From Candidatus Kaiserbacteria bacterium (GTDB lineage Bacteria; Patescibacteriota; Minisyncoccia; Phycocordibacterales; UBA2100), in the NCBI GenBank assembly GCA_027083345.1, contig JALWOZ010000030.1, positions 977-64,976 on the forward strand: a stretch of DNA of 64,000 nt, given 5' to 3'. The notes under the pieces were generated by a model. That model was not told the DNA's origin. It did not search any database and saw only the letters and a program-made list of their open reading frames with translations. The position numbers were made by a program, and so were the translations under genes. Numbering within the stretch: the first letter of the stretch is position 1; every line of letters starts with the position of its first letter. Shown piece after piece: positions 1 to 64,000 of the stretch.

Positions 1-207
1 AGCTGGAGCGAAAGATTGTGCCGTCTATATCAAATACTGCAAACTTTTGTAATGTACTCATACTCGTAAGCTTACCACAATGTAACAAGACAATCATTCA
101 ATGGGGCTTGCGGACTGAAGATGTTAAATCCGAGGGAGCAGGGAGATTTTTCTCTCAAGAAAAATACTCTGTACCCCAGTGTATGATTCGTCTTGTGAAG
201 TTGTGCA

Positions 208-870
208 CTACTTAGCCTTAGGCCAAATATTAGCCGCACTTGGTATAAGCTTGGTGAGTGGATGTCCAGAGCAATCGTGGGGCCGCGCCGGGCACACATA
301 CCTACCATATAACACTAATCCATTATTGACATACTTCCAATCCTCTTTATTAAACAGTTCCTCCAAATCTTTAGATATCTTGGTTAAGTCTGTATTATCC
401 GTAAGCCCAAAGCGCAGAGCGAATCTGCGCACATGCGTGTCTGTAGCTATACCCTCCCATATATCATACACCTCGCCAAGCACAACATTTGCCGTCTTAT
501 ACGCTACACCGGGGAGCTCTATAAGCTCCTTAGCGCCATTGGGCAGTCTACCGCCAAAATTCTTTTGTAGATATTGAGCACTTGCGATAATATTCTTAGC
601 TTTATTGTTATAGAAACTAACACTGCTAATATCTCTACTAAAGTTTACCGGATCTGCCTTTGCAAAATCTTGTACTGTCTTATATTTTTTGAATAATTCT
701 TTAGTAACCTTATTCACAAGCTTGTCTGTGCACTGCGCCGAGAGCATCACTGCCACCAAACACTGAAAGCGTGTATTATATTTAAGCTCCGTCTTAGGCT
801 TCGGGTACGCCTCTTTAAGATACTTTATTATTTTACTAGCCCTACGCCTCCTAGTCTGCAGGGTTATCAT
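208..870 (-). CDS. nth: Endonuclease III (DNA glycosylase/AP lyase)
   Basis: HhH-GPD fold sequence with LPGVAYKTANVVL. C-terminal 4Fe-4S cysteine ladder CPARPHDCSGHPL (C-x6-C-x2-C-x5-C). Confidence 0.9.
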   Translation of the reverse strand: MITLQTRRRRASKIIKYLKEAYPKPKTELKYNTRFQCLVAVMLSAQCTDKLVNKVTKELFKKYKTVQDFAKADPVNFSRDISSVSFYNNKAKNIIASAQYLQKNFGGRLPNGAKELIELPGVAYKTANVVLGEVYDIWEGIATDTHVRRFALRFGLTDNTDLTKISKDLEELFNKEDWKYVNNGLVLYGRYVCPARPHDCSGHPLTKLIPSAANIWPKAK

Positions 871-1609
871 TTTGATCTTTGCTCTTAATCTCTTCCACTT
901 TCTCTTCCTCTACCTCTACCCTCTTCTCCTCTTGAGCTATCTTATTATCTGCCTGCTCGCGCTTGGCGTGTACATCCATAAGAGAGAAGGACATCATGGC
1001 CGCAAAGACTATACCGGCTACATTAACTAAATACATTACAAATGCTCCCGCCGCCATGGGTATGCTTAGGTGTGCAATACCTATGCCAACCACAGCAAGT
1101 GGTGGCATCAAGGCCACAGCAACGGCCACACCAGTAAGTCCCGATGATAGATGTGGCTGAGCCACAGTATATGCTGCTGCAAGGCCAGCGATGATAGCCA
1201 CAGCAAAATACAAAAGAGTTGGTTGAGTGCGGGCTAATATAATAGCATTACTCATAACAGACTCGCTACCAAAACTACCAAAAGAGAAAAGGAGAGATGC
1301 ACCGACAGATGCCCCAATAGAAATAGCGGTGGCCCTACCCAAGGTGCTTAGAGAGCGCCCCATAAGAGAGTGATTACTCATAGAGAGCCCCAAAGCAAAG
1401 GCTAGCACAGGACTCATAATAGGAGCCAGAAGCATAGAGCCTATCACCACTGTCTCACTCCCTGCGAGTAAGCCAAAGCTCGCCATAAGCACAGAGAGCA
1501 CCGTCATGTAAAAGAAGTCGAAGTCTGGAGTAGCATCCTCTATCAAAGTACTAACGGCTCGCACTTTATCTGCCTCCGGTATCGCCCTAAATCTTGTAAA
1601 GATATCCAT
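851..1609 (-). CDS. Polytopic membrane protein, DUF389-like (hypothetical)
   Basis: 252-aa ORF with several hydrophobic helices, Gly/Ala-rich. Lys/Glu-rich C-terminal tail. Confidence 0.45.
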   Translation of the reverse strand: MDIFTRFRAIPEADKVRAVSTLIEDATPDFDFFYMTVLSVLMASFGLLAGSETVVIGSMLLAPIMSPVLAFALGLSMSNHSLMGRSLSTLGRATAISIGASVGASLLFSFGSFGSESVMSNAIILARTQPTLLYFAVAIIAGLAAAYTVAQPHLSSGLTGVAVAVALMPPLAVVGIGIAHLSIPMAAGAFVMYLVNVAGIVFAAMMSFSLMDVHAKREQADNKIAQEEKRVEVEEEKVEEIKSKDQNDNPAD

Positions 1610-1752
1610 GTGAATATTATAGCACGCACCTTATAAATAAGAACATCCTTGACTATTATTAAGATATGTGTCATATTAGTTGATAAGGTTTTGGACTCAA
1701 CTTTAGTTAGTTATTAGGGTTTAACTCCTAATACTAATTAACAATAAATATT

Positions 1753-3030
1753 ATGGATAGTAAAAAATCCTCTAGCAGTAGAGGCACGCGTATCAAGCGC
1801 AACAACAGTAGAAACAGTGGTAACTGGCGCAAGAAAAATAGTAACTTTAAAAGGCACTTTAAGGGTGGTGGGGGCGGCTATCGTGGTGGTAACGGCGGGG
1901 GACACCGGAACAGGACACGCAAGATGCCGAGCTTTGACCCATCACAATTTATAAATAAAAACCCTATAGAGGTGCAAGAGGTTGTATATGAACCTAAACA
2001 TACCTTTAAAACGTTTGGCCTAGACTCTAAAATCTCAAACACAATAGAGCGCATGGGTATAACAACTCCCTCCCCAATACAAGACCAAATAATACCTCAT
2101 GTAATGAAAGGTCATGATGTGATAGGCCTAGCAGAGACTGGCACCGGCAAGACGGCTGCCTTCCTCCTGCCTCTTATACACAAGGCGATGCACGCCCCTA
2201 GTAGAAAAACTCTCATACTCACACCGACACGTGAGCTAGCAATACAAATAGATGATGAGCTAAAGAAGTTCGCCAAAGGGCTCAACCTATTCTCTACAAT
2301 CTGTGTAGGAGGTGTTAATATTCGTCCTCAGATAAAATCTCTCAAGCGTAATAATCACTTTATCATTGGTACTCCTGGTCGTATATTAGACTTACAACGA
2401 CAAGGACACCTACGTACAAACGATGTAACAACCGTTGTGCTAGATGAGGCAGACAGAATGCTAGACATGGGCTTCATAGGAGATATGCGCTCTATACTTG
2501 GCAGTACACAAAAAAACCGTGAGACACTCTTCTTCTCTGCGACTATGACAAAAGAGGCTGAGAAAGTAGTGCACGACTTCCTCAAAGACCCGATAGAAAT
2601 CTCAGTGAAGAAAAAGGACATTACGAACTCTATAGAGCAAGACATCGTGCCATACACTCAAGCTAATAAGTTTGAAACGCTTATGCTACTACTCTCTAAA
2701 GAAGAGTTTACTCGCATAATAATCTTTGTGGCTATGAAACACTCTGCAAGTAAGCTCGCCCGCCAACTAAACAACAACGACATACTTGCAGAATCTATAC
2801 ATGGCAACAAGACTCATGTGCAACGCCAACGTGCTCTTAAAAAGTTTAAGAGTGGCAATGCGTGCGTGCTGGTAGCCACAGACGTAGCGGCGAGAGGAAT
2901 ACACGTAGACAATGTCTCTCATGTTATAAACTACGACCTCCCTCAACAATTTGATGATTATGTGCACCGCATAGGCAGAACCGGACGAGGTAATAAAAAA
3001 GGTAGAGCCCTGACTTTTGTACCAAATTAA
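1753..3030 (+). CDS. DEAD-box ATP-dependent RNA helicase with Gly/Arg-rich N-terminus
   Basis: Q-motif region, Walker A (GTGKTAAF), DEAD (VLDEADRMLDMGF), SAT and HRIGRTGR motifs. Confidence 0.9.
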   Translation: MDSKKSSSSRGTRIKRNNSRNSGNWRKKNSNFKRHFKGGGGGYRGGNGGGHRNRTRKMPSFDPSQFINKNPIEVQEVVYEPKHTFKTFGLDSKISNTIERMGITTPSPIQDQIIPHVMKGHDVIGLAETGTGKTAAFLLPLIHKAMHAPSRKTLILTPTRELAIQIDDELKKFAKGLNLFSTICVGGVNIRPQIKSLKRNNHFIIGTPGRILDLQRQGHLRTNDVTTVVLDEADRMLDMGFIGDMRSILGSTQKNRETLFFSATMTKEAEKVVHDFLKDPIEISVKKKDITNSIEQDIVPYTQANKFETLMLLLSKEEFTRIIIFVAMKHSASKLARQLNNNDILAESIHGNKTHVQRQRALKKFKSGNACVLVATDVAARGIHVDNVSHVINYDLPQQFDDYVHRIGRTGRGNKKGRALTFVPN

Positions 3031-3082
3031 TTTATAGTATAATAGATTTTAAAATATTATTAAGATTATAAATTAAGATATT

Positions 3083-4280
3083 ATGAAAAAACTAATCTAT
3101 ATAATATTAATTCTTATTATCATAGCCGGAGGATACACTCTTTTTGATGTGCCATCCGACAATGACAATATAACGTATGATAGAGAGTCCGGAGAATTCG
3201 GACAATATGACGATAGTAATAATTACTTTTATGAAGATGAGTATAGGGGTGCCGGAGATGAGGGTTACGTTATAGAGACGGAAGTTGACGGTCCCGAGGA
3301 CTGCGTGAGTATGGAGAAGTACGACGAGGAGCGCGGTGTATGCTACATAGAGTGCGGCACTCCCGCTCAGTGTGACGAAGTGGAGGCAAAATTAGACGCC
3401 GCACTTGACGCTCTTGATGAGGATTTCCAAGAGTTCTCAAAAGGTGTTGTAGCATTTAAAGGTAATGCAAGCGACCTTGAAGAAGAAGCGGGGGTTGTAT
3501 ATAACATAGAAAAGGGAGAGAAGTTTACAGTGGTATCGGGTACTGAGAATGCCAACCACATCAAGGTTAAAAGCTGGCTCGCGCAAATCTCTCCCAACAA
3601 GTTCTCAGACACATACCTAAACCGCCTTATCCCCTACACAAAACCCGGAGCCGACACAATGGCTTATGTAACGCCGAATATGTCAAATCCGGCAAAGTGG
3701 GATATGTATGTAAATATGGACACGATGAGAGACGGAGAAAAAGAGATGGTCTTTACGCTTATACACGAATTTATGCACATACTTACACTCAACAACTCTC
3801 AAGTTAATGCAAACATAAGTGAGGAAGACTGCGAATATTATATACAAGAAGGCTGTGTTAATGATAAAGCGTATATGAAGGCCTTTTACGACAAATATTG
3901 GAAAGGGAAGTTTAATCCAAATGCGCAAAATCCGGACGAGAATTACTCAAAGAATCCAAAAGCGTTCGTAACGGAATATGCCGCTACAAACACAGGCGAG
4001 GATATCGCAGAGTCAAGGGAAGTTTAATCCAAATGCGCAAAATCCGGACGAGAATTACTCAAAGAATCCAAAAGCGTTCGTAACGGAATATGCCGCTACA
4101 AACACAGGCGAGGATATCGCAGAGTCATTCGTGTCATTTATCTTTAAAAAGAAAATAAATCCAAATACAATCGCGGAGCAGAAGACGCAGTTCTTCTACG
4201 CTTATCCAGAACTTACAAAGATGCGCGACACAATCCGCAATGCACTAAAGCATATCGTCCGCGCAAGACTCGCTCAGTAA
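3083..4280 (+). pseudogene. Secreted zinc metalloprotease (HExxH) gene interrupted by a frameshifting 112-bp tandem duplication
   Basis: N-terminal signal/TM anchor. HEFMHIL motif. ORF 3083..4027 stops 9 nt into the second repeat copy. ORF 3978..4280 continues the same protein in the +1 frame, and the peptide GKFNPNAQNPDENYSKNPKAFVTEYAATNTGEDIAES is encoded twice. Confidence 0.6.
3903..4126. repeat. Perfect tandem duplication, 2 x 112 bp
   Basis: Units 3903-4014 and 4015-4126 are identical base for base. Unit length is not a multiple of 3. Boundaries ambiguous by +/-1. Confidence 0.9.
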
Positions 4281-4291
4281 CAATAATAAGA

Positions 4292-5506
4292 CTATCTAAA
4301 TATGGAGATAATTAGTCTCCATAACCTTACCCAAAAGGACTCTATTTTTGGTATTGGCTTTTCTTCTTGTTTTTTTACTTGCTTCTCAGGTGTTGTACTT
4401 ATCTGCGCATCTTCTGCTCTGTCGGATACCATTTTTGTATTGTTATAAACACAAAGTTGCATATTGTTTACCTTCTTTCTCGTTGAGGGGCCAAATACGC
4501 CCGTGCCTTTTGTTAAGTTAAGTGGTATAAGAATCTCGTCCGCATACTTTTCTTGAAACGCTTCTACGGCAAGCTCCGTGCGCGCTCCGTAAAGATTTGT
4601 CTCTTCTCCCCTTTCGGTTACACCAAGCTCTTGATTATTTAAAAATATTTGCAACCGCTTTACCGCATCACCTCTGTCTCCGGGCTCCAGATCCGTATTA
4701 AACGGCTCGCACGCCTCTTTACCATCTCTGTTATTTTGATTGTTTTGATTGTCTTTAACTTCTTTATTATTCTCTGATATAACTCTTACCTGATTATCTA
4801 CCTCTCTCTCGGTAATCAAATTGAGCTTTTGCTCTTGTTCTTGCTCAAGCGCGCAATTTTGTACACTTATCGGCTTTTGTGTTCTGCAAGTTTTGTCTGT
4901 ATATACCGTACCATCACCAAGCTTATCTACACAAAAGACATCTCGCTTTTGCACACCACCGGTACACGCTCCCCACTCTCCCGTTTGCCAAATATAATTC
5001 ACTCCAATGCCGACTCCTGTGTTGCTTACTATCCCGCCCCCACCTACGCCTGCGGAAGGTTCTGCATTGTTTGCAGGGCGCCAATCGGTACGCACATCGC
5101 AATTTGTACAATCAAATGTAAGCGTTCCTATCAAGCTACCGGTCGCTCTGCCACTAAACTTACCTGTTGAGGTGTCTATGCTGACCCCCGTAAAATTAAT
5201 CCACCCAAGACTCTCACCCCAAGCGTATCCCGAGAGAATGCCGGCATCATTGCTCACTCCACCTTGTGTTGGAGAGAGATTGATCCAACCGGAATTTTGA
5301 GACCATACATACCCTGAAAGAGCAGAGTCTGTAACGGTAACATTCTCAAAGTTAATCCAACCTATATTATTACTCCATGCGTAATAATATGGACTTGTCA
5401 TACCTTCAGCATATGAAAATGTTGGAATAATTAAAAAAATAAATACCAAAAATATTTGGTAAAAAGATAATAATCCATATTTTGAAAGTATATTGTATCT
5501 AGTCAT
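4292..5506 (-). CDS. Secreted repeat protein (SGYxWxxxxGWINF/L repeats) with C-terminal peptidoglycan-binding-like domain
   Basis: Signal peptide ending FSYA. At least four WS/GE-x-GWIN repeats. Gly-rich linker. C-terminal segment (DRGDAVKRLQIFLNN...YGARTELAVEAFQEKY) resembles PG_binding_1. Confidence 0.55.
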   Translation of the reverse strand: MTRYNILSKYGLLSFYQIFLVFIFLIIPTFSYAEGMTSPYYYAWSNNIGWINFENVTVTDSALSGYVWSQNSGWINLSPTQGGVSNDAGILSGYAWGESLGWINFTGVSIDTSTGKFSGRATGSLIGTLTFDCTNCDVRTDWRPANNAEPSAGVGGGGIVSNTGVGIGVNYIWQTGEWGACTGGVQKRDVFCVDKLGDGTVYTDKTCRTQKPISVQNCALEQEQEQKLNLITEREVDNQVRVISENNKEVKDNQNNQNNRDGKEACEPFNTDLEPGDRGDAVKRLQIFLNNQELGVTERGEETNLYGARTELAVEAFQEKYADEILIPLNLTKGTGVFGPSTRKKVNNMQLCVYNNTKMVSDRAEDAQISTTPEKQVKKQEEKPIPKIESFWVRLWRLIISIFR

Positions 5507-5523
5507 ATTTATTTTATTTGACT

Positions 5524-5961
5524 CTACCTAAAAAGTGTTATTGGGTTTATCGGTGCCACATCAATAATCTTCTCAAGTGATGGTCTAAAGAGTATCGCTC
5601 TTTTTATGGTCTGATATACGAGTATCTTATCGCCATTTTTTGCATTATTGAAAAAAGTTTTATCTTTCATTTTTTGTTCATCAGCTATTGTCAGTATAAT
5701 TGGCTGAACATCTCCTGGCAGTAGCATGATTTCTGATACTGCAGATACAACTTTAATATCATTTTTTTGTATAGCATTACCTTTATTGAAAGTAACCACA
5801 AGAACAATAATAAGCACAGTTATCAAGGTGAGCACTACCCACACTCCAGGACGGATTATACGTACAAATAATTTTATTTGCTTACACTTTATCTTTAAAA
5901 TCTTAGTAGATTCTTTTTTTATTTTTGCAAGGTCTATTCTCTTTTTCTTCTTCTTTACCAT
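5524..5961 (-). CDS. Small single-pass membrane protein (hypothetical)
   Basis: Poly-Lys N-terminus, one TM helix. Sits between the two large surface-protein genes and is co-oriented with them. Confidence 0.45.
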   Translation of the reverse strand: MVKKKKKRIDLAKIKKESTKILKIKCKQIKLFVRIIRPGVWVVLTLITVLIIVLVVTFNKGNAIQKNDIKVVSAVSEIMLLPGDVQPIILTIADEQKMKDKTFFNNAKNGDKILVYQTIKRAILFRPSLEKIIDVAPINPITLFR

Positions 5962-5966
5962 AGACC

Positions 5967-8900
5967 TTATTCATTGTTATTTACTTCATCTTCTGTAGTA
6001 GTGTCTTGTGTTGTTGTGGTAGATTCTTCGTCTACATTAGAACTATCACTCTCTTGTTGATTTTCTTCTTCAGCATCTTGCCCTTGAGTTTGTATATCTA
6101 TTTGAGCCTGATTATCTTCTTCATCTATTGTTTCTTGGTTAGATGTATCCTCGTCAGTAACTCCAGTGTCTGAAATATTCGCATCAGTGCTGGTACTCAC
6201 CTCTGTTGTTGTATTTACTATAGTTTCTATATCTTCTTGTGTGCTTTCACCAGTGCCAACTTTTACTACTCGTTCTGCTGTTGCCACGTGCTCCTCCCAC
6301 TGTGCCTTGTATGTAATTGTATAAGTTGCATCTGTAGATGTGTCTATATCCACATTTTGTACTTCTGAACCATCTACATATGTCTTAATACTTAAATCAC
6401 TACCATCAGGATTTTTAGCACTAGCACCAAGATCTGAGTAACCCGCACCTACTGCAACTTCAGCCGGGTTATTGCCAAGTATAGTAATTGTTGGTACAAA
6501 TGTATCTTGATTGTTATCATCCTCAGATGTTGCATCTGTATTATCGGAATTATTTGCCGCAGATACGGATGCAACCAACTGAGACTCAAGACTGGCAATA
6601 CGCGCCTCAAGCTGAGATATCTGCTCATCTTTCTCGCTCTTCCAAGTAAGTAACTCTGTAATTTTCTCGGTATTTGCTTTTACAGTATCCCACATATCTT
6701 GTATAGCTTTTACAATAAGCGCCGGATAGTATCGTGATTTCAAACTCTCTACCTGTCCCTCTTCGTTATAGTTCACATACCACTTCAAATCAGTCTCGTT
6801 TACCTCTTCAGCAATAAATCCTGTTGCTTCTTTATCATTGTTTTTATACTTATACTTCACTGGACGAAGTTGCATCAACTCATCAAGTCCCCATGGCAAG
6901 TCTTCCACATCTTTTTTATAGCGAATAGATGATGGGTAACAATCTGTACCATCTCCACCATAGCTAATTTGACCATATGTAAACCCACCGGTTCTCTTGT
7001 AACAAAGTATCCTATCATTACTATCCCACTCCGCCAACTTTGGAAATGCCATTTGAGCACCATTCATGATAATTGCCTGACTGCCGTTTGTATAGAGTTC
7101 CAAAGTACCATCACCAACACTATCCAAACCACTATCATTATCACCAATCGCTAAGTCTAATGATGGAGAAGCGCCAATACCCACTCTTCCGGAGCTGTCA
7201 ATACGAACTCTCTCTGTATTATTCGTAGCAAATACAAGTGTCCCGTCTGCCGGCGAGAACATTCCCCCGTCAGTATCACCCCCGGAGTCATAAAATGAAT
7301 ATCCTGCACTTCCACCACCATAAGTAGAACCACTACCTACCTTAATACCACCTTGAACCTGAAGTGTAGCATTTGGAGTGCCGGTATCCGTACCAATATT
7401 AACACGACCAGTTGTACCATCTATATTCATTCTTACTTGTGCATCTGAGAAAAACCTTAGATCATCTGTACCGGAAATACGAAAACCAAGATATGAAGCA
7501 TCCGCATTACCCTGAATTTCAGCAAATCCTGTAGAGCCATTGTAAAATGACAAAAGTCCCCGTGAAGCATTAAGCCTCAAAAGTTCTGCGGTACCTGTAC
7601 CCTTTAGTTCTATTGTAGCACCTGGGTCTGTTGTTCCGATACCTAAGTTTCCACTCTTTCCGTACAAAGTCGGTCCGGCACTTCCCAATTTGACCGCACC
7701 AACGGTGGTGTCGCCAACTCCATACAGACCCAAGGTATTGGCGGTATCAATATCCGTGAAAAAGCCATCATCTCCGACCTGCAAAAATCTTGCTCCCGAT
7801 GCGGTGCCGTTGTCATCTATATGCAACTTAGCTGCCGGAGAAGTCGTGCCACCAATCCCCACTTTTCCGGAACTGTCTATCATAAAGCGAGTTGGTTTGG
7901 ATGTCGCCGATACATCGTAAAGATAAAACTCTCCGCCAGTAAGACCCAAGCCGTTACCTGTGCCACCAACTCCCAACTGCCAAGCGGTACTGGTGGCATT
8001 GTTATTTTCTATTGTTATAAGTGAAGTTCTGTCTGTGGTACCACTTGTTTGAAAAGTTGCTTGTCCATATCCTGAATTGTTTACTGTAAGCGAATTTGAT
8101 ATAACAGTTGCCCCACTTGCTCTCAATGTCCCCACAATATCCAATTTATAACTTGGTGTTGATGTACCAATACCGATATTACCGCTACTTACATCCGCAA
8201 ATAGAGCCGGAGTACTTGATGTTCCCACTCTGAAATCCCCCCATACATCTAATTTTGATGCCGGGGTGGTTGTACCAACACCAACATTACCACTTGCGTC
8301 AATCACGAAAGGACTTGTGTCGCTCGCTTGATCGTTTATCTGGAAAGAATTCCCACTCGTTGTGTTTGTAAGTGTTAAAAGCTCTGCGGATTCATCAAAA
8401 TAAAAAGGAGCACTAGTTGTAGAACCGCCAAGAGCAAGGTCGTCCGTTTGGCTTGAAAGATATGTAGTTGCGCCTCCATCGGTAAAGAGACTTCCTCCAA
8501 CCACCTCCCAAGAGCTTCCGTTATAAACATTAAATTTGTTTGTAGAAGTATTGTAAATCTGAAGTCCCGTTGCCGGTGAGGTTATAGCATCTCTTTGAGT
8601 AGTTGTCATTCTTGGCGCCAAGAAACCTTTGGTGGTGGAAGTAAGATCAAGAATTGCAGTACTTGCAACAGAGCTTGCGCCAAGAGCAACAGCATTATTA
8701 CTGGAGTCAATAAATAATGTATTTGAGTCAATGTTTAGGTTGTTTGGAATGGAGACTGTTGAAGCGTTTATGGTTAAAGTATCTCCCGAAGCGTCTCCAA
8801 TTGTTGTATTGCCACTTGACGAGAGGGTGGTAAATGCTCCTGTACTCGCCGTAGTCGCTCCGATTGGAGTATCGTTTATAGTTCCTCCGGAAATAGTTAA

Positions 8901-10712
8901 ATCATCTGCAACTTCAGAGTCTGCCCAATCAAATGAAAGCGTACCGGAATTTGCAAGCTCTCCCTTTTCAATCGCGGTACCGAGTGTGCTTGAAATTGTA
9001 TTTGATGAAATTGTAATACCCGTACCGGCGGTATAAGTAGTGTTTTGATCAGTTACCCAAGAGAGTACCCCGGAACCATTTGTTGACAACAGTTGTCCTC
9101 CAACACCATCTGTTACTGGTAAAGTGTAGGTAATATTTGCACTCTGATCCCCTCCTTGAAATATAGTGTAGAACTGAGGCAAAGATCCCGTCTCTATAAT
9201 ACCAAGTGTACCATTAAGACTGAGTGTATGAGATGGGTTCGTTGTACCAATACCTATCCTACTGTCGGTACTATCAACATAAAATGTTGAAGTGTCCACC
9301 GTCAAATCCGCAGAAACTTTCACTGATCCCGAAACATCCAACTTGCTACCTGGAGAAGAAATACCAACACCAACATTACCACTTGCGTCAATCACGAAAG
9401 GACTTGTGTCGCTTGCTTGATCGTTTATCTGGAAAGAATTCCCAGTACCTGTATTTACTATAGAGAGAGTATTAGTACCGGTAATATTGATACTTGTTGA
9501 AGTGTCCAAAGTAAGTGCATCTTTTAACTGAGCGAAGTCTAGTGAGTCATTGACAATATCAAGCGTTACTCCGGCGCTCTCAGATCCTGAATTTGCAACA
9601 GATATCAATGAATTACCTGCGTCTGCAATTGTTGCAACATAATTACCTGTGGTGTCCGTGCCGAGCGCAACCGCATTTGCGTCAATAGTTGCCACGCCAC
9701 TTGCAAATGTAATGTCGCCATAATCTCCGTCGGCTATCTCATTAGCGCCAACGGTGTCGGCATCAAGCGTTGCTACTCCACTAGCAAAAGTAAAATCACC
9801 ATAATCTCCATTAGCCATTTCGCTTGGTGTAATATCCGTGCCCAAAGTGCTTGAAATTGCATTTGACGAAATTGTAATTCCCGTGCCGGCTGAGTAAGTT
9901 GTGTTTTGATCTGCCACCCAAGTAAATCCACCTGTTGCAGAGTCATAAGAAAGAATTTGATTATCTGCCGGAGAATTGGTTACTTTCAAATCAACTCCTT
10001 GTATTGTGCTATTTGCAATTTCTGATGTGGAAACTGATGAAAGAGTCGCAAGCGCGCCGAGCCCGAGTGACGTGCGCGCCGTTGCTCCGGACTCATATGC
10101 AAATGCTCCGGCTCCTGTTGCAACAATAAACTCTCCGTCTGAGGATGGTGCTCCAAGAGTGTCCAAGTCTTCCAAAACTCCCGTTACAGACACTGTCGCA
10201 TCTCCTGAAGACGCTCCTCCGGTGAGTCCGGTACCTGCTATAACTGCGGTTATGTCTCCGGTGCCGGACGCAAAACTGCTCCACGAGCCACCAGAATTTT
10301 TATATTGCAATGTGCCGGCATTGTCTCTAAATCCGTATCCATTAACTCCGCTTGTATTGCCAAAGTTTATGTATTTTGAGGCTCCCAACTTAATATCCCC
10401 AGAAATATCAATACTACTCACCCATGACGGCAATCCACTTGCAAGAGAAAGCAATTGCCCATTTGAACCCGCAGAGAGCAAAGACCAAACGGAAGAATTT
10501 GAGTAAAGTATCGCTCCATCGGTTTGAGAATCATTTGTATATACTGAGGTCTTTACTCCACAATTTGAATCAGTCGGCAAGCACTGCGGGTCAAGAGTTG
10601 CTCCGGGTGCATATATAATCGCTTGCGCAAATGATTGCGGGATAAAGAAGGTCAAAACAATCGCTAAAAACAATGATAATCTATTTTTGCCACCGGTCAT
10701 AAAAAATAACAT
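5967..10712 (-). CDS. Giant secreted tail-fibre-like surface protein. Gly/Thr/Ser-rich beta-repeats, peptidase-S74-type intramolecular chaperone autoprocessing domain, coiled coil, Ig-like domain, acidic C-tail
   Basis: 1581-aa uninterrupted ORF with signal peptide. Repeated NTSPFVIDASGNVGVG blocks. S74-like motif SSIRYKKDVEDLPWGLDELMQLRPVKYKYK...GFIAEEV followed by a heptad coiled coil (QISQLEARIASLESQL). ITILGNNPAEVAVGAGYSDLGASA Ig-like domain. D/E-rich tail. Confidence 0.8.
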   Translation of the reverse strand: MLFFMTGGKNRLSLFLAIVLTFFIPQSFAQAIIYAPGATLDPQCLPTDSNCGVKTSVYTNDSQTDGAILYSNSSVWSLLSAGSNGQLLSLASGLPSWVSSIDISGDIKLGASKYINFGNTSGVNGYGFRDNAGTLQYKNSGGSWSSFASGTGDITAVIAGTGLTGGASSGDATVSVTGVLEDLDTLGAPSSDGEFIVATGAGAFAYESGATARTSLGLGALATLSSVSTSEIANSTIQGVDLKVTNSPADNQILSYDSATGGFTWVADQNTTYSAGTGITISSNAISSTLGTDITPSEMANGDYGDFTFASGVATLDADTVGANEIADGDYGDITFASGVATIDANAVALGTDTTGNYVATIADAGNSLISVANSGSESAGVTLDIVNDSLDFAQLKDALTLDTSTSINITGTNTLSIVNTGTGNSFQINDQASDTSPFVIDASGNVGVGISSPGSKLDVSGSVKVSADLTVDTSTFYVDSTDSRIGIGTTNPSHTLSLNGTLGIIETGSLPQFYTIFQGGDQSANITYTLPVTDGVGGQLLSTNGSGVLSWVTDQNTTYTAGTGITISSNTISSTLGTAIEKGELANSGTLSFDWADSEVADDLTISGGTINDTPIGATTASTGAFTTLSSSGNTTIGDASGDTLTINASTVSIPNNLNIDSNTLFIDSSNNAVALGASSVASTAILDLTSTTKGFLAPRMTTTQRDAITSPATGLQIYNTSTNKFNVYNGSSWEVVGGSLFTDGGATTYLSSQTDDLALGGSTTSAPFYFDESAELLTLTNTTSGNSFQINDQASDTSPFVIDASGNVGVGTTTPASKLDVWGDFRVGTSSTPALFADVSSGNIGIGTSTPSYKLDIVGTLRASGATVISNSLTVNNSGYGQATFQTSGTTDRTSLITIENNNATSTAWQLGVGGTGNGLGLTGGEFYLYDVSATSKPTRFMIDSSGKVGIGGTTSPAAKLHIDDNGTASGARFLQVGDDGFFTDIDTANTLGLYGVGDTTVGAVKLGSAGPTLYGKSGNLGIGTTDPGATIELKGTGTAELLRLNASRGLLSFYNGSTGFAEIQGNADASYLGFRISGTDDLRFFSDAQVRMNIDGTTGRVNIGTDTGTPNATLQVQGGIKVGSGSTYGGGSAGYSFYDSGGDTDGGMFSPADGTLVFATNNTERVRIDSSGRVGIGASPSLDLAIGDNDSGLDSVGDGTLELYTNGSQAIIMNGAQMAFPKLAEWDSNDRILCYKRTGGFTYGQISYGGDGTDCYPSSIRYKKDVEDLPWGLDELMQLRPVKYKYKNNDKEATGFIAEEVNETDLKWYVNYNEEGQVESLKSRYYPALIVKAIQDMWDTVKANTEKITELLTWKSEKDEQISQLEARIASLESQLVASVSAANNSDNTDATSEDDNNQDTFVPTITILGNNPAEVAVGAGYSDLGASAKNPDGSDLSIKTYVDGSEVQNVDIDTSTDATYTITYKAQWEEHVATAERVVKVGTGESTQEDIETIVNTTTEVSTSTDANISDTGVTDEDTSNQETIDEEDNQAQIDIQTQGQDAEEENQQESDSSNVDEESTTTTQDTTTEDEVNNNE
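8279..9444. repeat. Intragenic direct repeat pair (83 bp, 1 mismatch) inside the giant fibre gene
   Basis: 8279-8361 and 9362-9444 are identical except one C/T. Both encode the NDQASDTSPFVIDASGNVGVG repeat block. Confidence 0.85.
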
Positions 10713-10841
10713 CTTGAATAATATCTTAAATAATATTTATATAAATATTATCATATATAATTTAGCTAATTGACATACTTGTCCACATAAACACTGTGAT
10801 TTATAAAGATATGTTCTATTTTAATAATATACAATAAACAA

Positions 10842-11939
10842 ATGATACGGCAATATAAATTTTATTTAATAATTAGAGATTTCATATATAAATATGCACA
10901 ATATGTTACAGCTGTGTCTTTGTTTTTTGGATTTATTATAGACAATATTATATTACAACGTATAGATAGTCTTTTTACATTTTATATTATCCTATATCAT
11001 TTTAGTGTAATTACTCTTGGAATCTTATTGATTCATGCATTAGAAAATAAAAAGAATAAAAACAGATATTTAAAATGGATTCATTTAGCATTAGAAGTTA
11101 TTATACCATTTTCATTTGGCGCTTTATTTAGTGGATTTTTTATCTTCTATTCTCAAAGTGCAGGTTCTATAATCTCATGGATATTCTTAATTATATTGAT
11201 GCTATTTATGATAAGTACAGAATATTACAAAAAACATTATCTAAATATACTTGTACAAATAACCCTTTGGTACTTTACACTAATAACTTTTTTGAACCTA
11301 TATCTACCAATAATTTTAGCACGCATAAATACTTACGTATTTCTATTAGGGGGAGTATTATCTTTATTAGGGGCATGGGGCTACTTAAGTGTATTAAAGC
11401 ACATTGAACCTGGTGTATACAACAAATATTCTAAAAAACTAATATGTAATATTATAGTAGTGTTTGGATTGGTAAACATATTATACTTTACTAACATTAT
11501 CCCTCCAATACCACTCTCCGTGCAAAATGCCGGGGCCTACTATTTAGTAGTACATAAAGGAGATAAGTACTCTCTATACACAGAGCAATTACCTTGGTTC
11601 TCTATTAAAAAATATATTCCAACTACTATATATTTAAAACCTGGCAACGCTGTGTACATCTTCTCGTCTGTATTTGCTCCTACAAAACTCTCTACAAAAA
11701 TATATCACCAATGGCAATACAAAGATAACAATGGCAGATGGCAAACGGCATCTACAATAGAGTTCCCCATCGTGGGTGGGCGCGCATCTGGCTACCGCGG
11801 ATATACGATGAAGAAGAATGTGTGGGACGGAGCGTGGCGCGTGCGCATTATCACAGAGCGCGAGCAAGTAATAGGCACAACGTATTTCACAATAAAGATA
11901 ACCAATGTACAGCCTAAGTTAATAAATGTTATTTACTAG
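10842..11939 (+). CDS. Polytopic membrane protein with C-terminal soluble domain (hypothetical)
   Basis: About 8 predicted TM helices, then a roughly 140-aa hydrophilic C-terminal domain. Divergent from the fibre gene across an AT-rich 130-bp promoter region. Confidence 0.55.
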   Translation: MIRQYKFYLIIRDFIYKYAQYVTAVSLFFGFIIDNIILQRIDSLFTFYIILYHFSVITLGILLIHALENKKNKNRYLKWIHLALEVIIPFSFGALFSGFFIFYSQSAGSIISWIFLIILMLFMISTEYYKKHYLNILVQITLWYFTLITFLNLYLPIILARINTYVFLLGGVLSLLGAWGYLSVLKHIEPGVYNKYSKKLICNIIVVFGLVNILYFTNIIPPIPLSVQNAGAYYLVVHKGDKYSLYTEQLPWFSIKKYIPTTIYLKPGNAVYIFSSVFAPTKLSTKIYHQWQYKDNNGRWQTASTIEFPIVGGRASGYRGYTMKKNVWDGAWRVRIITEREQVIGTTYFTIKITNVQPKLINVIY

Positions 11940-12010
11940 CTGCCAGACTAGGATTCGAACCTAGATAGCGGGAACCAAAATCCCGAGTCCTACCATTAGA
12001 CGATCTGGCA
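11940..12010 (-). tRNA. tRNA-Gln (anticodon TTG)
   Basis: Reverse complement folds as a cloverleaf. Acceptor TGCCAGA/TCTGGCA with U1-A72 and discriminator G. D-loop AATGGTA. Anticodon stem CGGGA/TCCCG with loop TTTTGGT. T-arm CTAGG-TTCGAAT-CCTAG. Confidence 0.85.
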
Positions 12011-12084
12011 GTACTTCGCCACGTCAGACGTGGCTACGAACTGTGCAACAATAAGGTTGCACGCACTTTATACCATTTTTTAAA

Positions 12085-13071
12085 CTACTTTTCTACCCCT
12101 AATAACTCCAAAACCTTCTTGGCATCATGCCTTAGGAGTGAGCGCTTTACTGTGTCTGCATTATCTCTATTTACCTTTACAGACTCGGCTAATAAATCTT
12201 CTCCTATGAACTCTACGCCACTAACCTCAAACTCTGTAATATTCCCCAACTCAACCATCTCTCCTTTTTCTTTTTTTATAAGCTCTTGCAATTCTTGTGT
12301 AACACTCATATTGGTATTGTATAGCACCGTCTCTGGCAGGAAGCCATTAGAAAGTCTTTGCATCTCTTTAAGAAACTCAGCAACACTAAACCCCGTAGTA
12401 TGCCCCTCTTTAGTTAGGAGGTTGACAACTATTACCTTACGAGCCCTACTCTCCGCTAATACCTCTGCCATACCCGGCACAATAAGGTTGGGTATTATAG
12501 AGCAGTAGAAGTTGCCGGGTGCTATTATAATAATATCTGCATCTAATATTGCTTTTTTCGCTCGTGGATTAAGAGTTGGACTGTCAGTGAGCTTAATATC
12601 TGTATAACCCTGAATATATCTATTATCTATAACTCCCTCTCCATGCACCACCTCTCCATTTGGCATAGTAACCTGCAAGTGATGCTTACTTAATGTAACA
12701 GGATATATCCTACCGCAAACATTAAGTATCTTACCTGCCTGCCTTATAGCCTCCTCCAGCGAGCCTGTGATCTTCTCTAAAGTAGATAATAAAAGATTAC
12801 CAAAAGTATGGCCCATCATAGTACCAACATCATATCTATATGTAAAAAGTTCTCTGAGCATCTCCGGAGAGCGCGAGAGTGCCACGAGTACTTGCCTCAC
12901 ATCTCCTGCGGGGAGCACCCCCATATCGACTCGAAGTTTACCAGTAGAGCCTCCTGAATCACTCATTGCAACAATTGCAGACACTTCTACATTAGGTAAC
13001 TCTTTAAGCTCAGTAAGCAAAGTAAACGAACCTGTACCACCTCCAATTGTTACTATTTTCTTTTTACTCAT
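12085..13071 (-). CDS. CofD/YvcK (UPF0052) family protein, gluconeogenesis factor-like
   Basis: N-terminal IVTIGGGTGSFTLL and SDSGGSTGKLR motifs typical of the YvcK/CofD family. Confidence 0.8.
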   Translation of the reverse strand: MSKKKIVTIGGGTGSFTLLTELKELPNVEVSAIVAMSDSGGSTGKLRVDMGVLPAGDVRQVLVALSRSPEMLRELFTYRYDVGTMMGHTFGNLLLSTLEKITGSLEEAIRQAGKILNVCGRIYPVTLSKHHLQVTMPNGEVVHGEGVIDNRYIQGYTDIKLTDSPTLNPRAKKAILDADIIIIAPGNFYCSIIPNLIVPGMAEVLAESRARKVIVVNLLTKEGHTTGFSVAEFLKEMQRLSNGFLPETVLYNTNMSVTQELQELIKKEKGEMVELGNITEFEVSGVEFIGEDLLAESVKVNRDNADTVKRSLLRHDAKKVLELLGVEK

Positions 13072-13072
13072 A

Positions 13073-13708
13073 TTATCTCAGCTCCCCTAAATGCGCATCA
13101 TCATTCCATTGTTTAAGGTAGAATTTACCACTATCGTCTATTGTAATATGCGTAATACCTGTATTAGCCATATGCATACTATACACTGCACTTAATGCTC
13201 CATTAGCACTAAGTGTCTTACCTACAAGCATGTGAGTTATAAAAAATCTTAAGAAAAAACCATGAGACACTACCAAAATATACTCCTCTGGCATATTCCT
13301 CAGAGTCTCATAAAAGTCGCTAGAGCGCTTAAGCATATCTGCGTATGACTCTGCCTGATCACTATACTCTCTACCTTCTACCCAACCCTTTTCTATATTT
13401 AATACAATATCCTTAATCTTTGGATCGTGCCTATCTTGACCAATTACTCTCTCTGGCAACACTCTCTCGTGTATCATGGGAAGTTCACTCACCTCTAAAC
13501 CTTTAGCATCTGCGATTATCCGTGCTGTGTCTTGAGCTCGCTTATATGTACTTGAGTATATAACATCAACCCTTTCATCTTTAAATCTCTTAGCTGTTAT
13601 AGTAGCCTGCCCTACACCCTTTGGGGTTAGATGACTATCTGGCCCTCTGCGCAAATTATCTACATTATCCATACTCTCACCGTGTCTGACCAAATAAATA
13701 TATTTCAT
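13073..13708 (-). CDS. Histidine phosphatase (phosphoglycerate mutase-like) family protein
   Basis: N-terminal LVRHGES catalytic RHG motif. About 210 aa. Confidence 0.8.
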   Translation of the reverse strand: MKYIYLVRHGESMDNVDNLRRGPDSHLTPKGVGQATITAKRFKDERVDVIYSSTYKRAQDTARIIADAKGLEVSELPMIHERVLPERVIGQDRHDPKIKDIVLNIEKGWVEGREYSDQAESYADMLKRSSDFYETLRNMPEEYILVVSHGFFLRFFITHMLVGKTLSANGALSAVYSMHMANTGITHITIDDSGKFYLKQWNDDAHLGELR

Positions 13709-13709
13709 A

Positions 13710-14756
13710 TTACTCTGCAGTTACCCTTATAATAGCAAGCTCGAGTGGCAAATGCTTTATGCTTACACTACGCATACTATCCCTAGCAGACAACAACTCT
13801 AACACAGCATTAGAAGTTAAATGTGATGGTTGTATATCAGCAAGAGTCTTAAGCTCTACTAAATCATCTTTACCAAATTGCAAAGCAAGATCTTGCTCTG
13901 CACGAGAACCTCCATGCTTAAGGATGAGTACTGCTCTAGCTCTATCTAAAAGCAACTCCGTAGCAAGTATTGTGTCTACTCCAGACTCTACTAATGTACT
14001 CACGGCATCAAGAGCTTGCTTTGTAGAGTTATTCACGAATCCAGATAAAATATCGTTAAGTATAGCTCCCCGCGGTGCGCCTGTGATACTCTCAACCTCG
14101 TCTATGAGCACAGTCTTACTCTTAACTCCAGCTAATACCTTTTGCAAAATCGATATACCATCACGGAAGGAGCCATTAGCAATAGTGGCAATAAGATCGT
14201 CTGCCCCATCGCCAAATTTATAACCCTCACGCTCTGCAATACTCTTTACCACCTTGGCAACGTCAGCTCTACTAGGACTCTTTAAAGAGTAGACTTGGGC
14301 TCTTGAGTGGATTGTGGCAGGCAACTTCTCTGGCTCGGTAGTAGCCAACACAAAAACACAATAGCTAGGTGGCTCCTCAAGTGTCTTGAGAAGTGCATTA
14401 AAGGCGCTTTTAGAGAGCATGTGCGCCTCGTCTAATATATACACCTTATACCCTCCCTCAAATGGCAAAGTTGCCACAGACTCACGCAAATCTCTAATAT
14501 CCTCTACAGAGTTATTGCTTGCGGCATCTAACTCATAAATGTCTTTAGAGCTCACCCCGAGCTCTTTGGCGAAGATCCTAGCAAGGGTTGTCTTCCCTAC
14601 TCCGCGCGTACCACTAAAAATATATGCATGCGCAGGGTTCTTCTCCCTAACTGCCTTTTGTAAGGCAGATACAACATTACTTTGCCCCACCACCTCTTTA
14701 AAGCTCTCTGGTCTATACTTACTGTATAATGCTACATTGTCATTCATTATTAGCAT
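13710..14756 (-). CDS. dnaX: DNA polymerase III subunit gamma/tau, short form
   Basis: KYRPxxFxEVVGQ opening, Walker A GTRGVGKTTLARIFAKEL, DEAH-like ILDEAHMLS, sensor motifs. Only 348 aa, so no tau C-terminal domains. Confidence 0.85.
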   Translation of the reverse strand: MLIMNDNVALYSKYRPESFKEVVGQSNVVSALQKAVREKNPAHAYIFSGTRGVGKTTLARIFAKELGVSSKDIYELDAASNNSVEDIRDLRESVATLPFEGGYKVYILDEAHMLSKSAFNALLKTLEEPPSYCVFVLATTEPEKLPATIHSRAQVYSLKSPSRADVAKVVKSIAEREGYKFGDGADDLIATIANGSFRDGISILQKVLAGVKSKTVLIDEVESITGAPRGAILNDILSGFVNNSTKQALDAVSTLVESGVDTILATELLLDRARAVLILKHGGSRAEQDLALQFGKDDLVELKTLADIQPSHLTSNAVLELLSARDSMRSVSIKHLPLELAIIRVTAE

Positions 14757-14789
14757 TATAACAGAGTATACATATAAAATAAAAACACC

Positions 14790-14930
14790 CCAAGAGAGGT
14801 GTGTAAGAGTGGGACAAGGGGGAACTCAAGCGCTGGAGGAAACGCGAGCTCGCTCCCTCATCCCTGTGAGTGGTGCCAACGGCAACACCACTCACATCAA
14901 ATAGGGGCCAGGTTCCCCTATTTGAATTTT
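14790..14930 (+). ncRNA. Candidate small structured RNA or leader between dnaX and dus. Identity unresolved.
   Basis: GC-enriched segment in an AT-rich spacer. Tandem hairpins (tgtgagtggtg..caccactcaca, then taggggccaggttcccctat) followed by TTTGAATTTTT in plus orientation. Lies upstream of dnaX, where SRP RNA (ffs) sits in many bacteria, but no SRP domain IV motifs could be aligned. Confidence 0.25.
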
Positions 14931-14979
14931 TATCCAAATACTTTATACCAACAAACTATTTAAAAGTAAAGCACATAAA

Positions 14980-16089
14980 TTATCTATTATCCAACAATAG
15001 CATAATAGCCTCCTCTGGAGACTCTGTAGCCATAAGTTGTTTACGCAAATCCTTAGCGCCGTCCCAACCATTAATATATGCCTTAAAATGCTTCTTCATC
15101 ACATGATAACCTTTATACTTTGGTTTAAGTAAGAACTCGTCAAAAAGCTCTATGTGCTCTATAAGCATTTTTATCTTTTTATTTTTTACTGCACTACTCC
15201 TAGTGAAGACACCTTCTGTAGGTTCACCATAACGAAACAACTTCTTAAATCCGAGGAAGTGGGCGGCTAGAGGTAGAAAGTTTAAGAAGTTTGTTTTGTT
15301 GTGGTGAGAGTTACAAGAACTAAAAAAGTCCGGAGTACCAAAAGAAGCACGTCCCACCATTATACCCTCACAACCATATTTATCTGCAAGCTCTTTGCCA
15401 TGCTTAACACTCTCTACATCCCCATTACCTATTATTATAGTATTTGGAGAGATTTTATCTCGCATTTTCACTATCTCTTTCATTAAGCTCCAATTTGCCG
15501 GAACTTTACTAAATTGACTACGCGTACGCAAATGTATTGTAAGTGCGTCTGGCTTTTCTTTTAAGATCTTAGTCAGCCAACCTTGCATCTCATCAACACT
15601 ATTATATCCAACTCTAGTTTTAACAGATAAAGCTAAATTTGGCGCACCTTTTCGTACTGCTCTTATGAGCTCTACTGCAAGCTCTGGATGTTTTATAAGT
15701 GCTGCGCCAGATATTTGTTTTATCACCGCATTAACAGGACAACCCATATTAATGTCTACTCCATCAAACCCAAGATCTTGCACTAGGCGAGCGGCATCCT
15801 CCATCCTCTTTGGGTTGCTGTTATATATTTGTGCAACTATTGGTCGTTGACCCTCTGTATAACTAAGCTTGGCACGCAACTTCTCCTGAGCGCGCACATC
15901 TCCAAAGGCCAAACCATCTGACGGCGTAAACTCTGTAAACATCACAAAGTCGCCAGGGGACCCCTGGCGACTTTGTTTAGAATACCTCGCAACCGTCTCC
16001 CTAAAAGCAATGTCGGTAACATCCTCCATGGGCGCCAGACAGAAAAAAGGCTTGTGCTTATATGCTGATTCTTGCCAAAAGTTTGTCAT
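14980..16089 (-). CDS. dus: tRNA-dihydrouridine synthase (DusB-like) carrying an in-frame insertion
   Basis: FCLAPMEDVTD..., DGVDINMGCP, KxR and a C-terminal helical-domain motif (MKKHFKAYINGW). Probable start is the Met of MTNFWQ at 16089, because the ORF-track start at 16161 would overlap the divergent GT2 gene. About 50 extra residues lie between the TIM barrel and the helical domain, and they coincide with repeat element A. Confidence 0.85.
   Translation of the reverse strand: MTNFWQESAYKHKPFFCLAPMEDVTDIAFRETVARYSKQSRQGSPGDFVMFTEFTPSDGLAFGDVRAQEKLRAKLSYTEGQRPIVAQIYNSNPKRMEDAARLVQDLGFDGVDINMGCPVNAVIKQISGAALIKHPELAVELIRAVRKGAPNLALSVKTRVGYNSVDEMQGWLTKILKEKPDALTIHLRTRSQFSKVPANWSLMKEIVKMRDKISPNTIIIGNGDVESVKHGKELADKYGCEGIMVGRASFGTPDFFSSCNSHHNKTNFLNFLPLAAHFLGFKKLFRYGEPTEGVFTRSSAVKNKKIKMLIEHIELFDEFLLKPKYKGYHVMKKHFKAYINGWDGAKDLRKQLMATESPEEAIMLLLDNR
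15239..15291. repeat. Hairpin element A: 11-bp inverted repeat (aacttcttaaa / tttaagaagtt) flanking conserved core tccgaggaagtgggcggctagaggtagaaag. Lies in-frame inside dus.
   Basis: Core shares AGTGGGCGGCTAG(G/A)G(A/G)TAGA(G/A)(A/G)G with elements at 38001-38087 and 58909-58994. Stem sequences are unrelated between copies. Confidence 0.5.
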
Positions 16090-16142
16090 AATTTTGTAAA
16101 ATACTATCAGTTTCAAACATAATATGCTAGTATTTTGAAGCA

Positions 16143-17399
16143 ATGACTGTAGACACAACATTGGTATATATATTACTGTATATTTCGCTCTATTTTGAGG
16201 TTTTTTTGTTAACTTCTTTTATTACTTATAAAAAACAACAAAAACACTCAAATAAACAATCGCGTAATAAGTTACCCACTGCCACAATCATAGTGCCATG
16301 CTATAATGAGGAGAAGACATTAGGAGGTACCCTCGATTCATTACTTGCATTAGACTATCCTAAAGATAAACTAAAGATAGCGGTAGTCAATGACGGTTCT
16401 AAAGACAAAACTCAGCAAATAGCTGAATATTTTGCAACACGGCACTCTCAAATTAAAGTACTGAACAAGAAAAATGGAGGTAAGGCCAGTGCCATGAACT
16501 TAGCTCTTAAACATTGCAACACTGAGCTTGTAGGATGTCTCGACGCAGACTCTTTTGTAGAGCCAAATGCACTACTACTTATGACTAAACATTTTATGCA
16601 CGACTCAAACATAAGTGCCGTAACTCCAGCCATAATGGTACACAAGCCCAAAAACATACTACAATTAATGCAACGAGCAGAGTACATGGTAGGAGTGTTC
16701 ATGAGGCGCGCTTTTGATATGCTAGACGCTATTGTTGTAACTCCTGGCCCTTTTACTATATTCCGTAGGGAACATATATTATCTATAAGCAATAATGGCA
16801 CAAACGTATGGAGACATGCACATGGCACAGAGGACTATGAAATGGGGTTAAGACTACAGCATAATCATAAAAAGATAGCAAACGAACCCATGGCTAAAGT
16901 ACTTACAATCTCTCCTAAAACTCTATATGCTCTATATAGACAAAGGATACGTTGGGTATATGGCTTTCTCATGAACACAATAGACTACAGACACATGATA
17001 GGTAATAAGCGCTATGGTAATGTTGGTTTATTTGTATTGCCTTTTGCTTTAATAAGTGTGGTGGGTGCTACTACACTATTTGGCATATTAATATATAAAA
17101 CTATTAATTCTCTAATAGACTTTTACACTAGAGTAAGTACAGTAGGCATAAGCTGGAGCATGTTTAATATTGAGTGGTTTTATATAAACACCAGCACCTC
17201 AATATTCATTATGTTAACTCTTCTATCTATCATTTTTACCATTTTGTATTACTCAGCCCAAATGTCTAAAACTAAAGTCCGCATATTAGATACATTAGTA
17301 TACATACTCCTTTATGGGTTTATATCTCCTTTATGGCTCACAGGGGCAACGGCCAGAGCCATTACAAAATCTGAGTCTAAGTGGCGTGTTATAAGATAA
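16143..17399 (+). CDS. Processive family-2 glycosyltransferase (PgaC/IcaA/NodC/cellulose-synthase-like polysaccharide synthase), integral membrane
   Basis: N-terminal TM, PCYNEE, VVNDGSKD (DxD context), GGKASAMN, DAD, TED (GTEDYEMGLRL) and QRIRW (QxxRW) motifs. C-terminal TM bundle. Confidence 0.85.
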   Translation: MTVDTTLVYILLYISLYFEVFLLTSFITYKKQQKHSNKQSRNKLPTATIIVPCYNEEKTLGGTLDSLLALDYPKDKLKIAVVNDGSKDKTQQIAEYFATRHSQIKVLNKKNGGKASAMNLALKHCNTELVGCLDADSFVEPNALLLMTKHFMHDSNISAVTPAIMVHKPKNILQLMQRAEYMVGVFMRRAFDMLDAIVVTPGPFTIFRREHILSISNNGTNVWRHAHGTEDYEMGLRLQHNHKKIANEPMAKVLTISPKTLYALYRQRIRWVYGFLMNTIDYRHMIGNKRYGNVGLFVLPFALISVVGATTLFGILIYKTINSLIDFYTRVSTVGISWSMFNIEWFYINTSTSIFIMLTLLSIIFTILYYSAQMSKTKVRILDTLVYILLYGFISPLWLTGATARAITKSESKWRVIR

Positions 17400-17409
17400 A
17401 TTAGTTAAT

Positions 17410-18090
17410 ATGAATTACAAACGATATTTATGGTCATTCTTAATAACCAGTACTATATTTGCAACTGCAATAGTCATAAGCAATAAACTAAATGAAGCAA
17501 AATTAGGACAAGTACGAGCAATGGAAGATAAAATGAGCATAGACATACTCTCATTAGAAACACAATTTGACCTACTACAAGAGCTATCATGTACACAAAT
17601 AAGTAATAATTCTATACTCTCTAGTGAGTTATCTAACCTTGCTCATAAACTATCTTACATGGAGAGCCAAAGAGGGACGAGTGATGCTGAAGTCATAAGG
17701 TTAAAAAGAAAGTATTCATTACTACAAATAAAAGACTTACTACTAATACAGAAAATATCTGCCAAATGTGGCACAGAACCTACCGTTATACTCTACTTTT
17801 ACTCTAATGCTGGAGATTGTAAAGATTGTACAAAACAAGGCTACGTCTTAACCAAATTAGGAGACGAACATAACTCTCTACGAGTATACTCTTTTGACGC
17901 TAATCTTGATATGACAGCATTGAATACTTTATTAAAAATCCACAACATAGGTAAAACTTACCCCTCACTAGTCATAAATGGAGAAACCTATAAAGGCTTT
18001 AAGAGTTTGGATGAAATACAAAAACTATTACCTCAACTCTCTGATACAGACACTTCTACAAGCTCTAAAAAGGTTGAGCAAGATAGGTAA
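17410..18090 (+). CDS. Membrane-anchored coiled-coil protein with C-terminal thioredoxin/glutaredoxin-like CxxC domain (hypothetical)
   Basis: N-terminal TM (LWSFLITSTIFATAIVI), central heptad-rich region, CKDC motif, glutaredoxin-like VINGETYKGFKSLDEI. Confidence 0.45.
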   Translation: MNYKRYLWSFLITSTIFATAIVISNKLNEAKLGQVRAMEDKMSIDILSLETQFDLLQELSCTQISNNSILSSELSNLAHKLSYMESQRGTSDAEVIRLKRKYSLLQIKDLLLIQKISAKCGTEPTVILYFYSNAGDCKDCTKQGYVLTKLGDEHNSLRVYSFDANLDMTALNTLLKIHNIGKTYPSLVINGETYKGFKSLDEIQKLLPQLSDTDTSTSSKKVEQDR

Positions 18091-18108
18091 TTGAAATAAC
18101 GAACTTTG

Positions 18109-18183
18109 AGCCAGAAATCGGACTCGAACCGATGACCTACCCAACTTAACTAATGCCAAAGCGGTTGCTCTGAGCTATGAGAT
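18109..18183 (-). pseudogene. Degenerate partial copy of tRNA-Thr (3' half retained)
   Basis: Shares about 38 identical nt (plus-strand ctttgagccagaaatcggactcgaaccgatgacctacc, which is the T-arm plus 3' acceptor strand) with the intact tRNA-Thr 94 bp away. The 5' acceptor strand and anticodon stem are not maintained. Confidence 0.5.
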
Positions 18184-18202
18184 TTCGCGTTAGCGTGCTT
18201 TG

Positions 18203-18275
18203 AGCCAGAAATCGGACTCGAACCGATGACCTACCGCTTACAAAGCGGTTGCTCTACCAACTGAGCTATTCTGGC
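18203..18275 (-). tRNA. tRNA-Thr (anticodon TGT)
   Basis: Reverse complement GCCAGAATAGCTCAGTTGGTAGAGCAACCGCTTTGTAAGCGGTAGGTCATCGGTTCGAGTCCGATTTCTGGCT folds as a perfect cloverleaf. Anticodon loop TTTGTAA. Confidence 0.9.
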
Positions 18276-18292
18276 TGATGCGCGTAATACTA

Positions 18293-18700
18293 CTACAATT
18301 TATTATCTTCGGCAACCTTCTCTGTGTCTAATGAGTCTTTGTACTCTTGAACATCTTTTAGATACCCATTCTGCTCTCTTAGTGAATCGCCATTTTGTTT
18401 GGCTACCGCACTTTTATGTGCAACTGATCGTGCTCTCCACTCTATCTTCTTTGCTATACTAGCCGTAATCTTAGCAAACTTATGGGCTAAAATATTATAC
18501 ACATAAGAGACAAGATGCTTGGCGTTCTCTAAATTAATCATATTAATACAAGTCTTCTCTATTTGGATAATCTTATTATCTAACGCCTCACGCCTCTCTC
18601 TGGCAAAGATAACACTATCCTTATGTAACTCTATACTCTTAAGAGTAAATAAAGCTATCACACCCAATAATGCTAATATAAATACAATAAACGACATCAT
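18293..18700 (-). CDS. Small N-terminally membrane-anchored protein (hypothetical)
   Basis: TM helix at residues 3-22, then a charged helical region. Lies downstream of tsf in the same orientation. Confidence 0.45.
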   Translation of the reverse strand: MMSFIVFILALLGVIALFTLKSIELHKDSVIFARERREALDNKIIQIEKTCINMINLENAKHLVSYVYNILAHKFAKITASIAKKIEWRARSVAHKSAVAKQNGDSLREQNGYLKDVQEYKDSLDTEKVAEDNKL

Positions 18701-18728
18701 ATACTGCTATTATAACACAATAGTTAAC

Positions 18729-19298
18729 CTATGCAGAAAATCTTTCCATACGAGTTATCTCCACTCTCTCTCCAAACTTTTGAGTAGCATCTTTTACCAA
18801 CTGCCCTATGGTCTTGTCTGCATCTTTAACAAAAGATTGTTCTGTTAGAACCTTCTCTTTAAGATAAGAATTCATTTTGCCTTCTACTATCTTCTCCCTC
18901 ATGTCCTCTGGTTTATCTTTAGCCTCGTCTATAAAAACTTCTTTGGCAGCTGATATATCCTCCTCTTTAACACTCTCCTTATTTAAAAACATTGGAGCCA
19001 TAGCTGCTACATGCATAGCCATATCATATGCCAAAGATTTAAACTCCTCATTTTTAGCAACAAAGTCTGTCTCACATGAGAGTACCACGACTCCGGCAAC
19101 ACTACCTCCTTGGTGTAAATATACCCCTACAGTACCCGCACCTAAATCTCTATCACCTTTTTTATCTGCTACTTGTGCGCTTATTTTGCGTAAGAGTACC
19201 TTAGCCTTCTCTATATCTCCTCCAGCCTCCTCTAATGCCTTTTTACATTGCATAATAGACACTCCTGTCTCATCTCTTAACTTTTTTATATCATCCAT
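18729..19298 (-). CDS. tsf: Elongation factor Ts (short form)
   Basis: N-terminal UBA-like LRDETGVSIMQCKKALEEAGGDIEKAKVLLR and core EF-Ts dimerisation domain. Directly downstream of rpsB. Confidence 0.9.
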   Translation of the reverse strand: MDDIKKLRDETGVSIMQCKKALEEAGGDIEKAKVLLRKISAQVADKKGDRDLGAGTVGVYLHQGGSVAGVVVLSCETDFVAKNEEFKSLAYDMAMHVAAMAPMFLNKESVKEEDISAAKEVFIDEAKDKPEDMREKIVEGKMNSYLKEKVLTEQSFVKDADKTIGQLVKDATQKFGERVEITRMERFSA

Positions 19299-19312
19299 AA
19301 TACTAATATTAT

Positions 19313-20014
19313 TTACTTAATTGCACTAGCAATCTCTTTAACAAAAAACTCAATGCTCTTTCTAGTTGTGTCGTTAGCCGGTATAGGATATGTAATATTA
19401 GATATATCACAATCATTATTTGCTATAGCTATAACAGGTATACCTAATTGATTAGCCTCAGCTACCCCCTTATTCTCAAATCCCGGATCCACCACAAACA
19501 CCGCCACGGGCAACTTCTTCATAGACAACAATCCGCCAAACTTTTGTTCTAAGTCGGCTATCTCTCTGTCTATCATAAGCCTCTCAAGCTTTGTAAACTT
19601 CTCTAATGCTCCAGACTCCCTATCTGCTATAAGCTTCTCTAATTTGTCTACTCTTTTGCGAATCTCTTTAAAGTTTGTAAGGGTACCTCCTATATAACGA
19701 GTGCATGAATATGGCTGGGCCTTACTCTCTGCTGTGTTACGCATTATATCGCGTGCCTCATTCTTCCCTCCTAAAAATAGTATTTGCCCGTCTGTTTTTG
19801 TGAGCTCAGCCACTGCCTCTTTAGCCTTCTCTAGCATGGCTGCGGTTTTCTCTAGATCAAATATATCGTTCTTGCCTTTTTGCCCGAATATATAGTCAAT
19901 AACACTTGGATGCCTACGACTCCTTGTGTAACTATAATGAGCCCCAGCGTTAAACATATCCTTTATTTTGTCTTTTGTATTTACTGTTGTTGTCATAGCG
20001 CCATATGCTACCAA
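19313..20014 (-). CDS. rpsB: 30S ribosomal protein S2
   Basis: Characteristic S2 segments (HYSYTRSRRHP..., ILFLGGKNEARDIM, LPVAVFVVD). Conserved rpsB-tsf pair. Confidence 0.9.
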   Translation of the reverse strand: MVAYGAMTTTVNTKDKIKDMFNAGAHYSYTRSRRHPSVIDYIFGQKGKNDIFDLEKTAAMLEKAKEAVAELTKTDGQILFLGGKNEARDIMRNTAESKAQPYSCTRYIGGTLTNFKEIRKRVDKLEKLIADRESGALEKFTKLERLMIDREIADLEQKFGGLLSMKKLPVAVFVVDPGFENKGVAEANQLGIPVIAIANNDCDISNITYPIPANDTTRKSIEFFVKEIASAIK

Positions 20015-20456
20015 AAAAGCTCTGCATAAGCAAGTAAAAAATAAAAATATTTAATCCAAGTCAAAACTTGACATCTAACTAAATCTATTGCCTATAATTA
20101 TATTTATGTTAGTATGTTGTCGCCTTGGGTTTGGTCGCACCTTAGGCAATTGTACAAGTCGCGACCGGGAGACCTGCTATAATGAAAAACAAAAGAAAAA
20201 ACTATAGCAGGGAGGCTCCCCACTTTCTCGGGGAAGACTATCTTCTTCTTATAGAAGACGAGGTCCTCAAGAAAGTGGTGGTGTCGTCTATCGTTCATAA
20301 AGAAAACGAAGACGACATCATAGAGCTACTCTTTAAAAAGGGGTACCGACAACAAGACTGGGTATCCCGAGGAGATTGGTGGATTATCACCGTCTCATAA
20401 AGAGATAGCTCTAAAACAGTCAGTTAGTATCTTACATGCTGGCTGTTTTCTTTTGC

Positions 20457-22283
20457 CTACTCTTCTACAAACACAGCTTTTATCCTTCTTACGCCCGCAC
20501 TACTGCTACTCTCTTTTTTGATCTCAAATTTGCCAAATTTACTAATATCTTTAGTATTCTCTACATGTGGGCCACCACAAAGCTCTCTTGAGTACACATT
20601 ACCCTCTGAGTCTACAATCTTATAAACAGTTACAATATCTGGATACTTCTCCCAAAAAGCACCTGTAGCACCGCTTTCTCTAGCCTCTTCTTTAGGCATC
20701 TCTTCTATCTCTACTTTTGCGCCAGCCTGTATTGCACCATTTACAAAATCCTCTACTTTATCTAATACATCTCTCTCTACCTTAGAATCATGAGTAAAGT
20801 CAAAGCGCGCGCGCTCGGCAGTAATGTTACTACCTTTTTGTGTAACATGCTCTCCAAGCTCTTTACGCAAGCCTGCCAGCATAAGGTGTGTAGCTGTGTG
20901 AAAGGCTGTTGTCTTCTCTGAGTGGTCTGCCAAGCCTCCCTTAAACTTCTGCTCTGCTCCAACTCTACTTTGCTCTTTATGCTTATCCATCTCAACTTTA
21001 AAAGCTTTGACGTCTACACTCAAACCCTCCTCATATGCAAGCTCTTGCGTAAGCTCTATAGGGAAGCCGTATGTAGTAAAGAGCACATAAGCATCATGCC
21101 CTGAGACTTCTTTGATCCCTTTTGTCTTCATCTTATTAAACTCCTTTAAGCCCCTCTCAAGAGTCTTCCTAAATTGCTCCTCCTCTGCGAGCACCACAGT
21201 ATTATCTGAGAGCTCACCGGCAGGTACTCCAAGCTTATCTGCGTGTATTATACTTCTGCGAATTAAACGTCTTACAAAGTACCCCTGTTCAGTATTACTT
21301 GGCAATATGTTCTCTGCTATCATTGTCTCAGCTGCGCGAATATGGTCTGCAATGATACGAAAAGACTCCTTATGCTCATCATCTTCATAACTTTTACCTG
21401 ACTTCTCCTCAAGAGGCTTAATAATGTTCTGGAATACGTCTATAGTAAAAACATCTGCACTGTTGTGTACTGCAGCGGTTAATCTCTCTAAACCTCCTCC
21501 ATAATCAATGTTTTTATTCTCTAGCTCAACAAAACTACCATCCTCTAGCTTTTTATACTGCATAAAAACATTATTACCTATCTCTATAAAGCGCCCACAA
21601 TCACAATTAGGATGGCAGTACTCACCAAACACCGGATCATGCTCAACATCTGGAAACTCATAAAACATCTCAGAGTCAGGGCCACCAGGTTCACCAGCAG
21701 GCATATTTGCCGGAACACCGGCCCTGCTCCACCAATTCTTTTTACCATCATAATAAAAGATTCTCTCGCCTTCTCTTATACCTCTAACTCCACCATCACT
21801 CTCACTACCTATGTCAGCTATATCGGCATCTAGACCGACACCATTAAACAACTCTTGCCAAACTCTTGGAGCTTCCTCATCTTTTGGTATGCCGGCCTGA
21901 TCATCGCCACCAAAACATGTTATATACAATCTAGAAGGGTCTAACATAATCTCTTTAGTCAAAAACTCCCACATCCAGCGTATTTGTTCTTCTTTAAAAT
22001 AGTCACCAAAAGACCAGTTACCAAGCATCTCAAAGTGAGTGGTGTGTCTGTTATCTCCCACATCTTCAATATCATCTGCTCTAAAGCACTTTTGAGAATC
22101 TGTAATCCTAGTACCTTGCGGATGCTTAGCCCCTAATAAGTATTGTATCATCGGCTGCATACCAGAACCCGTAAAGAGAGTTGTTGGGTCGTTCTCTGGC
22201 ACTAAAGGACTACTTGGCACTATTGTATGCCCCTTACTCTCCATAAACTTTAAGTACTTCTCTCTTACTTCTGCTGTCTTCAT
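20457..22283 (-). CDS. alaS: Alanine--tRNA ligase, truncated form lacking the C-Ala domain
   Basis: Class II catalytic core (FRADDIEDVGDNRHTTHFEMLGNWSFGDYFK). Editing-domain HxxxH (HTATHLMLAGL) and CGGPHV zinc motif. 608 aa. Confidence 0.9.
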   Translation of the reverse strand: MKTAEVREKYLKFMESKGHTIVPSSPLVPENDPTTLFTGSGMQPMIQYLLGAKHPQGTRITDSQKCFRADDIEDVGDNRHTTHFEMLGNWSFGDYFKEEQIRWMWEFLTKEIMLDPSRLYITCFGGDDQAGIPKDEEAPRVWQELFNGVGLDADIADIGSESDGGVRGIREGERIFYYDGKKNWWSRAGVPANMPAGEPGGPDSEMFYEFPDVEHDPVFGEYCHPNCDCGRFIEIGNNVFMQYKKLEDGSFVELENKNIDYGGGLERLTAAVHNSADVFTIDVFQNIIKPLEEKSGKSYEDDEHKESFRIIADHIRAAETMIAENILPSNTEQGYFVRRLIRRSIIHADKLGVPAGELSDNTVVLAEEEQFRKTLERGLKEFNKMKTKGIKEVSGHDAYVLFTTYGFPIELTQELAYEEGLSVDVKAFKVEMDKHKEQSRVGAEQKFKGGLADHSEKTTAFHTATHLMLAGLRKELGEHVTQKGSNITAERARFDFTHDSKVERDVLDKVEDFVNGAIQAGAKVEIEEMPKEEARESGATGAFWEKYPDIVTVYKIVDSEGNVYSRELCGGPHVENTKDISKFGKFEIKKESSSSAGVRRIKAVFVEE

Positions 22284-22307
22284 AAAGTAGCTATATTATA
22301 CACAAAA

Positions 22308-23087
22308 TTAAACAGTAAGCACCTCTGCGCCTCTTTTGCCTATTATAACAGTGTGTTCAAACTGTGCCGAGTCACTACCATCCAAACTCTCATATGTGTA
22401 ACCGTCTGGCATTGCTTTAATACGGCCTTTACCAGCTATCAATATTGGCTCTATGGCTAGCACCATACCCTCTTTAAGCTCCTCACCCTCTCCTTTGCGA
22501 CCATAATTGGGTACAAACGGCTCCTCATGCACTCTCTGTCCCACACCATGCCCGCCGAGCTCGCGTGGCACAGAGTAACCGTACTTCTCCGCCACGAGCC
22601 CGACCGCGTGGCCGATATCTCCCACGGTGTTACCCGCCTTTGCCACCTTAAGTGCCTCTATGCGCGCCTCTTTAGCGGCATTTAACAGTCTCTGCCTACT
22701 CTCACTAAGCTCACCAACTCCTACTGTTAGGCAAGAGTCTACTATGAGCCCCTTATGATTAAGTAGACAATCTATAGACACCAAGTCGCCCTCCTGCAAT
22801 ACCTTCGGCACCTCATTGGGTATACCGTGCACTATCTCTTGATTCACAGACACGCACAGCGCTGCAGGGTATGGCCTTGGCGAGCCTGAGGGTGTGTAGC
22901 CAAGTGTGGCCGGCGTGTCTCCATACTCTGCTATGCGCCCTCGGGCCCTGTCCTCTAACTCTTGTGTGCTAACGCCAGGCTTAGACATCTCTCCAAGCTC
23001 GCGCAATAAAGCGCCGAGACGTCTACCACCCTCTCTAAGTACCTCCCTTTGTTCTTGCGTCTTTACTATCATAACCACAGTATGCAC
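22308..23087 (-). CDS. map: Methionine aminopeptidase type I
   Basis: Pita-bread fold metal ligands (D in SIDCLLNHKG, D in LTVGVGE, HGVGQRVHEEP, EGMVLAIEP). Confidence 0.9.
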   Translation of the reverse strand: MHTVVMIVKTQEQREVLREGGRRLGALLRELGEMSKPGVSTQELEDRARGRIAEYGDTPATLGYTPSGSPRPYPAALCVSVNQEIVHGIPNEVPKVLQEGDLVSIDCLLNHKGLIVDSCLTVGVGELSESRQRLLNAAKEARIEALKVAKAGNTVGDIGHAVGLVAEKYGYSVPRELGGHGVGQRVHEEPFVPNYGRKGEGEELKEGMVLAIEPILIAGKGRIKAMPDGYTYESLDGSDSAQFEHTVIIGKRGAEVLTV

Positions 23088-23115
23088 TGAGTTAGTATAT
23101 TTGCAATATTATGCA

Positions 23116-23817
23116 CTACTCAGGCAACACAGTAGAGCCCACAGATTCATCTTTAAGCTTGCTTATATCTTGCATGCTCACAACTCTTATAGGTAGGTTA
23201 TTGTCTCTACACATAGCTATGGCAGCCGTATCTGCCACTTTTAAATCTTGTTCTATTACTTCTGACGCTGTTATAGAGTCTATCTTTGTTGCGCTTGGAT
23301 CCTCATCCGGGTCGGCAGTATACACTCCATCTACTCCGTCTTTAGCCATTATGAGAGTTCCACAATTAAGCTCCAGTGCCCTCTGCGCTGCTGTAGTGTC
23401 TGTGGTGAAGTATGGCATACCAGTACCCCCAGCAAACACAACAACACGACCCTTAGCCAAGTGCCTACGAGCCCTCTGAGGCATATAACCCTCACAGATC
23501 TGGGGCATAGCAATAGCAGAGCTCACTCGCACCACTAGCCCTTGCGACTCAAAGTAATCGCGTACCGCAAGGGCATTCTGCACTGTGGCAAGCATGCCGA
23601 TATAATCTCCGGTACTACGACGGATACCAACATTACCTGCAAGCTCTGCTCCACGAAAGAGATTACCCCCTCCAACAACAAGAGCCACCTCATAACCAGC
23701 ATCTTGCACCTCTTTTATTTGCTTTGCTGTGTCTTTAAGTACGCTCTCTGTGTACTTCTCTGTGCCATTACTCAGTGCTCCACCGCTTAATTTTATTAAA
23801 ATCTTATTATTATCCAT
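23116..23817 (-). CDS. pyrH: UMP kinase
   Basis: ILIKLSGGAL, VVGGGNLFRG and amino-acid-kinase fold motifs. Confidence 0.9.
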   Translation of the reverse strand: MDNNKILIKLSGGALSNGTEKYTESVLKDTAKQIKEVQDAGYEVALVVGGGNLFRGAELAGNVGIRRSTGDYIGMLATVQNALAVRDYFESQGLVVRVSSAIAMPQICEGYMPQRARRHLAKGRVVVFAGGTGMPYFTTDTTAAQRALELNCGTLIMAKDGVDGVYTADPDEDPSATKIDSITASEVIEQDLKVADTAAIAMCRDNNLPIRVVSMQDISKLKDESVGSTVLPE

Positions 23818-23844
23818 ATGTTTTAATTTTATCTACAATTAACA

Positions 23845-24447
23845 TTATATATTCAACTTATCTAGAATCTCTTTATGTATGTCCCCCACACTCTCTGCCC
23901 CATTTATATAATACACTTTAGCACCTAATGTCTTCATATACTCTATCGCGGGCAGTGTCTGCTCTGTAAACCATTTTAATCTATTCTTCATACTTATATC
24001 GTTATCATCCACTCTGCCCTCACCTCGTTCAATTGCCCGCTCTCTTGCCAACTCTTTATCTATCTCTAATACAAAAATAGTGTACTCTCTACCCAACCAA
24101 ACCAACATATCATGAAATAACTCTGCCTCTCTTATACTCCTTGCAGCACCGTCAAACACGACATTATGATGCGCTCCCACACTTTTAAGCAATATACCAC
24201 TCCACATATAAGAGGAGACTGCCTGTGGCACAAGATGCCCACTATCAATAGTCTCTTTTATTCGCATCGCTCCGCAAGTCCCAGCTTTTGTAGCATAATC
24301 TCTTAATAACTGACCAGTCTCTATAAAGTGAGTATTGTTTATCTCTTGCAATTTCTTTACTAACAATTTAGCTTGAGTACCTTTGCCCGCGCCACTCATA
24401 CCATAAAAGAGTACTGTCTTAGGGGTATCGCTTATATTATTAAACAT
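23845..24447 (-). CDS. adk: Adenylate kinase
   Basis: P-loop GMSGAGKGTQA (the GxxGxGKGTQ adenylate kinase signature). 200 aa. Confidence 0.8.
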   Translation of the reverse strand: MFNNISDTPKTVLFYGMSGAGKGTQAKLLVKKLQEINNTHFIETGQLLRDYATKAGTCGAMRIKETIDSGHLVPQAVSSYMWSGILLKSVGAHHNVVFDGAARSIREAELFHDMLVWLGREYTIFVLEIDKELARERAIERGEGRVDDNDISMKNRLKWFTEQTLPAIEYMKTLGAKVYYINGAESVGDIHKEILDKLNI

Positions 24448-25009
24448 AGTCTTCTTTTTTTAAAATTAATATTATTTTGTCTACTGTCTCATTAAGTTTA
24501 CCATCCGGATTCTTAATCTTATAATCACTTATAAGCTCCAATTCCTCCAACTCTGCATCTACTAAATTCAAACGCTCGTCAAGCTCTACCTCAGACACTC
24601 CAGAGCGGTGGGTAATCCTGTTTTTTAAATCTTCTTTGGAGTTGGGAGTCAAGAGTATTACTATGGTATTAAAATGTTCTTTAAAATATTTTATACCTTC
24701 TGTTTGCATTTGAGCCACCAATACAGTATTACTATCTTTTTTACTATCTAAATCTGGCAAATATGTACCGTAGTATCTATCTGTCTCTTTTGCATGCCAA
24801 TACTCAGGGATACTACCCTCTGCAACTCTTTTTAAAAACTCCTGCTTTGTAATGAAATAATAATCCTCACCTTCTCTCTCACCTTCTCTCTTTTCACGAG
24901 TTGTTGCGGTTACCAACCTTGTACAACTTGCACATCTCTCTAATAATTTGCGTATTATTGTATTCTTCCCAGTACCACTAGGACCTGCAATAATCAAAAC
25001 TTTAAGCAT
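24440..25009 (-). CDS. gmk: Guanylate kinase
   Basis: GPSGTGKNT P-loop and TTREKREGEREGEDYYF (the TTRxxRxGExdGxdYxF signature). Overlaps the adk start by 8 nt. Confidence 0.85.
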   Translation of the reverse strand: MLKVLIIAGPSGTGKNTIIRKLLERCASCTRLVTATTREKREGEREGEDYYFITKQEFLKRVAEGSIPEYWHAKETDRYYGTYLPDLDSKKDSNTVLVAQMQTEGIKYFKEHFNTIVILLTPNSKEDLKNRITHRSGVSEVELDERLNLVDAELEELELISDYKIKNPDGKLNETVDKIILILKKEDYV

Positions 25010-25035
25010 ATTACAACATTAATTACTGCAGATAA

Positions 25036-25647
25036 TTATAGCACGGTACTAAAAAAGTAATACCACCACGCCACTACCTCTCGAAATATAAAGTAAGGTT
25101 CGCGAGAGTACCGAGCTGAAAGCCCATCAGAACCAGAACCCCTACCATACTTAGCAGAGTGTAATGAGAAGCCGTTTTTAGACAAGCCAGCTCTTTGGGC
25201 TAATAATCCTATCCTAGCTAAATGAAAGTCATTAGAAACAAGTATGTAAGATCTGGTAGGATCTAGATGATTTATTGTCGCCCTTGTGTCTACCCCATCT
25301 CTATCTAACTCAATCACATTAATAGGCACCTTCTCTTTAAGTAAAATATCTGTCATCATGTCTACCTCATGTGCCCCATATATAGAGTTAGCGCCAGATA
25401 AGACTATGCAATTCACTAGTCCATCTTTATATAAATCTGCCCCCGAGAGAGTTCTGTCTGTAAGAGCGTGGCTAGGTACCGGGCCATAATACCCTGGCCA
25501 AACTGCTGCTCCAAATACAACAGCGCAGTCTTTAGGCTCGTAAGCTTGATGCGAATAAAAAGAAAATATGTGTAATACAGTCAATACAAAGATAATAATC
25601 ACACCCACCCCAAACCAAAGAGCTTTTTTATATAAATATTTAATCAT
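25036..25647 (-). CDS. DUF218 (SanA/YdcF-like) membrane-anchored protein
   Basis: N-terminal TM, then a DUF218-like core (CAVVFGAAVWPG...ILVSNDFHLARIGLLAQRAG). Confidence 0.7.
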   Translation of the reverse strand: MIKYLYKKALWFGVGVIIIFVLTVLHIFSFYSHQAYEPKDCAVVFGAAVWPGYYGPVPSHALTDRTLSGADLYKDGLVNCIVLSGANSIYGAHEVDMMTDILLKEKVPINVIELDRDGVDTRATINHLDPTRSYILVSNDFHLARIGLLAQRAGLSKNGFSLHSAKYGRGSGSDGLSARYSREPYFIFREVVAWWYYFFSTVL

Positions 25648-25672
25648 AATACAAGACTACAACATTGTAACC

Positions 25673-27199
25673 TCAAATACCAGACACCCAACGTCGCAAG
25701 CGAGTATATACGGTGTCTTTCTTAAGTATTGGGACGCTCATTTGCAATGCCTCTGTCTTACCCATAGAAGTCTCAGCTATCACATTGCCATATTGGTTGA
25801 GTATAAAAGCAGGAGCCTTATTGGTTGATTGTACAAACCACCTACCACTCTCCACCGCACGAACCTTAGCTATACGTTGCATTTGCATATATACAACCGG
25901 AGAACTGTGGAACCAACTCAAAGAAGAAATATTAATCAGTAATTTAGAACCTTTTAATACATCATCATTGTAGAGAATTGGGCTCATTGCCTCTCCACAA
26001 AATCTGGTAGACACCATCGCTCCACCCACCTGACCGATTACGGAGGCATCACCAGGTACATAATCTCGCACACTTTGCACTACGTCAACGAGACGTCCAA
26101 ACCCAAATATGCGCATTAATGCTATATACACATTTGGTAAATACTCCCCAAGAGGTAATAGAAATTGCTTATAGCCCTCAGTAATATCTTTGCCGTCTTT
26201 ATAATATGCAACTCGAGACAAAGATCGTCCATCCTTATTATACACCTTACTTGAATCTACTATGACGGGTGAGCGCCCGTTTACACCAATACTCTTCAGC
26301 TCGTCTATCATACTAATGTTTAGGGTATCTACAGACTTAAAAAAGGCTGTCTCCTCTGGCAGTATAAGTAAATCTACATTGCGTAATGACTTTATAGTAT
26401 TATATATCTCATCAATATACTTCTTTTCTGTTTCTTGAGTTATGTAAAGCATTGGGGGTCTCTGGCGACTCACTACCGCTAAAGACACTCTTTGCTGTCC
26501 CTCATATGAGGTACTCAATATCTTACCTCCGGCAATTAACATATGAATTACTAACCAGATGGACACACACATAACAAAGACTATACGATATATCTTTTTT
26601 CTGTAAGCTTTTGTATATATACACTTATATATAAGTACACCAAAAAACACTGCAATAAAACTTAGCGCAAAAACTCCTCCAATAGAAGATATTTGTAATA
26701 AAACTTTATCATCAGCAATTAAATAACCAATCCACCCTAAAGAAAAATGTGGGCCAAAATACGACCCAGATCCAAACCAAAACACATAAGACAATAAAGC
26801 GCCAACAAATTCTGACACGACCCAAATAATTGGCAATACTATCAAGTCTCTCCATGAGTCTGTATAAAATAAGTTAAATAAAAACCCAGCAAAGACGAAT
26901 CCTATAGATGCAACTCCTGCAGAAATAACCAAGCTTATACCTACTAACAACATCTGTACAATATCATTTGTGATGCCATACCAATCAAGAGGTAATACAC
27001 TCAAAAATATAGCACCAAGAGCAAAGAGCCACGAGATAATACCAACCACAAAAGATGAGAGGACGACTCTCCTCCTACTCTCTGCCTTTACAACAATTCC
27101 AACAAATATTGCGATACCAATAAAAGATATAGGCCACAGACAAGGAACAACAAAGCCTATGCCCACAGCGAGACCGGAGGCAACTGAGCGTAAAAACAT
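25673..27199 (-). CDS. lnt: Apolipoprotein N-acyltransferase-like protein (multi-TM N-domain plus CN-hydrolase domain)
   Basis: About 7 TM helices, then a nitrilase-superfamily domain with candidate catalytic Glu (LLILPEETAF), Lys and Cys (TRFCGEAM). Size and domain order match Lnt. Confidence 0.7.
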   Translation of the reverse strand: MFLRSVASGLAVGIGFVVPCLWPISFIGIAIFVGIVVKAESRRRVVLSSFVVGIISWLFALGAIFLSVLPLDWYGITNDIVQMLLVGISLVISAGVASIGFVFAGFLFNLFYTDSWRDLIVLPIIWVVSEFVGALLSYVFWFGSGSYFGPHFSLGWIGYLIADDKVLLQISSIGGVFALSFIAVFFGVLIYKCIYTKAYRKKIYRIVFVMCVSIWLVIHMLIAGGKILSTSYEGQQRVSLAVVSRQRPPMLYITQETEKKYIDEIYNTIKSLRNVDLLILPEETAFFKSVDTLNISMIDELKSIGVNGRSPVIVDSSKVYNKDGRSLSRVAYYKDGKDITEGYKQFLLPLGEYLPNVYIALMRIFGFGRLVDVVQSVRDYVPGDASVIGQVGGAMVSTRFCGEAMSPILYNDDVLKGSKLLINISSLSWFHSSPVVYMQMQRIAKVRAVESGRWFVQSTNKAPAFILNQYGNVIAETSMGKTEALQMSVPILKKDTVYTRLRRWVSGI

Positions 27200-27214
27200 A
27201 ATATTTTAGTAATA

Positions 27215-27628
27215 TTATTTACCCACACTGGCATTTGAACACTTCCATGTGGTACCATCCCATTGCAGATACCTGTTTGTGCCAATACAAGTTGGAGGCT
27301 TAGATATATTCTTTATATTATTTACATAATCATCTACATAGCCTTTAGTAGCTACGTGACTTCTATCTGTCGGTGTAACAGTTGAAATATGCCCTGTACC
27401 ATCATTGATCACATGCTCAACATTAGTTATTCTTGTTGTCATCGATGTAATATTCTCCCTTAAATAGTCTAGGCTCTTTTTAATTTTGCTAGCATCAATT
27501 TTTGCCCCATTTTGAATCCAGCCTGTATCTTGCCAAGTTACTGTAGCATAAGTAATTCCACTCACTAAGGTAAGACCAATCAACAACGATAATGCTACCA
27601 TTGTTATGTTATTTTTAATTTTGCTCAT
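27215..27628 (-). CDS. Small secreted/anchored protein with C-terminal Cys pair (hypothetical)
   Basis: N-terminal hydrophobic signal/anchor. CIGTNRYLQWDGTTWKC disulfide-loop-like C-terminus. No prepilin GFxxxE motif. Confidence 0.45.
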   Translation of the reverse strand: MSKIKNNITMVALSLLIGLTLVSGITYATVTWQDTGWIQNGAKIDASKIKKSLDYLRENITSMTTRITNVEHVINDGTGHISTVTPTDRSHVATKGYVDDYVNNIKNISKPPTCIGTNRYLQWDGTTWKCSNASVGK

Positions 27629-27667
27629 ACTTTATAATATTAATTTTATAATATCCTCTTTTACATA

Positions 27668-29614
27668 CTAAAATTCTTGCCACTCAGGGACCTCAGTAAC
27701 AACAACCGAGTCAGACACGGTAGAACCTCCTAAATCGGTGCAAGTTAATACATATTTAGTTGACCCACTTAATGTAGAGGTAGTCTGTTGAGATGTTGTC
27801 CTTACAGTGTCCCAACTCCAAGAGTCTTTTAGGGTATTAGTAGCCACATCTCTACCCTCTACACTACATGTAGCCACATTAGTAAGAGACCATTTTATAG
27901 TAGTCTTATTAGTTGATGGTAAAAACGCAGGCTCTGAAGTTATTTTTAAACCTCCACTGGTGCCACCGTCATAAGTACAATGCGTACACGGCTGTACACA
28001 TTGTATAGTATTAGATATAGCAGAAGACCCTGTACCCCAAGGAGAAGTATTAGAGCTTGAATCTGTGGCTCTAGCTTTAACAGTAGTGTCCACACTACTG
28101 CAAGAATTAAATGTATATGTAGCAGACACAGGAGTACCAGAGTTAGCACACCCCACACTACCGCTAGAGCTATTTGGCCACTGAGCCTCGTAGCATATTT
28201 GTCCATTGTCTGTATCTGTACTAACTATACCTACAGAACATGCTACACCTATGGTGCAATTACCGCCTATGGTAGGCGTGGTTGGAGGTGTATTCTGCAC
28301 TACGGTAAACGGTATACTAAACACACAATCCGTAGTACCAAAAAGACCTGAGCTAAATGAAGACCCTCCAAATACACCTCCACACAAATTTGGAGAACTA
28401 AAATTAAGAGTATAAGACCCCGGGGTAGTTATTTTAGGCAAAGATACATGATACACCGTATTAGTATCTGAAGCCGATACGATAGTTGTCCACGATCCTG
28501 AGTCCACTCTAGCATCTACCGACCCACCTGAGGGCTTAGCATTAGGTAGTTGAGTATTTTGAAATAAGAGAGTAAAAGAAATGTAGTCAGTACTCTGATA
28601 TGTAGACTTGTCGAGTGTTACCACAAATTGCTCATTACCAGAGTCTCTAGAGAAACCGTTAAAAACTTCCGCAGAAGAGTCAGTGTCTATCAAAGTTACA
28701 GATGCCATAGCCACCCCAGCAATAGCAAAACTAAAACTAGCAAAAATTATTAGAGTAGACTTTGGGCGTCGTAAAGCTAAGTATAGTAACCCTACAAACA
28801 ACAAAATAGGAGACAAAATTATAACCAGAGTAAATAAAGGAGAGGTACTTGTAGTATTATTACCTTTATCAATTACAATATTTGTCGCAATATCTTTTTT
28901 AGAACCCCTACCGGTAATACTCAACACAATACTTCTATATATTGCTTTATCTCCTACCCATAATTTATAAGTATAGTCTCCGTCATACAAATCTTTTGTA
29001 TCTATATTTAATGCGATTTTATTATCTTTAACCTCAACAGACTTAAAGATACCTTCTTTAATAGGGTCTGTATACATTGAGCCTTTATACACAATATAAT
29101 GTACGTCTAAGTTACTTTTCTTTTTGTTAACGTTAAGTAAATTGCAGGTTATGGTGTTTGTATTAAGTTGACACGCATTAAGCATAGTAGGTAGGTTTAC
29201 CTTTTTATTATTACTATCCTGTATCTTTATACTATCTATATACTTAAGCGCCTCTACCAGCCCATTACTGTCCCTAATAATCACAAATACATCTTGATTA
29301 CCACCGATAGTAATAGGTAGGTGCACCTTAGCATACTCAACCTTAGACTCTCCTGTACTTAAAACAACCTCGCCTATAGGGTCCTCATATAAATCATCAC
29401 CATCTTTAGACTGTACTCTAACTCCATATCTAATATTAGAAGTGCTATGCAATTTGTTTTTAAGAGAAAAAGTTATCTTTAAATCACGACCCTCTTGAGT
29501 TAGCGACGTGTTTTTTATATTCACCCCGCCACTGGCTATAGACACTGAGGGTATTAAAATACCAAATAAAAATAGCCCTAACATCTTCTTCATTAAGGGT
29601 ATTTTAACACACAA
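27668..29614 (-). CDS. Large cell-surface protein with signal peptide, central two-TM hairpin and Cys/Thr/Ser-rich C-terminal ectodomain (hypothetical)
   Basis: 648 aa. Signal peptide ends ...VSIASG. Hydrophobic segments around residues 255-305. C-terminal half rich in Cys, Thr, Ser and Gly. Confidence 0.55.
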   Translation of the reverse strand: MCVKIPLMKKMLGLFLFGILIPSVSIASGGVNIKNTSLTQEGRDLKITFSLKNKLHSTSNIRYGVRVQSKDGDDLYEDPIGEVVLSTGESKVEYAKVHLPITIGGNQDVFVIIRDSNGLVEALKYIDSIKIQDSNNKKVNLPTMLNACQLNTNTITCNLLNVNKKKSNLDVHYIVYKGSMYTDPIKEGIFKSVEVKDNKIALNIDTKDLYDGDYTYKLWVGDKAIYRSIVLSITGRGSKKDIATNIVIDKGNNTTSTSPLFTLVIILSPILLFVGLLYLALRRPKSTLIIFASFSFAIAGVAMASVTLIDTDSSAEVFNGFSRDSGNEQFVVTLDKSTYQSTDYISFTLLFQNTQLPNAKPSGGSVDARVDSGSWTTIVSASDTNTVYHVSLPKITTPGSYTLNFSSPNLCGGVFGGSSFSSGLFGTTDCVFSIPFTVVQNTPPTTPTIGGNCTIGVACSVGIVSTDTDNGQICYEAQWPNSSSGSVGCANSGTPVSATYTFNSCSSVDTTVKARATDSSSNTSPWGTGSSAISNTIQCVQPCTHCTYDGGTSGGLKITSEPAFLPSTNKTTIKWSLTNVATCSVEGRDVATNTLKDSWSWDTVRTTSQQTTSTLSGSTKYVLTCTDLGGSTVSDSVVVTEVPEWQEF

Positions 29615-29661
29615 TCTTTTACAACTCTTACTTATTGTTGATAATTAATTGAGTACTCTAT

Positions 29662-29780
29662 GTTGGCGCTTACCTACTCTCCCCTTTACGAGTACCATCG
29701 GTGTTACTGTGCTTAACTGCCGGGTTCGGAATGTAGCCGGGTGTACCCACAGCACCAAAGCACCAACATACAAAACTCAA
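29662..29780 (-). rRNA. rrf: 5S ribosomal RNA (approximate ends)
   Basis: Reverse complement contains CCGAACCCGGCAGTTAAGC and GGTACTCGTAAAGGGGAGAGTAGGTAAGCGCCAA with pairing 5'/3' ends. Confidence 0.8.
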
Positions 29781-29899
29781 TTAATTCCTCTAACTAACAA
29801 AAGAACAAGTATTAACAACTAAATACAATAAAGAAGAACCAATGACCAACCAATAATTTGGCAAAATATAAACCTAAAATCTAGTGATTCACAAAGCTC

Positions 29900-33360
<3,461 letters not shown>

Positions 33361-33610
33361 AGCTCTGTTAACCACTAGTTCTTTTGCCCTGCACTACTAC
33401 TTCCTCAAGAGCAGTGCAGATTTCGTTGAAAATACGCTGTGTGTCTTAAACGAAAAGACCTCTCTCATAATAAAACGAGAGAAAACTATAAAGACACACA
33501 ACCTGTTTTGTTTTGTCGATTTATGATTACTTAATTTATTAAATATAAATTAAGTAATCACTCTTCTTTATTGTATTTAGTTGTCAATGAACCTACTTTA
33601 ATTTTGTATC

Positions 33611-33633
33611 AAAAAAGTCGCTCTCCGAGCGAC
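33611..33633 (-). terminator. Rho-independent terminator-like hairpin (minus orientation)
   Basis: gtcgctc-tccg-gagcgac stem followed on the minus strand by UUUUUU. Lies downstream of the small ORF at 33661-33873 and about 250 nt upstream of the 23S 5' end. Confidence 0.5.
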
Positions 33634-33660
33634 CCAAGCAAGCATTATAATTAACGCGCA

Positions 33661-33873
33661 CTAGGCCACCAGTTGATTACTTAATTTAATACTCATAAAG
33701 TGCTGGGTATTATACATATATAAATAAACATTGCAAATTTTTACACAACACCCCAACAACCAAAAAACCACATAACTTATGGAAAGCCATGTGGCGGGAC
33801 GATGCCGGCTGAGCCAGGGCTCAGTTGGTGATGTAGTTGGGAACAACAACCATGCGAGTGTCAGTTTTTTCAT
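33661..33873 (-). CDS. Small hydrophobic ORF (70 aa, MKKLTLAWLLF...) in the fusA-to-rRNA spacer. Could instead be non-coding leader.
   Basis: ATG at 33873 preceded by GGGAGAAGAG. Signal-peptide-like N-terminus. Sits in a locally GC-rich block. Own terminator at 33611-33633. Confidence 0.25.
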   Translation of the reverse strand: MKKLTLAWLLFPTTSPTEPWLSRHRPATWLSISYVVFWLLGCCVKICNVYLYMYNTQHFMSIKLSNQLVA

Positions 33874-34060
33874 GTCTCTTCTCCCAGTTGATGGGCGCTC
33901 CAAGCGCCCGGTTGCAAAAAGCTGCGCCCTGAAGAGTTTCCCCTCCTAAAAAATAGCTACTCTTAAACTACCAATAACTCTCTCTCTCTACGCAACCCTT
34001 CTTATCCACAGGCATACAGATATACGGATTTGTCAAGTTCTATACTAAAGTCACAACAAA

Positions 34061-34090
34061 AAAGACGAGGCTCCCACCTCGTCTTTTTTA
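34061..34090. terminator. Bidirectional rho-independent terminator downstream of fusA
   Basis: aaagacgagg-ctcccac-ctcgtctttttt. A-run before the stem and T-run after it. Confidence 0.7.
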
Positions 34091-34111
34091 CATCATCTAC
34101 TTATATTAGTA

Positions 34112-36271
34112 TTACCCCCTCTGAGCGATGATCTCGTCGGCAACATTCTTAGGTACTACAGCGTAATTACTAAACTCCATGGTTGCATTAGCTCTACCCT
34201 CCGTCATGCTCCTTAGGGCTGTGGTGTAGCCAAACATCTCACTTAAAGGCACCTTAGCAGTGATAACCTTAGCATTGCCTCTGTCGTCCATACTCTCTAC
34301 CATACCACGCTTAGAGTTGAGGTTACCTGTCACATCTCCCATAAACTGCTCTGGTGTTGTCACCTCCACCTTCATTATTGGCTCTAGGATTGCTGGGTTG
34401 GCCTGCTTGGCAGCGTCTGTAAGGGCTTGGCTGGCCGCTATCTTAAAGGCCACTTCTGATGAGTCCACATCGTGATATGACCCATCATAGAGGTCTACAG
34501 AGATATCCTCCATTGGGTATCCTGCTAGCACTCCTCTGCTCATTGCCTCTTTAAGCCCCTTCTTTATAGCTCCCATATACTCACTAGGGATAACTCCTCC
34601 CTTGATGTTATTAATAAATTCAAAGTGCTCTTCTCTCTCAATATTGCTTGCGCGCTTCTTCTCCTTCTCTCCCTCAGCTGCCACCTCCTCTGGTTGTAGT
34701 GGTGCAATCTTAATCTTTACGTGTCCGTATTGTCCACGACCACCTGTCTGCTTAATGTACTTATTCTCAACATCTGCTGTACCTTGTATAGTCTCTCGGT
34801 AGGCCACCTGTGGGCGTCCAAGCTCCGCATCTACACCAAATTCTCTCTTCATCCTGTCTACCAAAATATCTAAGTGTAACTCTCCCATTCCTGATATAAC
34901 CGTCTCATTGGTCTCCTCATCTGTATGTACCTTAAAGGTTGGGTCCTCATCTGAGAGTTTACTTAATGCCAAACCCATCTTCTCTTGGTCAGCCTTTGTT
35001 TTAGGCTCTACGCGAGCTGAGATAACCGGCTCAGGGAAAGTTATCTCCTCAAGTACTATTGGTGCGTCTACTGGGCAGAGAGTATGACTCATCTTAAGGT
35101 CTTTAGCGCCAACTACAGCAGCTATCTCTCCTGTATAAATTTCAGATACCTCTTCTCTTTTATCAGCCATAAGGCGCACAATACGACCTATGCGCTCCTT
35201 CTTACCGGTACCGGTATTTAAGTAGCTCTCTCCACTCTTAAGTACTCCGGAATATACACGCACAAAAGTTAACTGTCCTACAAATGGGTCTGTCTGGAGT
35301 TTAAAAGCCAATGCTGCCAACGGTTCATCATCACTGGCCTTACGCTCTACCTCTTCATCTGTGTCTGGATTAATACCCTTAACTGGTGGCAAATCTGTAG
35401 GAGCAGGTAAGTAATCAACTACCGCATCAAGTACCAATTGTACTCCCTTATTCTTGAATGCACTACCACATAAAACAGGGAATAACCCATTAGCTATCAC
35501 TGCTTTGCGTAACTCAGCTTTAAGAGTGTCATAAGCTATCTCCTCTCCCCCTAGATATTTGTCCATCAACTCCTCATTATTCTCTACAATGCGCTCTATA
35601 AGCTCCCCTCTATACTTCTCCGCATCTGCTTTATATTGCTCTGGTATCTCGCTCTCCACAACATCCTTACCCATCTCACCCTCAAAGGTGTAGGCCTTCA
35701 TCTTTAGTAGATCTATAGCTCCAACATGCTCATCCTCATGACCCATTGGTATCTGCAAGCGCACAGCCTTGTTACTTAGCTTAGTCTGTATACTTGCATA
35801 CGCCGTCTCAAAGTCGGCTCCAAGCTTGTCCATCTTATTAAGGAAACAAATGCGAGGCACGCCGGCCTCATCGGCATAGCGCCAGTTCGTCTCTGTCTGT
35901 GGCTCTACTCCAGCAGCAGCGTCAAACACCACAACAGCACCATCAAGCACATACATAGACCGCTTAACCTCTGCAGTAAAGTCAATGTGTCCCGGAGTGT
36001 CAATGATGTTGAAGTTTATAGACGCCTCCTTGTCTCCCTTAGCATAAGTGGGTATATAATCACAACTTATGGCAGCAGCGGTGATGGTAATACCACGCTC
36101 ACGCTCTTGCTCCATCCAGTCTGTCACAGCCTCTCCGTCGTGCACCTCTCCTATCTTATGACTCTCGCCCGTGTAGTAAAGTATACGCTCTGAGGTAGTT
36201 GTTTTACCCGCATCTACGTGCGCCACGATACCGAAGTTGCGCATTTTCTCTATTGGATGTTTCCTTGCCAT
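34112..36271 (-). CDS. fusA: Elongation factor G
   Basis: [19 protein letters not shown]1 motif, DTPGH, NKMD, and full five-domain length (719 aa). Confidence 0.95.
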
Positions 36272-36452
36272 AATAATATATTGTTAATGTTAATTGTTTA
36301 ATAATTTTATCTAAAAAATAAATGTTAATGCCGGCAACTATACACCAAATAACTTAGGTAATCAATATTAATAACAATATGCCTATGTTATACTAGTTAA
36401 TATGAAAATAGAAAAAGTCAGCAGGATAATCGATGGTCATAAAGACAACCAA

Positions 36453-37406
36453 ATGAACAGAAGAAAGTTCCTAACAGGACTAGGAGCTGCAACCTCTGGC
36501 ATAGGAGCTGCCGGACTATTTACCAAAAAAGATACTGATGACTACTTCCCTAAAGATACTAATGAACATACGAACAACCATACTACCATTGAAGATATTA
36601 TAAGAGAGAGCACGAATGAGTACACTGCTCCTGAGTCAAATTCTCAAGAAGATATTAGAGAGTCATCTAACTCCATATATTTTGCCTACACAATCAACAA
36701 GCTTATCCCTCACTTCAATACCGACTTAAAAAAGATAATGGAGTATGGTAACAAAATTACTAACAATGACCCTAAAGGGAGAACTCGTATAAGATATGTC
36801 TTCGACGAACTAAAGATACAAGAAGCCTCAAACTTAATAAACAACGAGATGAAGAAGTGTATAATAGGCATTTGCATTGAAGAATCTAGATTTGATGCAA
36901 GTCGCACCAGTAGATCAGGAGCCAAAGGCATACTACAAATAATGCCCAAGACATGGGAGGAACACGGAGACCCTAATGGAAACATCTTATCACTCGTAGA
37001 CCAAATGAAAGCCGTTAACAGTCTACTAACACAAACTCATCGATATTTACAAAATAAATACTTAGGTGCCCTTGATACGATTAAGATCAATTATTTTGAA
37101 GATAGCCAAACTGATTTTGAGAAATATTTTATGGTACCCATAATAATTAACTCATACAATGCCGGTATGGGTACTATGGGTAAAATAATTACGCAATTCG
37201 CTAATAAATACCGCAATAAAAATGAGTGCACCAAAGCGTTAAATGTAGATAAAGCAGTATCTGATTATGATGTGTTCTTCACAATGTCCACTTTGGCAAG
37301 AGCACAAGGAGTCAACAACTTATATAAAGAGGACGCCAGTAACTACACCCCAAAGGTATATGCTGCACTACTTAGCCTTATGAAGCACACCAATAATAAA
37401 ATATAA
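36453..37406 (+). CDS. Lytic transglycosylase (SLT-domain) with twin-arginine-type signal peptide
   Basis: MNRRKFLTGLGAATSGIGAAG (RRxFL Tat-like). Catalytic SLT motif EESRFDASRTSRSGAKGILQIMPKTW (E...GLMQ-like). Alternative upstream ATG at 36402. Confidence 0.75.
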   Translation: MNRRKFLTGLGAATSGIGAAGLFTKKDTDDYFPKDTNEHTNNHTTIEDIIRESTNEYTAPESNSQEDIRESSNSIYFAYTINKLIPHFNTDLKKIMEYGNKITNNDPKGRTRIRYVFDELKIQEASNLINNEMKKCIIGICIEESRFDASRTSRSGAKGILQIMPKTWEEHGDPNGNILSLVDQMKAVNSLLTQTHRYLQNKYLGALDTIKINYFEDSQTDFEKYFMVPIIINSYNAGMGTMGKIITQFANKYRNKNECTKALNVDKAVSDYDVFFTMSTLARAQGVNNLYKEDASNYTPKVYAALLSLMKHTNNKI

Positions 37407-37453
37407 ATATACAGTCGAGTTCTCGACGAAAAAAGAGCCGTTTAGGCTCTTTT

Positions 37454-37924
37454 TTACCAAGCGAAGTGAGCGAAAGCCTTATTAGCCTCGGCCATCTTGT
37501 GTGTATTCTCCTTCTTAGTTACTGCCTCTCCCTCATTATTGCTTGCTGCAAGTAGCTCTTCTGCTAGACGCTTGCTCATACTACTACCCTTCTTTGCTTT
37601 TGCTGCGGCGATTATCCAGCGCAATGCCAAAGAAAGCTTACGCTCAGCGCGTACCTCAACAGGAACTTGATAATTAGCTCCTCCAACACGCCTTGAGCGC
37701 ACCTCCATACTAGGTCCAACATTCTGTAGTGCTGTATCAAAGACCTCTAAAGGATCCACGCCTTTGCCACTATTTTTAATTATATCAAATGCATCATATA
37801 CAACTTTGCGGGCGATGTTCTTCTTCCCGTCTTGCATAATATAATTAATAAGTTTTGCCACATTTACAGATCCATACTCTCTGTCTGCCGCTATACCTTT
37901 CTTATTTTTAATTGGTCTTCTCAT
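37454..37924 (-). CDS. rpsG: 30S ribosomal protein S7
   Basis: Full-length S7 similarity (156 aa). Position downstream of rpsL. Confidence 0.95.
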   Translation of the reverse strand: MRRPIKNKKGIAADREYGSVNVAKLINYIMQDGKKNIARKVVYDAFDIIKNSGKGVDPLEVFDTALQNVGPSMEVRSRRVGGANYQVPVEVRAERKLSLALRWIIAAAKAKKGSSMSKRLAEELLAASNNEGEAVTKKENTHKMAEANKAFAHFAW

Positions 37925-38000
37925 ATAGTTTTTAGATTACTCTCACGCTAAGCGTGATAATTTATTCACCTTTAATAATTTATAATGTACTTTTGCTGTT

Positions 38001-38087
38001 TAAGCAGCAGTCACATATTATTTATAAATCCGGGGCAGTGGGCGGCTAGGGATAGAGGATTTAGAAATAATATGTGACTGCTGCTTA
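38001..38087. repeat. Hairpin element B: about 29-bp near-perfect inverted repeat (taagcagcagtcacatattattt...) flanking conserved core tccggggcagtgggcggctagggatagagga, in the rpsL-rpsG intercistronic spacer
   Basis: Arms 38001-38029 and 38059-38087 are complementary with 1-2 mismatches. The core is near-identical to the core at 58936-58966. Confidence 0.6.
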
Positions 38088-38103
38088 TACCTCAACTATT
38101 AAC

Positions 38104-38511
38104 TTACTTAGGGCGACGAGCTCCATACTTAGAGCGACCCTGCTTGCGACCGTCAACCCCTTCAGCATCAAGCTTGCCACGCACCACAGTATAGTTGACA
38201 CCAATATCCTTAACTCTACCACCACGCACAAGCACTACTGAGTGCTCTTGTAAATTGTGCCCTTCTCCGGGTATATACGCTGTAATCTCCATACCATTAG
38301 TAAGACGCACTCTGGCAATTTTACGAATAGCTGAGTTAGGCTTACGAGGAGTCTTAGTTGTAACCTTTGTACACACGCCTCGCTTAAACGGAGCCGAGTA
38401 TCCGGTAGGTCTATTTTTTAGAGAGTTAAAGCCTCGCCTAAGCGCAACTGTATTACTACCTTTGCGGGCCTTACTCCTTTTATTTTTTACTAATTGACTT
38501 ATTGTTGCCAT
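38104..38511 (-). CDS. rpsL: 30S ribosomal protein S12
   Basis: [45 protein letters not shown]... matches S12 almost residue for residue. Confidence 0.95.
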
Positions 38512-38580
38512 AAAATTTACTCCTACCTACCGATAGGTAGGCGCAAATATACTATATTATTAACTAATTGCAACCATCTT

Positions 38581-39831
38581 TTATATACTATCACTCAGAG
38601 AGTATATAGGAGAGATCATGGCCATAGCAAAAAAGCCAACTGCTCCACCTATAAATAGCATCAAGAAAGGCTCTATAATAGTACTCATGTCTTTTGTCTT
38701 TTGGTCTACTTCTGTCTCATAAAAAGATGCTACTTGCATCAACATCTCACTAACCTTGCCTGTCTCCTCTCCTACTGCCAACATCTCACTAACTAGAGGT
38801 GGGTATAAATCTTCTCTCCTGCCAAATACGACACTCATAGACTCTCCCTGTTGCACAACCTTGGCAGCTGATAGTATCACCTTTTTATGAAATGTATTTT
38901 GTACTACATCTGCAGTTATATTTAAAGCTGTTATAATATCTACCCCAGACGAAGTGAGAGAACTGAGGGTACGGGCAAATCTAGCAGAGTTTATCTCTTT
39001 TACAATTGTACCGATAGCAGGTAATCTTAATAAAAACGCATCAAAAAGCATCTTACCTAACTTAGTCCTCAAGAAATATATAACAGAAAAGATAAATACA
39101 GCTAAAATAATTAAACTCAAGATAGTATTATTAACTAAAAAGTTACTAATAGCTATTATAGCCTTAGTTGTGGCCGGTAGGTCTACTCCAACCTCCTCAA
39201 AAGTCTTTTTTAAAGTTGGTACAACTTGCGTCATCATAAGAAAACCAATAATAACCATAGCAATCATTACAATAGATGGATAAACCATTGCTCCTTTTAT
39301 CCTCTTCTTTAACTTATAACTTTTATCCATCTGCAAAGAGATAGAGGCCAACGAGTCGGGGAGATTACCTCCCTCTTCTCCAGCCTTAACCATAGAGACA
39401 AATAACTTCTTAAATACCTTGGGGTGCTCTTCTAGTGCAGTAGAGAGCTTATCCCCCTTGCGCACCTTAGATAATAAAGCTCGAAGTATGTAATTAAGCT
39501 TTGGATTCTTTGTTTGTCTATTGGCCACAGACAATGCTCTCGTCAAAGGCAATCCAGCACCAAGCATAGCAGAGAGATTCCTGGTAAATATTATAATATC
39601 TACCTCTCGCACTGTACTAAACCTCTCATTTATAGCCCTTATACCACCAAGAGAGAGCACGGAGAAGCCTCCAACCTTATTAACCCTCAATATGTCTCCA
39701 CCCTCATTACGGACCTTAGCATATACCTCAAATCTATCCACAGCATCAATTACTCCGCCATACTCCTTACCGTCACGCACTGCTGTGTACTCAAACTTAT
39801 GTGTTGTTTTATTCCTATTATCCATATACAC
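38581..39831 (-). CDS. pilC: Type IV pilus / type II secretion platform protein (PilC/GspF family)
   Basis: Two GspF-type repeats (e.g. LSAMLGAGLPLTRALSV...LSKVRKGDKLSTALEEHPKVF), three TM segments, 416 aa. Confidence 0.85.
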   Translation of the reverse strand: MYMDNRNKTTHKFEYTAVRDGKEYGGVIDAVDRFEVYAKVRNEGGDILRVNKVGGFSVLSLGGIRAINERFSTVREVDIIIFTRNLSAMLGAGLPLTRALSVANRQTKNPKLNYILRALLSKVRKGDKLSTALEEHPKVFKKLFVSMVKAGEEGGNLPDSLASISLQMDKSYKLKKRIKGAMVYPSIVMIAMVIIGFLMMTQVVPTLKKTFEEVGVDLPATTKAIIAISNFLVNNTILSLIILAVFIFSVIYFLRTKLGKMLFDAFLLRLPAIGTIVKEINSARFARTLSSLTSSGVDIITALNITADVVQNTFHKKVILSAAKVVQQGESMSVVFGRREDLYPPLVSEMLAVGEETGKVSEMLMQVASFYETEVDQKTKDMSTIIEPFLMLFIGGAVGFFAMAMISPIYSLSDSI

Positions 39832-39844
39832 TTAGGATTTTACA

Positions 39845-41620
39845 CTACTCACTAACAACTCTCAGTACCTCCTCTATGCTTGTTATACCTTCGGCAGACT
39901 TTTTTATTCCATCCTCTAGCATTGTGAGCATGCCCTCCTTACGAGCTTGGGCTTCAATTTTATCATCTGATGCTCCTGTTAGTATCATCTCCTTAATAGC
40001 CGGTGAAATAGTCAACACCTCAGATATGCTACGCCTACCAGAGTAACCTGAATCACAGTCTTGGCTCGGAGTAGCCTTATAAAACTCCATATTTTTCCAT
40101 GTGGCTGTCTTTTTAACTTGATTCTCACTCTTTAATTCTTTCAGTACCTTCTTTAAATCTACATGTTTACTTATCTCCTCAAGCTCCTCCATAGACAACT
40201 TATAGCTGTCTGACTTACTACACAAAGACCTGACTAACCTTTGCCCTATTACTACCTGCAATGTAGACACAAGCAAAAACGGCTCCACTCCTAAGTCGAC
40301 CAAACGAGCCATAGCACCAGAAGCTGAGTTTGTATGTAGTGTTGAGAGCACCAAGTGCCCAGTAAGAGCAGCGTTTATAGCCAAGCTCGCTGTCTCTTTA
40401 TCTCGTATCTCTCCAACCATTATAATATCCGGATCCTGCCTCATTAAAGCCCTTAATCCTGAGGAGAATGTTAAGCCTATATCTGAGTTAACTTGTGTCT
40501 GATTTATCCTAGAAAGTTGATATTCTATAGGATCTTCAATAGTGGATATATTTACATCGGGAGTATTTAGTATATCTAATATCGAGTACAGCGTCGTCGT
40601 CTTACCAGAGCCGGTAGGGCCTGTAACCAATATAATGCCTGTTTTCGATCGCATGGCTTTGTGTATAGCCTCCAAAGACCCGCCCACAAAACCTAATCCC
40701 TCTAAAGTATAACCTCCCGCGCCATCTTTAAGCAGGCGCATCACGACCTTCTCTCCATATTGAGTAGGTAATATGGATACACGCAATGCCACCTTATCAC
40801 CGGCACTCTCCATCTTAAAGCGTCCATCTTGCGGCAACCTCTTCTCGTCTAATCTTAAATTAGCCAACACTTTTATACGCGCCACTATTGCTCCTGAGGC
40901 TGTCTTAGGCAACTCCATAGCATCGTGCAGTATACCGTCTATACGGTAACGCACTATTAAACCCTCCTCGTGAGGCTCAATATGCACATCTGAAGCACCT
41001 TGCACAACTGCGTATTGCAACAAAGCATCCACGATACGCACTGCGGGTACTTGATTTGCCATATGCTCTGCACTAAATGCAGAGTCGTCTTCACCCGACA
41101 CACTCAATCTAGCAGCGTCCTCATCTATTATGCCAGCCAAATCCTCTTTTAGACTCTTGTGATATTGCTTTAAAGCTGTCTTTATAGAATCCTCATTTGT
41201 GAGCCTGGGCAATATACGCAAACCAGTTTGTTTTTTAATAAAGTTTACAGCCCGAAGATCATCTGTGTCTAACATAGCCACTTCTAGCTCTCCCGAGTTA
41301 TTAGCATCACTATCACCAGCACTTTCGTTTATGTTCTTTTTAAAAGCTATTATATTATGAGTACGTGCTATTGGCTCAGGTATAATAGAGAGGACCTCAT
41401 AATCTATCTTCTTCTTTGTTAAGTCTATAAAAGGTACTCCCAACAAATATGCATAACTCTTACGCAACTCTGCATCTGTAAGAGCTCCGGCAGACACCAA
41501 TACCTCTCCTATAACCTTATCCTCCTCTTTTGCTACTTTAGCTATACGCTCAAACTTCTCTTTAGTTAAGAGTCCTGCATCTACTAAAAACTTCTCAAGT
41601 TGTTCATCATTGATATACAT
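39845..41620 (-). CDS. pilB: Type IV pilus assembly ATPase (PilB/GspE family)
   Basis: N-terminal GSPII_E_N-like domain, Walker A VTGPTGSGKTT, Asp box, Walker B and His box. Tetracysteine absent or short. Confidence 0.9.
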   Translation of the reverse strand: MYINDEQLEKFLVDAGLLTKEKFERIAKVAKEEDKVIGEVLVSAGALTDAELRKSYAYLLGVPFIDLTKKKIDYEVLSIIPEPIARTHNIIAFKKNINESAGDSDANNSGELEVAMLDTDDLRAVNFIKKQTGLRILPRLTNEDSIKTALKQYHKSLKEDLAGIIDEDAARLSVSGEDDSAFSAEHMANQVPAVRIVDALLQYAVVQGASDVHIEPHEEGLIVRYRIDGILHDAMELPKTASGAIVARIKVLANLRLDEKRLPQDGRFKMESAGDKVALRVSILPTQYGEKVVMRLLKDGAGGYTLEGLGFVGGSLEAIHKAMRSKTGIILVTGPTGSGKTTTLYSILDILNTPDVNISTIEDPIEYQLSRINQTQVNSDIGLTFSSGLRALMRQDPDIIMVGEIRDKETASLAINAALTGHLVLSTLHTNSASGAMARLVDLGVEPFLLVSTLQVVIGQRLVRSLCSKSDSYKLSMEELEEISKHVDLKKVLKELKSENQVKKTATWKNMEFYKATPSQDCDSGYSGRRSISEVLTISPAIKEMILTGASDDKIEAQARKEGMLTMLEDGIKKSAEGITSIEEVLRVVSE

Positions 41621-41682
41621 ATCAGAGACATTATAACACTCTCAAGCATAATTATTATCTACTATCAACACTTCACTCCCTA

Positions 41683-41711
41683 TTGACATACTGACTGACT
41701 AAAGTTATAGT
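41683..41711 (+). promoter_or_regulatory. Sigma70-like promoter TTGACA-17-TATAGT upstream of nusA
   Basis: Exact -35 hexamer, 17-nt spacer, -10 TATAGT. Confidence 0.5.
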
Positions 41712-41746
41712 ATGTCTACAACTAAATAAAGATTTTAAGTTCTGCT

Positions 41747-41776
41747 TAGTTGCAGAACTTTTTATTTAAATTAATC
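41747..41776 (+). terminator. Intrinsic-terminator-like hairpin between the promoter and the nusA start (possible attenuator or end of a short RNA)
   Basis: aagttctgc-ttagt-tgcagaactt followed by TTTTT. Located 28 nt upstream of the nusA ATG. Confidence 0.45.
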
Positions 41777-41803
41777 AACATTTATTAACTTAAAAACTAT
41801 ATT

Positions 41804-42934
41804 ATGTTTGATATTAAAACAATGAGCTTAGCTCTAGACGAACTAGAGCAAGAGAGAGGAATTAGCCGTGATGTAGTTATAAAGGCTCTAGAAGAGGCAC
41901 TGGCAGCAGCATACAAGAAAGAATACGGAGAGAGGGGGCAAATAATCCGCGCCGAATTTAATCCTGAGACGGGGGACTTGGAATTTAAGCAAATAAAAAT
42001 AGTGGTAGATGATTCTTTGGTATACAAAGACGAGAAGGACGGGGATGACGACACTAGGACTAAATTCAATGAGGAGCACCATATAATGCTAAACACGGCC
42101 AAACTTATTAAAAAAGATGCGAGGCTAGACAGTGAGATAGAATTTCCTCTTGAGACCAAAGAGGAGTTTGGGCGCATAGCATCTCAAACTGCCAAGCAAG
42201 TTATAATGCAAAAAATCAGAGAGGCGGAGCGTCTCAGTATGCTAGAGGAGTTTGGAGAACGCGAGGGGCAAATAGTAACAGGACATGTACAAAGATTTGA
42301 GAGAGGTAACCTATATGTAGATCTAGGCAGAGTTACAGCCATAATCCCTTATGAAGAGCAAATACCGGGAGAGAGATATCGACAAGGCGAGAGAATACGC
42401 GCCTACTTGTATGAGGTAGATGAAACATCTAGAGGTGCCTTTATCAAGTTATCTCGTGCTCACCCACAATTTTTGGTGCAACTATTTACCCAAGAGGTAC
42501 CGGAGTTACAAAGTGGAGAAGTAGAAATCAAGTCTGTAGCCCGCGAAGCAGGCTCTAGGAGTAAAATAGCGGTACATGCTGTAAACAATAACTTAGACCC
42601 TGTAGGTGCGATGGTTGGAGGACGCGGAGTACGCGTATCAACAGTTATGAGCGAGTTAGGTGGGGAAAAGATAGATGTAATAGAGTGGAGTGACAATCCA
42701 GAATACTTTATAGAGGATGCAATATCTCCCGCAGAGGTACTAAGTGTAGAGATTGGAGAAACTGAGGAAGGTGAGCCTCATGCTTTTGTAGATGTTTTAG
42801 AGGAGCAACAGAGTTTAGCCATAGGTAGAGGAGGACAAAATGTACGATTAGCCGCAAAATTAACAGGCTACAAAATAGATATAAGATCAGTAGATACCCC
42901 AACACAACAAGATGAAGTACCTACGGAGGAGTAA
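41804..42934 (+). CDS. nusA: Transcription termination/antitermination factor NusA
   Basis: N-terminal domain, S1 domain (GQIVTGHVQRFERGNLYVDLG), two KH domains (VGAMVGGRGVRV, GRGGQNVRLAAKLTGYKIDI). Confidence 0.9.
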   Translation: MFDIKTMSLALDELEQERGISRDVVIKALEEALAAAYKKEYGERGQIIRAEFNPETGDLEFKQIKIVVDDSLVYKDEKDGDDDTRTKFNEEHHIMLNTAKLIKKDARLDSEIEFPLETKEEFGRIASQTAKQVIMQKIREAERLSMLEEFGEREGQIVTGHVQRFERGNLYVDLGRVTAIIPYEEQIPGERYRQGERIRAYLYEVDETSRGAFIKLSRAHPQFLVQLFTQEVPELQSGEVEIKSVAREAGSRSKIAVHAVNNNLDPVGAMVGGRGVRVSTVMSELGGEKIDVIEWSDNPEYFIEDAISPAEVLSVEIGETEEGEPHAFVDVLEEQQSLAIGRGGQNVRLAAKLTGYKIDIRSVDTPTQQDEVPTEE

Positions 42935-42988
42935 ATGATGTGGATAATTAAGTCTGACTAAACTAACAAATAAGATATACTAGGTTTT

Positions 42989-43315
42989 ATGGATAATAAA
43001 ACCTTTGGCATAGTCGTAGGTGCCACCGTCTTTATTGCGGTACTTATGTTTATCGGTCTCTATATGCTTAGCTCAAACAAACCTCAAACAAAACCTTTTG
43101 ATAAAGGGTACGACTATGGCTATTCTAATGACGCTACAGACATAGTGCCTCTAGAGAATACAAGTCCTGGCAAACCTAAAGAAACTTTTTATTATAACAA
43201 GACTGCCAGCCCACAAATAAAAGATAACACCAAAGATACGGTGTATTTTGATGCAGATGGCAATATATATGATTTAGGAGCTTCAAGTAACAATAATTAT
43301 GATATAATAGAGTAA
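42989..43315 (+). CDS. Small single-TM protein (hypothetical)
   Basis: TM at residues 6-28, Asn/Asp/Tyr-rich tail. Confidence 0.45.
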   Translation: MDNKTFGIVVGATVFIAVLMFIGLYMLSSNKPQTKPFDKGYDYGYSNDATDIVPLENTSPGKPKETFYYNKTASPQIKDNTKDTVYFDADGNIYDLGASSNNNYDIIE

Positions 43316-43341
43316 ATTTATTAAGTAATAAACAAATCAAT

Positions 43342-43728
43342 ATGCAAGAACAAGATACACAACTCAACTCGTGGCCTACTCAAACCACAGAAAATAAAGA
43401 TAATGAGCAGAAGCCCAAAGAATCATTTGGGGCAATTGCCGGTATATTAATTATTGTGATCTTATTACTGCTTGGTGGAATGTATTTTTGGGGAGCTTAT
43501 CTACAAAAAGCACTCGGCATAAACTTACCTAACACTGAAAACACCAAAGTTAAAACAGACACTGGCTTTGGAGATATTCCAACTAAGAGAGCAAGCTTTG
43601 AGCCAACAGCCCCGCCAATAGTAGATAACAATTATACCGAGATAGATACATTCATTGATAACACTGACAATTTTAATGACTTAGACAATATAGACAAAGA
43701 CCTGCAAAATATTGGCTCAGGTTTGTAA
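43342..43728 (+). CDS. Small single-TM protein (hypothetical), similar architecture to the preceding gene
   Basis: Central TM (AIAGILIIVILLLLGGMYFWGAYL), Asn/Asp-rich tail. Confidence 0.45.
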   Translation: MQEQDTQLNSWPTQTTENKDNEQKPKESFGAIAGILIIVILLLLGGMYFWGAYLQKALGINLPNTENTKVKTDTGFGDIPTKRASFEPTAPPIVDNNYTEIDTFIDNTDNFNDLDNIDKDLQNIGSGL

Positions 43729-43828
43729 TAATTTACCACTAAATATTAGAGCTTTAGCCCTCGTCTATATATAGCGAGGTGTATAGCTTATTGAGCCTAA
43801 TGCCCTTGTGTGTTAACATCGCATTATT

Positions 43829-44923
43829 ATGACACAACCAAAATCAAAACAAGCAGACTATAAGATAACAAATTTTAAAAACCTACCAGAGACGAGCGAA
43901 GTAACAATGACGATAGAGGTGCCGGCAAATGTATTTAGCTCTTACACAGACAGAGCATATAAGCACTTCTCTAAAATAGTTAAGGTAGATGGTTTCCGGC
44001 CTGGTAAGGTCCCTAAAGGGGTTATTCTAAAGCATGTTGGCGAAAATGCCATATTAGAAGAAGCAAGTAAGATGGCCATGCAAGACTCCTATCCAAAGGC
44101 CATAAAAGAGCAAGGACTACTAATAATAGACGCTCCAATGATAAAACTCAGTGATCTTAAAGAGGGTGAGCCACTAGAATACACACTCACTGCGCCTGTA
44201 CCTCCAGCATTTGAAACCCCTAATTACAAAAAGGTCGCTAAGGGCATCTTCACAAAGCCTGTTGAAATCAAAGTCACAGAGGAAGAAGTATCTAACTCTA
44301 TATTAGACTTACGTAAACGTCGCAAACAAATAGAACTTATACAAAAAGGAGTAGCTCCTGAAAAAGCCCAAACAGAGACAGATAAGATAAAAGAGACAGA
44401 TCTACCAAAGCTAGACAACGACTTTTTGCAGACTCTAGGAGATTTCAAAAACCTGGAAGAATTCAAAATTAAACTTAAAGAGACTATAAAAAGTGAGAAA
44501 GAGGCAAGAGAGATTAATAAACGCAGGGCACAATTTGTAGAAGATATAGTAAATGATACAAAAATAACTCTCCCCACCGTACTAATTAGTCACGAATCAG
44601 ACAGACTACAAGCACAATTTGAAGATGATTTAAAACGAGTTGGTAGCAACCTTAATGCATACCTAAAGAGTGTGGATAAAACTTCAGAACAATTTTTAGA
44701 AGAACTCAAGCCCCAAGCTATAAAACAAGCCAAACTACAACTAATATTAAATAAAATAGCTGAAGAAGAGAAAATAATACCCAGACAAGAACAGGTAGAG
44801 GTGGAAACAAGCCATTTGCTACAACATCATAAAGATGCCAATAAAGACTCTGTAATGGCATATGTGACTATGCAATTACGCAATCAAATGGTTTTTGACT
44901 TTTTAGAAAAACAGACTAAATAA
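43829..44923 (+). CDS. tig: Trigger factor (short form)
   Basis: Ribosome-binding signature [11 protein letters not shown] in the N-domain. Located upstream of clpP as in the canonical tig-clpP-clpX arrangement. Confidence 0.8.
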
Positions 44924-44928
44924 GCTGT

Positions 44929-45552
44929 TTGTCAAATAACTATTCTGTGCTAGTATCGACCATTATGAAGACACAATCCAATTTAATCCCAATGGTGATA
45001 GAAAAGGGTGAGTATGGTGAGCGAGCATATGACATATACTCTCGCCTACTTAAAGAGCGTATAATATTTATATCAGGAGCCATACACGACGATATGGCAA
45101 ATACAGTGGTAGCCCAACTATTATTTTTAGAAGCTCAAAACCCCAAAGAGGATATTCACCTTTATATAAACTCCCCCGGAGGGTCTGTAACAGCTGGTCT
45201 AGCAATATTAGACACAATGAACTTTATAAAACCGGATGTATCTACTATGTGTGTAGGTTTAGCAGCTTCTATGGGTTCTGTTTTACTCTCTAATGGGGCT
45301 CCTGACAAACGCTTCGCACTCCCCAACTCTGAGGTAATGATCCACCAGCCATGGGGTGGTGTGCAAGGACAAGCAACGGATATAGAGATAACCGCAAAGC
45401 ATATATTAAAGACCCGCGACAGGCTCAACAAGATATTGTCTAAGAACACTGGCAAAAGACTAAGCCAAATAGAGAAAGACGTAGACCGCGACTTCTTTAT
45501 GTCTGCCCAAGAAGCCCAAAAATATGGGATTATAGATAAAGTGTTGAAATAG
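44929..45552 (+). CDS. clpP: ATP-dependent Clp protease proteolytic subunit
   Basis: Catalytic Ser (GLAASMGS), His (MIHQP) and Asp context. 207 aa. Confidence 0.95.
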
Positions 45553-45760
45553 TCATAAACTCCTGTTAGTATATGTGTACAGGTTAGTTAATTATTCACA
45601 CATACGGTATTACTGACTACTTTAGATTTTTAAAAGACGCAAAAGATACTAGACTTCATGTTAAAAACTCAACAAACAGAGACATTTGCTTATAATTCAA
45701 CTTGCTCTTAAAAAATTAAAACCCTAAGGTAATGTGTAGTACTGTTTAACACAGTATATT

Positions 45761-47290
45761 ATGTCAACAACAATGATTTTACTCCTATTATTGGGGGTTG
45801 GGGTAGCGGGCTTATCCGCAGGATACTTTTTACGCTGGATCATAGCTCTGGGAGCCAAAGGATCAATGGAGTTAAAAGTTAAAAAAATGGAGCTAGACGC
45901 CAAAGAGCGGGCCCAAAAACTCTTAGAAGATGCAGAGGCTGAAGCTAATAAAATAGCCGAAAGCAAACTCACCGAGATAAAGAAAGAGGAGTCTATAATA
46001 AACAAAGAGAAAGAACGCCTAATACAAAGAGAAGAGAAACTAGACTCTAAGCAACAAGCCATAGATAACGATGTTGAAGCACTAAAAAAGAAGGTAGAGG
46101 AGGTTAGAGCCATCAAAACCAAAGCAGACAAACTCTTAGAAGAGCGTACAACAGCCTTGTCAGAAGCCGCAAAGATGTCTATCGATGATGCCAAAGAGGA
46201 GCTAATGTCAGCAGTAGAGAAAGACAGTGCAGAGAGTATAGTGCAGAGGATACAAAAACTTGAGGTTACAGGTAAAGAACAGATAGAGCAAAAAGCAAAA
46301 GAGATACTTACGACCGCTATACACCGTATAGGCAATGCAATGCCCGCAGATGTAATCTCTACCAAGGTAGAGCTACCGAGTGATGACCTAAAAGGTAAGA
46401 TAATAGGTAAAGAGGGACGAAATATAAAAGCCTTTGAACACGCCAGTGGAGTAGACATAATAGTAGATGATACACCTAACACTATTACCATCTCCAGTTT
46501 TGACCCTATACGTAGGCAAATTGCCCGTACAGCATTAGAAAACTTAATCACAGATGGCAGGATACAACCCGTAAAGATAGAGAAAGCTCTAAAGAAAGCT
46601 GAGGAAGAGATAACCCAGATAACAAAAGAGGCCGGAGAAAAAGCAGCCTTTGAAGCCAAAGTTAAAGGACTTGACCCTCGTATCATAGCCATATTAGGTA
46701 AGTTACACTTCCGCACCAGTTACGGTCAAAATGTCCTACAACATTCTGTAGAAATGGCGCATATAGCAGGCATAATAGCACAAGAGGTTGGGGCAGACGT
46801 AGATGTAGCTCGTGCGGGAGCACTCTTACACGACATAGGCAAGGCTGTGGACCACGAGGTGCAGGGCACTCATGTTGAGATCGGCAGGAGAATATTGCAA
46901 AAGTTTGGAGTAGATGAGAAGGTTATAAAAGCTATGGAATCTCACCACGAAGAGTTCCCTTACTCTAGTACTGAGAGTTACATAGTACAAGTGGCAGACG
47001 CCATAAGCGGGGGTAGGCCTGGAGCCAGGCGCGACACAATGGAGCAATATATCCAAAGACTAGAGGACCTAGAGGCTATAGCGAATAAGAACAAAGGGGT
47101 CGAGAAGAGCTACGCCATCGCCGCAGGGCGTGAGGTACGCGTATTTGTAAACCCTAAGGAGGTAGACGACTTAGAAGCTTATAAGATAGCACGTGACATA
47201 GCAAAAGAGATAGAAAAAGAGATGTCTTACCCTGGAGAAATAAAAGTTAATGTAATAAGAGAGACTCGCTCTATAGAGTACGCCAGATAA
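45761..47290 (+). CDS. rny: Ribonuclease Y
   Basis: N-terminal TM anchor, long coiled coil, KH domain (GKIIGKEGRNIKAFE), HD domain (LLHDIGKAVDHE). Confidence 0.9.
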   Translation: MSTTMILLLLLGVGVAGLSAGYFLRWIIALGAKGSMELKVKKMELDAKERAQKLLEDAEAEANKIAESKLTEIKKEESIINKEKERLIQREEKLDSKQQAIDNDVEALKKKVEEVRAIKTKADKLLEERTTALSEAAKMSIDDAKEELMSAVEKDSAESIVQRIQKLEVTGKEQIEQKAKEILTTAIHRIGNAMPADVISTKVELPSDDLKGKIIGKEGRNIKAFEHASGVDIIVDDTPNTITISSFDPIRRQIARTALENLITDGRIQPVKIEKALKKAEEEITQITKEAGEKAAFEAKVKGLDPRIIAILGKLHFRTSYGQNVLQHSVEMAHIAGIIAQEVGADVDVARAGALLHDIGKAVDHEVQGTHVEIGRRILQKFGVDEKVIKAMESHHEEFPYSSTESYIVQVADAISGGRPGARRDTMEQYIQRLEDLEAIANKNKGVEKSYAIAAGREVRVFVNPKEVDDLEAYKIARDIAKEIEKEMSYPGEIKVNVIRETRSIEYAR

Positions 47291-47392
47291 GCATGCACAA
47301 ATCGCTCACCTCTAGGTATGTTGCACAATATATGGCTTTATGTATACTAATAAGTAATTATTAAGGGATTATTAAGTAATAAATAAGATTTT

Positions 47393-47665
47393 ATGAATAA
47401 GTCAGAACTAATAGATGCACTACGTGACGCAACTGGTGTTACTCGTGCAGACGCAGAGCGATCAGTAGAAGCTCTGATAAACACAATTACCAACACTCTA
47501 AAAAAGGGAGACCAAGTATCAATTGCTGGTCTTGGTATTTTTGAGGCTAAGATGCGAGCGGGTCGCACAGGGCGTAACCCTCGTACCGGTGAGTCAATAG
47601 AGATCCCAGCAATGCGTGTACCAAAGTTCCGCGCTGCCAAAGCTCTTAAAGATGCAGTTAAGTAA
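47393..47665 (+). CDS. hup: Nucleoid-associated protein HU
   Basis: MNKSELIDAL...GFGxFE...RAGRNPRTGESIEIPA... with the HU arm motif. Confidence 0.9.
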   Translation: MNKSELIDALRDATGVTRADAERSVEALINTITNTLKKGDQVSIAGLGIFEAKMRAGRTGRNPRTGESIEIPAMRVPKFRAAKALKDAVK

Positions 47666-47698
47666 TTTTACTGCTCAATAAGTACAATAGTATATTGT

Positions 47699-47725
47699 AA
47701 AAAGCCGGCATTAGCCGGCTTTTTA
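47699..47725. terminator. Bidirectional intrinsic terminator after hup
   Basis: aaaaagccggc-atta-gccggcttttt. Confidence 0.7.
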
Positions 47726-47732
47726 CAATGTG

Positions 47733-47803
47733 TGCGGGTGGGGAGAATCGAACTCCCGTCCTCTGCTTGGAAGGCAGATATTCTACCACTAAACTACACC
47801 CGC
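47733..47803 (-). tRNA. tRNA-Gly (anticodon TCC)
   Basis: Reverse complement GCGGGTGTAGTTTAGTGGTAGAATATCTGCCTTCCAAGCAGAGGACGGGAGTTCGATTCTCCCCACCCGCA. Anticodon loop CTTCCAA. Confidence 0.85.
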
Positions 47804-47849
47804 AATTTGCATATAATCTTATGATAACAATAATACACATTTCTAACTC

Positions 47850-47905
47850 TTCCATTTGGAAGGCAGTCAATGTATCTTTTGCTACCACTAAACTACGCTC
47901 GCATA
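47850..47905 (-). pseudogene. Degenerate 5'-half copy of tRNA-Gly (acceptor, D-arm and anticodon arm only)
   Basis: Reverse complement GCGAGCGTAGTTTAGTGGTAGCAAAAGATACATTGACTGCCTTCCAAATGGAAG resembles the 5' two-thirds of the adjacent tRNA-Gly(TCC). No T-arm or 3' acceptor strand follows. Confidence 0.4.
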
Positions 47906-47983
47906 CGCCAGGGCTTTGGCGGGCAGACCCGCATAAGCTCTAGGGTATGCGCAATATACTACCAGAAATGTTATAATTTACAA

Positions 47984-48985
47984 ATGCAAGACCTATTAAC
48001 AACACTTATCTCTACCCTACAGACATTAGCTATCCTACTAGCCTCACAAGGAGGGATAACGCCAGAGGTATCTGCTCAAATACAAGCAATAACAAGCACT
48101 CAACAAACTCAACTACAGATCCCTCCTACTCAGGATCTCAACGCTATAAACAAAGCTAAATCTGATGCGGTTATTAATATCGTATGCATAAGTAGAAATG
48201 ATCAACTAAATAGTGAAGTAGCTAGTGGTGTCATAATCTCCCCAGACGGCTTAGTCCTTGTAAATGCTCATATGGCCCAATATATGCTATTAGAACAACT
48301 CTCCAACATTGCGATGCAATGTACTCTGCGCTCCGGCTCCCCTGCTAAACCAGCATATAAAGCCAAAATAATATACATAAACCCCAAATGGATCAAAACT
48401 AATGCTTCACAAATCACCTCTAATGAGCAGTATGGTACTGGTGAGCACGACTATGCAATACTTCAAATTACAAACCCAATAAAACCAAATACCTCCCTAC
48501 CGAAGGAGTTTACTTACATAGAACCAAATACAAAACCTGTAACTAGCTATATAAATAAACCTGTACTCATTCGCTCTTATCCTGCTGAGTTCTTGGGCTC
48601 TGCTATAACATTACGCTCATTGCACCCCGTAGCCACCATAACTCCCCTGCTCTCTATGCGTACGTTCTCTACAGACGCCAAGAGCGCAACACCCGACTTA
48701 TTAGAGCTCGGAGGTTCTATAGTGGCGCAAGGTGGTAGCTCTGGTGGCGCCGTTATAAGCAATAGCGGTAAGCTACTAGGTATAATTGTTACAAGTACCC
48801 GCAAAAATACAACCGCGGAGAGAGAGTTAAATGCCATAAGCATAGAGCATATTAATAACTCTTTAAAGGCTGATATTGGGATAGGACTAAACCAACTAAT
48901 CAACCTGCCCAAAAGTCTAAAGTTGAAAATAACCGCGAATTCATTGCCAGCTTCAGCAAATAAGCTTCTTAAATATATAAAATAA
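47984..48985 (+). CDS. Secreted trypsin-like serine peptidase
   Basis: Signal-like N-terminus. His region (LVLVNAHM). G-x-S-x-G triad context (GGSSGGAV). ATG at 47984 preferred, since the ORF-track start at 47870 overlaps the pseudo-tRNA. Confidence 0.65.
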   Translation: MQDLLTTLISTLQTLAILLASQGGITPEVSAQIQAITSTQQTQLQIPPTQDLNAINKAKSDAVINIVCISRNDQLNSEVASGVIISPDGLVLVNAHMAQYMLLEQLSNIAMQCTLRSGSPAKPAYKAKIIYINPKWIKTNASQITSNEQYGTGEHDYAILQITNPIKPNTSLPKEFTYIEPNTKPVTSYINKPVLIRSYPAEFLGSAITLRSLHPVATITPLLSMRTFSTDAKSATPDLLELGGSIVAQGGSSGGAVISNSGKLLGIIVTSTRKNTTAERELNAISIEHINNSLKADIGIGLNQLINLPKSLKLKITANSLPASANKLLKYIK

Positions 48986-48990
48986 AGGAT

Positions 48991-49383
48991 ATGAAGAATG
49001 CAAATAAATCTACAACTCACCCCTTAACCAGAAACAAAGAGACAATGGAAGCCTACAGCAGAAAAAGAGCAACCTCTAAAGAAAACGAGGAGGAGATATT
49101 CGCCAGATTACAAAAAGAAGCTATAAAATCCTTCAAACACTGGTTTCTAGTAGAAAACGACTTCCCTTACGATGCCATAGCTAAGACACACCACATACTC
49201 TTCCCCAAACGCAAAGTGCCTTTTAATTGGGAGTGCCTTAACAAAAAAGAGCTAGAAGAGTTTGCAAAAATCAAAAAAGGATATTTATCTGAGACTTATG
49301 AAGTATTGTGGGAGAATCTACCTAAAGGCCGAAGTGTAAAAAGTATCCTACACATACACTTGCTAAATATGATACGAAAATAA
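48991..49383 (+). CDS. Hypothetical protein, possibly HIT-like fold
   Basis: 130 aa. HIHLL segment near the C-terminus weakly resembles a histidine-triad motif. No confident family assignment. Confidence 0.35.
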   Translation: MKNANKSTTHPLTRNKETMEAYSRKRATSKENEEEIFARLQKEAIKSFKHWFLVENDFPYDAIAKTHHILFPKRKVPFNWECLNKKELEEFAKIKKGYLSETYEVLWENLPKGRSVKSILHIHLLNMIRK

Positions 49384-49392
49384 AAACTTTTA

Positions 49393-49470
49393 CCGGGATG
49401 CCGGGAATCGAATCGAACTTTACGGTCTTAGGCTCGGAAAAGATTAAAGTCATTACCACTGATGTAGACA
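49393..49470 (-). pseudogene. Degenerate copy of tRNA-Pro (3' end retained, T-loop internally duplicated)
   Basis: Shares TTCGATTCCCGGCATCCCG with tRNA-Pro about 20 bp away. Contains TTCGATTCGATTCC. The 5' acceptor strand is not complementary. Confidence 0.45.
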
Positions 49471-49489
49471 ATGTATAATTGTTACTTTG

Positions 49490-49560
49490 TCGGGATGCCG
49501 GGAATCGAACCCGGACCTTACGGTCCCAAACCGTAAACACTACCACTATGCTACATCCCG
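49490..49560 (-). tRNA. tRNA-Pro (anticodon TGG)
   Basis: Reverse complement CGGGATGTAGCATAGTGGTAGTGTTTACGGTTTGGGACCGTAAGGTCCGGGTTCGATTCCCGGCATCCCGA. Anticodon loop TTTGGGA. Confidence 0.85.
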
Positions 49561-49695
49561 ATAGTGCTCCTATTTTACACACTTTTACAACTTTATCCAG
49601 TCATAAAAAATCGAGCTTCAAAAATACATTACAAATAAAATTATTTACAGAGTAACAGGTGTCCGTTAGTATTTATATAACGGACACCTAAAAGA

Positions 49696-50094
49696 CTACA
49701 GTACGATGTCCTTTATATATTTACATCTTGCCGTCCGTGTCCTTTTGTTTAAATACATTATTAATACGTCAAATACCCAATCCTCAACGTCGTTCTCTAG
49801 TATATACGTTTGTATCACCCTTTTTAAGCGTTTTATCTTATTGTTATGTATCATCTCCTCTGGTCTCCACCGGTCTATATCACCTTCTGAATAATCTCTA
49901 TTTGTTGTCTTGACCTCAACAAAGTGTATGATCTCTACCCTTCTACCTAAGTTCCCCATCGTTTCTTGTGCAACAATGTCAATCTCCCCCCATTTACGCC
50001 AATAATTCAACTCTATTATCTTTAGACCTCTTTTCACAAGAAACTCTCTTGCCACCTTCTCCCCTTCTTTGCCAATGTCATTATGTTTAGCCAT
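49696..50094 (-). CDS. yraN: YraN-family (UPF0102) predicted endonuclease
   Basis: GExIAxxFL...GEIDIVA...FVEVKTT pattern typical of UPF0102. Confidence 0.75.
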   Translation of the reverse strand: MAKHNDIGKEGEKVAREFLVKRGLKIIELNYWRKWGEIDIVAQETMGNLGRRVEIIHFVEVKTTNRDYSEGDIDRWRPEEMIHNNKIKRLKRVIQTYILENDVEDWVFDVLIMYLNKRTRTARCKYIKDIVL

Positions 50095-50280
50095 GTATAA
50101 TCATTATAGTCTAAAAGACTCCACATGATGTCCCTTATCCACATATCCACTTAGTTATCCACAGTTATCTACATTTGTATAAAATAACCTGTATTTTAGC
50201 CGTTTATATCCAGTGTTTTTATATACATGTCAAGTTTTTTATTATAATTATAAAAGACATTTAGTTACGCTTGTACAAGG

Positions 50281-50308
50281 TTGCAAGTGCCTTAACTTAT
50301 TGTATAAT
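50281..50308 (+). promoter_or_regulatory. Sigma70-like promoter TTGCAA-16-TATAAT upstream of tRNA-Gly(GCC)
   Basis: Hexamers at 50281-50286 and 50303-50308, about 27 nt upstream of the tRNA 5' end. Confidence 0.5.
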
Positions 50309-50334
50309 TTGCAAGCATTTTGCAACCAAATACT

Positions 50335-50407
50335 GCGGATATAGTTTAGTGGTATGACACATCCTTGCCATGGATGAGACGGGAGTTCGATTCTCCCTAT
50401 CCGCACA
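50335..50407 (+). tRNA. tRNA-Gly (anticodon GCC)
   Basis: GCGGATATAGTTTAGTGGTATGACACATCCTTGCCATGGATGAGACGGGAGTTCGATTCTCCCTATCCGCA. Anticodon stem CATCC/GGATG, loop TTGCCAT. Confidence 0.9.
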
Positions 50408-50469
50408 CAAGACACAGTTGTACAGCTTACTTTGCTTATCATAATTTGTGGGGTAAAATAGTACCCATC

Positions 50470-51105
50470 ATGGACTATACTCACCTACTAAATACGGTAT
50501 CTATACACTCCTCAATCACTTATTCTATACTATTTTTTGGATCATTCTTAGAGACAATATTCGTCTTGTCTTTTTTTATTCCCGGTGAGTTATTTTTTAT
50601 TTCCGGGTCAGCCCTCGCAGGTATGGGCTATTTAAACATATGGTTAGTTAGTGCTGTTTTAATAATAGGAGGCATACTAGGAGACAGTGTGAGTTTTTGG
50701 ATAGGACACAAATATGGTACGGGGTTTTATAAATTTTTTGAAGATAAGCCCGTGTTTAAGAGGTTCATCACCGCCGAAAAATTGGTTACATATGAAAACT
50801 ATTTTCAAACAAAAGGTGATAAACATGCCTTTTTTGCTAGATTTTTAGGGCCTATTTCTTGGGTATTCCCCTTTATTGCAGGAAGTTTTAAGGTTAAATA
50901 CAAACGCTTTGTCAGATATAATATTCCCGGAGTTGTGCTCGGTATAAGTCAATTTATCCTCATAGGATATGTTGGTGGGCGCCTACATAAATCCCTCCTT
51001 CATGTATACTATAGGTACACATTCCCCATTATGCTCTTATTATTTGTAATGTTTATCACATATTTATTTTTATTAAGGAAAAGAGCACTAGAGGCAAAAC
51101 TATAA
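50470..51105 (+). CDS. DedA-family (SNARE-associated/VTT domain) membrane protein
   Basis: VTT-domain motif FIPGELFFISGSALAGMGYLN...ARFLGPIS. Start placed at the ATG for MDYTHLL, because the upstream part of the ORF overlaps the tRNA. Confidence 0.75.
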   Translation: MDYTHLLNTVSIHSSITYSILFFGSFLETIFVLSFFIPGELFFISGSALAGMGYLNIWLVSAVLIIGGILGDSVSFWIGHKYGTGFYKFFEDKPVFKRFITAEKLVTYENYFQTKGDKHAFFARFLGPISWVFPFIAGSFKVKYKRFVRYNIPGVVLGISQFILIGYVGGRLHKSLLHVYYRYTFPIMLLLFVMFITYLFLLRKRALEAKL

Positions 51106-51122
51106 ATTAAAATACACTTCTT

Positions 51123-51722
51123 ATGACATACAACACCATAATAATAGCAATAACTGGAGCTGTGGGAACACTGGGGTATATTGGTATATTTATATTGATG
51201 TTTTTAGAGAGCACCTTCTTCCCCTTCCCTAGTGAAGTTGTCTTAATACCGGCTGGGTACCTAATCTACAAAGGCGAGCTAGATTTTACTTTGGTTATAT
51301 TAATGAGTATCTTAGGTTCTGTGGCAGGGGCGTGGCTAAATTACTATATTGCATACAAATTTGGCCGTAAATTCTTATTAAAATTTATAAAAAAGTCTAA
51401 ATTAGACAAAGTAGAATCGTTTTTTGCTAAACATGGTCCTATATCTACCTTCAACGGTAGGCTCATACCTATAGTACGCCAATATATATCCTTCCCTGCA
51501 GGGTTAGCTAAAATGGACCCACTGACTTTCACTATATACACAATATTAGGATCTTTGGTATGGGGGCTTATATTAATAGCATTAGGGTACTTTTTAGGGC
51601 GAAATTTAGCATTAGTACACTCATACTTAAAAAATATTACGCTTATACTTATAACAGCGGTTATTGTAGTAACAATGCTATATGTAGCTTATAACTCATA
51701 CAAATGCAGAGAAAATAAGTGA
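51123..51722 (+). CDS. DedA-family membrane protein (tandem paralog)
   Basis: FLESTFFPFPSEVVLIPAGYL...GRLIPIVRQYISFPAG, the VTT-domain signature. Confidence 0.75.
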   Translation: MTYNTIIIAITGAVGTLGYIGIFILMFLESTFFPFPSEVVLIPAGYLIYKGELDFTLVILMSILGSVAGAWLNYYIAYKFGRKFLLKFIKKSKLDKVESFFAKHGPISTFNGRLIPIVRQYISFPAGLAKMDPLTFTIYTILGSLVWGLILIALGYFLGRNLALVHSYLKNITLILITAVIVVTMLYVAYNSYKCRENK

Positions 51723-51723
51723 T

Positions 51724-52413
51724 CTATATCCCACTTAAAGGCTTAGCGTCCTTTATATCGTGCTCTCCTATTGTTAAACGCCGTAATGTAGCCGTAGTAG
51801 CAGGGTAGGGCTTACCCTCTACCAAATGACCCACTCTTTTCCCCAGTTCCTCTGACAAGCTCCTTATATAAACGCCGCTCTCCACCTCAAACAGTACTCT
51901 AGCCTCATATCCTTTAAATACCTCATCTTTACCGTGCCACAACAATGCCTCTTTTAGGTCTAGCAATACCGCATTGCGCACTGTCATATCTCGTATTGGT
52001 AGTATATACTTCTGCTTATTACGCACTTTTTTATACAAAGGCTGTCCTTTTTGCTTCACAGCACTATAGGCAGGTACAGGTAACCGCATAGTACAAACCA
52101 TTGTTTTAAGCGCTATATTAAGTGTTTCATATGTAATATCACCTATATCGCTTTCATGTGCAACTATCTCACCCTCCATGTCTCCTGTACTTCTGCTCTC
52201 TCCAATACGGACAGTAACCTCATAACTCTTGTCTAGCCCGAGTAATTCACTAGCTCTCTTTGTCTCCTCTCTACCAACTAATACAAGCATAAGTCCACTT
52301 GCGAGAGGATCTAGCGTCCCTGCGTGACCAACCTTCTTTATTCCTGTAGCACGCCGCACAGCAGCCACAACCCCAAATGAACTTATACCAACTGGCTTAT
52401 CTATAAGTAACAT
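51724..52413 (-). CDS. truB: tRNA pseudouridine-55 synthase (short form, no PUA domain)
   Basis: GISSFGVVAAVRRATGIKKVGHAGTLDPLASGLMLVLVG catalytic Asp motif. Start trimmed to the Met of MLLIDKP at 52413, because the longer ORF-track reading runs across the tRNA-Arg gene. Confidence 0.8.
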   Translation of the reverse strand: MLLIDKPVGISSFGVVAAVRRATGIKKVGHAGTLDPLASGLMLVLVGREETKRASELLGLDKSYEVTVRIGESRSTGDMEGEIVAHESDIGDITYETLNIALKTMVCTMRLPVPAYSAVKQKGQPLYKKVRNKQKYILPIRDMTVRNAVLLDLKEALLWHGKDEVFKGYEARVLFEVESGVYIRSLSEELGKRVGHLVEGKPYPATTATLRRLTIGEHDIKDAKPLSGI

Positions 52414-52483
52414 GATTAATATAATAGCGCACTTATTGCTTATATACGAATGTAGAGTATTATATTGCATACACATAATTAAT

Positions 52484-52556
52484 GCACCCATGGTGAAATT
52501 GGATATCATGCCGGCCTTCGAAGCCGTTGTTTCAGGTTCGAATCCTGATGGGTGCA
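52484..52556 (+). tRNA. tRNA-Arg (anticodon TCG)
   Basis: GCACCCATGGTGAAATTGGATATCATGCCGGCCTTCGAAGCCGTTGTTTCAGGTTCGAATCCTGATGGGTGCA. Anticodon loop CTTCGAA. One C/T mismatch at the top of the anticodon stem. Confidence 0.7.
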
Positions 52557-52594
52557 CAGGCAATTGTAATATAATGGTATAATAAATTTGCATA

Positions 52595-54112
52595 ATGGTA
52601 GACATGATAGATAAAAATAAAATCCCTATAGAGGTTACACATATAACCAACAAGATTGAGGAGGCAGGCTTTGAAGCATATCTTGTAGGTGGCTGTGTAC
52701 GAGACCTGCTCTTAAGTAGAACTCCTAAAGACTGGGATGTTACAACTAATGCAAAACCAGAGGAGATTATCCACATTTTTGGAGAAGAAGAGACTTTCTA
52801 TGAGAACAGCTTTGGCACAGTAGGGGTTAAAATAAACCAAATAGAGAGTAACTCGGATCTTAAAGATGATGATGGTATAGTAGAAGTAACCCCTTATCGT
52901 ACAGAGAGTACATACTCAGACAAACGTAGACCTGATAAAGTAATATTTAGTACCTCTCTCTCTGACGACCTTAAACGCAGAGACTTTACCATAAATGCTC
53001 TGGCATATAGACAATCAAAAAGCCTATTAGTAGATGAATATAATGGCAAAAAAGACCTAGACAACAAAACAATAAAAGCAGTAGGGGACGCAAACAAGAG
53101 ATTTAATGAAGATGCTTTACGTATTATAAGAGCATTACGCCTCTCTGCTCAATTAGATTTTACTATAGACGGCGATACACTGCTTGCAATAGTCAATGCG
53201 GTAGATTTACTAAAAGTAGTTTCACATGAAAGGATGCGAGATGAATTTAATAAGATAATAATGTCTGACACTCCAGCATCTGCACTTGGGCTAGCAGAGC
53301 AATTAAAAATGTTACAGTACATAGTGCCAGAGTTAAGAGAGGGTATAAACTGTGAGCAAGGCAAAAAGGCTCATAAATACGACGTATTTGAGCATAACCT
53401 AAGAGCACTACAACATGCAGCAGACAAAGGTCTGGGCTTAGAGGAGCGCCTTGCAAGCCTCTTCCATGATATTGGCAAACCAAGGAGCAGACGAGAGAAA
53501 CCTGCCCGCCGTGGCGGGGGCAATGGATATACCTTCTATGGGCATGAGGTAATAGGAGAGAGGATGACTAAAGCGATTATGCAACGGCTCAAATATCCTA
53601 AAGACACTACCAAGCAAGTAGCCAGCCTTGTGCGTTGGCATATGTTCTTCTCTGACCCAGACATCATCACTCTCTCTGCTGTGCGTAGGATGATCACAAA
53701 TGTGGGGGAGAAGAATATACAAAAATTACTAAACATAAGAATGTGCGATAGAATAGGCAGTGGCCGTCCCAAGGAGCAGCCATTCCGCTTCCGTAAATAT
53801 CAAGCAATGGTAGACGAGGCTCTGCGCGACCCTATATCAGTCGGCATGCTCAAGATAGACGGCTCATACATAATGGAGCACCTAGGAGAGAAGCCAGGCC
53901 CACGCATAGGTTGGCTCTTACATGCACTCCTTGAGGATGTATTAGATGATCCAGAGAACAATACAGTAGAATATCTCTCAGATAAGGCAAAAACCTTATT
54001 AAAATTAGACAATAACGAGCTCAAACACTTGGGTAAAAGTGGTGCAGAAAAGCAAAAAGAAGCCGACGAAGCTGAGGTGGCAAAGCTCCGAGAGAAGCAT
54101 CACGTGTCGTAA
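52595..54112 (+). CDS. cca: CCA-adding tRNA nucleotidyltransferase with HD domain
   Basis: Pol-beta NTase motif GGCVRDLLLSRTPKDWDVTT. PolyA_pol head/neck. HD motif (LFHDIGK). Lys-rich C-terminal tail. Confidence 0.85.
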   Translation: MVDMIDKNKIPIEVTHITNKIEEAGFEAYLVGGCVRDLLLSRTPKDWDVTTNAKPEEIIHIFGEEETFYENSFGTVGVKINQIESNSDLKDDDGIVEVTPYRTESTYSDKRRPDKVIFSTSLSDDLKRRDFTINALAYRQSKSLLVDEYNGKKDLDNKTIKAVGDANKRFNEDALRIIRALRLSAQLDFTIDGDTLLAIVNAVDLLKVVSHERMRDEFNKIIMSDTPASALGLAEQLKMLQYIVPELREGINCEQGKKAHKYDVFEHNLRALQHAADKGLGLEERLASLFHDIGKPRSRREKPARRGGGNGYTFYGHEVIGERMTKAIMQRLKYPKDTTKQVASLVRWHMFFSDPDIITLSAVRRMITNVGEKNIQKLLNIRMCDRIGSGRPKEQPFRFRKYQAMVDEALRDPISVGMLKIDGSYIMEHLGEKPGPRIGWLLHALLEDVLDDPENNTVEYLSDKAKTLLKLDNNELKHLGKSGAEKQKEADEAEVAKLREKHHVS

Positions 54113-54271
54113 TGACTCACAAGTAATACCAGAGCTCTGTAGGACAAACTAGCCACGGGGTCTTGCGCAGACGGCATCGTTAATGCCTGCGAGCAGAGCC
54201 AATTTTCTCCGCAGAGAAAATATGGTGAACCCCTGGGTAGTTTCGTCCTACAGAGCTCTAATACTTATAAA

Positions 54272-55060
54272 CTATATACTCACATCCACAGAGATAGGGC
54301 AATGGTCTGAGCCATATATACTCGTGTGTATCTGTGCACCCTTAACCTTAGACATTAGTTCCTCACTTGCAAAAATATAATCTATACGCCAGCCAACATT
54401 GCGCTCTCGTGCGCGCGTCTTCATATCCCAATACGAGTATTGCACCTTGTCGGGATTCAAATACCTAAAGGTGTCTACATATCCAAGAGCCTCCATCTCG
54501 TCTATCCACTCACGCTCCATAGGCAAGAAGCCGGTATTCTGCTCATTTGCTTTGGGTCGTGCCAGGTCCACCTCATTGTGTGCAGTATTTACATCACCCA
54601 TCCAAAGAACATTTGGTTGTCTCTTACGGACATTCTCTATAAAGGACATAAATATCTCATAGTACCCCATCTTAAAGGACAATCTCTCCGGACCACCTCC
54701 ACCGTTAGGGAAGTAGCCATTACACACTGCAAAGTCCTCAAATTCTACTGTTATAAGCCGGCCCTCACCGTCGTACTCCTCACTCCCTAATCCGTATTGC
54801 ACACTCTTAATTTTATCGGCAATCGGTTCTGCAATATACATTGCCGTACCACTGTAGCCCTTACGCTTTTTACTACTATTCCAATATGACACATATCCTT
54901 TTATCTCTCTTAGTGACTCTGGCATTTGCTCTTTTTCCATCTTTATCTCTTGCAGAGAGATTATATCTGGCTTTAAAGACACAAAATCTTCCCAAAAACC
55001 ATTACGATGCACAGCACGCAAACCATTAACATTCCAAGATACTATTCTCATAAGCAACAC
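54272..55060 (-). CDS. xth: Exodeoxyribonuclease III (AP endonuclease, EEP family)
   Basis: MRIVSWNVNGLRA start, QEIK, WxGDxN, SDHCPI motifs. Confidence 0.9.
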   Translation of the reverse strand: MLLMRIVSWNVNGLRAVHRNGFWEDFVSLKPDIISLQEIKMEKEQMPESLREIKGYVSYWNSSKKRKGYSGTAMYIAEPIADKIKSVQYGLGSEEYDGEGRLITVEFEDFAVCNGYFPNGGGGPERLSFKMGYYEIFMSFIENVRKRQPNVLWMGDVNTAHNEVDLARPKANEQNTGFLPMEREWIDEMEALGYVDTFRYLNPDKVQYSYWDMKTRARERNVGWRIDYIFASEELMSKVKGAQIHTSIYGSDHCPISVDVSI

Positions 55061-55069
55061 TATATCACA

Positions 55070-55990
55070 TTAACCTCTTTTGCGATTATGAAACGCCTTA
55101 TGCACCTCCTTGAGATGCTTGTCTGTCACGTGCGTATATACTTGAGTAGTAGATATGTTGGCGTGACCAAGTAAGGCCTGCACTGCGCGCAGGTCGGCTC
55201 CACCTTCAAGGAGGTCTGTAGCAAAGGAGTGTCTTATCACATGCGGGGTAACCTTTTTGCTAATACCAGCCTCAATAGCTCGCCTCTTGACTATCCTCTC
55301 TACAGAGCGGGGGGTAAGGCGCATATCTCCGCTCTCCTCCGCACCTTTAGCTAAGGAGATAAACATTGCCTCATCCATATCTTTACGTGCATTGAGATAC
55401 TTATTTAAGGCCTCTTTGGCAGAAGAGGAGAGGAAGACAACACGCACCTTAGAACCCTTACCGCGCACAGAGAATTCATCTCTGGTTAAATCCAAATCTC
55501 TATCTACAGAGCACAACTCCGAAACGCGCAAGCCTGTAGAGAAGAGGGTATGGAGTATCGCAGAATCTCTCAATGCCTTTAGAGTACCCGCGTCCTCCCC
55601 CTTGCTTGGCGCCTCTAGCAACCTCTTTAGCTCATCACAGGTAATGAGGTCTAGGTCTCTGTCTCCGAGCTTAGCAAGCTCTATTTTATCCGGGGCCAAA
55701 CATTTGACACCTCTCTTGCGAAGATACTTTAAGAATGAGCGCAGGGCTATAAGGTGGTAGTTTTGTGTATTCTTCTTCAACGTGTCGCCATCTGAGCCAA
55801 TTTGCCTATTGAGCCACAGTCGATATTCGCGCACAGACTGCTCTGTAATGTCTTTAGGCTTATCTGCGCCAGAGTAACCAAGGTACCTAACTAAGTATTG
55901 ATCATAATTTGCAACAGTCCTTGCGGCTCTGCCACGCTCTATCTCCAAATATTCTAGATACTCCTGCTTTAGGTCAAACAAACTTTGCAT
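55070..55990 (-). CDS. Tyrosine site-specific recombinase, XerC/XerD-like
   Basis: N-terminal SAM-like core-binding domain. Catalytic R...HxxR...Y (HVIRHSFATDLLEGGADLRAVQALLGHANISTTQVYTHV). Confidence 0.85.
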   Translation of the reverse strand: MQSLFDLKQEYLEYLEIERGRAARTVANYDQYLVRYLGYSGADKPKDITEQSVREYRLWLNRQIGSDGDTLKKNTQNYHLIALRSFLKYLRKRGVKCLAPDKIELAKLGDRDLDLITCDELKRLLEAPSKGEDAGTLKALRDSAILHTLFSTGLRVSELCSVDRDLDLTRDEFSVRGKGSKVRVVFLSSSAKEALNKYLNARKDMDEAMFISLAKGAEESGDMRLTPRSVERIVKRRAIEAGISKKVTPHVIRHSFATDLLEGGADLRAVQALLGHANISTTQVYTHVTDKHLKEVHKAFHNRKRG

Positions 55991-56106
55991 TAATATAATT
56001 ATAACACCAATGAACCAATAATCTTATAAATAACTACGAGGACTTGCATTCTTGCATTAGTGGCTAATATATTGTATAATCGTGCGCACTAAGTCACAAA
56101 AATCAT

Positions 56107-56376
56107 ATGACATTAACAAAAAGAATAAAAACAGCAGCAATCAAAAAGGTACAAAAAAGTGATAAAGACACTGGCTCTGCCGGCGTACAAGTATCAATAC
56201 TATCTAAAAAAATAGACAAACTAGCTGCCCACTTAAAAAAGAACCACAAAGACACTCACTCACGCAAGGGTCTATTGCAAATGGTAGCAGACCGCCGTAA
56301 GCACCTAAAGTACCTAGAGAAAAAGGATTCAAATACCTACACAGAGCTTGTTAAGACTCTTGGCTTGAAGAAATAG
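56107..56376 (+). CDS. rpsO: 30S ribosomal protein S15
   Basis: GSAGVQVSILSKKIDKLAAHLKKNHKDTHSRKGLLQMVADRRKHLKYL matches the S15 signature. Confidence 0.9.
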   Translation: MTLTKRIKTAAIKKVQKSDKDTGSAGVQVSILSKKIDKLAAHLKKNHKDTHSRKGLLQMVADRRKHLKYLEKKDSNTYTELVKTLGLKK

Positions 56377-56589
56377 CCTTTACTAAAACATAAGTACTAG
56401 ATCGTTGCGAGGCCATCCGCAAGATTTGGGCTTGGACGATAAATCCTACGCTTGCGTAGTGATTTATCCCAAATCTGAGGACTGTTGCTTGCTCCGCAGG
56501 AGAGCAGGCATTGCCGAGGAATGATATAGTACTTATGTTTATACATACCTCTTATATCAATTACTAATACACAATATATAATAAACACA

Positions 56590-57153
56590 ATGACAGTAAC
56601 AAAACACCCGCAACAAAGAGTTGCCATATTCATAGATACACAAAACTTATATCACAGCGCCAAGAATCTCTACGGAGCCAAGGTCAACTTTAAGAATCTC
56701 CTTGAGGATGCCGTGGCAGGCAGGCAGCTCATCCGCGCCAAGGCCTATGTGGTAGACACCGAGGGAGGGGAGGAGCAACCCTTCTTTGAAGCACTGGAGA
56801 AGCTCGGCATAGACATAAAGACAAAGGATATACAAGTCTTTGCAGGCGGAGCTAAGAAGGCCGACTGGGATGTAGGCCTAGCAATAGACGCCGTAACAAT
56901 CTCTCAAAAGATAGACGCCGTGGTACTAGCCACCGGAGATGGCGACTTTGTACCTCTTGTTAAGTACTTACAAGCACAGGAGTGCCAGGTGGAGGTTATA
57001 AGCTTTGCGCGCAGTAGCTCTGGGATGCTTATTGAGGCTGTAGACGACTTTATAGACATGGGGCAAGATAAGAGGAGGTACCTCATAGGCAACCGCCGCC
57101 GCAACTCCAACACCAAACGCAAACAATCAACTCGTAGAAATACTACAAAATAA
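56590..57153 (+). CDS. NYN-domain (LabA-like PIN-fold) predicted RNase, basic C-terminal tail
   Basis: RVAIFIDTQNLYHS...VVLATGDGDFVPLVKYL matches the LabA/NYN pattern (conserved acidic residues D16, D127/D129). Arg/Lys-rich tail. Confidence 0.75.
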   Translation: MTVTKHPQQRVAIFIDTQNLYHSAKNLYGAKVNFKNLLEDAVAGRQLIRAKAYVVDTEGGEEQPFFEALEKLGIDIKTKDIQVFAGGAKKADWDVGLAIDAVTISQKIDAVVLATGDGDFVPLVKYLQAQECQVEVISFARSSSGMLIEAVDDFIDMGQDKRRYLIGNRRRNSNTKRKQSTRRNTTK

Positions 57154-57199
57154 TCGGAATACATAGTAATTAAAGTTAAGTTAATTAGTATCACTAGTA

Positions 57200-57228
57200 T
57201 TGACTAGTGTACTAATGTGTGTTATTAT
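57200..57228 (+). promoter_or_regulatory. Candidate sigma70-like promoter TTGACT-17-TATTAT followed by a roughly 235-nt structured leader
   Basis: Hexamers at 57200-57205 and 57223-57228. Several hairpins at 57340-57450. Strong SD AAAGGAGAAAAG 6 nt before the ATG at 57465. Confidence 0.35.
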
Positions 57229-57464
57229 TCTAGTGTAGATCAAGATGGTATTCAATCACGACATTACCTATGCAAGTGATGTTTGAGACTATTCCTTGGT
57301 TTAAAATTGTTCTTTTACAATATGATACTTAGGTTAAGACGTGGTGTTAGATATTCCACTTTGGTTTTGATTACTCGAAACCAGTGTGGAGTATCTGCTC
57401 CCGTCTGTCGAAAACGGACGTTAAACCCAGTCTCAGCCCTCGAGGGGGCGAAAGGAGAAAAGTC

Positions 57465-58526
57465 ATGATCAATACTTTAGAATATATAAACGCAATGGGT
57501 AAGGCCAGCAAAGCTGGCCTCCCCGCCGAGGATGGCGGGGTTGAATACGTCCGCCACCAACTGGCGGCCGGTAACCCAATCGATAGCGAGCGGGTGGTGC
57601 CACTCGCTATAGATGAAACGAGGGGTGTAACCCCTCTCCGGCAGGACGCTTTCGAGCGTCCCGCTCTGGCCATACCGGCCGAGTGGGGCCACCTGAGGGC
57701 GGCCCGCCTCATGATAGAGGCCGGGGCAACCACCCACGGGGTGGTATGGGACGGGTGTGAAGTACCATGGGAGGAGAAGGCGGACTGGGTCCGCGAACTT
57801 CTTTCAATGGTACCGGCTGACCAGCCGGTTCTCATACACCCGCAGTCAATCGCCGCGGGTGGTGATAGATACTCCCTCATGGAGTATCGCCCCGAGCAAG
57901 GGGTGAAGGACGGTGGGTATAATACCCGCCATCTCTTAAAAAATGACCGGGCGCTCAGCGCGCCGGTCGAGGCGCTGGCAATGATCGTTCGCGATCCGCG
58001 GGCGATCTTGGGGGGCAACTTCAAAGGCTGCAACCTGCACGCAATGCTACCGGTCATGACCGGTGCGTACCGGGGGCACTCGGTCCTTGATGCATCACCA
58101 AATTTTTATGACCTTGGTCCTTGGTCGGTGTCGGAGGAGGAGGTTACGGCCTTCTTCTGGCGACATTTTGAACACCCCCAAGAGGCGGCTGTGATAACAC
58201 AGCCCCTGCTTGGGAAACTGCTGTGGCGAGCCGTTAAGGGGCGTTCCGCGCTCGTCTACCACGACGAGCCGGACGCCCTGGTAGGATTCCACCAAGGGCT
58301 TGGAACATGCGGGCTGGCTGCCCGCATATGGCGGTGGAAGGACTACGGCCAGGAGGCGTACTACGCCTCTCTGACGAAGGTAGACGTCAGCGCCGACACA
58401 GAGGAATGGCGTCATGCAGACCCAATTCCTTTGGTGCAAAAAATCTGCCGAACAAAGGCAGAGGCGCGCACCTGGCTCGACGAGCAGGTTGCCGCTGCGG
58501 CTAAAGTCGCAGCCAAAACCGCCTGA
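57465..58526 (+). CDS. GC-rich hypothetical protein (353 aa), compositionally foreign. Function unknown.
   Basis: Uninterrupted ORF with canonical SD. GCC/GGC/CGG-rich codon usage in sharp contrast with the AT-rich flanks. No recognisable motif. The ORF-track start at 57384 is less likely than the SD-ATG at 57465. Confidence 0.6.
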   Translation: MINTLEYINAMGKASKAGLPAEDGGVEYVRHQLAAGNPIDSERVVPLAIDETRGVTPLRQDAFERPALAIPAEWGHLRAARLMIEAGATTHGVVWDGCEVPWEEKADWVRELLSMVPADQPVLIHPQSIAAGGDRYSLMEYRPEQGVKDGGYNTRHLLKNDRALSAPVEALAMIVRDPRAILGGNFKGCNLHAMLPVMTGAYRGHSVLDASPNFYDLGPWSVSEEEVTAFFWRHFEHPQEAAVITQPLLGKLLWRAVKGRSALVYHDEPDALVGFHQGLGTCGLAARIWRWKDYGQEAYYASLTKVDVSADTEEWRHADPIPLVQKICRTKAEARTWLDEQVAAAAKVAAKTA

Positions 58527-58908
58527 GTATCAACAACGCCGGTGGGAAGCTATGCTTGCCACCGGCACGGTTAAAAGTTTCAAGGTAGGTTCTTTCCAAA
58601 AACCTCCAACTCTCTTAGAGTGTGTACTCTAACTGATGAGTCCCCGACCTCCGTAACTACGGCGGGCAGGCACAAGGACGAAAGAGTCTTACAATCCAAC
58701 TAAATAAAATAAAAGTTTCAACAGAGCTCAAAAACAGGCAGGTCATCGGGAAGCCGACAAATTTGGTAAAGTTATGTAAATTTGGTACACTGACGCTATT
58801 ATAAACACGAGTTTGCAGATACAGCATTGAACTTTGCTTATATCTGATATATAAGCAAAAGACGTTCAGTTCTGCATTCTGTAAGCTCATAAAAACGTTG
58901 GTATGTAA

Positions 58909-58994
58909 GTGAGAGTGGTGGAAACAATTTTCAAACCCGGGGCAGTGGGCGGCTAGGGATAGAGGGTTTGAAAATTCGTTTGCTCCGCTCTCAC
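58909..58994. repeat. Hairpin element C: imperfect about 30-bp inverted repeat (gtgagag...attttcaaaccc / gggtttgaaaatt...ctctcac) flanking conserved core cccggggcagtgggcggctagggatagaggg, in the pnp 5' leader
   Basis: Core nearly identical to element B (38029-38059) while the stems are unrelated. 32 nt upstream of the pnp ATG. Confidence 0.6.
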
Positions 58995-59025
58995 TATAAG
59001 ACTTACGAATAATCACATAAACATT

Positions 59026-61272
59026 ATGGAAGCATTCCCAAAGAGTATGGTACTAAAGGAGTACTCAATAGAGGTAGGTGGCAAAACGCTCACCGCACAA
59101 TTTACAAACCTTACAGACCAAGCAAATGGCTCTGTGATAATGCGTTATGGCAACACGGCCGTAATGGTCACAGCGGTGATGGGCAGAGAGAAGGAGGGTC
59201 AGAGCTGGTTCCCGCTCTCTGTGGAGTTTGAAGAGAAGTTTTACGCAGCCGGAGCAATCCTTGGTGGCAGATTCCGCAAGAAGGAGGGTATGCCTAGCGA
59301 GGAGGCAGTACTTAGTGCCCGCGTTATAGACCGTACAATCAGGCCACTATTTGACCAAAGTATGCGCCGTGACATACAAGTAATAGCAACAGTCTTAGCA
59401 ATAGACGAGGAGGATCCAGATGTGCTTGGAGTAATAGGTGCAAGCTTAGCACTAGGCACAAGCGACATACCTTGGGCGGGGCCAGTGAGTGCCGTGCGTA
59501 TAGGCTTGTCCTCCGAAGCCTTAGCGAAGGAGGGTAGGGTTAATGGTAATGACGAGTTTATAATCAACCCCAACTACTCTCAGCGCACAGCAGAGAATGA
59601 GTCCCTAGACCTACTTGCCTGCGGTAAGGATGGCAACATAAACATGGTAGAGGTAGGTGCAAAGGAGGCTACAGAGGAGACTACCGGCAAAGCACTAGAG
59701 CTAGCAGCCAGCGAGACAAACAAGTTACAAGAATGGCAAAAACAAATTATAAGTGAAATAGGTAAAGAGAAGGTGGAGATAGTAACACCTAAGCCAAGCG
59801 AGGAGCTTAAAGCCCTATTTAACACCGAGATAATGCCAAAGATGACGGAATACGTCTTTGGAGAGAAGGGTGCCTACGCACTTAAAGACGAGTGGATGAG
59901 TATAGTAAAGGAGAAGGAGGAGTTCGCAGGTGAAGTGCAGAATGCCGACGACTACTTTGAGGAGATGGTAGACGCCGTGGTACACACCGAGGCGCTTGAT
60001 AATAACAGGCGCCAAGACGGCAGAGCGATGGACGAGCTCCGCCCACTCTATGCTCAGGCCGGCGGAGTGAGCGAAATGATACACGGTACAGGCATCTTCT
60101 ACCGCGGAGGTACACATGTGTTCTCAGCTCTTACACTTGGATCACCAGACGATGCACAGCTCATAGACACCATAGAGACACAAGATGGCTCAAAACGCTA
60201 TATGCACCACTACAACTTCCCTCCATATTCTGTGGGGGAGACAGGGCGCGTTGGAGGCTTCAACCGCAGGATGATAGGGCACGGCGCCTTGGCAGAGAAG
60301 GCTCTTGTGCCGGTACTTCCAAGTAAAGAAGAATTCCCTTATACAATCCGCATAGTGAGTGAGACGATGGCCAGCAACGGCTCTAGCTCACAAGCCAGTG
60401 TATGTGGCTCAACTCTTGCACTTATGGATGCTGGAGTGCCTATTAAGAAGCCGGTGGCCGGCATCGCAATGGGTATGATGAGTATGGGTAATCCTGGAGA
60501 CTCAGATTACCGCTATAAGATACTCACAGACATACAAGGTCCTGAGGATCACTTTGGTGACATGGACTTTAAAGTAGCTGGTACTAAAGACGGCATCACT
60601 GCAATACAGATGGACGTAAAGGTTGGCGGAGTGCCGGTTGAGGTGCTTAAGGAGGGTATAGAGCAAGCTAAAAAGGCACGCTTGCAAATACTAGAGGTAA
60701 TGCACGAGGCCATAGCCGAGCCACGAGAGAGCATAAACCCGCGCGCGCCACAGATAATCTCAATGACAATTAAAGAAGACCAGATAGGCCTCGTAATAGG
60801 CAAGGGTGGCGAGACTATAAATGGCCTTAAAGACGAGACGGGAGTAGACGAGATCACTATAGAAGACGATGGCACAATCTTCATCACCGGTAAGGGTGAG
60901 AGCACAGAGCTAGCCAAGAGCAAGATAGAGGAGCTTACACACGAGTACACAGCAGGAGAGAAGTTTGAGGGTGAGGTAGTGAAGATAATGGACTTTGGAG
61001 CATTTGTACGCATTGCCTCTGGTACAGAGGGCTTGGTGCACATCTCTGAGATAGCCCCCTTCCGCATTAACAATGTGTCAGATGCGCTTGCAGAAGGAGA
61101 GAAGGTTAATGTTATAATAAAGGAGGTCAAAGAGATGGGAGGTAAGCAAAAGATAGACCTCTCTATAAAAGACGTTGACCCCGAGTTTGCAGAACGTAAA
61201 GGCCTGTCTGCCGCAAAGGCAGGTTTAAAGCCACAAAATGAAAATGATAGAGGAGATAGACAAAACAAATAA
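59026..61272 (+). CDS. pnp: Polyribonucleotide nucleotidyltransferase (PNPase)
   Basis: Two RNase PH domains, KH (ISMTIKEDQIGLVIGKGGETI) and S1 (GEKFEGEVVKIMDFGAFVRI) domains. 748 aa. Confidence 0.95.
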   Translation: MEAFPKSMVLKEYSIEVGGKTLTAQFTNLTDQANGSVIMRYGNTAVMVTAVMGREKEGQSWFPLSVEFEEKFYAAGAILGGRFRKKEGMPSEEAVLSARVIDRTIRPLFDQSMRRDIQVIATVLAIDEEDPDVLGVIGASLALGTSDIPWAGPVSAVRIGLSSEALAKEGRVNGNDEFIINPNYSQRTAENESLDLLACGKDGNINMVEVGAKEATEETTGKALELAASETNKLQEWQKQIISEIGKEKVEIVTPKPSEELKALFNTEIMPKMTEYVFGEKGAYALKDEWMSIVKEKEEFAGEVQNADDYFEEMVDAVVHTEALDNNRRQDGRAMDELRPLYAQAGGVSEMIHGTGIFYRGGTHVFSALTLGSPDDAQLIDTIETQDGSKRYMHHYNFPPYSVGETGRVGGFNRRMIGHGALAEKALVPVLPSKEEFPYTIRIVSETMASNGSSSQASVCGSTLALMDAGVPIKKPVAGIAMGMMSMGNPGDSDYRYKILTDIQGPEDHFGDMDFKVAGTKDGITAIQMDVKVGGVPVEVLKEGIEQAKKARLQILEVMHEAIAEPRESINPRAPQIISMTIKEDQIGLVIGKGGETINGLKDETGVDEITIEDDGTIFITGKGESTELAKSKIEELTHEYTAGEKFEGEVVKIMDFGAFVRIASGTEGLVHISEIAPFRINNVSDALAEGEKVNVIIKEVKEMGGKQKIDLSIKDVDPEFAERKGLSAAKAGLKPQNENDRGDRQNK

Positions 61273-62230
61273 AGACAAGACTACTAAAGGTAGTGAAGGC
61301 GCCCCTAAATTTAGAGACAAACTAAGCAGTAAATCTGCCATGCTACATACTTATAAGCAAGACGTAGAAAGCTTAGTGCGCAAACGTAAAATCTCTTTAG
61401 TTAGTGCTATGGCAGCACAAAGTGATAAAAGAGAAGATGGCGAAGCAACTAAAATTAAAAACAATGGAAAAACTCCCCAAAATAGCACCACATTACTATT
61501 AATTGCTAGTATATTAATGTTTGTGTTAGGCTCAATAGCAATTTTTGTAGCATATACCGCTTATCAACAACAGCAAAACTTAACAAAAAAAGATAAGTCT
61601 AAAGCATTGTTAGATAATAATCTAATATTCATAGAGCATAAAGCCAAATTTAATGTTACAGATAGACTACCTAGAGAGATATTAGCCGGACTCGCCAAAG
61701 CACTTAATAAGTCTCAAGCTACCCTAGGATCTATAACCAAAATAGAACTAGAGTGGGACGGGTGGAACGATAAGTTAAGAGCTAAAACGAAATTTATAAT
61801 AAGCCAGAAACAGCTCATACAATTACTGGGCCTTAAGCTACCGGAACAATTTACTAGACTATTGGGTAAACAAGATAAATATATGGTGGGTATGCATATG
61901 GCAGACCGCAACTCCCCATTTATTATCTTGACAGTACAATCTTATGAATACGCATTTGCCAGTATGTTAGAATGGGAAAAGGTTGCCGAGAGAGAGCTGG
62001 ACCCATTCTTCTACACTCCTGGTAGTTTATCAACTAAGCGCACATTTAGTGACTTAGTTGTACAAAACATTGATACTAGAGTTTCAAGGGATGAGCAAAA
62101 CAACATAAAGTTACTTTATTCATTCTTAGACAAGCATACACTCCTAATAACAAACAATATCCACACCTTAACTGAGATATCTCGTAGATACAAAGCCAGA
62201 CAAGGTTCAAAATCTGCCCTTGACTACTAA
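61238..62230 (+). CDS. Hypothetical single-TM protein
   Basis: 330-aa ORF overlapping the pnp stop by 35 nt (alternative ATG at 61340). TM at TTLLLIASILMFVLGSIAIFVAYTAY. No recognised domain. Confidence 0.45.
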   Translation: MKMIEEIDKTNKDKTTKGSEGAPKFRDKLSSKSAMLHTYKQDVESLVRKRKISLVSAMAAQSDKREDGEATKIKNNGKTPQNSTTLLLIASILMFVLGSIAIFVAYTAYQQQQNLTKKDKSKALLDNNLIFIEHKAKFNVTDRLPREILAGLAKALNKSQATLGSITKIELEWDGWNDKLRAKTKFIISQKQLIQLLGLKLPEQFTRLLGKQDKYMVGMHMADRNSPFIILTVQSYEYAFASMLEWEKVAERELDPFFYTPGSLSTKRTFSDLVVQNIDTRVSRDEQNNIKLLYSFLDKHTLLITNNIHTLTEISRRYKARQGSKSALDY

Positions 62231-62276
62231 ACCACTTGTGCTAGCGACATATACATATTATGATACAATTATTAAT

Positions 62277-62621
62277 ATGGAAGAAAACAAAACAAAACTC
62301 CTGCAAGAAGAGGCCCGCCTAGAGTTAGAGCTGACAGATTTAGGATACCTAAACCCTGCCAACCCTGCAGACTGGACAGCTAAAGCCGACGCTAACAATA
62401 TGAATACTGCAGATCTTAATAATCTTGCAGATGCCGATGAAGAGCAGAATATAAATAGAGCTGTGGTTAACGAGCTAGAAGTTAGATTACAAAATGTAAG
62501 AAATGCTTTAAAACGCATAGAAAACGGCACTTACGGCAAGTGCACCAACTGCAACAAAGAAATCAGCACAGAAAGACTAGCAGCTAACCCAGCTGCAAAT
62601 ACTTGCCTAGACTGCGCCTAA
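62277..62621 (+). CDS. DksA/TraR-family C4-type zinc-finger protein
   Basis: Coiled-coil region, then GTYGKCTNCNKEISTERLAANPAANTCLDC (CxxC-x17-CxxC). ATG at 62277 preferred over the TTG start at 62220. Confidence 0.8.
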   Translation: MEENKTKLLQEEARLELELTDLGYLNPANPADWTAKADANNMNTADLNNLADADEEQNINRAVVNELEVRLQNVRNALKRIENGTYGKCTNCNKEISTERLAANPAANTCLDCA

Positions 62622-62693
62622 CATTTACATAACCCAAACTTTTAAAAAGCTATTAGATGTAATATCTACGTGTGTGTTACAATAGTAATTATT

Positions 62694-64000
62694 ATGGCAA
62701 CAAGCTTTGCAAGAGTATATAGCGCACAAACCAACTTATTAGATGCATACATCATCAATGTGGAGGTAGATCTCTCTAAAGGTCTCCACTCTTTTAACGT
62801 TGTTGGCCTTGCAGACAAGGCCGTAGACGAGGCGCGCAGTAGGGTAAGCGCCGCTATTAAGAACACTGGTTACAAACCGCCGAAAGCACACAATAAAAAG
62901 ATAGTCATCTCTCTAGCCCCGGCAAGCCTGCGCAAGGAAGGGCCACACTTTGACCTGCCTATAGCGCTTGGCTACCTGCTTGCCGCGCAAGAGATAGAGT
63001 TTGAGCCACAGGGGCGCATCTTCCTTGGTGAGCTTGCACTCGACGGCGCAATAAGGCCCATACAAGGCACTCTTGCACTCACACTTGCCGCCAAGGACGC
63101 TGGCTTTAAGGAAGTCTTCGTACCTATTGAGAATGCAGAGGAGGCAGCCTTGGTGGACGGCATCACTGTATATGGCGCCAGCACACTCCGTGAGGTTATA
63201 GACCACATCAACACTCAAGACTCGCCTATAGAGCCTCACTACATAGCTCCACAAAAGCCAACTAAAATCAATGGTGCCAAGCAAATAAACACCCAAACAT
63301 CTTTTGAAGACATTGTGGAGCAAGAGTCTGCCAAGCGTGGCCTTGTTATAGCAGCAGCGGGAGGGCACAATATAGCTCTCTTTGGCCCACCGGGCACAGG
63401 TAAGACGATGCTCGCCAAAGCTTTTGCAGGCATATTGCCCAGCCTCTCATTTGATGAGGCGCTTGAGGTTACAAGCATACACTCTATAGCCGGTTCTCTC
63501 ACTGAGACGCTTATTACCAATCCGCCGATACGCGCACCACACCACACTGCCAGCTATGTATCGCTCGTAGGCGGAGGCACATATCCAAAACCGGGAGAGG
63601 TTACGCTGGCACATAAAGGAGTGCTCTTTATGGATGAGTTCCCCGAGTTTGATAAGAAGGTTATAAACGCTTTGCGCCAACCACTTGAAGATGGAGTGGT
63701 GACTATAAGCAGGGCAAAGGGCTCTGCTGAGTTTCCATCACAATTCATACTTATCGCTGCACTCAACCCTTGCCCATGTGGCTACTTGGGGAGCAATAAG
63801 TGTCGTTGCACAATGACTGAGATAAGCAGATACAAACAGAAGATCAGTGGCCCGATAATGGATAGGATAGATATGTGGATAGAGGTAGGGCAAGTAGCGC
63901 ATGAGAAGCTGAATAAAGCCAATGCAGATAATGATCATAAGCAGACTAAAGAGGCAATACATAGTGTGCAAAAAGCTCGCAAAGAGCAAAATAAAAGAGG
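62694..64000 (+). CDS. YifB/ComM-family Mg-chelatase-like AAA+ ATPase (partial, runs off the window end)
   Basis: Not in the ORF track because no stop lies inside the window. Manual translation from the ATG at 62694 gives MATSFARVYSAQTNLLDAYIINVEVDLSKGLHSF... Walker A GPPGTGKTM, Walker B LFMDEFPEF, and the ComM zinc-ribbon-like NPCPCGYLGSNKCRC. Confidence 0.85.
   Translation, partial: MATSFARVYSAQTNLLDAYIINVEVDLSKGLHSFNVVGLADKAVDEARSRVSAAIKNTGYKPPKAHNKKIVISLAPASLRKEGPHFDLPIALGYLLAAQEIEFEPQGRIFLGELALDGAIRPIQGTLALTLAAKDAGFKEVFVPIENAEEAALVDGITVYGASTLREVIDHINTQDSPIEPHYIAPQKPTKINGAKQINTQTSFEDIVEQESAKRGLVIAAAGGHNIALFGPPGTGKTMLAKAFAGILPSLSFDEALEVTSIHSIAGSLTETLITNPPIRAPHHTASYVSLVGGGTYPKPGEVTLAHKGVLFMDEFPEFDKKVINALRQPLEDGVVTISRAKGSAEFPSQFILIAALNPCPCGYLGSNKCRCTMTEISRYKQKISGPIMDRIDMWIEVGQVAHEKLNKANADNDHKQTKEAIHSVQKARKEQNKR

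Follow-up and report, generated by a model that had tools for sequence, protein, structure and literature searches.

The 64-kb stretch of DNA analyzed here (64,000 nt, hereafter called the window) comes from a metagenome-assembled contig of a Candidatus Kaiserbacteria bacterium, and it carries a metalloprotease gene whose reading frame is interrupted by a perfect tandem duplication. This arrangement raises the question of whether the second repeat copy is an error of assembly, a mutation that has disabled the gene, or one state of a genetic switch that can be thrown back by the loss of a copy. The evidence described below points to a real, recent, and spontaneous 112-bp duplication that probably inactivates the gene for a surface zincin in this CPR bacterium, and that is intrinsically unstable.

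The initial annotation of this DNA placed a perfect 112-bp tandem duplication at positions 3903-4126 and proposed that a unit of 3n+1 bases splits the gene. The coordinates and description prove to be right to the base when examined by Tandem Repeats Finder and by string comparison, and translation likewise bears out the split, with copy 1 read in the native frame and copy 2 read in a shifted frame until a stop codon is reached. The features relevant to the discussion are as follows.

3083..4280, plus strand: the whole disrupted gene; removal of either repeat copy in silico restores a 361-aa ORF
3083..4027, plus strand: upstream ORF of 314 aa, comprising by translation native residues 1-311 followed by Arg-Glu-Val
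3764..3778, plus strand: HEFMH, the HExxH zinc-binding/catalytic motif (residues 228-232), recognized by alignment and located upstream of the repeat
3903..4014, plus strand: repeat copy 1, 112 nt, encoding native residues from about 274 to 311, including FVTEYAATNTGEDIAES (E306-E310 at 3998-4012)
3978..4280, plus strand: downstream ORF of 100 aa, with 13 out-of-frame residues followed by native copy 2 and the C-terminus (FVSFIFKKK...ARLAQ)
4015..4126, plus strand: repeat copy 2, 112 nt, the same as copy 1 and sharing the frame of the gene's downstream part
4025..4027, plus strand: premature stop codon TAA, encountered 11 nt into copy 2 in the shifted frame

By direct string comparison, the 112 nt at 3903-4014 are base-identical to those at 4015-4126, and nothing separates the two head-to-tail units. 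A single array was detected by Tandem Repeats Finder at 3903-4127 (period 112, 2.0 copies, 100% matches, zero indels), and it is the sole repeat with a period greater than 12 nt in the whole 64 kb. The identity at period 112 extends 1 base rightward (A at 4127) and 0 bases leftward, and thus the junction microhomology is 1 nt. The junction between the copies reads GCAGAGTC in copy 1 followed directly by AAGGGAAG in copy 2, or, in longer context, ...GGATATCGCAGAGTC followed by AAGGGAAGTTTAATCC. The array is flanked on the left by ATATTGGA and on the right by TTCGTGTC, such that the left flank, a single unit, and the right flank together constitute the signature of a one-copy allele.

Several familiar sources of repeated DNA were considered and set aside. 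A mobile element or dispersed repeat was ruled out because the window holds no further copy of the unit, which occurs only 2 times even when 3 mismatches are tolerated, where 0 occurrences are expected from shuffled sequences. The template and variable repeat pair of a DGR was ruled out because the copies are identical and adjacent, and there is no reverse transcriptase among the listed neighboring genes (a DEAD helicase and surface proteins). There is also no short-unit (1-9 nt) contingency tract in the gene, in which Tandem Repeats Finder detects only the array of two 112-nt units.

The consequences for translation follow from the length of the unit, which is not a multiple of three (112 = 3x37+1). 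With 3n+1 bases added, translation stops three codons beyond the junction. The upstream ORF reads copy 1 in its native frame (...KGKFNPNAQNPDENYSKNPKAFVTEYAATNTGEDIAES) and then enters copy 2 in the shifted frame, ending in ...EDIAES-REV-stop. The downstream ORF begins at an out-of-frame ATG inside copy 1; in its frame copy 2 is read natively, and a TAA at 3969-3971 closes copy 1. The two ORFs overlap by 50 nt, and the ENA annotation lists the downstream one as a separate gene. When one copy is deleted in silico, an intact coding region of 361 aa plus a stop codon results. Annotations of this locus should therefore treat the split ORFs as one disrupted gene, and not as two hypothetical proteins.

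Undisrupted, the gene would encode an HExxH zincin of the Peptidase_Mx1 or BACCAC_01431 type, anchored in the membrane and with a fold like that of lethal factor. In an alignment of 18 sequences, H228 and E229 never vary, and H232 is nearly invariant (90% or more). A second block, EYAATNxGEDIAESF, is invariant or nearly so through its E306-F312 portion and sits within the repeat unit; here E306, D307, I308, A309, E310, and F312 are invariant across the same 18 sequences. By analogy with lethal factor and MtfA, we take a glutamate of the EDIAE helix (E306 or E310) to be the third metal ligand. When a profile was built from the alignment, it matched the putative zinc metallopeptidase BACCAC_01431 (PDB 4l7a) over both motifs, and HEFMH lines up with the HEFAH of that structure. 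The fold also resembles that of the solved family member. The protein itself scores 18.5 bits against Peptidase_Mx1 (PF15890), below the gathering threshold of 25.6 bits (E 0.0014), and among its aligned relatives 13 of 18 match PF15890 at E<=1e-3 and 5 match PF15887. The original assignment of the gene as a metalloprotease is thus upheld by the HEFMH motif, by the conserved EDIAESF helix, and by the matches of its relatives to the Pfam family Peptidase_Mx1. The same annotation called the protease secreted, and an extracytoplasmic location is indeed probable, given the N-terminus MKKLIYIILILIIIAGGYTLF, which resembles a hydrophobic anchor or signal, and six cysteines that are invariant in the alignment (C74, C87, C91, C97, C250, and C258).

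What would be lost from the truncated protein can be judged from the same alignment and from an AlphaFold model (mean pLDDT 79.5; about 90 across most of the modeled domain). The upstream ORF still holds the N-terminal hydrophobic anchor, the Cys-rich region, HEFMH, and EDIAES. In the model, the cut after residue 311 falls inside the helix spanning residues 304-317, and the helices at 326-336 and 338-360 are lost. The 314-aa product therefore retains HExxH and EDIAES and loses the second half of the EDIAESF helix, the presumed metal-ligand helix. Eight invariant positions (F312, K330, F333, F334, E339, R344, R348, and L351) lie in the missing C-terminal 50 residues. With half of this helix, two C-terminal helices, and eight invariant residues gone, activity has probably been abolished, and inactivity of the 314-aa product is the most likely outcome on the basis of conservation and the model. 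The gene is therefore a fresh pseudogene that is carried by the consensus genotype.

This view would be mistaken if the two-copy form were itself functional, either through a +1 ribosomal frameshift that yields a protein with a 37-residue internal duplication, or through a split enzyme assembled from the products of the two ORFs. A +1 shift at UCA-AGG-G, which is present in the sequence, would indeed rejoin the frames, and the two ORFs do overlap by 50 nt. However, AGG is not a rare codon in this DNA, where it accounts for 16.5% of Arg codons, and a P-site tRNA reading UCA is unable to re-pair in the +1 frame. The resulting insertion would also duplicate the presumed metal-ligand helix. A split enzyme faces difficulties of its own, because the N-terminal part is exported and the 100-aa ORF has no signal sequence, such that the fragments could not meet. 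No Shine-Dalgarno-like sequence is found upstream of this second ORF. Furthermore, no relative with such an arrangement is seen among 17 homologues and 80 related loci. Programmed frameshifting and the split enzyme were consequently dropped on the grounds that AGG is common and that the C-terminal ORF carries no export signal, and a functional two-copy form is considered extremely improbable.

The preferred reading, that of an inactivating duplication, requires that the gene formerly had a single copy of the segment. Over its whole length, the collapsed 361-aa ORF can be aligned without a gap at the junction to 17 homologues (33-58% identity), all of which carry one copy. In addition, no tandem repeat lies within the matched protease gene region in 80 related loci from GTDB genomes. 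One copy is therefore taken as the ancestral state. The closest genomes with members of this protease family are Candidatus Moraniibacteriota MAGs. Some of the related loci have tandem arrays near the protease region but outside it (L005 7042-7370, L012 3405-3751, and L014 4457-5164), and arrays of this sort include a 160-nt unit present 4.4 times at 98% identity in a Chloroflexota MAG and a 57-nt unit present 6.2 times in an Absconditabacterales MAG.

The age of the lesion can be gauged by what else has happened to the gene. Across the 18 sequences 38 columns are invariant, and aside from the duplication the gene keeps all 38. The lesion must be young, since there is no secondary decay and every invariant column has been kept. 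The initial annotation had suggested either a very recent event or an artefact of assembly. The first of these alternatives agrees with the intact invariant columns, whereas the second is disfavored by the recovery of the junction in three assemblies.

An artefact would mean that the genome has one copy and that the second was created when an assembler traversed a spurious loop or left a contig overlap untrimmed. Perfect identity and head-to-tail adjacency are typical of such errors, the contig is metagenome-assembled, and the assemblies that agree probably derive from the same reads. Yet the identical duplication occurs in two consensus assemblies of different contig structure. The truncated protein encoded by the upstream ORF is found both on the NCBI contig of 123,438 bp and on the ENA scaffold_1141 of 37,781 bp (SAMN10217895), and this scaffold is 100% identical to window positions 1-14027, both copies included. 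The same region is represented by a single NCBI contig of 123,438 bp and by ENA contigs of 37,781 and 89,129 bp, and the two must be different assemblies because that of ENA breaks in the 23S rRNA gene where that of NCBI runs on.

A third assembly provides evidence of another kind. In Logan, both split ORFs are absent, though the flanking genes for a DEAD-box helicase (1753-3030) and a 404-aa protein (4292-5506) are present. The Logan contigs (SRR13853571), which are 100% identical to the window, cover positions 1472-3932 and 4098-7136, and their ends lie exactly 30 nt (k-1 for k=31) into the repeat from either side. In a simulated k=31 de Bruijn graph of the two-copy sequence, the left unitig likewise stops at 3932 and the right unitig starts at 4098, whereas the simulated one-copy sequence produces no break at any k. 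Since the Logan breaks match only the two-copy simulation, k-mers that span the junction between copy 1 and copy 2 must exist in the reads. The chance that two breaks would fall at those bases is estimated here at about 1e-7, given that Logan contigs in this region are about 1.6-3 kb in length.

With junction k-mers in the reads, an artefact of contig joining or loop traversal by a single assembler cannot explain the Logan breaks. An untrimmed contig overlap of k or k-1 was also ruled out, because the k=31 read-graph assembly branches at both boundaries as well. To our knowledge, 112 matches neither k nor k-1 of common assembler settings, and no second repeat of this kind occurs in the 64 kb. 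The 112-bp duplication is thus regarded as real, and an origin by assembly error is judged quite unlikely. More generally, the places where an independent small-k assembly breaks can serve in lieu of read inspection when perfect tandem duplications in MAGs are evaluated.

Two features of these data bear on how far they reach. The sample SAMN10217895 and the run SRR13853571 recur for every gene checked, with a link between run and BioSample that is deduced from their co-occurrence only, and thus one read set probably lies behind all three assemblies. Because the read set is probably shared, the result is without replication across samples. Furthermore, the k=31 graph is the same in simulation for a mixture of alleles and for a pure two-copy population, and the dominance of the two-copy allele is deduced only from the two consensus assemblies.

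The number of copies deserves similar care. In simulations at k<=113, the graph of the repeat is cyclic, and the shortest path covering every edge then contains two copies. If k in the consensus assemblers always stayed below 114, two copies would be no more than the minimum path through the loop, and the actual number could be greater. At k>=119 a two-copy array becomes linear and a three-copy array does not, and 119, 127, and 141 are standard upper k values. The two consensus assemblies also agree on two copies. A longer array that was reduced to its minimal traversal is accordingly considered very improbable.

If the duplication is an ordinary mutation, its formation might be explained by a single illegitimate template switch or an unequal exchange. 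Illegitimate template switching is the most likely of these, given a junction microhomology of only 1 nt. No strong hairpin was found at the duplication boundaries. The region does contain an imperfect 21-nt direct repeat (76% identity) that consists of AAAGGGAAGTTTAATCCAAAT at 3902-3922 and AAAAAGAAAATAAATCCAAAT at 4146-4166, which encode KGKFNPN and KKKINPN, respectively. One of its copies starts at the left boundary of the duplicated segment, the other is 20 nt beyond the right boundary, and they are 132 nt apart in the one-copy gene. Slippage promoted by this repeat was ruled out as the origin, because the repeat is away from the junction and was unused. Once the duplication had formed, a stop codon three codons past the junction would leave the 314-aa product and presumably an inactive enzyme.

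The lesion is intrinsically unstable because it consists of two perfect 112-bp units arranged head to tail. Precise deletion of one copy, through replication slippage with nascent-strand misalignment or through template switching between sister strands, would restore the gene, perhaps at a rate far above that of point reversion if behavior in E. coli, and not in CPR bacteria, is used as the guide. In the tetA gene of E. coli, tandem repeats of about 101 bp are deleted at high frequency and independently of RecA (PMC8378479, PMC7145654). By analogy, reversion of the present lesion by RecA-independent slippage is plausible. This reversibility is a by-product of the type of mutation, and it is not evidence of an evolved switch. 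The occurrence of the OFF allele as the consensus means that it is very recent, that it is neutral or favored, or that it was fixed by drift in a clonal bloom.

A more elaborate proposal is that duplication mediates phase variation, with one-copy ON and two-copy OFF alleles that coexist and shift in frequency to toggle the surface protease. The architecture fits, since an out-of-frame perfect tandem duplication would be excised to restore the ORF. The same mechanism has been described for pneumococcus, where spontaneous tandem duplications in cap3A (serotype 3) and in cap8E and tts (serotypes 8 and 37) switch the capsule off and reversion switches it on (Waite 2001/2003, via PMC4243769, PMC11163986). 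The affected gene encodes a surface or extracellular protein and lies beside genes for other large surface proteins, a class that is often phase-variable. A mixture of alleles would also be hidden in the k=31 graph, as described above.

Other observations argue against this proposal. Among 5.8 billion protein clusters, the one-copy allele is absent, and only the truncated protein is recovered (P0001, 100% identity), with the next match at <=58% identity. An exact DNA scan with the right-hand boundary sequence gave 0 matches in GTDB genomes and 0 in JGI metagenomes, and the two-copy path was the one taken in both consensus assemblies. Nor is recurrence evident: independent duplications in the same gene are absent from the 80 related loci, although this is a weak test because the organism was found in only one sample. 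Finally, with 1 nt of junction microhomology and with the 21-nt direct repeat unused, neither the forward duplication nor its re-formation looks facilitated. Phase variation is thus considered unlikely, though it is a better candidate than an assembly error.

The protease gene lies in a neighborhood with genes for other surface proteins. The 404-aa protein is encoded on the minus strand at 4292-5506, convergent with the protease gene and with 12 nt between the stop codons, and it carries a thrombospondin type-1 or ADAMTS repeat (E 7.6e-9) together with PG_binding_1 (E 4.2e-8). Its eukaryote-like adhesion module is unusual in a CPR bacterium. A further large ORF, on the minus strand at 5967-10712, encodes 1581 aa with PTL_trimer, Peptidase_S74 (a tail-spike-type intramolecular chaperone), and bacterial surface Ig-like domains. 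Within this ORF, an 83-nt direct repeat (8273-8355 and 9362-9444) has 98.8% identity between copies 1089 nt apart, and it probably reflects a domain repeated within a giant surface protein.

Other features of the region were also noted. On the minus strand, a 23S rRNA match within 29661-33356 spans 3456 nt compared with the 2925-nt Rfam model, about 530 nt extra, and no Rfam intron family in it reaches the gathering threshold. It is within this gene that the ENA assembly break lies. A 5S rRNA follows the 23S at 29661-29767, and the gene upstream of the 23S is that for EF-G (34112-36271, minus strand); with EF-G in this position and no adjacent 16S, the rRNA genes appear to be unlinked. The EF-G protein is 93-94% identical to metagenomic proteins, and its named matches belong to Candidatus Pacebacteria, Parcubacteria, Kaiserbacteria, and Patescibacteria, which indicates a CPR/Patescibacteria MAG of Parcubacteria/Paceibacteria-like affinity. 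Just outside the window, about 1.5-7 kb upstream of its first position on ENA scaffold_1141, genes for an HpaII-type restriction endonuclease, Vsr (a very-short-patch repair endonuclease), and a 794-aa SMC/AAA_23-like ATPase are found in a row, which constitutes a restriction-modification or defence island.

As it stands, this locus exhibits an ordinary and well-known kind of mutation, the practical value of the finding is modest, and nothing points to a dedicated switch. The locus does capture gene loss in progress in a CPR bacterium with a reduced genome, in which a surface protease has probably just been inactivated. If reads were found to hold both alleles, the locus would represent a rare natural case of reversible gene inactivation mediated by duplication. 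If the switch were true, the cell would toggle a surface zinc protease whose possible targets are a host cell or the bacterium's own surface proteins. It would then be the first instance of cap3A-type phase variation beyond the streptococci and the first from an uncultured lineage of episymbionts, recognized directly in metagenomic reads.

Comparisons with known systems help to define what is familiar in this locus and what is not. The closest protein families are Peptidase_Mx1 and Peptidase_Mx (PF15890 and PF15887; PDB 4l7a), together with the zincins ATLF, Pro-Pro endopeptidase, and MtfA. Compared with Peptidase_Mx1, the protein here falls below the Pfam threshold and has an extra N-terminal Cys-rich and helical module as well as a membrane anchor. 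We know of no member of the Peptidase_Mx subfamily with a demonstrated substrate.

Simple-sequence contingency loci, such as those of Neisseria, Haemophilus, and Campylobacter, resemble the present case in that a change in copy number causes a reversible frameshift in a gene for a surface protein. However, these loci are built from homopolymers or units of 2-9 nt in many copies, their hypermutable tracts are conserved across strains, and they change rapidly in both directions. Here, in contrast, one long unit is present twice and the relatives carry no tract.

The closest natural precedent is the pneumococcal capsule, in which an intragenic perfect duplication is likewise OFF and its precise loss is ON. 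Duplication units in cap3A reportedly range from 11 to 239 bp, and the 112 bp seen here fall within this range. In pneumococcus, both states and the switching between them were seen in culture, with many independent duplications in the same gene, whereas here only the OFF state was seen, once, in one metagenome.

The nearest experimental counterpart is the 101-bp tetA assay in E. coli (pSTL57, from the Lovett laboratory). This is an engineered plasmid construct, whereas the lesion described here is a natural one in the chromosome of a CPR bacterium. The two share the same architecture, in which a null allele is restored by precise deletion, and the tetA system supplies the mechanism that would be expected for such a deletion, namely RecA-independent nascent-strand misalignment or sister-strand exchange (PMC8378479, PMC7145654).

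Follow-up and report, generated by a model that had tools for sequence, protein, structure and literature searches.

What kind of element can sit in the spacer between two ribosomal protein genes, in the leader of pnp, and in frame within a tRNA-dihydrouridine synthase gene? The 64-kb window (the whole stretch of DNA analyzed, 64,000 nucleotides) raises this question, as a 20-nt core, AGTGGGCGGCTAGRGRTAGA, is present on its plus strand at 15258-15277, 38037-38056, and 58944-58963. There are no further matches in the window, even with three mismatches allowed, and 100 shuffles of the window yield none, in line with a chance expectation of none; the exact matches and the shuffle control thus confirm the three copies reported in the initial annotation, and their contexts are as described when checked against the open reading frames. 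All three fold as long plus-strand hairpins, with energies of -39.3, -46.9, and -44.8 kcal/mol for copies A, B, and C, respectively, and folding z scores of -5.6 to -6.9. Copy A (15222-15309) lies inside dus (14980-16161, minus strand) with its loop strand antisense to the gene, and its loop, GAGGAAGTGGGCGGCTAGAGGTAGA (15253-15277, plus strand), is translated in frame as HHNKTNFLNFLPLAAHFLGFKKLFRYGE. Copy B (37998-38090) is in the rpsL-rpsG spacer, with its loop, GGGGCAGTGGGCGGCTAGGGATAGA (38032-38056, plus strand), on the strand antisense to the operon; the flanking genes span 37454-38511 on the minus strand (rpsG, 37454-37924; rpsL, 38104-38511). Copy C (58908-58995; loop at 58939-58963, plus strand) is sense to pnp, coding for polynucleotide phosphorylase (59026-61272, plus strand), and ends 30 nt before the ATG at 59026.

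The copies share an architecture in which conservation declines away from the loop. Each is a hairpin of about 90 nt (84 to 98 nt) with a 25-nt, G-rich, and nearly invariant loop, although that of copy A is the most diverged in the family. The inner 11 bp of the stem are ∼75% conserved between copies, and a weaker consensus (RNAAAY...TTTNYAAACCC / GGGTTTRRAAA...RTTT) reaches about 20 nt from the loop, such that an inner stem of ∼20 bp is recognizably homologous. The outer 10 to 17 bp of the arms are locus specific and unrelated between nonorthologous copies. The proposal that the stems are nonhomologous therefore holds for the outer segments but not for the inner ones, and the stem of copy A, given initially as 11 bp, actually extends for ∼30 bp, of which three are G·T pairs, with a single bulge. 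The same gradient is seen at sites shared between genomes, where identity is 94% in the loop (94/100), ∼75% in the inner stem, 25 to 74% in the outer stem, and 40 to 70% in the flanks. No two copies have full-length arms in common, and no fresh transposition of a whole element was caught.

The stems are nonetheless maintained. The covariation score is 0.381, compared with 0.182 ± 0.018 in shuffles and 0.12 to 0.24 in slid controls, and 28 of 36 stem pairs show double changes in the family alignment. Among orthologous copy pairs, 70 stem pairs are unchanged and 13 are lost, with 7 single changes and 32 double, compensatory ones. [quoted passage not shown] A purely DNA-level reading, as was also suggested, is doubtful, however, because imperfections on the loop-bearing strand are G·T rather than A·C by 30 to 4 (P = 6e-6) whatever the direction of the gene; this bias suggests that one strand takes a single-stranded form, as either DNA or RNA.

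The element is dispersed and is also present in relatives, contrary to what a refutation of the initial proposal would have required. Across at least six related Patescibacteria assemblies, we count 16 copies and a further, degenerate one, at a density of about one copy per 16 to 20 kb. Its sites include the rpsL-rpsG spacer, the pnp and rplJ leaders, the 5S-23S spacer, a position just after smpB, and in-frame positions in dus and murB. The metagenome-assembled genome (MAG) S139_169 has eight copies, others are in dus of GCA_054017555.1 and in murB of GCA_015491155.1 and GCA_054015255.1, and one is on a metagenome contig. A covariance model recovers every copy at 69 to 94 bits, and the degenerate copy, which contains a nested hairpin, at an E value of 0.019. 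Among the three pattern hits in metagenomes, two are chance matches, as is the only viral hit; all of these lack the hairpin, by which true copies can be distinguished. The carriers, a restricted group of ultra-small bacteria, belong to a Pacebacteria-like lineage of the Candidate Phyla Radiation (CPR). An Rfam 15 scan of the whole window gave no hit at the three sites, and in E-value mode copy B matched only generic microRNA-precursor models, far below threshold; we found no literature match for a ∼90-nt hairpin repeat of this kind.

The copies are insertions, as orthologous sites in close relatives are empty. The rpsL-rpsG spacer is 179 nt in the window genome but lacks the element in L021, which has the closest RpsG (87%), and in L022, where it is 54 and 66 nt, respectively; conversely, the 5S-23S spacer is filled in MAG S139_169 and empty in the window genome. 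Some Dus and MurB orthologs lack the 28-aa segment, and all coding copies keep the frame with zero stop codons. In dus, the minus-strand reading frame proceeds through copy A as ...NFLNFLPLAAHFLGFKKL..., an insert within the linker that joins the TIM barrel to the C-terminal helical domain. That this is an in-frame insertion is borne out by close Dus orthologs without it (P0005, P0006, P0008, and P0011-P0017) and by one, P0003, with it at the same site; in L014, the dus site looks empty but is probably a deletion derivative. In murB, the insertion points differ by ∼12 nt between lineages, implying independent hits in the same protein loop. The copies persist only in permissive settings: leaders, short spacers, and, in proteins, surface or linker loops.

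Some arms may derive from native sequence. In murB of L019, the stem base overlaps native sequence, pairing the TED codons ACAGAAGAT with ATCTCCTGT, and in L001 an arm is similar to TTAACTGCAGAGGG, the native sequence at the empty site in L017 (P ∼0.1 by our own estimate). In dus, a second hairpin family has an arm that is homologous to the PSCDLFAL and PTEGVFT segments of relatives and pairs with an inverted copy absent from those relatives; there is also a bare palindrome at 15944-15976. Taken singly, each of these apparently native-derived arms in murB and dus is a weak case. Other hairpin families in these genomes behave in the same way, and different families occupy the same sites in sister genomes. 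The same genomes have hairpin inserts of other sequence families inside 23S genes, whereas the family described here is found only beside rRNA genes and not inside them.

The uniform orientation noted initially is true of the three window copies but is not a rule, as a fourth copy in the same genome (copy D, in the rplJ leader) is on the minus strand at window-equivalent positions 64385-64476, 385 nt past the window end; the co-orientation of copies A, B, and C is thus incidental. Among the first 12 copies, five are sense and seven antisense to transcription, and this mixed orientation at other loci weakens the tentative parallel drawn with the RNase III-processed pnp hairpin of E. coli. Comparison of the window genome with the MAG shows the rplJ-leader copy, asymmetric stem positions included, in opposite orientations, and in-place inversion of the hairpin can occur. 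The nonorthologous copies C and D have an identical central 62 nt (19 + 25 + 18 nt), with the identity stopping sharply and symmetrically at unrelated bases, which suggests that the central hairpin is the unit exchanged. The ortholog of copy C in the MAG has a different inner stem.

We propose, with a confidence that is about evenly balanced, that these motifs represent a new family of selfish palindromic repeats, with a conserved tip and a locus-specific base, that behave like the Rickettsia palindromic elements (RPEs), which were reportedly described by Ogata et al. in 2000 and 2002. Both are palindromic repeats of ∼100 nt in reduced genomes, dispersed in intergenic DNA and RNA-gene regions and inserted in frame at permissive positions in protein genes, with several coexisting families; here, the palindrome is in frame in dus and murB and also in noncoding DNA, with orthologs lacking it. 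To our knowledge, neither a transposase nor a target duplication is established for the RPEs. The likeness is one of behavior, with no known sequence relation, and membership in any of the families RPE-1 to RPE-10 is implausible because the host is a Patescibacteria lineage, in another phylum. Moreover, RPE copies are alike over their full length, whereas conservation here is confined to the loop and inner stem, with a locus-specific base, and we know of no description of a strand-specific wobble bias or in-place inversion for RPEs.

Other hairpin systems are less close. The nick-site hairpins of HUH enzymes (at rolling-circle origins, IS200/IS605 ends, and the Helitron 3' end) likewise combine a conserved loop or foot with an otherwise free stem sequence and are recognized on one strand, but they are short and beside the enzyme gene or at element ends, unlike the many solitary hairpins without cargo seen here. 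The intervening sequences of 23S rRNA are also extended hairpins, inserted at helix tips, but are separate sequence families. Integron attC sites, which have conserved R''/L'' and L'/R' boxes at the stem base, a variable center, and a cassette and integrase nearby, show the reverse architecture, and there is no integron integrase or cassette context here. Intrinsic terminators, with their short, GC-rich stems and trailing U-tract, are excluded by AT-rich stems of 30 to 37 bp, the 25-nt loop, and the lack of a following T-run. Correia/NEMIS, ERIC, and Coxiella QMITE repeats are small, nonautonomous, and fold as transcript hairpins, with some QMITEs in frame within genes (PMC5896051), but MITEs have conserved terminal inverted repeats and defined duplications (TA for Correia), and we find neither a fixed-length target duplication nor related outer arms (10 to 17 bp) between nonorthologous copies. 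Repetitive extragenic palindromes (REPs) are 20 to 40 nt with a GTAG or CGTC tag at the stem foot, extragenic, and present in hundreds of copies; REP/BIME elements, with their RAYT (Y1/HUH) transposases (PMC3733652), resemble ours in being short hairpins read on one strand, with compensating stems and probable single-stranded mobilization in trans. The hairpins here are longer (84 to 98 nt), sparser, and conserved in the loop, with a locus-specific stem foot and no common tetranucleotide, and they enter open reading frames. The suggested REP/BIME- or Correia-like identity is thus set aside, as there are no conserved ends, GTAG tag, or TA duplication, and the element is not purely extragenic.

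If these are selfish repeats, the unit copied between loci would be the central hairpin of ∼60 to 65 nt (the loop plus an 18- to 20-bp stem), with the G-rich strand presumably handled single stranded, as DNA or RNA, by a putative trans-acting enzyme that reads the loop, much as HUH/Y1 enzymes read hairpins on one strand. Among the window open reading frames scanned, we found no transposase, reverse transcriptase, or HUH/Y1 gene (including RAYT), and the sole recombinase in the window is a XerC/D-like protein. The locus-specific base could arise by inverted copying of adjacent DNA, at insertion or afterwards, and its complementarity may be kept by templated repair within the hairpin, by selection, or by both. 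Effects on host RNAs, such as long double-stranded segments in the pnp, rplJ, and rpsL-rpsG transcripts, would be by-products that are perhaps occasionally co-opted. The loop is nearly identical at shared sites although the MurB proteins are only ∼57% identical, which is unexpected for a decaying selfish element unless copies are renewed or the loop serves the host.

A narrower version, which we regard as doubtful but worth stating, is that only the hairpin tip (∼60 nt: the 25-nt loop plus 18 to 20 bp) is mobile, by a mechanism undescribed for bacterial repeats. The tip might enter the tips of preexisting hairpins, or an inserted single strand might fold back and prime copying of the adjacent target DNA; by either route, the long stem of a new copy would come from local sequence. 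Tip-only movement would explain the conserved-tip and variable-base architecture, the one-strand G·T bias (through polymerase G·T mispairs or single-strand selection), stem bases overlapping native codons, the alternation of distinct tip families at given sites in sister genomes, and bare palindromes such as that at 15944-15976, as footprints after tip loss.

It is also conceivable, if rather improbable, that the element is a conventional MITE- or RPE-like nonautonomous transposon in which the whole ∼90-nt palindrome moves, with old copies, saturated ends, and a center kept by short-patch gene conversion. Homology does fade gradually from the loop to about 20 nt, arms are common to orthologous pairs (58 to 74% identity in dus and murB, and clearly homologous in rplJ), the arms moved with the loop in the rplJ inversion, and the 62-nt identity of copies C and D fits a conversion tract. 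However, that identity ends without decay, terminal sequences are not conserved in any nonorthologous pair, and stem bases overlap native murB coding sequence. No target-site duplication is detectable over 14 copies (arm-versus-flank permutation P = 0.87 in one polarity; P = 0.017 in the other, which does not survive testing of four comparisons), filled and empty site pairs show no clean duplication, and no conserved flank motif was found around the copies. Conversion within genomes alone also cannot keep one loop across such divergent genomes.

An unlikely reading is that the hairpin is a host-selected cis-acting RNA or single-stranded DNA signal, for example, a processing site (for RNase III or otherwise), an element controlling stability or attenuation, or a binding site for a CPR-specific protein, recruited to leaders and spacers of highly expressed genes, with the coding copies as accidental spillover. 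The near-invariance of the loop at shared sites relative to the flanks, the strong covariation, and the restriction of G·U-type wobble to one strand speak for such a signal, and several sites (the pnp and rplJ leaders, the rpsL-rpsG and 5S-23S spacers, and the position after smpB) are classical places for RNA processing. These are countered by the mixed orientation and the flip at the orthologous rplJ site, the empty rpsL-rpsG spacer in the closest relative and empty 5S-23S spacer in the window genome, the dus and murB insertions, the different hairpin families at the same sites in sister genomes, and the lack of an Rfam family. Chance or assembly artefact is a negligible explanation for the core matches, given the shuffles, the same element in independent assemblies, and an ENA scaffold identical to the window over 14,975 nt.

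The usual picture of CPR/Patescibacteria genomes is one of streamlining and little mobile DNA, yet here several hairpin families remodel rRNA operon spacers, ribosomal protein and pnp leaders, and the coding sequence of the essential enzymes MurB and Dus. As selfish palindromic repeats, they would offer a concrete origin for protein and rRNA insertions that are typical of CPR organisms but have lacked an explanation, and they would add a second case of translated palindromes, phylogenetically remote from that of Rickettsia. The conserved tip with a local base, the one-strand wobble, and in-place inversion provide testable handles on movement that are also relevant to RPEs and REP-like repeats. 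The elements make conserved marker proteins vary in length and place long double-stranded RNA within key transcripts, which matters for both annotation and expression studies.

A pattern search of the window finds the core AGTGGGCGGCTAGRGRTAGA at 15258, 38037, and 58944, all on the plus strand, confirming the three co-oriented copies described in the initial annotation; there is no further site in the window even at three mismatches, and none arises in dinucleotide-preserving shuffles. Each site is the center of a long hairpin. Copy A (15222-15309) is inside the minus-strand dus open reading frame (ORF), where it is translated in frame, copy B (37998-38090) is between rpsG and rpsL, and copy C (58908-58995) is in the pnp leader, with 30 nt between its end and the pnp start codon, all as first proposed. 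The stem of copy A, originally put at 11 bp, is ∼30 bp long, with three G·T pairs and a bulge in it. As RNA, the plus strands of copies A, B, and C fold at -39.3, -46.9, and -44.8 kcal/mol (z scores of -5.6 to -6.9), and the complementary strands fold more weakly (-25.1, -43.8, and -33.0 kcal/mol). When the loop was compared with other RNAs in the window for possible pairing, the longest match was ≤11 nt.

Sixteen copies of this family (family 1) were gathered in all, including copies in relatives. Four are in the window genome (dus, the rpsL-rpsG spacer, the pnp leader, and the rplJ leader, the last 385 nt beyond the window end), and a core scan of species-representative genomes yielded eight, all in the metagenome-assembled genome (MAG) Patescibacteria group bacterium S139_169 (murB, the 5S-23S spacer, the 3′ end of ksgA, the rpsL-rpsG spacer, after smpB, an intergenic site, the pnp leader, and the rplJ leader). 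The others are single copies upstream of ruvA in a metagenome contig (L009), in dus of GCA_054017555.1, and in murB of GCA_015491155.1 and GCA_054015255.1. A covariance model made from 15 copies scores these at 69 to 94 bits; it finds no additional copy in the window, but does recognize a degenerate relative in dus of contig L012, in which a small nested hairpin splits the loop. Two metagenome matches and one viral match to the bare pattern have no hairpin and are regarded as chance matches. The window sequence is not a one-off assembly product, since 14,975 nt of it recur without a difference in an ENA scaffold. The window genome is placed in the Patescibacteria (CPR), near "Candidatus Pacebacteria," and Pacebacteria labels are attached to its closest named homologs of Dus, MurB, and S7.

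The 25-nt loop (GGGGCAGTGGGCGGCTAGGGRTAGA) hardly varies. The 11 bp that close it (TTTWYAAACCC/GGGTTTRRAAA) are ∼75% conserved and vary by compensation (e.g., ATCC/GGAT versus AGTC/GACT versus ACCC/GGGT), and a weaker consensus reaches ∼20 nt out from the loop. The flanking repeats had been described as unrelated between copies, which holds for the outer 10 to 17 bp, differing from locus to locus, but not for these inner segments. The proposal of a conserved loop with covarying stems is borne out by the alignment of the copies, in which 28 of 36 stem pairs have changes on both sides and the covariation score is 0.381, compared with 0.182 ± 0.018 in shuffles (none of 500 reaches 0.381) and 0.12 to 0.24 with slid partners. 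Sites occupied in two genomes (rpsL-rpsG, pnp, dus, and murB) can be compared directly: the loop is identical at 94 of 100 positions, the inner stems at about 75%, the outer stems at 25 to 74%, and the 60-nt flanks at 40 to 70%. The loop sequence is thus held constant at shared sites. Seventy stem pairs are unchanged there, 7 have changed on one side and 32 on both while still pairing, and 13 are lost in one genome, indicating that pairing is actively maintained, even inside dus. The loop consensus fits G3+N1-7 repeats and a G-quadruplex is a possibility, but conservation does not extend to the fourth tract and the tracts are lost in copy A, and we do not favor it.

Ten close Dus orthologs (P0005, P0006, P0008, and P0011 to P0017) have GTPDFF joined directly to the helical domain, whereas the window Dus and one homolog (P0003) carry the element at the same site after GTPDFF (TNFLN.LPLAAH..GFKKLF). 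This supports the interpretation of the dus copy as an in-frame insertion, and in alignments to solved Dus structures the additional residues fall between the TIM barrel and the helical domain, as initially suggested. MurB of most relatives has eight residues between FKL and LK, but the MAG MurB and P0122 have 36, containing PLSLAAHCPGF, and two more distant MurB proteins hold the element a few codons away; since the insertion points differ, the same protein loop has been struck more than once. All coding copies are in frame and lack stop codons, and in all of them the loop strand is antisense to the gene, such that the loop is translated as P-L-(S/A)-L-A-A-H. Among non-coding sites, the 5S-23S spacer is filled in the MAG and empty in the window, and the rpsL-rpsG spacers are only 54 and 66 nt in two relatives, one of which has the closest S7 (87%). 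Comparison of occupied and empty sites indicates that the family-1 copies are insertions.

The stems carry a strand signature. With all 16 copies pooled, transition-type stem imperfections divide into 30 G·T and 4 A·C as read on the loop-bearing strand (P = 6e-6; 20:4 in the first 13 copies), a bias that holds whether a copy is sense or antisense to transcription. At 11 of 15 copies the loop strand has a negative local GC skew, so that deamination bias would push in the opposite direction to the G·T excess. Together these suggest that what counts, or what was originally produced, is the hairpin formed by the G-rich strand in single-stranded form. The bias could reflect selection on the folding of single-stranded DNA or RNA; alternatively, the mispairs would be those expected from fold-back synthesis, with one arm copied off the other.

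Orientation is not a fixed feature of the family. The shared orientation of copies A, B, and C is incidental, as the fourth copy of the window genome (copy D), in the comM-rplJ spacer (L023:15360-15451, minus strand; window-equivalent 64385-64476), is oppositely oriented. In its MAG ortholog (at locus L008) the arms are the same, but the hairpin is inverted in its entirety, together with the asymmetric internal stem positions, relative to the conserved flanks; arm-arm recombination, or excision and reinsertion, can therefore flip the element. A link between orientation and replication was considered and set aside: the skew follows the direction of the genes, there are not enough independent sites, and the rplJ copy differs in orientation from one genome to the other. 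We note that a block upstream of the hairpin in this spacer is strongly alike in L023:15225-15330 and the MAG (TTGGACTGAAGACAGCATGC...GTCAGACGTGCCGAGTGGTCGAGCAGCTCCAAT); it has no match in Rfam and may be an unannotated leader or small RNA.

Copies C and D are the closest pair among all copies, identical over 19 + 25 + 18 nt and unrelated outside, with the break symmetric on both arms. The MAG counterpart of C at pnp has a different inner stem, and the counterpart of D shares the inner stem of D. A central unit of ∼62 nt has thus apparently moved or been converted between loci in this lineage. As to the base of the hairpin, codons of the conserved TED in murB of contig L019 base-pair with an inverted copy of themselves across the stem, one arm in murB of MAG locus L001 resembles the native TTAACTGCAGAGGG of the empty site, and one arm of the second-family dus elements of contigs L014 and L015 (described below) is homologous to a non-hairpin flank in relatives. 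These cases, in which the stem base appears to overlap native sequence, are individually weak. Compared with other Dus proteins and a palindrome in the window dus, the L014 dus site is more likely a deletion derivative keeping one arm than an empty site, and it is thus not clean evidence for target-derived arms. Target-site duplication (arm, tip, inverted arm, and direct repeat), suspected by eye at L002 and L005, is unsupported as a general rule by permutation tests over 14 copies. A search of the flanks for a general motif or target preference gave none, the best 8-mer being in 6 copies compared with ≤5 in background; a AAAGAACA-like word is found 3′ of the hairpin in three to four copies. 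In three MAG copies (right flanks of L001, L002, and L007), (A/T)AAAGAACA occurs 3 to 8 nt after the hairpin, and the related CAAGAAC follows copy A; in murB the word belongs to the inserted material, and the empty 5S-23S spacer of the window has it too (29799-29815). No mobilizing enzyme was found within the window. A mobile tip with a locally built base is the leading but unproven mechanism; the more far-reaching possibility, that a new mechanism of tip hopping or fold-back insertion is at work, is considered fairly unlikely.

The same genomes hold other hairpin families of similar layout. A second family, at 56386-56540 (plus strand) between rpsO and an NYN-domain gene, has a ∼93-nt conserved center (ATCCGCAAGATTTGGGCTTGGA...CCCAAATCTGAGGACTGTTG...GCTCCGCAGGAGAGC) and locus-specific outer arms; it is in frame in dus of L014, L015, and P0007 and, in P0009 and P0010, at a different position of dus, and its translation reads LLRS.QQSSDLG...SSKPKSCG. 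A third type, at 54131-54259 between the CCA-adding enzyme and exonuclease III genes, has 31-nt arms (AGAGCTCTGTAGGACAAACTAGCCACGGGGT/ACCCCTGGGTAGTTTCGTCCTACAGAGCTCT), and a relative (…AAACTAACCACGGGGT…ACCCCTGGGTAGTTT…) occupies the window's second-family site in the MAG (L007). The dus linker, the dus N-terminal loop, and the rpsO-NYN spacer each hold different families in sister genomes, which can be explained by a paucity of permissive sites, or a preference for existing hairpins, in such compact genomes. The other dus insertion hotspot corresponds in the window to a perfect 16-bp palindrome with a 1-nt center (15944-15976; ACAAAGTCGCCAGGGG T CCCCTGGCGACTTTGT), which encodes SRQGSPGD and is kept in L015 with a compensatory change; it may be what was left behind when a hairpin tip was lost. 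In L012 dus, the native AAACAAAGT forms one arm of the degenerate family-1 hairpin.

Several other local features were observed. The window 23S rRNA gene (29901-33356, minus strand) is 3456 nt compared with a 2925-nt model, and relative to the MAG gene has an extra 415-nt segment (30194-30608), with a perfect 19-bp stem at 30281-30433 and a tRNA T-arm-like GGTTCGAATCC, and an extra ∼100-nt segment (32974-33081) that folds as a hairpin. The MAG 23S gene has two identical ∼120-nt hairpin inserts at different positions (L002:5024-5146 and L002:5683-5805), resembling intervening sequences, with -65 kcal/mol on the rRNA strand and internal AGTTTTT/CAACTAT repeats. A GC-rich 380-amino-acid ORF (57384-58526, plus strand), in a window otherwise 41% GC, has no Pfam match and looks like a foreign insertion; the NYN gene and copy C are 1.8 kb apart here, with the ORF in between, and the MAG has only 0.7 kb and a different small ORF at this place. 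At L014:14100-14215, a 79-nt insertion bounded by a 24-nt direct repeat (ATTGCCAGATCGTCTAATGGTAGG) looks like the scar of an integration event at a tRNA; the repeat corresponds to the 5′ portion of a tRNA gene, and L012 lacks the insertion. A LAGLIDADG homing-endonuclease ORF downstream of the EF-G region in a relative (L022:19295-19786) is probably inside an rRNA intron.

The best-supported reading is that family 1 consists of selfish palindromic repeats whose behavior resembles that of the Rickettsia palindromic elements. The initial comparison to those elements holds in behavior, as both are translated palindromic repeats, with family 1 in frame in dus and murB, but the two differ by phylum. 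A host function of the loop is possible and accords with its high conservation, but it is disfavored by an orientation that is mixed and flips, by patchy presence among close relatives, and by the insertions in coding sequences. The REP/BIME- or Correia-like element also raised initially is not sustained, since the defining features of REP/BIME, Correia, other MITEs, and attC are lacking, and family 1 is hence a member of none of them. No known RNA family matched in Rfam, either in the window at the gathering threshold or in permissive scans of copy B, the second family in dus, and the rplJ spacer. A phage origin is dismissed, as the scan of viral contigs gave a single chance match with no hairpin. 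In the open literature we found neither the core sequence nor any account of hairpin repeats in CPR. The finding of family 1 is real and not ordinary, and what is new here is that palindromic repeats of the translated kind occur in a new phylum and that their architecture, a conserved tip on a local base, is distinctive.

Follow-up and report, generated by a model that had tools for sequence, protein, structure and literature searches.

A hairpin-tiled orphan gene with a putative hammerhead ribozyme at its 3' end, inserted between an NYN RNase gene and pnp in a Patescibacteria genome

Within the 64-kb stretch of Patescibacteria DNA analysed here (the window, 64,000 nt), the genes rpsO and pnp are part of a small cluster that also holds an NYN-domain RNase gene (56590-57153, + strand; Pfam NYN, E = 1.3e-34). 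Between the NYN gene and pnp lies a lineage-specific insert of about 1.6 kb, extending roughly from 57154/57171 to 58766, and the gene under study, ORF353 (57465-58526, +), is part of it. ORF353 comprises 353 codons, encodes an orphan protein, has a GC content of 60% and is tiled with short hairpins. The NYN gene belongs to the native backbone and forms the left flank, outside the insert. On the right, the backbone is represented by the native pnp promoter (-35 TTGGTA, extended -10 TGgTACACT at 58783-58791) and the pnp leader hairpin (58809-58888), which together span 58763-58888 on the + strand. The alignment columns of this promoter and hairpin are invariant in eight relatives, and the pnp leader folds with a z of -4 to -5, likewise at the equivalent place in relatives.

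The gene order rpsO-NYN-pnp is kept in nearly all Patescibacteria relatives examined, and nucleotide homology to them ends at 57099 (L085) and restarts at about 58762-58810. In four relatives with an NYN identity of 74-83% (L090, L093, L094 and L096), the gap between NYN and pnp measures just 106-293 nt. Elsewhere the same slot holds RelB/YafQ (L088), an unrelated 142-aa ORF (L085), a GcrA-like ORF (L098) or other unrelated small ORFs (L003, L004, L007 and L008). Counted by synteny, at least 15 relatives have a slot that is empty or filled otherwise. These short or differently filled slots bear out the view of the initial annotation that the gene was acquired by insertion. Its placement of the gene between rpsO and pnp stands insofar as the gene lies within that cluster; the actual slot is NYN-pnp, as rpsO-NYN-pnp is the conserved order. 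The NYN-pnp spacer is thereby marked as an accessory-gene hotspot in this clade.

An imperfect 25-nt direct repeat (19/25 matches; 57171-57195 on the left and 58767-58791 on the right, +) brackets the insert. Its copies are spaced 1596 nt apart and are of marginal significance (local-alignment shuffle P ~0.02); they could possibly represent a duplicated pnp promoter or an att-like core. The nearby recombinase is of the Xer type, neither an integron nor a phage integrase: it scores about 240 bits to XerC/XerD/XerA, while its match to the integron integrase is partial and, at 123 bits, below the cut-off of 265. Both rpsO and NYN lie between its gene and the slot, and xerC is kept in synteny in most of the closest relatives, including ones with an empty slot. 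Integron cassettes, IMEX and pdif modules resemble this locus in that a variable single-gene slot lies near a tyrosine recombinase, with an imperfect direct repeat at the ends and with toxin-antitoxin pairs and orphans among the cargo of relatives. Unlike them, the locus has a conserved Xer-type recombinase, and no attC- or dif-like end repeat common to the cargoes of different genomes was found. An integron or IMEX mechanism was rejected on these grounds. The initial annotation had also pointed to a moderately GC-enriched NYN gene upstream and to the tyrosine recombinase about 1.5 kb away; both are kept in synteny by relatives and are backbone genes, not components of a mobile element.

Several signals indicate that ORF353 is a genuine coding frame. 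Frame 0 is free of internal stops, and each of the remaining five frames carries 5-17. Given the stop frequency in the two other + strand frames (33 per 706 codons), an open frame of 380 codons would arise by chance with a probability of about 2e-8. A Shine-Dalgarno sequence, AAGGAG, is located at 57452-57457, 7 nt ahead of the ATG, and the first 36 nt of the ORF are AT-rich (GC 0.28) and predicted to be mostly unpaired. Upstream, a sigma-70-like candidate promoter, TTGACT-17 nt-TATTAT with an extended -10 TG (57200-57228, +), matches the consensus at 10 of 12 positions and is the best site found by a consensus scan of 55900-59100. The 5' leader (57235-57464, +; about 230 nt) includes the Shine-Dalgarno sequence and a 30-bp hairpin at 57337-57406, and by fold statistics it is clearly structured, with a z of -5.07 overall and of -3.2 to -4.8 in sliding windows. 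The ribosome-binding site, candidate promoter and hairpin-rich leader proposed by the initial annotation are thus all recovered, the promoter as a consensus match.

The -35 box is overlapped by a 31-bp palindrome, TTAGTAtCACTAGT-attg-ACTAGTGTACTAA (57185-57215), read directly from the sequence. It occurs once in the window at up to 3 mismatches, was matched in 0 of 100 shuffles and was not found in any relative compared; we infer that it is a candidate operator. At the other end of the gene, 12 nt past the stop codon, an inverted repeat is predicted to fold into a 12-bp GC-rich hairpin lacking a U-tract (58538-58566, +). No intrinsic terminator was found between ORF353 and pnp.

The ORF353 protein has no real homologue among the roughly 15 billion proteins searched. 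In agreement with the initial annotation, which recognised no family, searches of Pfam, NCBIfam, PADLOC and PHROGs gave no family match. A word-indexed search of 5.8 billion protein clusters returned only the query itself, and an exhaustive phmmer search of 1.84 billion representatives returned only additive weak matches to repeat proteins. The latter were mostly giant ankyrin-repeat proteins aligned through many short stretches, headed by an fn3-repeat phosphatase. Back-translation scans of IMG/VR and JGI metagenomes, as well as tblastn against plasmids and phages, produced nothing useful. Residues 63-91 form a weak ankyrin-like segment when compared with PDB sequences; the PDB consensus ankyrin reaches E = 1.9e-4 only by summing several target repeats on these residues, and Pfam yields no match even up to E 10. 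The N-terminus is described here as possibly ankyrin-like. The single-sequence AlphaFold2 prediction, with a mean pLDDT of 38.5, was too poor to use. Nor did the leader or ORF353 match any Rfam family, known large structured RNA or riboswitch.

The composition of the gene is equally distinctive. Its GC content is 0.602 compared to 0.415 for the window, and in sliding windows of 1062 nt (mean 0.415, sd 0.046) the locus is the maximum. Among the 43 ORFs of at least 150 aa in the window, ORF353 ranks first in GC (z +4.4; the runner-up has 0.522), in GC3 (0.661, z +4.6) and in synonymous-codon divergence (z +4.7). The GC-rich block and the GC-biased codons described by the initial annotation are thus real. 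Codon positions one to three have GC contents of 0.68, 0.46 and 0.66, and the amino-acid make-up is of the high-GC type (Ala 13.6%, Lys 4.0%, Asn 2.3%). The GC excess is located in predicted hairpin stems, with a GC of 0.69 at paired and 0.40 at unpaired bases. This stem-versus-loop test for structural GC is suggestive at most, since the same enrichment in predicted stems, albeit weaker, is seen in the pnp control. The high GC of ORF353 would then be, at least partly, a product of hairpin stems rather than the fingerprint of a high-GC donor.

The most unusual property of the locus is the density of local RNA structure. From the promoter to the ribozyme described below, the unit is predicted to form about 43 local hairpins, roughly one every 34 nt. 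With dinucleotide composition controlled, the minimum free energy (MFE) of the GC block (1321 nt) has a z of -13.4, with neighbouring genes near 0; for ORF353 alone the z is -12.3, and against synonymous-codon shuffles it is still -9.0. ORF353 contains 11 perfect hairpins with stems of at least 7 bp where 0.3 +/- 0.5 are expected, and perfect hairpins in general are 10- to 30-fold above expectation; many stems are perfect Watson-Crick palindromes. In sliding windows, the stretch between about 57175 and 58675 is the only one with sustained fold z-scores of -3 to -7, and its neighbours are near 0. The structured zone ends at the ribozyme, about 75 nt short of the insert end. Structure of this kind is unique in the 64-kb window and is more extreme than that of the 23S rRNA gene. 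In the predicted fold, 69% of the bases are paired, the median pair span is 16-17 nt and 3% of the pairs span more than 500 nt; in MFE, the unit exceeds the stability of shuffles by about 25%. Pairing is thus local, and a rod-like, viroid-style fold was rejected. The initial annotation had noticed hairpins in the leader and missed the tiling within ORF353 itself.

Downstream of the ORF, a complete putative type III hammerhead ribozyme occupies 58609-58687 (+), as identified by a descriptor search and by a match to a phage-built model. Three helices surround its core (CUGAUGA at 58633-58639 and GAAA at 58680-58683); loops cap stems I and II, and stem III is open. Stem III pairs 58609-58613 with 58683-58687 (5 bp), stem I pairs 58615-58621 with 58626-58632 (7 bp, loop GUGU), and stem II consists of GUCC with GGAC plus a distal helix, with an inserted hairpin of about 27 nt. 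The pair A58683-U58613 corresponds to A15.1-U16.1 and C58614 to C17 at the predicted cleavage site; cleavage is accordingly predicted after C58614. The cleavage triplet is CUC instead of the usual GUC, as positions 15.2-16.2 form a G-C pair. The descriptor search matched once in the window, compared to 0 matches among 200 shuffles. Model R1, for which 24 type III hammerheads of phages were used, matches at 49.6 bits (E ~1e-11) over its full length with all 15 model pairs and has no other match, in a test that is partly circular because part of the core pattern served to collect its members. Rfam Hammerhead_1 scores 21.4 bits, under its gathering score of 34, and the 32-nt insertion in stem II incurs a penalty; Hammerhead_3 scored lower still and was suppressed as a clan competitor. 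The ribozyme had been missed in the initial annotation.

Folding predictions suggest that the hammerhead may have a competitor. The strand 58585-58596 (+) is able to pair with 58680-58692 (GAAAGAGUCUUAC), and this helix could sequester the core in an alternative, presumably inactive fold. The unconstrained MFE of the region is -32.2 kcal/mol, compared to -28.9 with the core held unpaired, a constraint that recovers the canonical hammerhead fold, and -23.2 for the canonical stems alone. Fast cleavage at physiological Mg2+ requires that loop I make a tertiary contact with stem II or loop II. The UGUG of loop I (58621-58624) is complementary to a CACA bulge on the 3' side of stem II (58671-58674), a 4-nt match that may be due to chance. 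No second ribozyme was found in the leader by an Rfam E-value scan, the descriptor or model R1; with a single hammerhead, on the + strand, excision or circularisation by means of a leader ribozyme was rejected.

Hammerheads of this type have relatives in phages and in at least one other Patescibacteria genome. Among phage sites with the same core, 121 of 130 complete a hammerhead fold, and phage members in IMG/VR share both the UGUGUA of loop I and the GUCC/GGAC of stem II. No close relatives of the form with the extended stem II were found in IMG/VR. The closest relative found, which agrees in loop I and in the insert of loop II, lies in another Paceibacterota genome (L008), where two hammerheads flank one gene; the extra loop II hairpin of about 27 nt is seen only in these two genomes. 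A structured spot with CTGATGA in L004 proved to be two terminators. Our literature search found no report of hammerheads in Patescibacteria. Tiling, by comparison, is known from one instance. The L008 hammerhead cassette and the cargo of the sister genomes examined show no hairpin tiling, and 84 phage hammerhead contexts have a mean z of about -0.7, the most extreme being -2.66, for which reason tiling was rejected as a general trait of hammerhead-adjacent genes. Even the most structured of these contexts (L130) is structured in patches only. A hairpin-tiled gene that ends in a hammerhead is thus a combination absent from the comparison sets examined.

The explanation that we favour, and consider slightly more probable than not, is that of a self-contained cassette, acquired from a mobile gene pool associated with Patescibacteria (CPR), whose mRNA encodes an orphan protein, is hardened against nucleases and ends in a ribozyme. 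The cassette, of about 1.6 kb, would have entered a hypervariable cargo slot of a Paceibacteria-type Patescibacteria genome, bounded by the NYN RNase gene on one side and the pnp promoter on the other. It would have brought along a palindrome-overlapped promoter, a leader of about 230 nt, a Shine-Dalgarno sequence and ATG, an open AT-rich start, ORF353, a 3' hairpin and a hammerhead. The ribozyme would place the origin of the cassette in a pool of mobile or phage genes that bear hammerheads. The insertion, the coding frame, the orphan status, the ribozyme architecture and the excess structure are direct observations; cleavage, a stabilising or insulating role and a function of the protein are what they suggest.

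Transcription of the cassette would start near 57235. The hammerhead would then cut co-transcriptionally after C58614, freeing an ORF353 mRNA with a 2',3'-cyclic phosphate end, of which the hairpin at 58538-58566 would become the 3'-proximal stem-loop. Cleavage would also detach the cassette transcript from the downstream pnp promoter and autoregulatory leader. With its structured leader, dense hairpins and hairpin-capped cyclic-phosphate 3' end, such an mRNA may be a poor substrate for single-strand-specific endonucleases and 3' exonucleases such as PNPase, and probably for Rho too. Structure-optimised mRNAs gain functional half-life from a densely structured coding sequence whose start region is kept open, and the cassette shares both features with them. 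By analogy with synthetic insulators of the RiboJ type (hammerhead plus hairpin), its hammerhead would part the upstream transcript from the downstream native leader. Those systems are engineered, whereas the cassette is a natural locus with putative activity.

Natural parallels are equally partial. In bacteria, hammerheads are known on either side of single genes whose identity varies, and they are known to process long transcripts (Perreault et al. 2011, PMC3088659). The present hammerhead resembles these bacterial and phage examples (Rfam clan CL00010) in having a complete type III core, in ending an accessory gene that lacks an assigned function and in its presumed role, the cutting of a longer transcript to a single-gene mRNA. 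It differs from them in that one ribozyme stands alone where they flank a gene as a pair, as well as in its extra loop II hairpin, CUC triplet and Patescibacteria host, and the hairpin-tiled adjacent gene sets it apart from the 84 phage contexts.

Another class of comparable elements are the morons, autonomous promoter-gene-terminator units of deviant composition found between prophage genes. The cassette is similar in its own candidate promoter, its site between conserved genes, its deviant composition and a content that varies among relatives. In contrast to morons, it resides in a chromosomal rpsO-NYN-pnp housekeeping operon and not in a prophage, has a ribozyme in the place of an intrinsic terminator and is extreme in RNA structure.

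Other explanations deserve consideration. It is conceivable, though unlikely, that the RNA is itself the functional product, a large non-coding or dual-function RNA (a decoy or sponge for an RNase or RNA-binding protein, or a scaffold) in which the ORF is vestigial or secondary. Structure at or above the level of viroids and rRNA over 1.45 kb, the predicted processing of the unit by a ribozyme, its location between an RNase gene and pnp, and a protein with neither homologue nor confident fold would all fit such an RNA. The stop-free frame is difficult to reconcile with it, as are the clear codon-position periodicity and the canonical Shine-Dalgarno sequence and ATG, behind which the start region is AT-rich and open. 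Furthermore, no Rfam family matches, and the nearly exclusively local pairing is unlike that of known large structured RNAs.

About as improbable, or slightly more so, is an ordinary gene recently transferred from a high-GC donor whose composition it mirrors, for instance an actinobacterial host of this bacterium as an epibiont, a possibility raised in the initial annotation. The outlying GC, GC3 and codon usage, the high-GC type of amino-acid composition and the insertion relative to sister genomes are what such a transfer would leave behind. However, transfer from an actinobacterial host finds no support because the searches, which included the well-sampled Actinobacteria, yielded no homologue at all. 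A GC3 (0.66) that does not exceed GC1 (0.68) is atypical of a gene freshly taken from a genome of 60-67% GC, and composition cannot explain a z of -13 or the excess of perfect hairpins. In addition, the AT-rich leader is just as structured as the gene, and the closest relative of the hammerhead is in another Paceibacterota genome.

Selection or mutation at the DNA level is to be regarded with similar scepticism. Quasi-palindromes perfected by template switching, or selection on a single-stranded DNA or rolling-circle element, could generate the hairpins with no role in the mRNA, and the many perfect Watson-Crick palindromes are compatible with this. So is the minus strand, which folds nearly as well as the + strand (-611 compared to -655 kcal/mol); since control genes show similar asymmetry, this difference cannot tell RNA-level from DNA-level selection. 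On the other hand, the structured zone matches the extent of the transcription unit, promoter to cleavage region, and excludes the last 75 nt of the insert, the + strand forms 49 G-U pairs and the - strand 33, and structure is specifically avoided where translation starts. Neither a replication or HUH-type gene nor a repeated hairpin family is present.

Descent from a protein-coding viroid-like RNA replicon of the Obelisk, zeta-virus or satellite type, which would have been copied into DNA or domesticated at this locus, is very improbable. Coding circular RNAs with such traits do exist (10.64898/2026.09.16.752053), and the cassette resembles them in its size (1.3-1.5 kb for the possible replicon, about 1-1.5 kb for the class), in a compact structure overlapping an orphan ORF, in a type III hammerhead and in an MFE about 25% beyond shuffles, which is in the viroid range. 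Yet the class is defined by circular RNAs with a rod-like or genome-wide compact fold, a ribozyme for each polarity strand and no DNA form, whereas the cassette is known from DNA alone, is chromosomal, has a bacterial promoter and Shine-Dalgarno sequence, carries one ribozyme on the + strand only and forms local hairpins. Its hammerhead belongs with those of DNA phages and of Patescibacteria genomes, and no reverse transcriptase was found nearby.

Finally, a chimera in which a GC-rich piece of another organism was misjoined into the contig, the alternative offered in the initial annotation, has hardly any credibility despite the abrupt shift in composition: the shift falls within an uninterrupted transcription unit whose leader is AT-rich, the insert occupies precisely the slot that varies among relatives, and the same sequence is present in three assemblies, one of them a separately assembled, unitig-based Logan contig (run SRR13853571, 3507 nt; from the same or a different sample) that is 100% identical to 55445-58951 and crosses both junctions.

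To return to the acquired cassette, a bolder version of it can be put forward, although we regard it as improbable. The locus would be the first natural DNA-borne "armoured" coding RNA, hairpin-selected and with a hammerhead 3' end, representing either a class of nuclease- and Rho-proof mobile mRNA cassettes in Patescibacteria or a domesticated, integrated relative of protein-coding viroid-like replicons.

The acquired cassette has several implications. It extends hammerhead-bounded gene cassettes to the Patescibacteria. It also offers a caution for the compositional detection of gene transfer, as high GC can reflect selection on RNA stems and not the base composition of a donor. As a test case, it may reveal to what extent a single bacterial gene can combine protein coding with RNA structure. 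Should the ribozyme cleave and the tiling stabilise the message, the cassette would be a natural counterpart of ribozyme insulators and of structure-optimised long-lived mRNAs, and this counterpart would sit among the RNA-decay genes of the rpsO-NYN-pnp cluster in an ultra-small bacterium.

The 353-codon ORF at 57465-58526 (+), hereafter ORF353, is the compositional extreme of the window. Its GC content is 0.602 against 0.415 across the window, the maximum of the 64 kb in sliding 1062-nt windows (mean 0.415, sd 0.046), and of the 43 ORFs with 150 aa or more it has the highest GC (z = +4.4) and GC3 (0.661, z = +4.6) and the synonymous codon usage that diverges most from the pooled genes (z = +4.7), in full agreement with the GC-rich gene of deviant codon usage described in the initial annotation. 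ORF353 is a genuine reading frame. Frame 0 holds no internal stop, compared with 5-17 in each of the other five frames; GC1/GC2/GC3 are 0.68/0.46/0.66, and with stops as frequent as in the two other plus-strand frames (33 in 706 codons), a 380-codon frame would stay open with a chance of about 2e-8. The expression signals proposed earlier are likewise present, namely a canonical Shine-Dalgarno sequence (AAGGAG) 7 nt upstream of the ATG, a promoter-like TTGACT-17-TATTAT with an extended -10 TG at 57200-57228, and a structured leader of about 230 nt (z = -5.07, comparing minimum free energy with shuffled sequences). A unique, operator-like 31-bp palindrome (57185-57215) overlaps the -35 box; no regulator gene lies inside the insert. 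The leader also contains a 61-codon TTG-initiated ORF (57283-57468, +) with an ATGA overlap at the ORF353 start codon. It is probably spurious because no convincing Shine-Dalgarno sequence precedes it; it may be translationally coupled to ORF353.

Local RNA hairpins tile the entire transcription unit. The 1321-nt GC block folds at -645.5 kcal/mol against -516.1 +/- 9.6 in dinucleotide shuffles (z = -13.4) and ORF353 alone reaches z = -12.3, each with 69% of bases paired and a median pair span of 16-17 nt. In 150-nt windows, z runs from -3 to -7 throughout about 57175 to 58675, and from about -3 to +2, mostly near 0, in the coding regions of xerC, rpsO, NYN and pnp. Nine windows of the region average -4.34 versus -0.42 +/- 1.37 in the rest of the 64 kb, where no comparably structured stretch was found, the 23S rRNA gene included. 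That gene (29901-33356, -) is 3456 nt long against 2925 positions in the bacterial model, so that insertion(s) account for about 530 nt, as is common in patescibacterial rRNA genes. In a span-limited fold, 1470 nt contain 43 hairpins, which occur in every codon phase and have no stem consensus in common. Independently of any energy model, ORF353 contains 11 perfect Watson-Crick hairpins (stem of at least 7 bp, loop 3-8 nt) where 0.3 +/- 0.5 are expected, and pnp, cca and xerC contain none with such stems. Most of the stability of ORF353 is lost when synonymous codons are shuffled with the protein kept (z = -9.0). Its first 36 nt are mostly unpaired and AT-rich (GC 0.28), as expected of a translated start region. 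A function of the unit as RNA only therefore seems rather unlikely, since it conflicts with this open start, the clean frame and the Shine-Dalgarno sequence. That the hairpins are palindromes of DNA-level origin is improbable. The structured zone stops at the ribozyme described below, short of the insert end, which mildly favours selection on RNA, while strand asymmetry does not discriminate between the two.

Improbable to a similar degree is a plain transfer of ORF353 from a high-GC donor, which would leave both the composition-controlled excess of structure and the absence of homologues unexplained. Unpaired positions of ORF353 have a GC content of 0.40 (GC3 0.41, host-like) and paired positions 0.69; pnp shows the same bias more weakly (0.38 versus 0.58). 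Taken together with a GC3 that does not exceed GC1, this suggests that the 'foreign' GC may in large part reflect structure and not the composition of a donor. To judge from database searches, the protein is an orphan. A search of 5.8 billion clusters recovered the query alone, and no relative was found in viral, metagenome, plasmid or phage collections, nor any match with PADLOC, PHROGs or NCBIfam. Exhaustive phmmer against 1.84 billion representatives gave seven weak matches, mostly giant ankyrin-repeat proteins and topped by an fn3-repeat phosphatase, each being the sum of many short stretches on one part of ORF353. Residues 63-91 match consensus ankyrins in the PDB by summation only (E = 1.9e-4), and Pfam ANK models find no match. 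An AlphaFold2 model from the single sequence is uninformative (mean pLDDT 38.5). The actinobacterial or other high-GC host suggested as donor thus finds no support in these searches, nor does any other identifiable source.

A complete type III hammerhead ribozyme (58609-58687, +) starts 83 nt after the ORF353 stop codon. It reads ACUCU-C, then UUAGAGU-GUGU-ACUCUAA-CUGAUGA-GUCC...GGAC-GAAA-GAGU, with predicted cleavage after C58614. A structural descriptor matches only this site in the window and nothing in 200 shuffled windows; its only matches in 1.05 Mb of relatives have minimal stems and look spurious. Rfam reports Hammerhead_1 alone, at 21.4 bits and under the gathering score of 34; its model penalizes the 32-nt insertion in stem II. 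At least 120 phage contigs in IMG/VR contain the core pattern CTGATGAGTCC-N-GGACGAAA. Of 130 such sites, 121 fold as complete hammerheads, 96 of type I and 25 of type III, and the type III members have a stem I loop in common (UGUGUA or UGAGUG). A covariance model of 24 phage type III members, R1, has 58609-58687 as its sole window match, full length with 15/15 pairs formed (49.6 bits, E about 1e-11). There is some circularity in this score, since the model's members were collected with a core pattern taken from this site; loop I and stems I and III do not depend on that pattern. One phage contig (L169, IMG/VR UViG_3300041956_000313) carries five copies of this hammerhead core within 4.3 kb (1892-6178), some 480-2000 nt apart, illustrating the cassette-flanking arrangement in DNA phages.

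A literature search for hammerheads in Patescibacteria found no paper. R1 identifies two of type III in a contig of a related Paceibacterota genome (L008, DATDYB010000010.1) at 453-534 and 1169-1219 (+), with 54.9 and 45.2 bits, flanking a 169-aa weakly NUDIX-like ORF that adjoins a PIN/MazE-like pair. Stem II of both begins with U10.1-U11.1. One of them has UGUGUA as loop I, like the window ribozyme, and both of these ribozymes carry an insertion of about 30 nt in loop II, recognizable by the motif CUACGGC..GGCA..GGCAxAAGGA, an extended form not found in IMG/VR. The window ribozyme adds a new sub-variant to the known hammerhead family. With the core held unpaired it folds as an exact canonical hammerhead; in the unconstrained fold, 58585-58596 pairs with 58680-58692 in a predicted 12-bp alternative helix that would mask the GAAA core. 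This helix may act as a conformational on/off switch, or the energy model may produce it artefactually. The hairpin tiling is not shared by the 84 phage hammerhead neighbourhoods (mean z about -0.7, extreme -2.66), by the cassette of L008 or by the cargo found in sister genomes. An integrated viroid-like replicon would share the size, the level of structure, the type III hammerhead and the orphan ORF. Such an origin is nevertheless very improbable, as the cassette is not rod-shaped, lacks a second ribozyme and exists as DNA.

The insertion itself is well supported. In tblastn comparisons of window proteins with pnp-anchored loci of GTDB species representatives, rpsO-NYN-pnp is the standard gene order of this Patescibacteria group, usually with xerC, exoIII and cca upstream and a hypothetical gene and dksA downstream. 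The classical rpsO-pnp pair is thus split in the clade by a conserved NYN-domain RNase gene (window 56107-61272; relatives L003-L024 and L085-L099), so that the gene, initially placed inside rpsO-pnp, is indeed inserted, but between NYN and pnp. The closest relatives, found through the NYN protein (74-90% identity), share the gene backbone of the window. Their NYN-pnp spacer is empty in L090 (188 nt), L093 (158 nt), L094 (106 nt) and L096 (293 nt), and holds a RelB and YafQ/ParE toxin-antitoxin pair in L088, an AT-rich 142-aa ORF in L085 and a GcrA-like 68-aa ORF in L098, with other small ORFs in L003, L004, L007 and L008. Across genomes the spacer is an accessory-gene hotspot, empty in many and elsewhere filled by RelB/YafQ or other pairs of toxin-antitoxin type, by a GcrA-like ORF or by orphans. 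These differing contents therefore indicate a hypervariable slot whose ancestral state is empty. Nucleotide similarity to relatives stops at 57099 and restarts at about 58762-58810. Two imperfect direct copies of a 25-nt sequence flank the insert (57171-57195 and 58767-58791, 19/25 identical), the right one being the pnp promoter; with a shuffle P of about 0.02, this repeat is only suggestive. The NYN gene (GC 0.49) and the recombinase upstream are native rather than foreign surroundings; with about 240 bits to XerC/XerD/XerA, the recombinase is not an integron integrase. An assembly chimera is extremely improbable, with a separately assembled Logan contig of run SRR13853571 100% identical to window 55445-58951 across both junctions and the ENA and NCBI assemblies in the same arrangement.

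Downstream of the insert, eight aligned pnp upstream regions conserve an extended -10 promoter (TGnTAYACT) and a long leader hairpin (58763-58888 in the window). This imperfect hairpin, 58809-58832 pairing with 58864-58888, has a variable loop that in the window forms a perfect 11-bp palindrome (58833-58859). The hairpin may correspond to the one through which RNase III and PNPase act in pnp autoregulation in E. coli. Also in the pnp leader, at 58932-58971, is the G-rich sequence CAAACCCGGGGCAGUGGGCGGCUAGGGAUAGAGGGUUUGA, about 40 nt long, near-identical in the window, L085, L088 and L096, absent from L090, L093, L094 and L098, and without a match in Rfam.

The initial finding is thus real and more unusual than described, and its donor story is unsupported. 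Hundreds of bacterial hammerheads flank single, variable genes near prophage functions and probably cleave long transcripts (PMC3088659). Compared with such hammerhead-bounded or moron-like accessory cassettes, the window cassette adds genome-scale local RNA structure over an orphan coding sequence, and in the collections searched it is a single instance. It would form an autonomous unit of promoter and palindrome, structured leader, open start, hairpin-tiled ORF, 3' hairpin and hammerhead, and the stretch from there to pnp showed no intrinsic terminator. From this anatomy and established hammerhead chemistry, we infer that cleavage after C58614 would leave the ORF353 mRNA with a 2',3'-cyclic-phosphate end 48 nt beyond a 12-bp hairpin and would cut read-through transcripts of the cassette off from the pnp promoter and from its conserved leader of autoregulatory type. 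With dense structure along its body, structure at the 5' end and a block at the 3' end, the message would be unusually resistant to nucleases and Rho.
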